DNA of 29,490 nucleotides from a virus. Its lineage: Duplodnaviria > Caudoviricetes. Location: the IMG/VR virus record IMGVR_UViG_3300043410_001082, positions 1 to 29,490 of that record. One strand, given 5' to 3'. A program made the translations under genes and the position numbers. The first letter of the stretch is position 1. Each line of letters begins with the position of its first letter. Below the pieces are notes generated by a model, which made no database searches, was not told the origin of the DNA, and saw nothing but the letters and a program-made list of their open reading frames with translations. Positions 1 to 29,490 of this stretch are shown piece by piece.

Positions 1-219
1 GCGAACTTTCTCTAAAATCCACGGAGTGGTTAGGAGATCGTATTCTAAATTATCTTTTCGAGCTTCTGCATCTTCAAACTTTTTATTGTCTTGTGCAATA
101 ATAGCTTCAAACATTTTGAGATAATCTCCGTTAATGGGTTCGTTCTTCTCAGCCTGACGCTTGAGATATCCTTCCTTTTGGAAAGTATGTCGTTTAGGGC
201 TTTTTGAAATCTTTGACAT
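1..219 (-). CDS. Hypothetical phage protein, N-terminal part (runs off the window edge)
   Basis: Open frame read manually from ATG at 219 (MSKISKSPKRHTFQKEGYL...NLEYDLLTTPWILEKVR) to base 1 with no stop. Overlaps the end of the upstream ORF; not in the supplied track. Confidence 0.7.
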   Translation of the reverse strand, partial: MSKISKSPKRHTFQKEGYLKRQAEKNEPINGDYLKMFEAIIAQDNKKFEDAEARKDNLEYDLLTTPWILEKVR

Positions 220-613
220 CTTTAACAGCAGCTTTTAAAGTTTCTGCATAGTTTAATGCTTGTTGTTCACTCATTGCAATAGTGCTTTGTGCTGTTACTG
301 CACCGGTGGTCCATAGTTGCCAAGTAACTTTTAAACGAGTCCAAAGGCCATTGATTAGATCTTTAGCAAACCAATCAAGTTCTTGCAACCAGGGACTATT
401 GATATCGTAACGCTTTTCGACCAGATCAGACCAGTAATCAGTTTTGACAGTAATATACAAGTTAACGTTGATACCAGTATCGGCTGCTTCTACTTCTACG
501 TTGTGATCATGGTACTCCTGACCACACCCGCAGACAACCTGATAGAACTTACTATCACCGTAGTCGCCTCTTTTCAAGATGCCTTCTGCTGGTGTTTGTG
601 ATTTCATGTCCAC
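194..613 (-). CDS. Hypothetical protein (CGC..H.H possible metal site)
   Basis: 139-aa ORF in a co-oriented, overlapping gene run. Confidence 0.7.
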   Translation of the reverse strand: MDMKSQTPAEGILKRGDYGDSKFYQVVCGCGQEYHDHNVEVEAADTGINVNLYITVKTDYWSDLVEKRYDINSPWLQELDWFAKDLINGLWTRLKVTWQLWTTGAVTAQSTIAMSEQQALNYAETLKAAVKDVKDFKKP

Positions 614-1407
614 AGTCCTCGTCTTACCTTGATCAACCGAATCATCATTTCTTCGTCCTCTTGCTCATATTGTTCTTCCATTGCATGACATTTGTCAAGA
701 GCTTCACGACTCAGGGCTTTATCTTCTGGAGTCTCGTCCTCGAAAAAGAGATCATCGTCGTCATTATTTTTTCTACGCTTTTCGCACAATGCACTCCAGC
801 CACTGGCTTCGTAAGGGTCTGGTCGTTGTGGGCGGATAGCTGTCCACCAAACGTACAAGTCGATTAGTTCTTTTGCATTGATAGCTTGTTGTGTAGGCCC
901 AGAATTGTCGTCCATCATCAATCCAGAAGCCCAAACAAGATAATCCATTCCGGCTTCTGGGCAACGCCAAGTTCTAAAACGAAAGAATGAGCGAGACCAG
1001 GGTATATTATATTTCTTACCTGCTTCTTCGCTCCACGCACAATGATGCCAGGCTTGCTCTACCTCAATAAAGTCAACAAGCTCGTTGAACATACAAGGCA
1101 AAAAGCGATTACCAACGTCACACCAAGAACCCGGAGAAATATCTCTAGGATGGGCAGTAAGAGCGTGACTATGACTAATATACCGATTATTGATATAATA
1201 TCGTAGATCATTGAGTTTGTCTCCTGGCCAGCTTACTATGTTTTGAAGTTTGTGAAGAAATTCTTCCGCTAACCAATAACGAAAGGGGTGTGCTGCCTTT
1301 GCTGCCTTTTTCCAGTTTCGCCAACCTTTGCTAGTCTCAGCACCGGGCTTTGGCGTTCCGCGAAGCCAGTCAGCAAACGATCCACATGTCCAATATCTTG
1401 CTCTCAT
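604..1407 (-). CDS. Hypothetical Trp-rich phage protein
   Basis: 267-aa ORF immediately downstream of a consensus sigma70 promoter. Confidence 0.8.
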   Translation of the reverse strand: MRARYWTCGSFADWLRGTPKPGAETSKGWRNWKKAAKAAHPFRYWLAEEFLHKLQNIVSWPGDKLNDLRYYINNRYISHSHALTAHPRDISPGSWCDVGNRFLPCMFNELVDFIEVEQAWHHCAWSEEAGKKYNIPWSRSFFRFRTWRCPEAGMDYLVWASGLMMDDNSGPTQQAINAKELIDLYVWWTAIRPQRPDPYEASGWSALCEKRRKNNDDDDLFFEDETPEDKALSREALDKCHAMEEQYEQEDEEMMIRLIKVRRGLWT

Positions 1408-1413
1408 ACGATA

Positions 1414-1442
1414 ATTATATAGTCAAAACAACAGCTTGTCAA
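1414..1442 (-). promoter_or_regulatory. sigma70-type promoter TTGACA-N17-TATAAT
   Basis: Perfect consensus on the minus strand. ATG at 1407 follows the -10 after a 6-nt spacer, implying a leaderless mRNA. Confidence 0.85.
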
Positions 1443-1446
1443 GATG

Positions 1447-1827
1447 TTAGAATTTTCTTTGATATCCTGCCAAATTAAGCAAAACACTGTAGTGCTCGTA
1501 GGCTTTCTTGATACCTTCATTTGAATTTCGAAGATGCAATTCTTCGCGTTCTTTTTCCATTAGTACTTCAAACATATCTCGCATTCCTTCCGAATTGCGA
1601 TGATTGTAAAAACGTTTTTCCAACTCTACCAATGTTTGTAACCTGCTTTCTGGTATTTGAATAGTGTATAACGTTTCAGTTCTAAAATCTTCTAAATCAT
1701 TTCTTACAAGATCTGCACGTTCTGGATCGCAAAAGAATGTTGGAGGACGATACCGAGCATATCGCCCAGTATCGTTAACTATTTTAACTTCGTAATTCTT
1801 ACAGAAGTTTTTTAGTTTTTCATCCAT
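1447..1827 (-). CDS. Hypothetical protein
   Basis: 126-aa ORF overlapping the thyX stop; C-terminal KKAYEHY motif. Confidence 0.75.
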   Translation of the reverse strand: MDEKLKNFCKNYEVKIVNDTGRYARYRPPTFFCDPERADLVRNDLEDFRTETLYTIQIPESRLQTLVELEKRFYNHRNSEGMRDMFEVLMEKEREELHLRNSNEGIKKAYEHYSVLLNLAGYQRKF

Positions 1828-2491
1828 TTGTGATCAAAGTTTCAGCCATTGGAAAGATTACAGCAATTGCTTTAGCACAGGCCAATGCAACTAGTTGATG
1901 CTCTTTCTGTGTACCGTTTGCTGAACGCAACGTAATAAAATGAATCCAGGAACGCAAGGTACCGTTCATGTACATTCGGCTTACAGTGTTGCCTTCTGGC
2001 AGAACTACGCGAGCTTGTTCTTTAGCAATACCTTTGCTAACAGCCCAGGTATATTGTTCTTTTACAAGATCGATGACTAGCTGTTGACGACGATGCCATT
2101 CTGCTTCGAGCTCAGGATCATCAGTTTCGATGCTATTCTGTCTATTCTTGGTGTCCTGAAGTCTTGCCTCTCGCAATACAAATTCAAGATCCTTTGTTGG
2201 ATCAGCGTATCGTTGTGAGTACTCCTGGAAGCTAAAACTTCTGTGACGCAAGATTTGTCTTGCAATGTCACGAGTTGTTTCGATTTCCACGCAAGCTGAA
2301 ACCATTTCAAGTGGTGACCAGTGTTGGTGTTTAACCAAATACTTGATTAATTTCTCAGATGTCTCTGTGTTAAATTGGTTTGAAGGATTGCTGACCCTAG
2401 CACAATATGCAATTAGTTCTTGTGCATCGTCGATGCCTTGGTTAGCAAAATCTTCTGTTGGTTGACTGTATGATAAAAGTCTAACGTTCAT
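1820..2491 (-). CDS. thyX: FAD-dependent thymidylate synthase
   Basis: Signature RHRSFSFQEYSQRY, plus ARVS, HWSPLE and KEQARVVLP motifs. Confidence 0.96.
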   Translation of the reverse strand: MNVRLLSYSQPTEDFANQGIDDAQELIAYCARVSNPSNQFNTETSEKLIKYLVKHQHWSPLEMVSACVEIETTRDIARQILRHRSFSFQEYSQRYADPTKDLEFVLREARLQDTKNRQNSIETDDPELEAEWHRRQQLVIDLVKEQYTWAVSKGIAKEQARVVLPEGNTVSRMYMNGTLRSWIHFITLRSANGTQKEHQLVALACAKAIAVIFPMAETLITNG

Positions 2492-3018
2492 TCTTTGTCT
2501 TCTTCTGGTTCATCAAAACAAAGGCTTTCCATTGTTTTGTAATGTTCGTAGGCTTTTTTAAGAGCTTCGAACTTTGCTAGTTTTTCTGGGTCTGGCACTA
2601 GTATAGCCAGTCGTTGCTCCATCTTTGTCATAAAGTCTTTTAAACTTTTGCCATCAATTTTTACATCGGCTCCTGCTGTTAAATCTATTCCGTTAGTATC
2701 GATATTAACATTTTTAGATGTAGGACCCCCTGCACCGGCTATGGTATAATAACTGCCCCCACTAGTACCATTCCAACTGTTAGAAGTTGTAATGCCGCCT
2801 ACAGTCATTCCTGAACTATAAGTAGGCGATGTTAGAGTTCCTAACGAATAACCTGCACCGGCGCCAGTAATAGTAATAGTGTCAATAGTTGAAATAGTGG
2901 TCGATCCCTGAGCACCGTAGCCACCTAGATCTATCACCATGTCGTTTATGTCTAACGTATCAGTAACCGACCCAGACTGGGCCGATTCTAATATCTTTGA
3001 CTGTTCGTCAGTTAGCAC
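2488..3018 (-). CDS. Hypothetical protein with G/S/T-rich low-complexity N-half and helical C-terminus
   Basis: Track ORF is 2488-3069. An in-frame GTG at 3018, just after the upstream stop, avoids a 50-nt overlap. ATGA overlap with thyX. Confidence 0.7.
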   Translation of the reverse strand: MLTDEQSKILESAQSGSVTDTLDINDMVIDLGGYGAQGSTTISTIDTITITGAGAGYSLGTLTSPTYSSGMTVGGITTSNSWNGTSGGSYYTIAGAGGPTSKNVNIDTNGIDLTAGADVKIDGKSLKDFMTKMEQRLAILVPDPEKLAKFEALKKAYEHYKTMESLCFDEPEEDKE

Positions 3019-3019
3019 T

Positions 3020-3214
3020 TTAGCTTGCCTTGGCTTCTTTACGTGCGTTCTTTTCTTCAGTGATTTCATTGCGACGGGCCTTTACACCTTTTGCAACTTC
3101 TTGTAGGGCTTTACGTGCTCTTGTTCCTGCTGCACCGTTACCTGCTGTAAATTTCGCATCTTCTGCTAAGAATGCTTCGAAGTCTGCTTTTAATTGTTCT
3201 ACTGTATTTGACAT
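3020..3214 (-). CDS. Small basic Hc1/histone H1-like family protein
   Basis: 64 aa with the GNGAAGTRARKAL motif typical of short Hc1-like proteins; AAGGA Shine-Dalgarno upstream. Confidence 0.7.
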   Translation of the reverse strand: MSNTVEQLKADFEAFLAEDAKFTAGNGAAGTRARKALQEVAKGVKARRNEITEEKNARKEAKAS

Positions 3215-3254
3215 ATGGTTTCCTTATAATATGTATTCTACTTATAAAAGTATT

Positions 3255-3365
3255 TGGTGTGGTCGGTAGGTTTCGAACCTACAAAGGCTGCGTCTACGAC
3301 TGCGCCCCAACACCAGCTTTCCAAAAAGGAGAAGCGGCAGGTCTGCCAATTCCACTCACGACCAC
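3255..3365 (-). tRNA. Non-canonical 111-nt tRNA-like RNA (Leu-like body, no standard anticodon loop)
   Basis: Perfect acceptor stem GTGGTCG/CGACCAC followed by A-CCA. T arm GTAGG-TTCGAAA-CCTAC. Leu-type D region GGAATTGGCAGAC and a long variable hairpin. Anticodon arm extended and capped by TTTTT. Confidence 0.8.
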
Positions 3366-3371
3366 AAGTAT

Positions 3372-3400
3372 ATTATATAACCTAGATTGCAATTATACAA
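3372..3400 (-). promoter_or_regulatory. sigma70-type promoter for the tRNA-like RNA (TTGTAT-N17-TATAAT)
   Basis: The -10 is separated from the first acceptor-stem G (3365) by 6 nt. Confidence 0.65.
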
Positions 3401-3496
3401 CAGATTATTGCTCATTTTTGACAAAATCCAAAGCCACAAATTTGTTGTACGAAAACTACACAGGATATATATTGTACTTTTTATTAAGGAGTTTAC

Positions 3497-4060
3497 ATGA
3501 AAAAGCTATTAGCTATTTTAACGCTATCATTATTATCAATCGGCACAACCTTTGCTGCAACCGGCACAATTGAATATCAAGATGTTACTGGTGTACAAGG
3601 AACAGCAGATTCACGGAACTATCGTTTAGGCATTTCGGAAAAGATTAACAATAACTTCTCTGGAGATGTAAGCATGGTTACTACTGCTAAAGAAAGTAAT
3701 GGTTCAGTATCTAGCTCACGCCTAGAAGGCGGCCTAACAGGTTCTGCATCTTACGGATTGTTTAAGCCATACGTTCGAGTAGCAACTGGACAGAAGTTTA
3801 CAACCACAACAAACTTTACATACTACTCAGTTGAACCAGGCGTTTCAATGCCAATTGCAAATACTGGCTTTACTGCTAAGTTAGGTTGGAGGTATCGTAA
3901 TGCGTATGACTCCGCAGCAAATGCTGATGAAACTAAAACATGGAGAACTACACTGTCGTATGCTATTACTCCACGAGACAGTGTTGCAGTAAGATTTGAT
4001 CGCGTTCGCGGTGATCTTAATCAAGACATCTGGGTAATGGGATATAGCCGATCATTCTAA
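3497..4060 (+). CDS. Small outer-membrane beta-barrel / porin-like protein
   Basis: Signal peptide MKKLLAILTLSLLSIGTTFA, amphipathic beta strands, C-terminal YSRSF Bam-type signature, AAGGAG Shine-Dalgarno. Confidence 0.8.
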   Translation: MKKLLAILTLSLLSIGTTFAATGTIEYQDVTGVQGTADSRNYRLGISEKINNNFSGDVSMVTTAKESNGSVSSSRLEGGLTGSASYGLFKPYVRVATGQKFTTTTNFTYYSVEPGVSMPIANTGFTAKLGWRYRNAYDSAANADETKTWRTTLSYAITPRDSVAVRFDRVRGDLNQDIWVMGYSRSF

Positions 4061-4074
4061 TGTAAGTATCCAAT

Positions 4075-4103
4075 AAAAAAGGACCCCTGGGGTCCTTTTT
4101 TTT
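4075..4103. terminator. Bidirectional intrinsic terminator
   Basis: A6-GGACCC-CTG-GGGTCC-T8 between convergent genes. Confidence 0.9.
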
Positions 4104-4115
4104 AATCTAAAAAAA

Positions 4116-4421
4116 TTAAACTACTTCAAACTTCCTAGGCTCGGTAGTAATTCCGCAAGATTGATGATATTCCTCAACCCTAGCCATATGATTTACAACA
4201 CCCAGATTGTTTGAATATACGTTAAACTGTTCTTCACTATCCCAAGTATTTTCGATAGTTAGGGTTAAACCCTCGACGCCCTTAATGACCCTACGCAGTT
4301 CCATCATGTATATTTGTTGACAGTCGATGTATTGCTGAGAATACTTGCCAAAAAACCACTGGATATGCCAAGGCACTCCTAAATTTGGGCGTGTATAAAC
4401 GGTAGTTACTTTAAATGCCAT
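4116..4421 (-). CDS. Hypothetical protein, possible dimeric alpha/beta barrel (ABM/EthD-like)
   Basis: 101 aa. TWDSEEQF resembles the W-x-S-x-E motif of this fold; the fold call is weak. Confidence 0.55.
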   Translation of the reverse strand: MAFKVTTVYTRPNLGVPWHIQWFFGKYSQQYIDCQQIYMMELRRVIKGVEGLTLTIENTWDSEEQFNVYSNNLGVVNHMARVEEYHQSCGITTEPRKFEVV

Positions 4422-4448
4422 AATAGTTCCTGTAAGATATTACTGCGT

Positions 4449-5237
4449 TTATTTATCACCAATTCTGTGAATGCTGTCCTTGCTGCAAGAACGCAATATC
4501 TCGTCAGTTTCGTCGGTGCGAACTGCTGTTAGCACAAAGATAGTCCTAGGAACTCGACTCATGTTAACTGTTCCGTGAGGAACGTTGAGTGTATCAAAGA
4601 TATGAATATCTCCCGCTTTCCAACCCGTGTGTACATAGTTGCCGTATTGCATAAGTTGACCGGGCTCGTAATCTTGTAAGTGAATAATCATCCTAGTTAA
4701 CTTATGCGGTGCTGCTGGATATCTGTGCCATAACTTATCAATGTGCATAGGAAATGTTTGTCCAGGCATCTGAGTATGAATCCTAGTCCTACAACGTTTT
4801 AGTTTCCAGTAATCTGCCATTTGTTTTAGAACAGGAATATCTGTAATTTTAGGTTCTGGGACAACTTGTGTAAATTCAATGCCGCCGAACTTGTCTCTGT
4901 CATATTCTTCTTGTCCGTGCATTGGACTAATTCCACCCGGAAATCCGGGGTGAGCCTGTTTCGTGGTTAATTCATTCCATCCAACATTTTTTGATTCTTG
5001 TTCAAGCCAGGGTAATAATTCTTCTACAGACTTTCGTTGTTCTTCAGTCCATTCGAATCTTCCCAATAGATTAAAGTACTCTCCTTCCGGATCTTCCTTC
5101 CATTTATCAAAGTGATAGTTGCAAAACTTTTCCTTGAGGTACTCATAGTTGCTTTCATAATCTACAGCGTCCTGATATTGAAAGTCTAGGGGTATAGATT
5201 TAAACTTTGCACGATCTTCGTATTTTTTCGGATCCAT
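4449..5237 (-). CDS. Fe(II)/2OG-dependent oxygenase (AspH-like)
   Basis: PMHID (HxD) ... FDTLNVPHGTVN...PR: metal triad plus distal Arg. Confidence 0.8.
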   Translation of the reverse strand: MDPKKYEDRAKFKSIPLDFQYQDAVDYESNYEYLKEKFCNYHFDKWKEDPEGEYFNLLGRFEWTEEQRKSVEELLPWLEQESKNVGWNELTTKQAHPGFPGGISPMHGQEEYDRDKFGGIEFTQVVPEPKITDIPVLKQMADYWKLKRCRTRIHTQMPGQTFPMHIDKLWHRYPAAPHKLTRMIIHLQDYEPGQLMQYGNYVHTGWKAGDIHIFDTLNVPHGTVNMSRVPRTIFVLTAVRTDETDEILRSCSKDSIHRIGDK

Positions 5238-5425
5238 TAATTTTCCTTTGCTTCATAACCAATAACAATAAGCCAGTCAACTAAGTCTGTCTCATCCTCG
5301 TCGAGAGTCCCGTTTATTCCATCATACGAATAAAGGACCTTACACCTAGGACGAGTTGCGTCTTCGGGAGGAAGAACTCCTTCCTTCCAGTTTCTTGTTT
5401 TAAATTTAGATGTATCAATAGCCAT
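5237..5425 (-). CDS. Small hypothetical protein
   Basis: 62 aa. TAATG overlap with the downstream oxygenase and 4 nt from the TctC stop. Confidence 0.7.
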   Translation of the reverse strand: MAIDTSKFKTRNWKEGVLPPEDATRPRCKVLYSYDGINGTLDEDETDLVDWLIVIGYEAKEN

Positions 5426-5429
5426 TTAT

Positions 5430-6362
5430 TTACTTCATTTCAATATTGTATTTTTTGAAGCCATCAGCTTGGTGTTGTATCATACTGTTGACATGATCAG
5501 CATTTCCGATATCTTTACCAATGAATGCTTTTTGCAATGCTTCGTCTGTCTCTTTTAAACTTAGATATTCTTTCCATATTGCGGTCCAGGCTTTAATAAT
5601 TCTCTCATCAGTACCAGGTGGTAGACCTACAAAGAAAATTTCACCATGCCTCCAGTTAGGGATACGTTTTTTAATATCGAGTGTTCCTGGCGGCAATGTA
5701 TTAGGGTTTGATGCAAATCCAAAAACAATCTTAACTTTTCCAGACTCTAATAACGGTTTAACAGTACTCATAGGACTAAACGCAAACGGCAGATGCCCTC
5801 CTACAACATCTCTTGCAGAATCTATACTGGTTTTATAAGGGACCAATAACGGCACAGAAGCATTAACAGCGTTAGAAAATTGATGAGCCATAAGAACATT
5901 AGATACCGCGTGCCAGCCTATTTTAATATCTGTATCTCCTGCCTTTAAACCTTTAACAAAATCTTCATACTTTTCGTATTTGTTTCCAGGTTGAGTGATA
6001 ATAACATTAGCAACACCGCCAGTGGATATAATTGGTTCAATTACTTTTTGGCCTAATCTTTTTTCTGCTAGCCAAGAATTGCTAGTTGAGTTCATCATAA
6101 TAACAGATCCGTCCTTAGGACCTGATAAAAATTCTTGTGCAGCAATTGAACTGTTAGCTCCGGGCTTGTATGAGATTTGCATCTGTACTCCCTTGCTAGC
6201 CATAAATTTTTCAAACGGTTGGTATTGTACATCAACAATTCCTCCGGGTCCGTATGGATTTAAAAATGTAATATTCTTAGGGATTTCTTGATACGGGTTA
6301 GCTCCTGCAGATAGAATAGTGAACGATGCAACAAATGCTGCCATTATTTTTATTAATGTCAT
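5430..6362 (-). CDS. Bug/TctC family tripartite tricarboxylate transporter substrate-binding protein
   Basis: Signal peptide; PYGPGGIVD, KPGANSSIA, DG, VPYK and VVGGH motifs. Confidence 0.88.
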   Translation of the reverse strand: MTLIKIMAAFVASFTILSAGANPYQEIPKNITFLNPYGPGGIVDVQYQPFEKFMASKGVQMQISYKPGANSSIAAQEFLSGPKDGSVIMMNSTSNSWLAEKRLGQKVIEPIISTGGVANVIITQPGNKYEKYEDFVKGLKAGDTDIKIGWHAVSNVLMAHQFSNAVNASVPLLVPYKTSIDSARDVVGGHLPFAFSPMSTVKPLLESGKVKIVFGFASNPNTLPPGTLDIKKRIPNWRHGEIFFVGLPPGTDERIIKAWTAIWKEYLSLKETDEALQKAFIGKDIGNADHVNSMIQHQADGFKKYNIEMK

Positions 6363-6385
6363 GGTTTTCCTTGATTGTATAACGG

Positions 6386-6391
6386 TATTTA
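6386..6391 (-). promoter_or_regulatory. TAAATA late-promoter-like motif
   Basis: TAAATACCGTT upstream of the tctC-like Shine-Dalgarno; the identical 11-mer occurs at 7571-7581. Confidence 0.55.
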
Positions 6392-7570
6392 ATTGAGATC
6401 CAACAAGTGAAATAATTTTGTATGTATGGGTCTGAGTAGTTTAACGCGATCGCTAATCACTGTAAGATAATTATTGTGTATGCCGTCTGCTACGTGTACC
6501 ATGGCAGTTTCCCAATTCTTTCTTAGTTGCTCCATTTCGGGATGTTCGAATACCCAGAAGAACCAATCACTTCTCGAAATGTTAGGTTTTCCTGCTTGGA
6601 ATTTATTTAAATCCCAGGATTCTTTATACAAAATCCTTTTATGTATTTCTCCCTGGTCCGTAAATTGTTTTAGATAATCAGCATCAGACATTCCTGATCT
6701 TTCCGTAATTACATTTTGATTCTCTTTGTTGTGTTTAAACCAAAGTGCAGATTGGTATGCTTGTTCTACCGGCAGCATTGGAATTTCCGGACTCCAGTAA
6801 AATGCCTCTACACGTTCCTCTAATTTCTGTCGAGGCATAATAGCAGTGTCCCAAACACCATCCATAAATTGAAACCAAATAGCATTATCTTTAAAATATA
6901 AAACTGGTTTTTCAATTCCAAAAATGTGTCCAATATTATTAGACTTTACTTGACTCATTGCTGTTTCTATCTTTGGATCAACGTGCCACAGCGTACTAGC
7001 TAGCCCGCCTCTTGCAATGCTGGTAAATTTTATACGAGATTCGATATGATCAGCATCTAATAATCGATCAGTAAGATTCGATCCGTAGTCAACTATGTTT
7101 ATTTTAATTTCCGGATGATACTGTTTGAGATAGTCTAATGTGGGTTTAATAGCAAAGTCCCATTCGCTTGGACTATTCCTAGCAGATTTGTCCTGGACGT
7201 TAGGAGTATAGAACTTTCCGTCCACTAATGGCTTTGGCCATCTTACTGTAACTTCGTCTAATTTTATGTTGTTAGATAAAAACGTATGTAATATGTTATG
7301 GCTATCAGAGCCTCCAGAATAATGTAAAACTAGATAGCTGTACTTGTCTCGTAATTGTTGGGCACGGTCTTTGTAAAGTGTTGTTAACGGAATTTTTCCT
7401 AGAAGAGATTTATCTATTCCATCCCATACATGGTTGTGAAAATAATAATAGACTTTTGGATTTCCGTTACTACTAGCATATTGCAATGCTTCTAGTTTTG
7501 AAGTAAACGGAATTTTGTTAACAAACCAGCAACCGTATTTGCTGTTTAAAATTGGAGGAACATTATTCAC
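6389..7570 (-). CDS. PP-loop (adenine nucleotide alpha hydrolase superfamily) ATP pyrophosphatase, subtype A
   Basis: LHYSGGSDSHNIL; paralog of 8032-9192. Start moved from 7654 to the in-frame GTG at 7570, 5 nt after TAAATA, which removes the divergent overlap. Confidence 0.8.
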   Translation of the reverse strand: MNNVPPILNSKYGCWFVNKIPFTSKLEALQYASSNGNPKVYYYFHNHVWDGIDKSLLGKIPLTTLYKDRAQQLRDKYSYLVLHYSGGSDSHNILHTFLSNNIKLDEVTVRWPKPLVDGKFYTPNVQDKSARNSPSEWDFAIKPTLDYLKQYHPEIKINIVDYGSNLTDRLLDADHIESRIKFTSIARGGLASTLWHVDPKIETAMSQVKSNNIGHIFGIEKPVLYFKDNAIWFQFMDGVWDTAIMPRQKLEERVEAFYWSPEIPMLPVEQAYQSALWFKHNKENQNVITERSGMSDADYLKQFTDQGEIHKRILYKESWDLNKFQAGKPNISRSDWFFWVFEHPEMEQLRKNWETAMVHVADGIHNNYLTVISDRVKLLRPIHTKLFHLLDLN

Positions 7571-7575
7571 AACGG

Positions 7576-7604
7576 TATTTATGGATTGCATTTTAAGATA
7601 AATA
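7576..7604. promoter_or_regulatory. Divergent TAAATA pair
   Basis: Minus strand 7576-7581 and plus strand 7599-7604. Confidence 0.6.
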
Positions 7605-7622
7605 TTTTCTTTAAGGATTAGT

Positions 7623-8087
7623 ATGCAATATACAGAGACACAATCTCGAAGCATAGCAAAGACACTGACTATTCGAGTATTATTCTCACTTAGTCACTTG
7701 ATTAACGGATTTATTGTATCCGGATCTTGGATTATTGGTGCTCAAATTTTAGGTGTAGCAGCAGTTATTAATATGTGCTTGCATTGGTTACACGAACGAG
7801 TTTGGAATTGGGCACAGTGGAATCGCAAGCCCGGCGACACAAATATGTTTGTTGACGGCCAACCCAGAACAATTAGCAAGTCGATTACCTGGCGAATTTT
7901 AATTACATTTAATAATTTTATGATCCCGTACCTAATGACCGGCTCTTGGAAAGCTGCCGCAGCGTTTCTAACCATAGCAACGTTTATGAACATTGCAATT
8001 TACTACTTACACGAACGTGCCTGGAATAGGGTTACTTGGGGTAAGTCCGTATCGGACCAACCAGATACGTCTGAGACAGAGAAATAA
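7623..8087 (+). CDS. Tandem DUF2061 membrane protein
   Basis: Two repeats: RSIAKTLTIR...HERVWNWAQW and RTISKSITWR...HERAWNRVTWG. Confidence 0.85.
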   Translation: MQYTETQSRSIAKTLTIRVLFSLSHLINGFIVSGSWIIGAQILGVAAVINMCLHWLHERVWNWAQWNRKPGDTNMFVDGQPRTISKSITWRILITFNNFMIPYLMTGSWKAAAAFLTIATFMNIAIYYLHERAWNRVTWGKSVSDQPDTSETEK

Positions 8088-9192
8088 GAGCGTCTGCTGT
8101 TCCGTCCTTGGCTTTCTTTACGTAAGGGCCAAGATTACTTTCTAAATACTGTAAGCCTTCCTGCCAAACATGGAAGGCTTTTGTATCTGCGTATCCGTTA
8201 TAGAACCAAGCATCAAACTCACTATACCAATCTTTAACTGCCTTGTCAGCCTGATACCAATTATTATCCCAGGTTGTGTATAACAGCCCTCGAAGTATAC
8301 GCTCGTGTATAAATCTATAACTTTCTGGGGTGAAGTTTTCTTTTGCCCACAATGTTTGATTTTCCGGAAACGCTTCTAACCAATGTTTAATAACGTGTGC
8401 TTGTTTGGTTAAAATCCTAAGGGCGTCAGGACTCCAGTAGAAGTACTCGACTGCGCTGTTTGTGTAATCTCTAATATGTTCTGCCACAGTAACCATGTTA
8501 GCAGCACGATCGTGAAATACAATATAAAGGTTTCCATTGTCGATGTATGTCCTTGGTTTTTCTAAACCTAATACTAACGCAATTCTTTTATCTTTATCAA
8601 ACTGCTTACGAATAGTATCAAAGTGTGTGTAATTAAATCGTGTGGCTCCTGCAATGTTTACCTGTTCTCGTTTTTCCATAATCCAACTAGCATCGCCTAC
8701 ATCTTCGAGCATATTGAATAAATGATCTGTTAAATCTAACACAGTGATTTTAGTTTTAGGAATTTGATGTTCAACTTCTTTTAGACGAGGTAAAGTTTGC
8801 AGTGCGTATTCAGCAGCAGCATTTTTATTCTCTTTGTTATTGGGATCTAGTACAGTAAATTTTTCTGTAGCTTTGGTCATTGTGTTAACAACGATTTCGT
8901 CAATATGTAAATTTTGTCTAATAAACGCCATTAGGATATTATGACTATCTGCGCCACCACTGTAGCTCAACATAATATAATCATACTTGTCTCGAAGTTC
9001 TCTAGCACGAGCATCATACAATTGATCCAATGTTTCTACAGGTTCTAAGGCCCAATTATTTTCTTTGAATGCACGATTGTTAAAGTTCCAAGCAACTGGT
9101 TGTTTTACTTCCAGTGAATACATAAATGCTTTGATTTTGGAATCAAAGTGTTGACCGTTACAAATATAGTAGCCTAATTTTTTATCTAACAT
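8032..9192 (-). CDS. PP-loop ATP pyrophosphatase, subtype A
   Basis: LSYSGGADSHNIL; LRDKY, G[IL]EKP and FYWSP blocks shared with 6389-7570. Confidence 0.82.
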   Translation of the reverse strand: MLDKKLGYYICNGQHFDSKIKAFMYSLEVKQPVAWNFNNRAFKENNWALEPVETLDQLYDARARELRDKYDYIMLSYSGGADSHNILMAFIRQNLHIDEIVVNTMTKATEKFTVLDPNNKENKNAAAEYALQTLPRLKEVEHQIPKTKITVLDLTDHLFNMLEDVGDASWIMEKREQVNIAGATRFNYTHFDTIRKQFDKDKRIALVLGLEKPRTYIDNGNLYIVFHDRAANMVTVAEHIRDYTNSAVEYFYWSPDALRILTKQAHVIKHWLEAFPENQTLWAKENFTPESYRFIHERILRGLLYTTWDNNWYQADKAVKDWYSEFDAWFYNGYADTKAFHVWQEGLQYLESNLGPYVKKAKDGTADALISLSQTYLVGPIRTYPK

Positions 9193-9208
9193 AATTATTT
9201 CCGTACCG

Positions 9209-9227
9209 TATTTATAGGCGTTAAATA
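9209..9227. promoter_or_regulatory. Divergent (TA)TAAATA pair
   Basis: Minus-strand TATAAATA 9209-9216 (exact T4 late consensus) and plus-strand TAAATA 9222-9227. Confidence 0.65.
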
Positions 9228-9253
9228 CGTGTCATTAATTATAAGGATACGGA

Positions 9254-10168
9254 ATGATTCACGGATTTGAAAATGGCAAGTGGTATATTGATTACAAAAC
9301 TTGTACACGCCCTGTCGGCAATATGCGACAAGAATCAGATAAACGAGCTGTAGACATTGCAAACTCCAGTGATAAGATAATGATTAGTTTAAGTTCCGGC
9401 ATTGATAGTCAAAGTGTCCTACATAGTTTTGTTACGCAAGACATCCCTGTTGAAACAGCGTTTTTGTATCTACCCGGATACAACGACAACGAATATAACA
9501 ATTTAAAAATCATCGACAAGAAGTATGGTATCAAAACTCACATTGTCGATTTTGATCCGTATGATTATCAAGAAGATCTAGAAGCCGAAGCGGCAGCTAC
9601 AGGCATTCAGGTAAATTCTATAATTCAAAAGAAGTTTTTAAGTTTACTCCCAGACGATTACGATTTTGTTTCAATAACTCACGACCCGTATGTTGTGATC
9701 TCTATCAAAGAACGAGCCTCATATTGGTTTATGGGATACAACACTCCCGAAATTGCAAGACAACGAGCATTTGAATTATTGCCTCGCAAAGGTAAGTTTC
9801 ATTTTTACGGAGACACCAGCGAATTCCTTGCGAGCATACTAGACGAAGAAATCTTGCACTCTTGTATGTACTCCTGGCCTTACTTTGCATTCAACGGTCT
9901 AAGTAAAGAAGGTGTACAATTGCAAACTGTGGATAGGTGGGATTATTATATCAAGCCTTTAATATACGGTAAGTATTGGAGAGACGAACTAATCTATTTT
10001 CCTAAGTATGCAGGATTTGAAAAAGTGCCGTTTCTGAAAGCACCGCTAGATTATAATAAACATGCGATGAAGACCCCTTTCAGAGATTTTATTAAGTTTT
10101 TAAAATCTTATACAGGCGAAACACGCAGATTCTATGAAAATATCTCTTATACAGAAGAGAACAAGTAA
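9254..10168 (+). CDS. PP-loop ATP pyrophosphatase, subtype B
   Basis: ISLSSGIDSQ variant PP-loop; C-terminal KYAGFE echoes KTHGFE of 16029-16946. Confidence 0.72.
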   Translation: MIHGFENGKWYIDYKTCTRPVGNMRQESDKRAVDIANSSDKIMISLSSGIDSQSVLHSFVTQDIPVETAFLYLPGYNDNEYNNLKIIDKKYGIKTHIVDFDPYDYQEDLEAEAAATGIQVNSIIQKKFLSLLPDDYDFVSITHDPYVVISIKERASYWFMGYNTPEIARQRAFELLPRKGKFHFYGDTSEFLASILDEEILHSCMYSWPYFAFNGLSKEGVQLQTVDRWDYYIKPLIYGKYWRDELIYFPKYAGFEKVPFLKAPLDYNKHAMKTPFRDFIKFLKSYTGETRRFYENISYTEENK

Positions 10169-10968
10169 TTTCTAAAATGTTGTTTTGCTGGTTCTAGATA
10201 GTCGTTATTGAATTCAGTTAACAGTTCTGCCTGAGCTTTATCTTGCCCCCAGGCAGTTTCCCATATCCTACTATTGGTTTCCCACAATTCATATACGAAC
10301 GCTGGGTCTCGATATTTGTAAACAACAACGTCACTAGAACCATTTCCTAAGTCGTTTGCAACAGTAATGAACAAAGCCCCTTCTTGCCATTCTATCATAG
10401 TATTTGGATACACAGCAAGCCAGGCTGCGCCGTAACCAGTAGGACCAGGGACTAGTTGTAAACTACCCCAATCATAATAATGCCAATCAACTTCACGAAT
10501 GTCTGGCATGCCAAGCTCGTCATACACACCTGCGTGAACTAGTTCAATATGATCTACGTCAAGAAATAAATCCATTATGTTATTGGCAGATGCTTTAACA
10601 TGATCAACTCTGGTTTCCACTAAACGCATATTTTTAGTATTAATAAAGTTTGCTTCCGGAACTGAGATAGGTTTTGTGAATAACAAATTATTCCATTCAT
10701 ACACCGGTTCATTGGTTAGACCCTTGGTATTTTTACAAGCTGTTAGTCCCGAACCTAGTGGGTTTCCGTTTATATCAAAACTCCAACCGTGGTAGGGACA
10801 TACCCTAGCGCCAGTTCCTTTCTCAACACTTAGTAAACTCTTCTGGTGCGGACAAACGTTAGAAATGATTTGTAGCGAGTCAGAATTCGCAAGAACTTTT
10901 TTGTTATTAAACTGCTTCAATGGTACATATTCGTTCTCTCGAATATCACTTACATGACCTACAAACAT
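10147..10968 (-). CDS. Compact Rieske non-heme iron oxygenase alpha subunit
   Basis: CPH...CPYHGW [2Fe-2S] ligands; DVDHIELVH (DxxHxxxxH) and a distal QD for the mononuclear Fe site. Confidence 0.9.
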   Translation of the reverse strand: MFVGHVSDIRENEYVPLKQFNNKKVLANSDSLQIISNVCPHQKSLLSVEKGTGARVCPYHGWSFDINGNPLGSGLTACKNTKGLTNEPVYEWNNLLFTKPISVPEANFINTKNMRLVETRVDHVKASANNIMDLFLDVDHIELVHAGVYDELGMPDIREVDWHYYDWGSLQLVPGPTGYGAAWLAVYPNTMIEWQEGALFITVANDLGNGSSDVVVYKYRDPAFVYELWETNSRIWETAWGQDKAQAELLTEFNNDYLEPAKQHFRNYLFSSV

Positions 10969-11861
10969 TATTTTAAATCCTTTATTAAATCGTTTATTAT
11001 ATCTTTTACTGGACGAATTTCTTTAATATTATTAAGAGCCCGCCCGGCAAATAAAATACCTGTGTCTGGACTTTTTATACCTTGTACCAATGAACCTGTA
11101 TTGTTGTGATCGTCTTCTGCTATAGGTTTAAAGATTAGCGCATTTTGATTTGCTTTTCCAAATCGTACAACATCAGCATATGTAGACTCTATCATTTTTT
11201 GTTTGCTTTCGTTGCTAATAGGGCTTTCTTCTGCTGCTGCAATTAAAGTTCCAACAGCAACAGCAATGCACCCAAGGTCCAAGTATTTCATAACATCTGC
11301 TGAAGTAGAAATACCACCACTCATAACAACAGGCAATCCTACATATTTTTCCTGTACCTTTTTTAATTCGTCGTCGATGCTTAAATGATCTATGCCCCGC
11401 CCGGCACCTGCATTGCTTTTTAAAATTACACCATCTATTAACAGGTCAGCGTTTCTAGATGTCAACGCCTTAAGAAAAATTTTAATGCCGGATTCCTGTA
11501 ACGACTGTATTTCGTTTTTAAAGAACTCCCAGACTTCGCCGTTAACAATTGTTTTATCGTCTATAATTTCTAATAGTTCTATCTGATTATCTAAAAGAAT
11601 TTTTTGAACATTCTTGTTAAACATATCAGAAGTTAATACACTTACTAGAATCTTGTTTGATCCTGTTTGATTTTTAAATTCTTTTAGTGCAGCATCAAAC
11701 AAATCTAACCGCAGTCTGTCTATTACAAAGTACGTGTATAGTGACAAGCTAGGTAAGATTCCTGCGTTATGACAGGCTATTGCTAATTTTAAATCAGACA
11801 CCTTATTCATTGGTGCTGCAATAATCGGATAACGTGAACCGAATAGGTCTGTGTAGTTCAT
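10968..11861 (-). CDS. Nitronate monooxygenase / FabK-like FMN TIM-barrel oxidoreductase
   Basis: PIIAAPM, AG, SGGI, GCIAVAVGT and EES motifs. Start placed at ATG 11861, 5 nt after TAAATA. TAATG-coupled to the Rieske gene. Confidence 0.85.
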   Translation of the reverse strand: MNYTDLFGSRYPIIAAPMNKVSDLKLAIACHNAGILPSLSLYTYFVIDRLRLDLFDAALKEFKNQTGSNKILVSVLTSDMFNKNVQKILLDNQIELLEIIDDKTIVNGEVWEFFKNEIQSLQESGIKIFLKALTSRNADLLIDGVILKSNAGAGRGIDHLSIDDELKKVQEKYVGLPVVMSGGISTSADVMKYLDLGCIAVAVGTLIAAAEESPISNESKQKMIESTYADVVRFGKANQNALIFKPIAEDDHNNTGSLVQGIKSPDTGILFAGRALNNIKEIRPVKDIINDLIKDLK

Positions 11862-11866
11862 ACTAT

Positions 11867-11898
11867 TATTTATTGCTGGCATTTTTACACAATAAATA
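11867..11898. promoter_or_regulatory. Divergent TAAATA pair
   Basis: Minus strand 11867-11872 and plus strand 11893-11898, each 5-7 nt from a start codon. Confidence 0.65.
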
Positions 11899-11905
11899 TC
11901 AGGCC

Positions 11906-12349
11906 ATGATCACATTTAAAACTCAAAAAGGAATTGAAGTAGTATTGACACACGAGCCTTGTACTGAAGAAAACGAATATTTTGTTAAGAAATTAACAGA
12001 ACTCAATTCTGCAAACCACGGTAGGTCTATAAAAAATTCATTGCCTGATGTACACGGAGTAATATGGGCCAAAATAAACAACGAGGTTGTTGGGGCATTA
12101 TTCTACGACCTAGAACGATCTAAAGACAGTAGTGGGGTTTGGGTAGTGTTGGCATATGTAGATACAGAATTTCGCCAGCAAGGAATTTACAAAGAACTGC
12201 ATAATTTCTTATCCTCTATAACTAAAGATTTAGGACGCAATCGTGTTGTTACCTGGATGAATGTTAACAATCAAAAAATGTTTCAAATCGGAAAATCAGT
12301 AGGATACAAAGGAGTTATGGTTATTATGGAACGAAGATTAGATGACTAG
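11906..12349 (+). CDS. GNAT family N-acyltransferase
   Basis: YVDTEFRQQGIY motif A and N..M......GY motif B. Start moved to the in-frame ATG at 11906. Confidence 0.85.
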   Translation: MITFKTQKGIEVVLTHEPCTEENEYFVKKLTELNSANHGRSIKNSLPDVHGVIWAKINNEVVGALFYDLERSKDSSGVWVVLAYVDTEFRQQGIYKELHNFLSSITKDLGRNRVVTWMNVNNQKMFQIGKSVGYKGVMVIMERRLDD

Positions 12350-12839
12350 TAATTACTTTTATCAGATAGACGAGCCTTACACAAATATCAAATCGGTCAA
12401 ACAGTCTATTTCTAATGCTAGCTGGCAATGGATTCCGTACATGACTGTTGCTGATAACTTTTTTGAAAGTTTGTCGTTCGATCCGTTCATTAAAGAAATA
12501 GCAACACAGTTTGGCGGGCATTTAAAATTATATAAAGTTCCATCTAATTACGTTTATCATTGGCACAAAGATGCCAATATTGGATGTTCCTTAAACATGG
12601 TTCTAGAAGAATATAATTCTCATACCTTGTTTATTCATCCAGAAAGAGATAACAAATATGTAGAGCCCTTTGTTGAATTAAAGTATAAACCCGAAACCTG
12701 GTATATTTTTAATTCACAGGAGCGTCATACTGTTATAAATCTCGATAAACGAGACCGAATTTTGTTTACACTGATAATGCCCAAGCAAACAAATTATCAC
12801 GATGTTGTAGCCTGGTATAAAGAATACTCAAAAAAATAG
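12342..12839 (+). CDS. Small Fe(II)/2OG-type oxygenase (cupin)
   Basis: WHKD...SLN...FNSQERHTVIN....R. Confidence 0.78.
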   Translation: MTSNYFYQIDEPYTNIKSVKQSISNASWQWIPYMTVADNFFESLSFDPFIKEIATQFGGHLKLYKVPSNYVYHWHKDANIGCSLNMVLEEYNSHTLFIHPERDNKYVEPFVELKYKPETWYIFNSQERHTVINLDKRDRILFTLIMPKQTNYHDVVAWYKEYSKK

Positions 12840-12859
12840 GACCCAGAGGTCCTATTTTT
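12830..12859. terminator. Bidirectional intrinsic terminator
   Basis: A7-TAGGACC-CAGA-GGTCCTA-T5 between convergent genes. Confidence 0.88.
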
Positions 12860-12872
12860 ATATCTGTTCCTA

Positions 12873-13829
12873 TTAAGATACTGCGTATGCAGGAACAACG
12901 TAGCTTACACCGTTTACTTTAATATTAAAGTATTTTGTAGGTGTTGCTGGAAGAGCACTTGCTCCGCCTGCTGCACCAACAGTTGTTTGTTCAGCAACAA
13001 CAAAATCCACAGTACCGGTACCGTTTGGATCTAATTCAATATCTGCGTTAGAAACAATAGTTGAAATTTTATTGTTATCGATAGTGATAGTGTTGTTGGT
13101 AATACCATAAAGTGCTTTTAACAAACCTGTAGAATCAATAGTTACTCTAACTATAGATGTGCCTGCTCCGTTGTTAGTTGCAAAGTCAATTTTAGACTTC
13201 ATGCTAGTGTTACTAACAGCGGCATCGTCAACAGTACAAGTTATCCTACCACCGATTAAATATTGACTGTCGGCGTATCCTACAAAAGTTAATTCGGATA
13301 ATTCGTCTCCGTTGGAAACTTTTGTTGGGGTTTGGATCGTTCCTCTTGCTCTAGAAAATGCAACGTTTCTCGCATCGACAGTTTCGTGTGCCTGTGTTAC
13401 AGAGAACAAGTTAGTAGTATTACTGTAAACGTTGCTAAGGATATTAATAGAGCTAAATTGGCTCACACCTGAAGTAGCATCAACGTTTCCGTAGTACATG
13501 TTTGTAGTATGGTCTAACAACAAAACATCCAAGCTGTCGTATAAGGATCCTTTAACATCAGCTACAATTGTTGCAGGTAACGCTGCACTTAGGGCTCTAG
13601 TTGTTGGGTTGTAGGTAAACGATATGTTAGTATGCGTACCATCTGCAATAGACTCAGCAGCAGCATCTTTAGCTTCTTCGTTAGAATATGACGTGGCAAC
13701 TACACCACCTGCATCTGTACCGTTACCAATGTGGAGGCTTCCGGTTTGTGTATTGTAAATAATCTCGCCCACTAATGGCGTGATAGAGTTGATTTCAGCG
13801 GTATTGCCTCTGCGAATCTGTAAGGGCAT
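12873..13829 (-). CDS. Putative virion fibre/structural protein with Mtd_N-like N-terminus
   Basis: LQIRRG....P..GE..Y.T.T..L.IG.G N-terminal motif; T/S/G/A/N-rich beta body; GGAG Shine-Dalgarno. Confidence 0.75.
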   Translation of the reverse strand: MPLQIRRGNTAEINSITPLVGEIIYNTQTGSLHIGNGTDAGGVVATSYSNEEAKDAAAESIADGTHTNISFTYNPTTRALSAALPATIVADVKGSLYDSLDVLLLDHTTNMYYGNVDATSGVSQFSSINILSNVYSNTTNLFSVTQAHETVDARNVAFSRARGTIQTPTKVSNGDELSELTFVGYADSQYLIGGRITCTVDDAAVSNTSMKSKIDFATNNGAGTSIVRVTIDSTGLLKALYGITNNTITIDNNKISTIVSNADIELDPNGTGTVDFVVAEQTTVGAAGGASALPATPTKYFNIKVNGVSYVVPAYAVS

Positions 13830-13860
13830 AGTAAAACTCCAAGGTTTCTAATTAATGTAG

Positions 13861-13920
13861 TATTTATCCTGGTGCCAATATATCTAAATCCTTAAAAATA
13901 GTTAACTGGTCAGTTAAATA
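13861..13920. promoter_or_regulatory. Divergent TAAATA pair
   Basis: Minus strand 13861-13866 (fibre gene) and plus strand 13915-13920 (4 nt before ATG 13925). Confidence 0.6.
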
Positions 13921-13924
13921 CAAT

Positions 13925-14464
13925 ATGACCAATAATTTTGTGTATAAGGTGATAGATATCCCAGAGCTTGATGCTATTCATAATGAAGTTAGGAGTTATG
14001 CCCTATCGCAGATTCCTAATTATACAGAAGCATTTAATCTGGTAAATTTACCAGAAATGATGAATGCTTGTCCTAAAACATTTGAATGGATGTTGAATGC
14101 TGGATTAATGCCTAGGGTTTGCGCTCTTATAATACAGCCGCCCGGTGCTGATCTACGAGGAACGCACACAGATACACAAGTAAACGATCTTGCATTAAAC
14201 TTTAGTATTAAAAATACCAAAAATACTTATACAGGATTTTACAAAGTTGTAAGCGGAGAAGTCATTAGAAAGACGTTGCCTAACGGTGTAGAATGGGACA
14301 ATTTTGAACAGGCAGAATTAGAAGAAATTGCAAGAATTGATTTAGAAAAGCCCACTATTATCAATACCAAAGTTCCACATGCAGTCCATAACCCAACACT
14401 AAATCCTAGAATATCTATAAGTTTTAGGTTTGTTAAAGATCCGTATCACTTAGTTAGTGCCTGA
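13925..14464 (+). CDS. Small Fe(II)/2OG-type oxygenase
   Basis: HTD...ALNF...PTIINTKVPHAVHN....RISISFRF. Confidence 0.8.
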   Translation: MTNNFVYKVIDIPELDAIHNEVRSYALSQIPNYTEAFNLVNLPEMMNACPKTFEWMLNAGLMPRVCALIIQPPGADLRGTHTDTQVNDLALNFSIKNTKNTYTGFYKVVSGEVIRKTLPNGVEWDNFEQAELEEIARIDLEKPTIINTKVPHAVHNPTLNPRISISFRFVKDPYHLVSA

Positions 14465-15033
14465 TCTAATATAGATTTTACTGAAAGGTAATCCGGATTG
14501 TCTAGGAATCTCACGCTTAACACGTGACGCCATTTGGTATTAGCTAGGTTGTTTACTCGATGCCATTCGTTTGTGTTAACCAATGTTGGGTTTTCTAGTA
14601 ATATTCTTGCTGTGCTTGATAATAATGTTGCTTCACTTCTGTCTTTAAGCAAACGAATAGATGTGTGTTCTAATTCTAATAAGCGTCCTTCTACAGGACC
14701 ATCCAACCATTCCATTATTCCCTGATCGGTGTTAGCTATTGGCACGTTGAAAGCACATAACCTGTCCGATCCATCTTTATGAATAGAACCAACAGCTCCT
14801 GGTTCTGCTGAAAATAACTGAACGTGACTAATTCTAACCTGAAACAAATCTTTAATCCATTGAGGTAATTCATGTCCTAAAACACGATTAACAATGTTGT
14901 GTCGCTCTCGCGTTAGTTTTGATACTTCTAAAGCCTTGTTTTCGTTTACAAGATGTGAACCCCATTCCTGAAGTTTTCGAAACGTATCACTCCATTCATA
15001 GGTTGTATATAAATGAGGTGTTAAGGTTTCCAT
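14446..15033 (-). CDS. Small Fe(II)/2OG-type oxygenase
   Basis: IHKDG...AFNVP...PTLVNTNEWHRVNN.....WRHVLSVRF. Confidence 0.8.
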   Translation of the reverse strand: METLTPHLYTTYEWSDTFRKLQEWGSHLVNENKALEVSKLTRERHNIVNRVLGHELPQWIKDLFQVRISHVQLFSAEPGAVGSIHKDGSDRLCAFNVPIANTDQGIMEWLDGPVEGRLLELEHTSIRLLKDRSEATLLSSTARILLENPTLVNTNEWHRVNNLANTKWRHVLSVRFLDNPDYLSVKSILDQALTK

Positions 15034-15743
15034 AGTAAAGCATATTCCTTGTATTTTTCAGCAGAGTCTAGAATTAGCTGTCTAGTTTTTTGTTTTACAC
15101 GTTCCATTCCGGCAGCATTGGGCTGCAAGAAGCAAGCAATTCTAGGAGAGTACTTTGTGATAAATGGACTATGAATGGCCCTGACATTGTTTACGTAGAA
15201 GCCGCATCTTGGGGTGGGCAACTTTCCTATTAAAACTTCATCTCTGAATATGTGATTTTTAAAATTTAGATCCTTGGAAATAAATGCTTTCATTTCTTCA
15301 GTTCTAGATGTATGAGGTAAAACAGTTTGTCTTAACAACAATGGATTTTCGTCACCTGCATCGTTTCTAAGATAAAATCTTAATCCCGATTCGTCGTTAT
15401 CTGCATGCCAGAATCCTAGTCCAGTAACATTTGGACGCATAGGTAACAATGTAATTGAATTTAGATCCTCTGGATCTAATCCGTATGCTTCGCTCATGTA
15501 CCTTGCTAATTCTGGGAATCGAAATTCAAACCCATCGCGCCACCCAACTTGTCCAAATTTAACAAATGCTAAATCCCAGGGATATTGATCTCCGAATGTT
15601 GCCTGCGTTCTTTTTGATCCAGGGACTTCGTTTAAGATGGACTGCGGATAAATGTCTTTCATCCATTGTTCAACTGCTCCAACATCAATATCTGGGACAG
15701 GAGGAATGTCTAGGGGTGTGTATAAAATGTCAATTGGTTCCAT
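15021..15743 (-). CDS. Divergent Fe(II)/2OG-type oxygenase
   Basis: FWHAD...FYVNNVRAIH........R; ATG at 15743. Confidence 0.68.
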   Translation of the reverse strand: MEPIDILYTPLDIPPVPDIDVGAVEQWMKDIYPQSILNEVPGSKRTQATFGDQYPWDLAFVKFGQVGWRDGFEFRFPELARYMSEAYGLDPEDLNSITLLPMRPNVTGLGFWHADNDESGLRFYLRNDAGDENPLLLRQTVLPHTSRTEEMKAFISKDLNFKNHIFRDEVLIGKLPTPRCGFYVNNVRAIHSPFITKYSPRIACFLQPNAAGMERVKQKTRQLILDSAEKYKEYALLWKP

Positions 15744-15780
15744 CAATATTACCGAGAAAAGTTATCTAGTCTGATAATTA

Positions 15781-15792
15781 TATTTATAAACA
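15781..15792. promoter_or_regulatory. Overlapping divergent late-like motifs
   Basis: Minus-strand TATAAATA 15781-15788 and plus-strand TATAAACA 15785-15792 (one mismatch). Confidence 0.5.
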
Positions 15793-15807
15793 CGCACGAG
15801 GCACAAA

Positions 15808-16032
15808 ATGAATATAGAAGACAAGCTAAATTGGCTCAAACAAACTCTAATAACTGAGTTTGGAAAGGAACCGTCTGACATAACCCCTGCCACTCTAATA
15901 GATGATCTAGACATAGACTCTCTGGATTTAGTCGAACTTCAAATGAAGTATGAAGATGACATTAAAGTAGAAGTACCAACAGTCGACTATGAACTAGTTA
16001 CCGTTGAAGATTTATTGAAGTTACTGCCTTGA
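15808..16032 (+). CDS. Acyl carrier protein
   Basis: 74 aa, acidic; DLDIDSLDLVEL phosphopantetheine motif; C-terminal TVEDL. Confidence 0.92.
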   Translation: MNIEDKLNWLKQTLITEFGKEPSDITPATLIDDLDIDSLDLVELQMKYEDDIKVEVPTVDYELVTVEDLLKLLP

Positions 16033-16946
16033 CAAATTACACGCTGAATAATCATCTACAATATTCAATAGGTGGTAGAGAATTTGGATATCGAGAACAG
16101 CCCTGGGAACCATACAAAGTTACAATGGGTGCTGTCGATCCAGACATTTATAGAACCAGTAGCTGGCGTGAAGAGTTAAAGCGTACAGCCGATTCAGTAC
16201 ACAAAGAATTCGGTAAAGACCTAGTGGTATTCTTGTCCGGTGGTACTGATAGCGAGATTGTTGTTAGAAATTTTTTAGAAATTGGTGTAAAGCCTAAATG
16301 CGCCATTATTAAATTCGATGGCAATTATAACGATTACGATGTTTTAGAAGCTCAGAAGATTGCCGTTGAACTTGATTTAGACTTAGAAGTTCTAAACTTT
16401 GATGTTATAGATTTTCACATGTCTGGACAGGCAAAAGAATTCGGCGCCACAATTCAATGTCCGCAAGTTACATACCTAACAGTATACCATAATATATTAA
16501 AGTTAGGTGCGCCGGCGGTAATGGGAGGGGAACTTCTCATTTCTAAGAAGATTAAAAAAAATCCCGAATGGTATTATACCTTCCGTGAGTTAGAAGATGC
16601 TAGTGCTATGAGGTTTAGCAAACTCTACAACCTTCCGTTAGTTAACGAGTGGTTCAGTTACACTCCGGAAATGGTATTGTATTACCTAGAACATCCAACG
16701 ATACAAGACTTAGTCAACAATAAGATTGAATACAAGTTGTCGTCTGTTAGTTCTAAGAATAGAATCCTTCAGGGACTGTATCCAGATACTAGACGTAAGT
16801 TAAAAACACACGGGTTTGAAAGACTAAGAGCATTCAACTTTGAAAGCTATCACGAAATTTGGAGAGGCTTTGTCAAGAGAACAGAGTCCACTATTGATGG
16901 TATCATAATCGACGATGCACTAAAACAGTTAAGAAGCAAACTATGA
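16029..16946 (+). CDS. PP-loop ATP pyrophosphatase, subtype B
   Basis: VFLSGGTDSE; TTG start overlapping the ACP stop (TTGA). Confidence 0.8.
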   Translation: MTNYTLNNHLQYSIGGREFGYREQPWEPYKVTMGAVDPDIYRTSSWREELKRTADSVHKEFGKDLVVFLSGGTDSEIVVRNFLEIGVKPKCAIIKFDGNYNDYDVLEAQKIAVELDLDLEVLNFDVIDFHMSGQAKEFGATIQCPQVTYLTVYHNILKLGAPAVMGGELLISKKIKKNPEWYYTFRELEDASAMRFSKLYNLPLVNEWFSYTPEMVLYYLEHPTIQDLVNNKIEYKLSSVSSKNRILQGLYPDTRRKLKTHGFERLRAFNFESYHEIWRGFVKRTESTIDGIIIDDALKQLRSKL

Positions 16947-17545
16947 GAGTAGAACAATTAACCAGCGAGCATAAAGAAGCAATCAAACCCTTGTTTGGTG
17001 TTAAAAAATGGATGGGCGTATCCCACGAAGACAATGCGTTCATCAGCAGTTCCTACGACTTTGAAAACACCTATTATGTAAACTTTTGTAACACGTATCT
17101 CTCGGGTCTAAACTCCTATCACGCATTCGGGGCATTTAATGACCAGGGAGAAGTAATAGGGTTTATTGGATTCTACGAATCATCTGACAATGCCGAATGG
17201 TATTGGACACACGTTTTAACTAAAGATGCTGCCGGAAAGAAAGTCATACCTGCTATCTTAGATGAGGTCATAGATTATAACGAGAAAAATGGTAGATTAA
17301 AATTCTACTCTATGTGGAACGCTAAATACGCCAGGGTATATAGACGACTAGCATTTAGCGAAAAGAACAATGAACGTTACGACTCGTTCGATGAATATCT
17401 AGTCCCAGCTAAACACAGAGTTCTTTACACAATGCCTTGGATGGTATTGTATGGCAGAATTTTATTACCTGTAGATTCGTTAGTTAGATGTACATTTTTA
17501 AAACAAAAGTATAGAGAAAACATTTTGATTGCAGGAAAGACATGA
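16943..17545 (+). CDS. Putative GNAT-fold acyltransferase
   Basis: FGAF...GEVIGF hairpin followed by a strand-helix pattern; degenerate motif A; 4-nt overlaps with both neighbours. Confidence 0.55.
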   Translation: MRVEQLTSEHKEAIKPLFGVKKWMGVSHEDNAFISSSYDFENTYYVNFCNTYLSGLNSYHAFGAFNDQGEVIGFIGFYESSDNAEWYWTHVLTKDAAGKKVIPAILDEVIDYNEKNGRLKFYSMWNAKYARVYRRLAFSEKNNERYDSFDEYLVPAKHRVLYTMPWMVLYGRILLPVDSLVRCTFLKQKYRENILIAGKT

Positions 17546-18330
17546 AATTAAATTACAAATACTTTGCCTTGGTTGTCGCTCCAATGATTTCACTAGGTCT
17601 GTTTGGCGTGTTCAACATGATAGCTAATGCTGAATATGCTTGGCTAGCATTAACTTTTGTATTTTGGATATTGCTGAGCGGGCTAGGAATTGCTGTAGGG
17701 TTCCACAGGATCTACAGCCACCGCACATACGAATTAAAACCCTGGTTAGACAACATTATTTTAGCCTGTGGTACTCTGGCCTGCCAGAGCAGTAGTTTAA
17801 CGTGGGTAGCAACGCATATAGGATATCACCATCCGCATAGCGACACCGAAAAAGATCCTCATACTCCTACCAAAGGAATATTATATGCGTTTCTCGGTTG
17901 GACATTCTTTGTTAACGCACAAACTATTAATCACAAATATGCAGTTAAGTTGATGAGAAACAAAGCCCATATGTTTGCTCACAAGCATTATCATAAACTA
18001 GTTTGGGGATTTGTGTTGGCTTTCCTGATTGTATTTGGATGGAAGGCTTTAATTTATGGATACTGTATTGCTGCTATGATCAGTATTCTAACTGATAACC
18101 TTGTTAATGTATTAGGACATTCACCAAAGCTAGGTTATAGAAACTTCGACACAAAGGATAATAGTTCTAATTTTCTTCCATTAGGATATCTAGGTTGGGG
18201 TCAGGGATGGCATAACAATCATCACCAATTTCCTGCAAGGTTCGATTTTGGAATTAAATCGTGGGAATGGGATCCTTGTAAGATCTTTATTCCGTTATTA
18301 AAGATGGGTTCAACTAAATCTTCGGAATAA
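17542..18330 (+). CDS. Membrane fatty-acyl desaturase (delta-9-like)
   Basis: His boxes HRIYSH, HIGYHH and WHNNHH; HSDT.KDPH.P; transmembrane segments. Confidence 0.93.
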   Translation: MKLNYKYFALVVAPMISLGLFGVFNMIANAEYAWLALTFVFWILLSGLGIAVGFHRIYSHRTYELKPWLDNIILACGTLACQSSSLTWVATHIGYHHPHSDTEKDPHTPTKGILYAFLGWTFFVNAQTINHKYAVKLMRNKAHMFAHKHYHKLVWGFVLAFLIVFGWKALIYGYCIAAMISILTDNLVNVLGHSPKLGYRNFDTKDNSSNFLPLGYLGWGQGWHNNHHQFPARFDFGIKSWEWDPCKIFIPLLKMGSTKSSE

Positions 18331-18891
18331 CATTTTATTATTCCAGTCACGCTTCCCGTTTTCGGTTAGTAGTTTCAAGGCAACAAATTGCTTACAACTA
18401 TCCGGAACGGGATTTTCTATGCCGCAAACATCATACTTACCATTTAACATTATAAAATTTGTATCAGGTAATGTTTCGTTTATGTAAGAAATATACTTGT
18501 TAAAAGACTGTAATCCGTGTTCTCTAGACATAAACACAGACGACACACCTAATTGTCTTGCGGCATCGAGCTGAATCGGTAGCATATACTTGGTGTACAA
18601 ATCAGCAGTAAGTAGATTAGCCCCGTGTCTATACTGCGGCGATATGTAAAATCTAGAAAGAACACGAGCTGTATTGTTGCTCCAACGATCAGGAGAAAAC
18701 TGTAATCCGCTAAATGCTACAACATTATTGTCAGATACTAGCATAGTAAACGATTTAAATTTATCAAAACTTATCGATGTATAATTTTCTTTAAGAAGAT
18801 CGTTGCTATTCTGTATGTTACCAATTTCGTTGGCCCACAAATGATCTTGGGACCTGTCCTTGCACATATCAATGATTAGTATATTTTTCAC
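18310..18891 (-). CDS. Putative GNAT-fold acyltransferase
   Basis: VVAFSG...RVLSRFYISPQYR...AARQLGVSSVF pattern; GTG start 7 nt after TAAATA. Confidence 0.6.
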   Translation of the reverse strand: MKNILIIDMCKDRSQDHLWANEIGNIQNSNDLLKENYTSISFDKFKSFTMLVSDNNVVAFSGLQFSPDRWSNNTARVLSRFYISPQYRHGANLLTADLYTKYMLPIQLDAARQLGVSSVFMSREHGLQSFNKYISYINETLPDTNFIMLNGKYDVCGIENPVPDSCKQFVALKLLTENGKRDWNNKMLFRRFS

Positions 18892-18898
18892 AGTGTGA

Positions 18899-18913
18899 TA
18901 TTTACTATAAATA
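18899..18913. promoter_or_regulatory. Divergent (TA)TAAATA pair
   Basis: Minus strand 18899-18904 and plus-strand TATAAATA 18906-18913, filling a 27-nt intergenic gap. Confidence 0.7.
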
Positions 18914-18918
18914 TTTCT

Positions 18919-19467
18919 ATGAGTGTAAATTATTTTCCTTTCAACTTATCTAATTTAGAATTAATACAAAACGAGTTATATGCAAAACACGGGCACCTTG
19001 CAACGGGTGACAAACTGCAAACATTAAAGGTTGATTGGACTCCTGAAAACTTTTTATCTCTTTACACACCTATTCAGGATTTAGTTATTAAGCACGGCAC
19101 TGTTGTAAGGACTGCTAGATTTTTCTATACGCCGCCTGGTGTGGAATTGGAGCCGCATGTTGATGGTAAAGAAATAACAGAAAAATATTGGGCATTAAAT
19201 ATTCCAATTAATGTTCCGTCGGATAACCATTATCAGGAATGGTTTGATTATACAGGTGAAATGAGATTTGATAGTAATCAGATTTATACTGATTCAATTA
19301 AGCCCAAAGAGCCAGAAAAGCTAGTGTTGGTTGATCGACTAGTTTTATTGTCTTCACACTTTGTAAAAGTAGGAACCTTTCACAAAGTGGCAAATAACTC
19401 GTCTAAGGGAAGATTTATTCTGTCTATTAGATTTACTAATCCTAGCTTTATAGCGAATTTAAAATAG
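18919..19467 (+). CDS. Small Fe(II)/2OG-type oxygenase
   Basis: PHVDG...ALNIP...FHKVAN....RFILSIRF; ATG at 18919. Confidence 0.8.
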   Translation: MSVNYFPFNLSNLELIQNELYAKHGHLATGDKLQTLKVDWTPENFLSLYTPIQDLVIKHGTVVRTARFFYTPPGVELEPHVDGKEITEKYWALNIPINVPSDNHYQEWFDYTGEMRFDSNQIYTDSIKPKEPEKLVLVDRLVLLSSHFVKVGTFHKVANNSSKGRFILSIRFTNPSFIANLK

Positions 19468-20332
19468 ATTTATTTTCAACCCATTCATTATCATTGAGAT
19501 GATCAACGTTGGCCCTGAAGAACTTACGTTCCTGGTCTTCTGCAATTTCTAGTTTAGTTCTGTTGTGAACAAACGGCCAATTATCATAAATGACTATATC
19601 GTACAAGCCCCATTTGTGTGTATACAGTAAGTCGGGCTGAGATTCAAAGAACTTTAAATACGGTCCTAGCACTGGCTTGCATTCTTTTCTTTCACCGTTA
19701 ACTGTAACACTTTTGATCCAGGCGTCTGTTATCTTCTTTTCCGGATCGCAAAAATAATTTAATCTCAAAGATTTCCTGTTTGTGTAAGGATTTATTTTGA
19801 TAAAATCGTAATGGTCTACTTCAGTATTCTCTTTATACCAGCTTTGTTGTTGAATCTTAATGTTAGGTATTTGAGATTTTAAATCAGATGGTAGGCTATT
19901 AATCCCTTCTTCGATGTTCATCCAGGTGGTTAGGCCAGAATTAGGATCTGGATTGTTAACCATCCACAACGAACGAATAGGAAACGGTTTAAAAGAACGA
20001 TTAGGAATGTCAGAATGCCAGGCCATTTCGCCTCTGCCTAATCTTTTGCTGATCTTATTACTAATAGGGCTAACTGTAAAAATGTTATTTTTTATAGGTA
20101 CCAGTTCAGTAGCTTCGTTGCTGTATTTGTAATCAGTACTTGACCAGGGCTTTCCGAAGTTCATTAGAAACTTAACATAATCTGCCTTAGTAAAATTCAT
20201 GTTCTTGAAAACAATAAGGTTACGTTCGTACAATAACTTACGCCATTCGTCGGGATTAGTTTTAAAAAAGTCTAAAGGATTATCAAACTCTACAGTTGTG
20301 CCCCATTTATTGTGTATGTTATTATGTTTCAT
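19448..20332 (-). CDS. TauD/TfdA family dioxygenase
   Basis: LIVFKN, WHSD and HKW...DIVIYDN...VHNR motifs. Confidence 0.88.
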   Translation of the reverse strand: MKHNNIHNKWGTTVEFDNPLDFFKTNPDEWRKLLYERNLIVFKNMNFTKADYVKFLMNFGKPWSSTDYKYSNEATELVPIKNNIFTVSPISNKISKRLGRGEMAWHSDIPNRSFKPFPIRSLWMVNNPDPNSGLTTWMNIEEGINSLPSDLKSQIPNIKIQQQSWYKENTEVDHYDFIKINPYTNRKSLRLNYFCDPEKKITDAWIKSVTVNGERKECKPVLGPYLKFFESQPDLLYTHKWGLYDIVIYDNWPFVHNRTKLEIAEDQERKFFRANVDHLNDNEWVENKSILNSL

Positions 20333-20937
20333 GTTAGCCTTGCATCAAAAATTAAGTTAATACGATCCTTAGAAGAATCATTTTTCAACCAATGAGGTAC
20401 GTGATTATTAACCCAATACAATTTTCCCTGTTCTAATAATACATCTTCATCTCGAATATGAAATATGTTCTTAGTATCTTCCTGATCGATAACAAAATGA
20501 AACCTATCATAGTAATCAAAGTATGCACCAGAGTCGGTGTGCAGATCGATCCCTGAGTTAGCGTAGTGCTTACTAAAGAATATACGACCAAACTCTACCT
20601 TTGATGCTCCGGTTTCTAACAACGCTTGCTCTAGCCAGCTTCGCATTTCCTTGAATATAGGAAAAGAATTTAGGATATTTGTGTCTCGAATGGTTGTAAC
20701 CTGGTTCCAGTCTTGTGTTGTTTTAACCAATGCAGCATTAGCTACTGGTTCTCTAAGCGCAACCATGCAAGTGTTTTGTAATGCTTTAGTTACTCGCTGA
20801 CGAGTGGTGTTAATTGCCCAAAGAAATTGTATTTCTGGTTTTGTAAAAAACTCAGCGATTCGGTTTGCTAGATCGTGATTTGATGATATGTAATGTGAAT
20901 TACTTTCAATTGAAGTAAGTTTATACGGGGAGAACAT
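20329..20937 (-). CDS. Aspartyl/asparaginyl beta-hydroxylase-like 2OG oxygenase
   Basis: IDLHTD.G...RFH...G.LYWVNNHVPH...N....RINLIFD. Start moved to ATG 20937 because the track start lies inside the terminator. Confidence 0.85.
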   Translation of the reverse strand: MFSPYKLTSIESNSHYISSNHDLANRIAEFFTKPEIQFLWAINTTRQRVTKALQNTCMVALREPVANAALVKTTQDWNQVTTIRDTNILNSFPIFKEMRSWLEQALLETGASKVEFGRIFFSKHYANSGIDLHTDSGAYFDYYDRFHFVIDQEDTKNIFHIRDEDVLLEQGKLYWVNNHVPHWLKNDSSKDRINLIFDARLT

Positions 20938-20953
20938 TCTGTACCTAAAAAAG

Positions 20954-20959
20954 TATTTA
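20954..20959 (-). promoter_or_regulatory. TAAATA late-promoter-like motif
   Basis: Lies between the terminator and the first island gene on this side. Confidence 0.55.
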
Positions 20960-20979
20960 TTGTGAGAAATTTTAGTCGT

Positions 20980-21003
20980 AAAAAAAGGACCCAACGGTCC
21001 TTT
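20980..21003 (-). terminator. Intrinsic terminator ending the right-arm transcripts
   Basis: Minus strand AAA-GGACC-GTTG-GGTCC-T7, at the stop of ORF 21002-21226. Confidence 0.88.
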
Positions 21004-21226
21004 AACAGCCGCCCATCCTATCTGGATTTATCTGCCAATATAAATCGCTTAGTCGAGATTCTGCTGCACATACTTGTGCTCTCAGCGATTCAATCTCTGC
21101 TGCGGCTTCGTCTAATAAGTCAGACATCCTGTCGGGCTTACCTTCCTGTACACTTTTCCTTGTACTAATTTGCCTGCGAATTTCGGATCGTTTACGCAAA
21201 CGATAAACGAGATCTTGCTCATCCAT
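21002..21226 (-). CDS. Hypothetical phage protein
   Basis: 74 aa; DLLDEAAAEIESLR helical motif; overlapped operon. Confidence 0.7.
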   Translation of the reverse strand: MDEQDLVYRLRKRSEIRRQISTRKSVQEGKPDRMSDLLDEAAAEIESLRAQVCAAESRLSDLYWQINPDRMGGC

Positions 21227-21458
21227 TTTCGTCCTCCGTTGTTTCGTCGTGTTGCTTTAGCATTCTATATAATTTGTCCTGCTCAACGATAAGCAATCGT
21301 TCTGGAAACTTCATTGGTTGTTTGCTTTCATCGAGATATACTTTGCCGTTTTCAATTCGTGTAACTGTACAAAGATCAATCATTGGACTCTTGCCATACA
21401 TTACGGCACGGGCAACAGTACATCCAACATTAAAGGCATAGCCTTTCATATCCTTCAT
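21219..21458 (-). CDS. Hypothetical protein
   Basis: Start reassigned to the ATGA overlap at 21458. Confidence 0.65.
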   Translation of the reverse strand: MKDMKGYAFNVGCTVARAVMYGKSPMIDLCTVTRIENGKVYLDESKQPMKFPERLLIVEQDKLYRMLKQHDETTEDENG

Positions 21459-21856
21459 TTCTCTTCTCCTGGGTAAAATACTTCCACAGTCTTGCCTTTC
21501 TTTACGGCATAATCGTGCGTGTACCATGTTCCGCCTTTTGGTTGCCATTTGTTCTGCAACGGAACCACAAGTAATAGTTCTGTTTGGTCTACTATATTAC
21601 GATCTCTTTGCAAATATCCTAGGGGTTCACGAACTTCGTCGCCACCAAAATATCCTTGTGTTTCTGTCATTCTGGGTGGATGACAGACAATTCGCCAACC
21701 TAGTTGTTTTGCTACTGCGGCAATTTGAATATCTACACCAGTGCAATCGCCGTGATGCAACTCGTGACCGGTGCCAAGAGACTCCATAAAAGAAATTACT
21801 CTCAGTAGCTGATCGTCATTTGCTCCTTCTCTAGTTCCCGTAACACCAATTTTCAT
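21455..21856 (-). CDS. SLOG superfamily (DprA/YspA-like) protein
   Basis: IGVTGTR, HHGDCTGVD, RDRNIVD and GGTWYT motifs. Confidence 0.75.
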   Translation of the reverse strand: MKIGVTGTREGANDDQLLRVISFMESLGTGHELHHGDCTGVDIQIAAVAKQLGWRIVCHPPRMTETQGYFGGDEVREPLGYLQRDRNIVDQTELLLVVPLQNKWQPKGGTWYTHDYAVKKGKTVEVFYPGEEK

Positions 21857-21860
21857 ATAG

Positions 21861-22073
21861 TTATTGTTCGTCCTTTAGCACGTCAAACATGTCGCCATAC
21901 TCATAGTCTGCATAGATGTGCATATCGTCTCTGTGCATAGCAACTCGGCGACACACTTTAGTGAGCCATCGACGTTTGCCTTTTACTTTAACAGGATACC
22001 AAGCAAACCATTCTTCCCATTTGTACTTAGGAAATCCTGGTGCTGGTCCTGCGCTTACTCCGGCATCGTACAT
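21861..22073 (-). CDS. Hypothetical protein
   Basis: 70 aa with WFAWYPV...WL; GAGGA Shine-Dalgarno. Confidence 0.65.
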   Translation of the reverse strand: MYDAGVSAGPAPGFPKYKWEEWFAWYPVKVKGKRRWLTKVCRRVAMHRDDMHIYADYEYGDMFDVLKDEQ

Positions 22074-22080
22074 TTCATCC

Positions 22081-22986
22081 TCAGGCTACCTCCATGTAGT
22101 TGCGTACCCAAGCAAGGCGAGCTTGCTCGTCCATAGCAGTATATTCAACAATGTTAGCACGAATAGCATCCACAAGGCCGTAATACTCTTCGTCTAGATT
22201 GTGCTTGATGTCCTTGTTCAAGTCTACTAACTTATCAGTTCTTGGATTGCGAGCAACCCACTTTGAAGTTAAGTAGTATGGTGACTTGATCTTAGCACTC
22301 ACACCTTCGTCTGTATAGAATACATAACCTTCGTGCTTGCATTCCTTTGCTAGTTGTTTTAGTCGAGCCATGTTAGTAGTAACCGATTCGGCACGATAGC
22401 AGTTAAGCATATGAGCTAAATCAATCAACACTTGTGGATCGTGTCCTACATTGCTACCCCATTCGTTTTCACGATAGCCTAGCAAATACATACCGGCCTT
22501 TTCTGGAACAATGTGTGGATCTTCTGGATGCACACATTCAAACATAAAAGTCATACCTAGGTTGTCTGTTGTACCTAGGATCATTCGCCAGTCGGCCAAA
22601 GGGGCGTGTGTTAGCATCATTTCCTTTGCCATAGCAACGTATGGGCTATCAGTGCTACCAGTAGTAGACACTAACAGTTCTCCGTTATATACAGTTAAAG
22701 CAACCATAAAACCATTGACTTTACGGAAAGCGGTAACTTTGGTGTCGTCCGGTAGCACAGGCGCTTCCTTTTCGATACCGTAATTATAGATCTTTGTAAA
22801 GGGATATGTCACTAAGTTAAAATCTGCGTCAACAATAGTACCGCGACATTCCGCAATATATTCGTTCCACAAGTTATCATAGAACACTTTCTTTTTATAC
22901 TTTAGTACATAGATACCGTCACCGGCTTCTTTCTTGTTAACAAGGTTGGAAGTTTCTACATACTTTTTTAATTCGTCTTTAAACAT
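22081..22986 (-). CDS. RNA ligase (T4 Rnl1-like)
   Basis: ECRG, PFTKIYN, KVNG (motif I), FE, EGYV and KIKS..Y. Confidence 0.85.
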   Translation of the reverse strand: MFKDELKKYVETSNLVNKKEAGDGIYVLKYKKKVFYDNLWNEYIAECRGTIVDADFNLVTYPFTKIYNYGIEKEAPVLPDDTKVTAFRKVNGFMVALTVYNGELLVSTTGSTDSPYVAMAKEMMLTHAPLADWRMILGTTDNLGMTFMFECVHPEDPHIVPEKAGMYLLGYRENEWGSNVGHDPQVLIDLAHMLNCYRAESVTTNMARLKQLAKECKHEGYVFYTDEGVSAKIKSPYYLTSKWVARNPRTDKLVDLNKDIKHNLDEEYYGLVDAIRANIVEYTAMDEQARLAWVRNYMEVA

Positions 22987-23251
22987 CTTCTACTCTTTTC
23001 AATTGGTGAACATTGTCTTTGAAGTCGTGCATTTCACACATACTATGTTCAAAGTCAAAGAATACAGTTGATTCTAGTTCGGGTGCATTACACCCATAAC
23101 CTATTGTACGAGTAATGCTGCCTTTTGTCAACTCATTTTTGTTCCAGGGGTGACCAACAATAGGTCTTTGATACCTACAGTTACAACAGCAACGACCCGC
23201 AGTGTTTAACTCCGGGTCGTTCCATCCTTTAAAACAAGGATCAATCTTCAT
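22979..23251 (-). CDS. Small Cys-rich hypothetical protein
   Basis: CCCNC...C...CEMH; overlaps both neighbours. Confidence 0.65.
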   Translation of the reverse strand: MKIDPCFKGWNDPELNTAGRCCCNCRYQRPIVGHPWNKNELTKGSITRTIGYGCNAPELESTVFFDFEHSMCEMHDFKDNVHQLKRVEDV

Positions 23252-23750
23252 TTAATACCAGCCGTTCGGCATAGTTATACAAACCTTGGTCACCTTTGGT
23301 TAATACTTCTAAAAGCAAACGCTTTTCTTCAAAGTAAACTTTGGCAAAGTCTGCATCGTGCATCATAATGCTGGAACAGTTGCTGATAATGTCTGCTAAC
23401 TTAATAGTGTGGGCCTCTCCCGGCGCAGCCGCAATGTGCTGACGGTCAATGGCTTTTCGTGTAGCACGATTTCCATCTTCCTTCTTGCTTACGTCTGTAA
23501 CCCACAATACCAGGTCTGTAACAGCATCACCGAACTCTTCACGCAAAGCATCCGGAGTAACTGCGGTATCTTCTAAAACATCATGCAACCAAGCGGCTGC
23601 AATCATTTCTTCAGAGCCTCCTGCTGTTTCGACAAAGGCTGCAACTTGTTTAGGATGAACAATGTAAGGTTCGTTGGTATACTTACGGCGCTGATCAATA
23701 GCAGCGTGTGCCGCAGTAGCAAAAATCCTAGCTCTTTCTACAATAGTCAT
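23241..23750 (-). CDS. HD-domain small alarmone hydrolase-like protein (SpoT/Mesh1 type)
   Basis: AH...Q.RK...EPYIVHP, LHDVLEDT and IKLAD. Confidence 0.88.
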   Translation of the reverse strand: MTIVERARIFATAAHAAIDQRRKYTNEPYIVHPKQVAAFVETAGGSEEMIAAAWLHDVLEDTAVTPDALREEFGDAVTDLVLWVTDVSKKEDGNRATRKAIDRQHIAAAPGEAHTIKLADIISNCSSIMMHDADFAKVYFEEKRLLLEVLTKGDQGLYNYAERLVLNED

Positions 23751-24295
23751 ACGTGATGTCCTTTAATTTCACCCTTTAATGCTGAAGCAATCATTACGTC
23801 CATTTCCTGGACAATAACTCCCGTAGCATCCATTCCTGCATCCAATGCTCGATAGCCTTCCAATCCACTCTTGCCACCGTGTAAGTGACCGTGGAAGTGA
23901 ACAGCGCCTCTGTGCATTTGATCCCATTCTGCTATTGGATAGTGGAACATAACAACTTTGGTGCCGTTATAGTTAATATCCAAATACTTGTGTACCTCTG
24001 TGAAGCAACGCTTAAACACAGGGTCGTTTAACAACTTACGATCGTGGTTACCTTCAACCAAAATCTTATCACCGTTTAAGCGACTCATGTATTCAATAGC
24101 CTTTAAGCTAGGCAAGAACGCCACATCACCTAAAATATAGACCAAGTCACCTGGCTCGACTAACTCGTTCCATTCCTTGACCATTGTTTCGTTCATGTAA
24201 TCAACGTCATCGCGAAACCTGGCTCGCGTGACTGGGCAGAACTTCATAATGTTCTTGTGCCCAAAGTGTAAATCTGATGTTATAAATGTTTTCAT
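23747..24295 (-). CDS. Calcineurin-like metallophosphoesterase
   Basis: SDLHFGH, LGD, GNHD, HYP and HGHLH. Confidence 0.9.
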   Translation of the reverse strand: MKTFITSDLHFGHKNIMKFCPVTRARFRDDVDYMNETMVKEWNELVEPGDLVYILGDVAFLPSLKAIEYMSRLNGDKILVEGNHDRKLLNDPVFKRCFTEVHKYLDINYNGTKVVMFHYPIAEWDQMHRGAVHFHGHLHGGKSGLEGYRALDAGMDATGVIVQEMDVMIASALKGEIKGHHV

Positions 24296-24304
24296 GTTAT
24301 TCCT

Positions 24305-24333
24305 ATTATAACACCAAATTGTACTGTTGTCAA
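24305..24333 (-). promoter_or_regulatory. sigma70-type promoter TTGACA-N17-TATAAT
   Basis: Perfect consensus, with the -10 ending 9 nt upstream of the phosphoesterase ATG. Confidence 0.85.
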
Positions 24334-24800
24334 CTAGCGTACCAGATTTCTTCGAAGCCTTCTTCTTCAGATGGCATTTCTAAGTTAGCGATCATCGACT
24401 CCATAACGTTTGTGGGAATGTGTTTCCCTACACGTTGAGCCAACCGCTTGTCTAGTTCTTCTTTATCAGGAGTCTTAAACACAATAGCGATCTTTTTGTA
24501 ACCTTCCAACTTGGCCAACTTTGCCTTACGGCTCTTGGCGCTGGTGTTAGTTTGATCCCAAATGATGTCAGTGTTATTTGCTTTGCAAATTTCCACTTGA
24601 TTATCCATCAACTTAGTAGCAATCTTAACATAGTCTGCAAAGACATCGTTATAAGTCTTTCCTTCTTTGGCAGCGTGATAGTCAATGAAGCGATCACTGC
24701 TGACTACAGGAATATCCTTAGTCCAATCCTGATTAGAGATCCAGGTGCTTTTACCGCTACCTGGTACTCCTATCAACATATACAATTTTGGTGTTGTCAT
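24330..24800 (-). CDS. P-loop kinase, polynucleotide kinase-like (AAA_33)
   Basis: GVPGSGKST, SSD, DQTN and R...R lid. Confidence 0.85.
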   Translation of the reverse strand: MTTPKLYMLIGVPGSGKSTWISNQDWTKDIPVVSSDRFIDYHAAKEGKTYNDVFADYVKIATKLMDNQVEICKANNTDIIWDQTNTSAKSRKAKLAKLEGYKKIAIVFKTPDKEELDKRLAQRVGKHIPTNVMESMIANLEMPSEEEGFEEIWYAS

Positions 24801-25165
24801 TATATTTTAATTCCAAGAAGTTTTTGTTCTTCTTTAGATAGAACAGAGTTCAACTTTTCCTTTGCCTCTGCTATTCGTTTGTTATGTTCACGTTTCTTTA
24901 CTTTACCTGCCCACCAACGACCCAATTCCGGATCTTTGAGTATAGCAAATTCAGCGTTGCCTGTGCTTTCTAAATACTCCATTACGCCCATAAGCATATT
25001 ATCGTATGAAAACGGTTTTTGTTTTTTCTTATTGTTCCAATCGATGACATCTTCATCAGCCACTTCAGTCCACTGGTCCCATTCGTCTGCATCAATTGAT
25101 TTAGCGAAGCCTTCTATGTCTACAGCAATGTATTTCTTCATTTCTAATATGTCTTTCTCATCCAT
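24800..25165 (-). CDS. Hypothetical protein
   Basis: 121 aa, TAATG-coupled on both sides. Confidence 0.7.
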   Translation of the reverse strand: MDEKDILEMKKYIAVDIEGFAKSIDADEWDQWTEVADEDVIDWNNKKKQKPFSYDNMLMGVMEYLESTGNAEFAILKDPELGRWWAGKVKKREHNKRIAEAKEKLNSVLSKEEQKLLGIKI

Positions 25166-25602
25166 TAGAAGTCCTCCGTTACTAGAGTTAGATTTTCAAT
25201 ATCATCTAGCCCGCGATCGTCGTCGGCGGGTTCAAAGCTACCACCGTAATAGCCATTATGACTATTCCGAACTTCGATGTCAATATAGCCGCGGTCAGTG
25301 TGAATAGTCCAAAATGCTTCTTGAACTACTTCGTAACCATCTTCATTGCCATCCCTGTTATCGTTCCAACCTTTGCTTTCTGCTTTAATTACCAGAGCGC
25401 CACGCAACAAATCAAACTCGTTGCCTTTGCCAACAACGTCAACGCCAGTGATGTGATTAACCCAAACGTTGTTACAACAATCTCCACTGGTATCGTAGCG
25501 ATAGAATTTGCCGTTTACATCACGAAACACCAGTGCCCAATTATCGTTGCCGACAAATACACCGTTAATTCTTTTACCAACCAAATTACTAAATGTTGAC
25601 AT
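25165..25602 (-). CDS. Hypothetical phage protein (DCC...NGYYG motif)
   Basis: 145 aa in a coupled operon. Confidence 0.72.
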   Translation of the reverse strand: MSTFSNLVGKRINGVFVGNDNWALVFRDVNGKFYRYDTSGDCCNNVWVNHITGVDVVGKGNEFDLLRGALVIKAESKGWNDNRDGNEDGYEVVQEAFWTIHTDRGYIDIEVRNSHNGYYGGSFEPADDDRGLDDIENLTLVTEDF

Positions 25603-25901
25603 TACTCTGTACTCAAAATTTTCATTACTAGTTTCTTTTCATAGGCTTGTTGATGTTCGTTTTTACGCAACCAGCCACGGATAGCTTCTTCGCTGCCCCA
25701 ACTACCGTACGGAGCATTATGACAAACCCAAGCAGCTATACTTGCAAGATGTTCACGGTTAACGTGATCAGCTCTCATAGAAGCAGCCATTAAATCGTTA
25801 CGCAACACCGCCATCAAAAAGCTGCCGGGTTCGTAGCAATGATTGAAATAGTTCATAAGAGCTTCGTGTGTGTGCTCCGGAACATAACCACTACCCATCA
25901 T
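25602..25901 (-). CDS. Hypothetical phage protein (PGSFL.AVL.NDL...WGS)
   Basis: 99 aa in a coupled operon. Confidence 0.72.
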   Translation of the reverse strand: MMGSGYVPEHTHEALMNYFNHCYEPGSFLMAVLRNDLMAASMRADHVNREHLASIAAWVCHNAPYGSWGSEEAIRGWLRKNEHQQAYEKKLVMKILSTE

Positions 25902-25902
25902 A

Positions 25903-26211
25903 TTAGACTTTCAACATAGACCAGAAAGCTGTCTTTTCCAGGTCTGCTTGAAACTCCGGATACACAGAATCGAGATCTGCACGTTTGATTTTTTTGTAAC
26001 CTTTGCTCTCTTTGGAATCGGCCAGTTTCTCAATATTCCAATCGTATGTGTCTCGATGCATTTTAGTCTGCAACTTCTTGCCACGGCGACCCCAAAAGCT
26101 AACATAAGTGCCACTCCAGCCATCGCCTGTAAGTTTAATCATACCCCAAACTTTGTCAGCGTTGGTAGCTTCGTCTTTGCACCATCCGATAAAAGTGTAT
26201 TCAATACTCAT
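25903..26211 (-). CDS. WGR-like domain protein
   Basis: DKVW...WGRRG...K..KGY pattern. Confidence 0.65.
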   Translation of the reverse strand: MSIEYTFIGWCKDEATNADKVWGMIKLTGDGWSGTYVSFWGRRGKKLQTKMHRDTYDWNIEKLADSKESKGYKKIKRADLDSVYPEFQADLEKTAFWSMLKV

Positions 26212-26242
26212 TTTAAACTTTCTTGTGTGTTAGTGTGTAAAC

Positions 26243-26271
26243 ATTATACAGCCAAAAGACTGCCCTGTCAA
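26243..26271 (-). promoter_or_regulatory. sigma70-type promoter TTGACA-N17-TATAAT
   Basis: Perfect consensus in an intergenic gap. Confidence 0.85.
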
Positions 26272-26284
26272 GCAGGGCGTGTCT

Positions 26285-26542
26285 TTATTTTAACGACAAT
26301 AGCGTTTGTGTTATAAGAGTTTCGTTTCGAACACCGATCCAAAATACTCTATTTCCACTAACCTTACTTTTCTTGCCGTAAAAGCTACCCCAGCATTTCT
26401 CATTATTCCAGGACAACCCGTATTTCCTGGTCAGAGAATTTTCTATGGTCATCATTTCTGGTTCCCAACCATCAAATCTAAATGCATGGGTGAACCCTTG
26501 TTTTCCTAGTCTGTGTCTACGATTTAGTTTAACAACTTTCAT
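26285..26542 (-). CDS. Hypothetical protein
   Basis: Start reassigned to the ATGA overlap at 26542. Confidence 0.65.
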   Translation of the reverse strand: MKVVKLNRRHRLGKQGFTHAFRFDGWEPEMMTIENSLTRKYGLSWNNEKCWGSFYGKKSKVSGNRVFWIGVRNETLITQTLLSLK

Positions 26543-27057
26543 ATATCTCCATCTCTTGATTTGGGTATAATAAATCCCCAATCAGTCTCAATTCCGTTAA
26601 TAGTGTGCGGCTCGTTTTCGTCGTAGGTCCAACCGAGCTCTTTCATCATTTTATGTTTGACCAATAGATTAGGGCTACGAAAGGCCTCGCAGTCGTTAAA
26701 CCCCATCATCACCCCAACTTCTGCAACAGCACCTGAGCGACATACGCCTGCGTGACAATGAACAACAACATTCATTCGTTTGTCCATTGCGTGTTGAAGA
26801 AGTTTAACAAGGCTTGCAGCCTGATCGTCTGTAATCATACCCCAGCTCATGTCAATCTTCTCACCGGTTCCATTATTAGACAAGCCGTCGTCTTCGATGT
26901 CTAAAAACTTAAATTGATGAGTTTCTTTAAATGTGTGCTTAGGTACAGGAAACTCCATGTCTGGATCAACAATTTGAATCAGCATAGAGTTATCGCCGGC
27001 ATTATGATGTCGGCCTTTTGGGATATCAGCTAATGCTACATTTTCGATCCAGGGCAT
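26539..27057 (-). CDS. Cys-based (CX5R) dual-specificity/tyrosine phosphatase-like protein
   Basis: VHCHAGVCRS, FLD general-acid loop and PN motif; AAGGAGG Shine-Dalgarno. Confidence 0.85.
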   Translation of the reverse strand: MPWIENVALADIPKGRHHNAGDNSMLIQIVDPDMEFPVPKHTFKETHQFKFLDIEDDGLSNNGTGEKIDMSWGMITDDQAASLVKLLQHAMDKRMNVVVHCHAGVCRSGAVAEVGVMMGFNDCEAFRSPNLLVKHKMMKELGWTYDENEPHTINGIETDWGFIIPKSRDGDI

Positions 27058-27066
27058 AACGCCTCC

Positions 27067-27435
27067 TTATTTTTTCAGTGCTTCCAGGTTAGCAAGAAGT
27101 TCTCCCCATTGCTGACTAGGATTTTTACCTTTGTCTAATCCGCGAAGGATTACCATTAACTGCTCGTCTTCTGGAAGTCTAAAGTAGATGTTTGCGTATG
27201 TACAATCAAAGCTATCATCTTCATCGTGACTGTACCAGGAATGCTCCGACATTTCTTCAAAGACATCTTCGTAGTCTTCCCGATTGCCGCCACCATTGCG
27301 TGTGTGAACAACAATGAAACCATTCTCCATGTAGACGTTACGAAAGCGACCAAAGTCTGCTTGTGTTTTACCTAAGAGTTCTAACAGTTTGTTAGAGTCC
27401 GGATTCTGACCAAAAACCATGTTGTACAAACTCAT
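27067..27435 (-). CDS. Hypothetical phage protein (TRNGGGNR motif)
   Basis: Start at the ATGA overlap at 27435. Confidence 0.7.
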   Translation of the reverse strand: MSLYNMVFGQNPDSNKLLELLGKTQADFGRFRNVYMENGFIVVHTRNGGGNREDYEDVFEEMSEHSWYSHDEDDSFDCTYANIYFRLPEDEQLMVILRGLDKGKNPSQQWGELLANLEALKK

Positions 27436-27707
27436 GATAATTCCTTGTCTTGTAAAATATCCCAAGCAACACCGTGCCAGGGTTTAAAAGTAACGTTCTG
27501 TGTCCAGGCTTCTTTTAGAATGATCTCACTCCACACACCTTCGCTGTCTTTGTAGACTACACGGGGATGTCCTTGGAAATTTGACCACACATCTTGTAGG
27601 ACCGCATAAGCATCGTTTGTGACACTCATGCGTCCCAGGTTAAGATCCTCGATGAAAATAATTCTACGAGGGCCGTTAAATGTAATGACTCTGTAATCGC
27701 TTCTCAT
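27432..27707 (-). CDS. Hypothetical phage protein (SVTNDA motif)
   Basis: Start reassigned to ATG 27707, just after the upstream stop. Confidence 0.65.
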   Translation of the reverse strand: MRSDYRVITFNGPRRIIFIEDLNLGRMSVTNDAYAVLQDVWSNFQGHPRVVYKDSEGVWSEIILKEAWTQNVTFKPWHGVAWDILQDKELS

Positions 27708-27711
27708 AGTC

Positions 27712-28482
27712 TTACCAACTAAATTGAATACGTGCTTCTTTGAGAGGATCAGGAGTAATCCAATTTTCTGGCACATCTGGAATAACAGGAATGGTCTTTG
27801 TGTCACCGCCCAATGCCTTCCATTGGCGTTCGCGTTCACGATTCTCCAAACTGATCCAATCCTTGCGACTTTGTTCTTCCCACATTACTGGAAAGTCAGC
27901 AGCCCAAATCTTTACATCGTAGCTGTAGCTCTTGCAATCTTCGCCAGAACCGCCGCCACCACTACCTGTGCAGATACCAGTTTCTTCAAAGTAGTCAGAA
28001 CCAAAACCATCACGCATGTAGGTCTGTCCTTTGTACTTGTGATTACCGGGTTTTACTTTGATATTAAGACGCCCATACCAACCGGGATACTTTTTAGGAA
28101 ACTCATCTCGTTGCATAAAGTTCTGAACACCGCCATTGCGGGGGCAACTGTGAGTATTACCGTGATTACCAAATCGCATATTGGTGAGCTCAACTTCAAC
28201 ATACTCGTGAAAATCGTGATGACGTTTTCCATCGTACCAACGACGACTAAGTCCGTTAGCAAAGAACCAGGCCCAATTATCTTTAATGAACTGGTTAAGT
28301 TCGTCGATGCTAGCAACCTGCCCCATGCGATTTAGAAAATCTACACGGTTGCGTTTAGCTTCTTCAATCTTGCGCTCTTGTCTGCGCTTGGCAGCAAGTT
28401 TGCGGAGATGTGCTTGATATTTCTTTTTATCTTCAAAGAGCTTGCCGTCTGCATCGCTCTTCCAAACAAGTACTTGGCTCAT
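27712..28482 (-). CDS. Hypothetical phage protein
   Basis: 256-aa ORF downstream of a sigma70 promoter; THSCP and TGSGGG motifs. Confidence 0.78.
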   Translation of the reverse strand: MSQVLVWKSDADGKLFEDKKKYQAHLRKLAAKRRQERKIEEAKRNRVDFLNRMGQVASIDELNQFIKDNWAWFFANGLSRRWYDGKRHHDFHEYVEVELTNMRFGNHGNTHSCPRNGGVQNFMQRDEFPKKYPGWYGRLNIKVKPGNHKYKGQTYMRDGFGSDYFEETGICTGSGGGGSGEDCKSYSYDVKIWAADFPVMWEEQSRKDWISLENRERERQWKALGGDTKTIPVIPDVPENWITPDPLKEARIQFSW

Positions 28483-28513
28483 TGCTGTCTTTCTGTGTTA
28501 CTGTATGTGATTT

Positions 28514-28542
28514 ATTATACAGCCAAAAAACAAAAAAGTCAA
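28514..28542 (-). promoter_or_regulatory. sigma70-type promoter TTGACT-N17-TATAAT
   Basis: Near consensus; shares TTTTGGCTGTATAAT with the promoter at 26243. Confidence 0.8.
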
Positions 28543-28551
28543 GGGATTATA

Positions 28552-28812
28552 TTAGACACCCTTACCGGTTTTGATTGTATTAAACACTGAGTATTTGTCG
28601 TAATGCTTTTGCATACGTTTATTGCGCCATTTTCCAAATATATTTACGTGTCTCTCAAGTCCTCTTAGTGCTTGCTGTCTAAACCAAAACGGATTAATCG
28701 AGCACAGAATAAGACCAACAAGTGCATATATAGCACCAGGAAGAGTATACAAAAAGAACAGGAATTTATACCTAGCAGGTAACCGACTTACAACTGGATC
28801 TAATTCAATCAT
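28552..28812 (-). CDS. Small membrane protein
   Basis: 86 aa with a hydrophobic segment. Confidence 0.65.
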   Translation of the reverse strand: MIELDPVVSRLPARYKFLFFLYTLPGAIYALVGLILCSINPFWFRQQALRGLERHVNIFGKWRNKRMQKHYDKYSVFNTIKTGKGV

Positions 28813-29071
28813 CGCTGTGCTTAATTTTGTTTAACAATTGTTTCTGTTTTTCGTCGCAGCCGTTGGCACGATCAATACAACCAACGATAAAGAGCGGAAG
28901 AATAAAGATTGCGCCAATAGCCATTCCTCCTAGGAATCCATAGAAGCCGCCTTTCTCAATTCCTGCGAAACCACAAATAAGTATCAGCATCACTACCATG
29001 TCTTTGCCTGGATGATCGCCGTATCCTTCGAGGTATCCTGCACCTCGCCAAATTTGTTTAAAGAACCGCAC
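28805..29071 (-). CDS. Small two-TM membrane protein
   Basis: Two hydrophobic segments; start uncertain (GTG 29071 chosen). Confidence 0.6.
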   Translation of the reverse strand: MRFFKQIWRGAGYLEGYGDHPGKDMVVMLILICGFAGIEKGGFYGFLGGMAIGAIFILPLFIVGCIDRANGCDEKQKQLLNKIKHSDD

Positions 29072-29225
29072 GGCGCTTATCTTCCTCGGCGTCAATCTTA
29101 GCTACTGCTTCTTTTAAAGTAGTACCCATATTGCCAACGTACTGTACACCGTCTTTCCAGTGTGCATAGCGCCACAGGGCTTCACGCATACCTTCGTAAT
29201 ATGCATCAAGTTCTTTATCTGTCAT
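29058..29225 (-). CDS. Hypothetical protein (55 aa)
   Basis: Read manually: MTDKELDAYYEGMREALWRYAHWKDGVQYVG...; TAATG-coupled to the upstream ORF; absent from the supplied track. Confidence 0.7.
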   Translation of the reverse strand: MTDKELDAYYEGMREALWRYAHWKDGVQYVGNMGTTLKEAVAKIDAEEDKRRAVL

Positions 29226-29419
29226 TACTTGCTCCTAACGCAACGATAGTTTTCGTGTTTTAATCCTAATTGGCGGGCAGCTTCTTCACACTTGGCCTGG
29301 CCAGTACCTGCACTAAAATCATGATACTCGCCGATAGGGCGCCAGTCGTATGCTTTATTTTGGTGGTGCCGATCACCAGCCATTGCTACTACTGTCCAAA
29401 GATATAATGTGTAGATCAT
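29225..29419 (-). CDS. Small hypothetical protein
   Basis: 64 aa, hydrophobic N-terminus, two Cys. Confidence 0.6.
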   Translation of the reverse strand: MIYTLYLWTVVAMAGDRHHQNKAYDWRPIGEYHDFSAGTGQAKCEEAARQLGLKHENYRCVRSK

Positions 29420-29490
29420 TCTGTGCCTGCATTTTTAATAATAAACATTGTAACTTCAGGACCATCAAGTTTAACACAATCCACAGGATA

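Follow-up and report, generated by a model that had tools for sequence, protein, structure and literature searches.

A modular island of AsnB-like ligases, acyltransferases and oxygenases in an uncultured giant freshwater phage

Introduction

What does a tailed phage do with a block of tailoring enzymes that would not look out of place in a biosynthetic gene cluster? The DNA analysed here (the window; 29,490 bp) is a fragment from IMG/VR, 9% complete, of an uncultured freshwater giant phage, a T4-like jumbo. Its positions 4116-20937 had been described, in an initial annotation made from the sequence alone, as a terminator-bounded island devoted to one oxidised acyl/amide product and built around a virion fibre gene. 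In this study we examined the origin, gene content, conservation and predicted expression of this island, in order to judge what it may produce.

Results

Origin and boundaries of the island

Although the window itself contains no capsid or terminase gene, its phage origin is well supported. A second contig is 99-100% identical across the compared genes, and a 146-kb T4-like contig (G001), carrying a T4 gp9/10 baseplate gene, is syntenic and contains the island in the same flanking context. Portal, terminase and sheath genes are present in a near-complete relative (G002), and the Atlas clusters are 99-100% viral. The G+C content of the island (34-40%) is lower than that of its flanks (40-45%), which, together with the missing capsid and terminase genes, might suggest cellular or chimeric DNA misassigned as viral. 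Such an origin is extremely improbable because of the near-identical second contig and the synteny of G001, and scans with narrow patterns found no cellular homologue. The TctC protein of the window shares only 22-27% identity with plasmid proteins from several genera and points to no particular host.

Hairpins of a single family occur at both edges of the island and within it (Table 1). This shared family, repeated in G001, gives the island terminator-like boundaries; the terminator scan program was uninformative (8 sites vs. 11.6 expected). The right edge is the likely true start of the AspH gene. A tRNA-like RNA lies just beyond the island.

Table 1. Features of the island and its boundaries (positions within the window).
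Position	Strand	Feature	Basis and remarks
~4074-4102	.	terminator-like hairpin, bidirectional, left boundary	fold -15.7/-17.0 kcal/mol; same site in G001
4116-4421	-	101-aa protein, recurrent island family	22/52 groups; late-promoter motif upstream
4449-5237	-	HxD...H cupin-type oxygenase, weakly linked	profile E 0.0015
5237-5425	-	62-aa protein	ORF
5430-6362	-	TctC/Bug periplasmic carboxylate-binding protein	PF03401 E 4e-7; hydrophobic N-terminus
6389-7570	-	PP-loop AsnB-like ligase PPa	ORF to 7654, likely start GTG 7570; 29% to PPb
7623-8087	+	DUF2061 membrane protein	PF09834 E 1e-25; two DUF2061 copies in one protein
8032-9192	-	PP-loop AsnB-like ligase PPb, module 2 core	AF2 fold; dN/dS 0.019 vs G001
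9254-10168	+	PP-loop AsnB-like protein PPc, PPb partner	SSGIDS motif; beside PPb in 23/29 groups
10147-10968	-	Rieske oxygenase alpha-type	PF00355 E 1e-10; weak NCBIfam GbcA match
10968-11861	-	FMN-dependent NMO/FabK-family enzyme	PF03060 E 1e-15; likely start 11861
11906-12349	+	GNAT a	PF00583 E 3e-5; likely start 11906
12342-12839	+	small HxD...H cupin oxygenase	alignment, profile
~12832-12859	.	terminator-like hairpin, bidirectional, splits island	same place in G001
12873-13829	-	Mtd_N-capped fibre-like protein	PF18454 aa 4-39 only; own late-promoter motif
13925-14464	+	small HxD...H cupin oxygenase	alignment, profile
14446-15033	-	small HxD...H cupin oxygenase	alignment, profile
15021-15746	-	HxD...H oxygenase-like, weakly linked	alignment, weak profile
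15808-16032	+	acyl carrier protein (ACP), DSL serine	PF00550 E 9e-9; NCBIfam ACP matches
16029-16946	+	PP-loop AsnB-like ligase PPd, module 1 core	profile family link
16943-17545	+	GNAT b	overlaps PPd stop; after PPd in 55/57 groups; GNAT fold
17542-18330	+	membrane fatty-acid desaturase	PF00487 E 8e-18; three His boxes
18310-18891	-	GNAT c, divergent member of family usually preceding ACP	profile
18919-19467	+	small HxD...H cupin oxygenase	likely start 18919; alignment, profile
19448-20332	-	TauD-family dioxygenase	PF02668 E 7e-14
20329-20937	-	AspH-type beta-hydroxylase	PF05118 E 2e-7
~20978-21003	-	terminator-like hairpin closing upstream flank operon, right boundary	same place in G001

Predicted gene products

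The island contains 24 intact ORFs. Every enzyme and fibre family named in the initial annotation was recovered, in the number given, by the ORF list, Pfam, alignments, profile links and one AF2 model; HMM annotation and structure prediction likewise supported the enzyme assignments. Pfam detected TctC, DUF2061, Rieske, NMO, PP-binding (ACP), FA_desaturase, TauD, Asp_Arg_Hydrox and Mtd_N domains, and two weak GNAT matches. Pfam, PHROG and NCBIfam yielded no match for the third GNAT, for six small HxD ORFs or for any of the four PP-loop ORFs, and a PDB sequence search with single PP-loop proteins yielded nothing. The same three collections revealed neither an NRPS/PKS scaffold synthase nor an AMP-binding acyl ligase among the 24 ORFs, and no IucA/C-type synthetase, amine N-hydroxylase, exporter or receptor in the island. 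An LPS-type sugar cluster was ruled out for the window, since its ORFs include no glycosyltransferase.

The HxD...H triad and a distal Arg are conserved in all eight oxygenases in alignments of their relatives. Two of the eight were assigned to a family by Pfam, four by a profile link to the AspH-like gene, and two (4449-5237 and 15021-15746) by a weak link.

The PP-loop proteins (N-type ATP pyrophosphatase superfamily; PPa-PPd, 304-421 aa) constitute one family by profile comparison. The AF2 model of PPb (pLDDT 92) matches AsnB, BLS and CarA: 277-284 residues can be aligned with AsnB (Z 11.4; rmsd 5.1-5.2), and the Z values for BLS and TsnB9 are 9.8 and 9.7, respectively, while the top Foldseek matches, CarA and BLS, have TM-scores of only 0.25-0.37. 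The AsnB synthetase fold was thus observed on PPb, and PPa, PPc and PPd are assigned to it solely through the profile link. The resemblance to the AsnB synthetase domain, BLS, CarA and TsnB9 comprises a fold of ~280 residues, an SGGxDS loop and, putatively, an invariant C-terminal Lys; in contrast, identity with AsnB and its relatives is 7-13%, and the N-terminal ~120 residues of AsnB are missing. Residue 3 of the PPb model pairs with AsnB residue ~120, i.e. the glutaminase domain with its Cys1 is lacking. The SGGxDS loop, placed after the first strand of the Rossmann-like domain, is invariant in alignments A1 and A6, with SSG frequently replacing SGG in PPc. The invariant Lys (K317 in PPb, K259 in PPd) is the putative counterpart of the catalytic Lys of AsnB and BLS.

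The ligases fall into four paralogous subfamilies, found here solely in phages. The families comprise 856 and 731 homologous clusters and are apparently confined to uncultured jumbo phages; PPb and PPd have no match in 50,697 GenBank phages. Scans of GTDB gave 40 and 44 pattern matches, none confirmed as a cellular homologue, with patterns narrow enough to miss distant cellular relatives. PPb is under strong purifying selection (Table 1). A recent duplication of the four ligases was rejected, as PPb, PPc and PPd each cluster across phages (support 0.999, 1.0 and 0.315, respectively); the PPa bin of the tree is not one clade. A QueC/deazaguanine role was also discarded: the QueC matches are weak, and separate QueC-like and PTPS genes are present elsewhere in G001.

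Two conserved modules

The island consists of two conserved modules, common to dozens of related phages, and a changeable set of oxygenases, rather than one fixed pathway. Module 1 (GNAT-(ACP)-ligase-GNAT-desaturase) was surveyed in 80 loci, forming 60 groups at 90%, of which 54 are untruncated. In the latter, a desaturase is located at most four genes away in 53 groups, a second GNAT in 50 and an ACP in 25, and an oxygenase is present somewhere in the locus in 48; the ACP is absent from 29 and also from the island of G001. The genes mostly overlap by 4 nt, and in one locus (L163) GNAT and ACP are encoded in one frame. A PPTase gene occurs in two of the 60 groups, 3 and 6 genes off. Median identity across the 60 groups is 44-56%, and the correlation between PPd, GNAT b and desaturase in pairwise identity is only moderate (rho 0.30-0.51; 48 loci). 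Identity with G001 is 38-64% for the proteins of module 1, compared with 83-98% for ThyX, RNA ligase, HD and Hc1 of the flanks.

The ACP has the expected size (~75 aa), acidic character and DSL serine. The desaturase carries His boxes at residues 55, 92 and 224 and hydrophobic segments at 6, 32 and 152; it scores 80 bits against the DesA model (cut-off 400). The model of GNAT b has a TM-score of 0.56 to SpeG, its best folds being generic SpeG/PaiA acetyltransferases, and GNATs of the acyl-ACP-using OlsB, FeeM and LuxI types are not among the Foldseek matches listed. The GNAT c family profile matches PaiA (E 3e-4).

Module 2, a ligase pair accompanied by FabK/NMO, TctC and DUF2061, was surveyed in 80 loci (52 groups) by comparing gene adjacency with shuffled gene order. 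PPb adjoins PPc in 23 of the 29 groups holding both (shuffled mean 7.5), NMO in 15/28 (5.5), TctC in 15/26 (6.7) and DUF2061 in 11/14 (3.0). The NMO/FabK enzyme reaches 62.5 bits against TIGR03151, far under the cut-off. Genes for carboxylate uptake (TctC, TctA and DctP) recur in related loci. The desaturase, DUF2061 and TctC are the membrane-associated parts of the island.

Homologues of the island genes are thus linked in relatives rather than occurring singly, with order and copy number shuffled. Just 17 of 54 loci bring the two modules together. In G002 the families are dispersed over several islets, with module 2 genes present and no match to the GNAT b or desaturase of module 1. A single product is doubtful because of the rarity of such meetings and the gene content of G002. 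Of the dedicated oxidised acyl/amide pathway proposed earlier, the acyl/amide theme is likely correct, but the single pathway gives way to two separable modules with variable oxygenases.

Nor is the Mtd_N fibre gene a constant part of the island, as its description as a centrepiece had implied; it is usually missing from the copies of relatives. No constant linkage to one structural target gene was found, an Mtd_N gene being near the island in 7 of 52 module 2 groups and 2 of 54 module 1 groups. The value of 7/52 is, by a rough estimate, at chance level for 2-4 Mtd_N genes per 340 kb, and both positive module 1 groups belong to the window's own clade. About 18 kb or more separates Mtd_N from the PP-loop genes in two near-complete relatives, G002 and G003, and another relative (G007) has eight PP-loop matches and no Mtd_N match.

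Late-promoter-like motifs

Inspection of the sequence upstream of the ORFs revealed that 13 of the 17 [AT]TAAATA matches of the island are located 4-34 nt 5′ of in-frame starts (null 5.4%, p 7e-14). The total number is not above chance (17 vs. 19.4), and none occurs in the flanks (6.6 expected). The motif resembles TATAAATA, the consensus of T4-type late promoters, and its placement before island starts is that of a T4-type late unit. In G002, by a count made by eye, TAAATA precedes 12/22 structural and lysis genes vs. 2/20 replication and metabolism genes (p 0.003); it is found upstream of only two of nine tested island-type genes. The placement of the motif agrees with the late timing suggested previously: the island is likely transcribed late in infection.

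Similarity to known systems

JamA/B/C cassettes combine a ligase, a desaturase and an ACP, and OlsB-type aminolipid synthesis couples GNAT acyl transfer with subsequent 2OG hydroxylation. The island resembles them in having an ACP with a membrane desaturase, and GNATs with putative 2OG hydroxylases; it differs from JamABC in having an AsnB-like ligase instead of an AMP-binding acyl ligase, and OlsB/OlsA were matched neither in Pfam and NCBIfam nor among the Foldseek matches listed.

A predicted cyanophage secondary-metabolite cluster (Iyer et al. 2021, PMC7824862) likewise belongs to a jumbo phage, encodes several 2OG/cupin hydroxylases and is proposed to serve surface decoration or to make a metabolite. 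Its core is, however, a carbamoyltransferase, a halogenase and a methylase, and the words "desaturase" and "PP-loop" do not occur in the main text. The cyanophage vFAD Delta9 desaturases are described, in the available part of the report of Roitman et al. (PMC5776448), as a helper gene for membrane fluidity; here a phage-encoded membrane desaturase is instead in an operon with a ligase, GNATs and an ACP.

The cultured Pelagibacter phage Mosig (MT647606) contains, directly before its tail-fibre genes, a desaturase, a relative of GNAT c (E 8e-14), three cupins and TauD, besides a radical SAM gene and TAAATA motifs. In contrast to the island, this block has no PP-loop or ACP gene within the 24.5 kb examined and is rich in aminotransferases and carbamoyltransferases. 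It is not discussed in the available part of PMC7892664. A literature search, mostly of open-access main texts, found no description of the module.

Discussion

The genes present, their folds, the conservation of the modules, the placement of the motif and purifying selection together suggest a possible mechanism. The reading that we tentatively favour, while far from certain of it, is that a desaturated, hydroxylated acyl compound with an amide linkage is made late, at the membrane of the infected cell. A GNAT of the c family would transfer an acyl chain to an amine from the phage ACP or, in phages devoid of one, from the host ACP. The glutaminase-less AsnB-like ligases would adenylate carboxylates and join them to free amines, GNAT b may add a second acyl group, and the desaturase, with the 2-oxoglutarate and Rieske oxygenases, would then diversify the product. 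TctC probably aids import of a carboxylate co-substrate. Phages that exchange module 1 and oxygenases with one another would come to make different products, as in an arms race.

It is doubtful, but still credible, that the target is instead the virion, whose fibres, capsid or the glycans on them would receive acyl, amide and hydroxyl groups from the enzymes as particles are assembled. Late expression, from a motif shared with structural genes, fits this at least as well as a membrane product. One Mtd_N protein family adjoins the island in the seven groups mentioned above, and in 5-7 further groups PPb lies among fibre-like genes (identified partly by eye) with a prolyl-hydroxylase-type oxygenase; the position of the Mosig block and the sugar enzymes found near module 1 in a minority of groups (epimerase 8/60, GT1 6/60) point the same way. 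The chance-level frequency of Mtd_N, its distance or absence in the larger relatives and the lack of a PP-loop match in Mosig argue against decoration, and the membrane desaturase, DUF2061 and TctC suggest a membrane or small-molecule substrate. Somewhat more doubtful is a related proposal, in which a carrier-protein assembly line unique to phages, free of NRPS/PKS, uses ligases and GNATs to make a late lipid amide that is attached to or loaded on progeny virions; the desaturase and oxygenase cassettes, being exchangeable, would act as chemical serotypes.

It is unlikely that the island is a recombination hotspot, where genes for membrane desaturation, hydroxylation and amidation have gathered as unrelated late accessory functions and share no product. 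Such a hotspot would account for the shuffled order and copy number, the range of 0-11 oxygenases per locus, the lack of preference for cupin-PPb adjacency (8 vs. 9.0 shuffled), the separate promoter motifs of 13 genes and the dispersal in G002; stand-alone phage desaturases, moreover, work on host membrane lipids according to the available part of PMC5776448. It does not readily explain why module 1 is a nearly invariant overlapping operon in 60 groups of such divergence, or why the desaturase is accompanied by a PPd-family gene in 18 of 19 desaturase-bearing groups.

A further candidate, for which acylated citrate siderophores offer an analogy, is an amphiphilic molecule based on citrate or a polyamine, released as a metal chelator or signal and either freed at lysis or bound to progeny. 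The recurrent uptake genes, the AspH/TauD hydroxylases, the presence of TsnB9, a hydroxamate-forming AsnB homologue, among the top folds, and polyamine acetyltransferases as the best GNAT matches are compatible with it. We consider it improbable, given that the synthetase, N-hydroxylase, exporter and receptor sought in the island are missing and that a SpeD-like gene (labelled by eye) occurs in just one of the 60 module 1 groups.

The ligases are abundant and strongly conserved, yet no family model covers them and no function has been described for them. Module 1, with just four or five small genes, is amenable to heterologous expression. If a lipid amide is indeed the product of the modules, giant phages of fresh water would have a natural-product chemistry of their own in the late phase of infection, and if this amide were attached to virions, tailed phages would possess a lipid-like coat chemistry.

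Phage origin and borders of the island

The island (4116-20937) originates from phage DNA. The IMG/VR record (29,490 bp; estimated completeness, 9%) has flanks of ordinary jumbo-phage content (ThyX, RNA ligase, kinase, HD and phosphatase genes), and a second contig is 99-100% identical to it across the compared genes. A 146-kb T4-like relative (G001) shares the flanks and the island position, and encodes a T4 gp9/10 baseplate protein, CsgF/G, DnaK and ribonucleotide reductase (116 of 223 called genes scanned). A complete 354-kb relative (G002), found via a homologue of the ligase PPb (59% identity), contains portal, terminase, sheath and DNA polymerase genes among the 105 scanned out of 493, and the terminase shows 53% identity to that of PA5oct/Paride-type phages.

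ORF calls, Pfam and motif alignments bore out the 24 ORFs, as well as the enzyme family counts given in the initial annotation. Within the island the G+C content drops to 34-40% and the coding strand alternates, and a single hairpin family occurs at both ends and in the middle. Islands of many relatives are bordered by phosphatase, phosphoesterase and kinase genes (9-17 of 52 groups), which suggests a common insertion hotspot. The signal-peptide protein at the left end (see the table) also adjoins the island in G001 and L012. The enolase-superfamily inserts are presumably muconate cycloisomerase-like, judging from sequence motifs.

Features in and around the island and in related loci
Feature	Location	Strand	Remarks
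tRNA-like RNA, about 111 nt	window 3255-3365	-	just outside the island
Signal-peptide protein, small outer-membrane beta-barrel look	window 3497-4060	+	by eye; no family match
RNA ligase, HD hydrolase, phosphoesterase, kinase	window 21455-26581		flank genes
GNAT-ACP fusion, 257 aa	L163 7234-8001		single reading frame; immediately ahead of PPd
Enolase-superfamily gene within island	L002 15462-16541	-	G001
Enolase-superfamily gene within island	L063 6998-8044		one other phage

The tRNA-like RNA, missed by both ARAGORN and Rfam, has a 7-bp acceptor stem with ACCA and a D loop and T arm of tRNA type; where the anticodon arm would be, there is a longer hairpin that varies in sequence and lacks a 7-nt loop. 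Its 24-nt 3' part has exact matches in 47 viral stretches. It is possibly a tRNA mimic.

Ligases and gene modules

The four PP-loop proteins (PPa-d) constitute one profile family with zero matches in Pfam, PHROG and NCBIfam. The structure model of PPb (119-row alignment, pLDDT 92) resembles asparagine synthetase (Z 11.4), beta-lactam synthetase (9.8), TsnB9 (9.7) and CarA (8.5). Its alignment to AsnB begins at AsnB residue ~120 and, with the glutaminase part absent, the amine for the predicted ligase reaction would have to come from an external source. The 12 structural neighbours among viral models (E <= 0.001) are all uncultured Caudovirales proteins; no homologues were found in cells or cultured phages (GenBank phages; GTDB pattern scans). 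In a tree of 149 sequences PPb, PPc and PPd form distinct groups, that of PPd being weakly supported.

In 52 groups (79 PPb loci plus the window; genes of relatives called in-house and labelled by profiles derived from the same loci), PPc, NMO, TctC and DUF2061 adjoin PPb far more often than with shuffled labels, while cupins show no excess. For PPd, 80 of the 84 confirmed loci (60 groups) were compared: the genes almost always run GNAT-(ACP)-PPd-GNAT b-desaturase and overlap by 4 nt. An ACP, found in 25/54 groups, is optional and in one case shares a reading frame with the GNAT ahead of it. The surroundings of this module differ from locus to locus in their oxygenases, radical SAM enzymes, extra desaturases and methyltransferases, and a minority also have sugar enzymes (scan of 96 out of 200 unlabelled neighbour clusters). 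Both modules co-occur in 17/54 loci. Between the window and G001, identity is 82-97% in the ligase-pair region, 68% for NMO, 58% for TctC and 38-64% in the rearranged PPd module, with synonymous sites close to saturation throughout; this may reflect purifying selection and cassette exchange.

Carboxylate-uptake genes (TctC with TctA or a DctP binding protein) lie inside the phage islands of L032, L059 and L015. At 47-54 kb and 86-89 kb, G002 carries five radical SAM genes in tandem, and three tandem PPd-family genes flanked by two Rieske genes. G001 (L099 6676-8613; L101 1835-10838) has a second desaturase, distant from the island and near a GNAT; it also carries haem oxygenase together with bilin reductase, as well as CsgF/CsgG, FecR and a CHASE2 cyclase. 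Similar hemO/bilin-reductase genes are treated in PMC11480375.

Timing of expression

The motif [AT]TAAATA, which we liken to the T4 late-promoter consensus, has 17 matches in the island, against an expectation of 19.4, and none in the flanks, where 6.6 were expected; 13 of the island matches lie 4-34 nt ahead of an in-frame start. In G002, where several "structural" genes were assigned by position and size alone, it precedes 6/22 structural/lysis vs 1/20 replication/metabolism genes by a scripted strict search (12/22 vs 2/20 for the 6-mer tallied by eye), and only 2/9 tested island-type genes. Among relatives the 6-mer precedes 21/58 lead genes of the PPd module and 16/55 PPb genes, vs 2/174 and 3/165 intragenic windows, a control that favours an excess, intergenic DNA being more AT-rich. 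By analogy with the T4 consensus, the island would be expressed late in infection.

Predicted product

Acyl chains are suggested by ACP, FabK/NMO, desaturase and GNATs, amide bonds by the ligases, and a connection to the envelope by the membrane and periplasmic components. We tentatively prefer a putative lipid amide made at the membrane.

Decoration of the virion is less likely. The Mtd_N match covers 36 residues of the 318-aa fibre-like protein (Pfam), around which the island was originally proposed to be built. The fibre gene is not its organising principle: members of a related family adjoin or sit within the island in 7/52 groups and occur at the PPd module in 2/54, both of the latter belonging to the clade of the window; G002 and G003 have their Mtd_N genes at least about 18 kb from every PP-loop gene, and in G007 none was found. 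A link to the virion is possible, since PPb lies amid fibre-like genes in some further loci and the cultured Pelagibacter phage Mosig (MT647606, L195; announced in PMC7892664) has a related tailoring block of ~17 kb adjoining its tail fibres. A loose hotspot is unlikely, and a released chelator or signal improbable.

A predicted hydroxylase-rich cluster of jumbo cyanophages (Iyer et al., PMC7824862) differs from the island, which is likewise hydroxylase-rich; phage-encoded Delta9 desaturases are shown in PMC5776448 (Roitman et al.). We found no account of this module in the literature searched, in which the island is undescribed. The island is real and widespread among phages, its mechanism putative.
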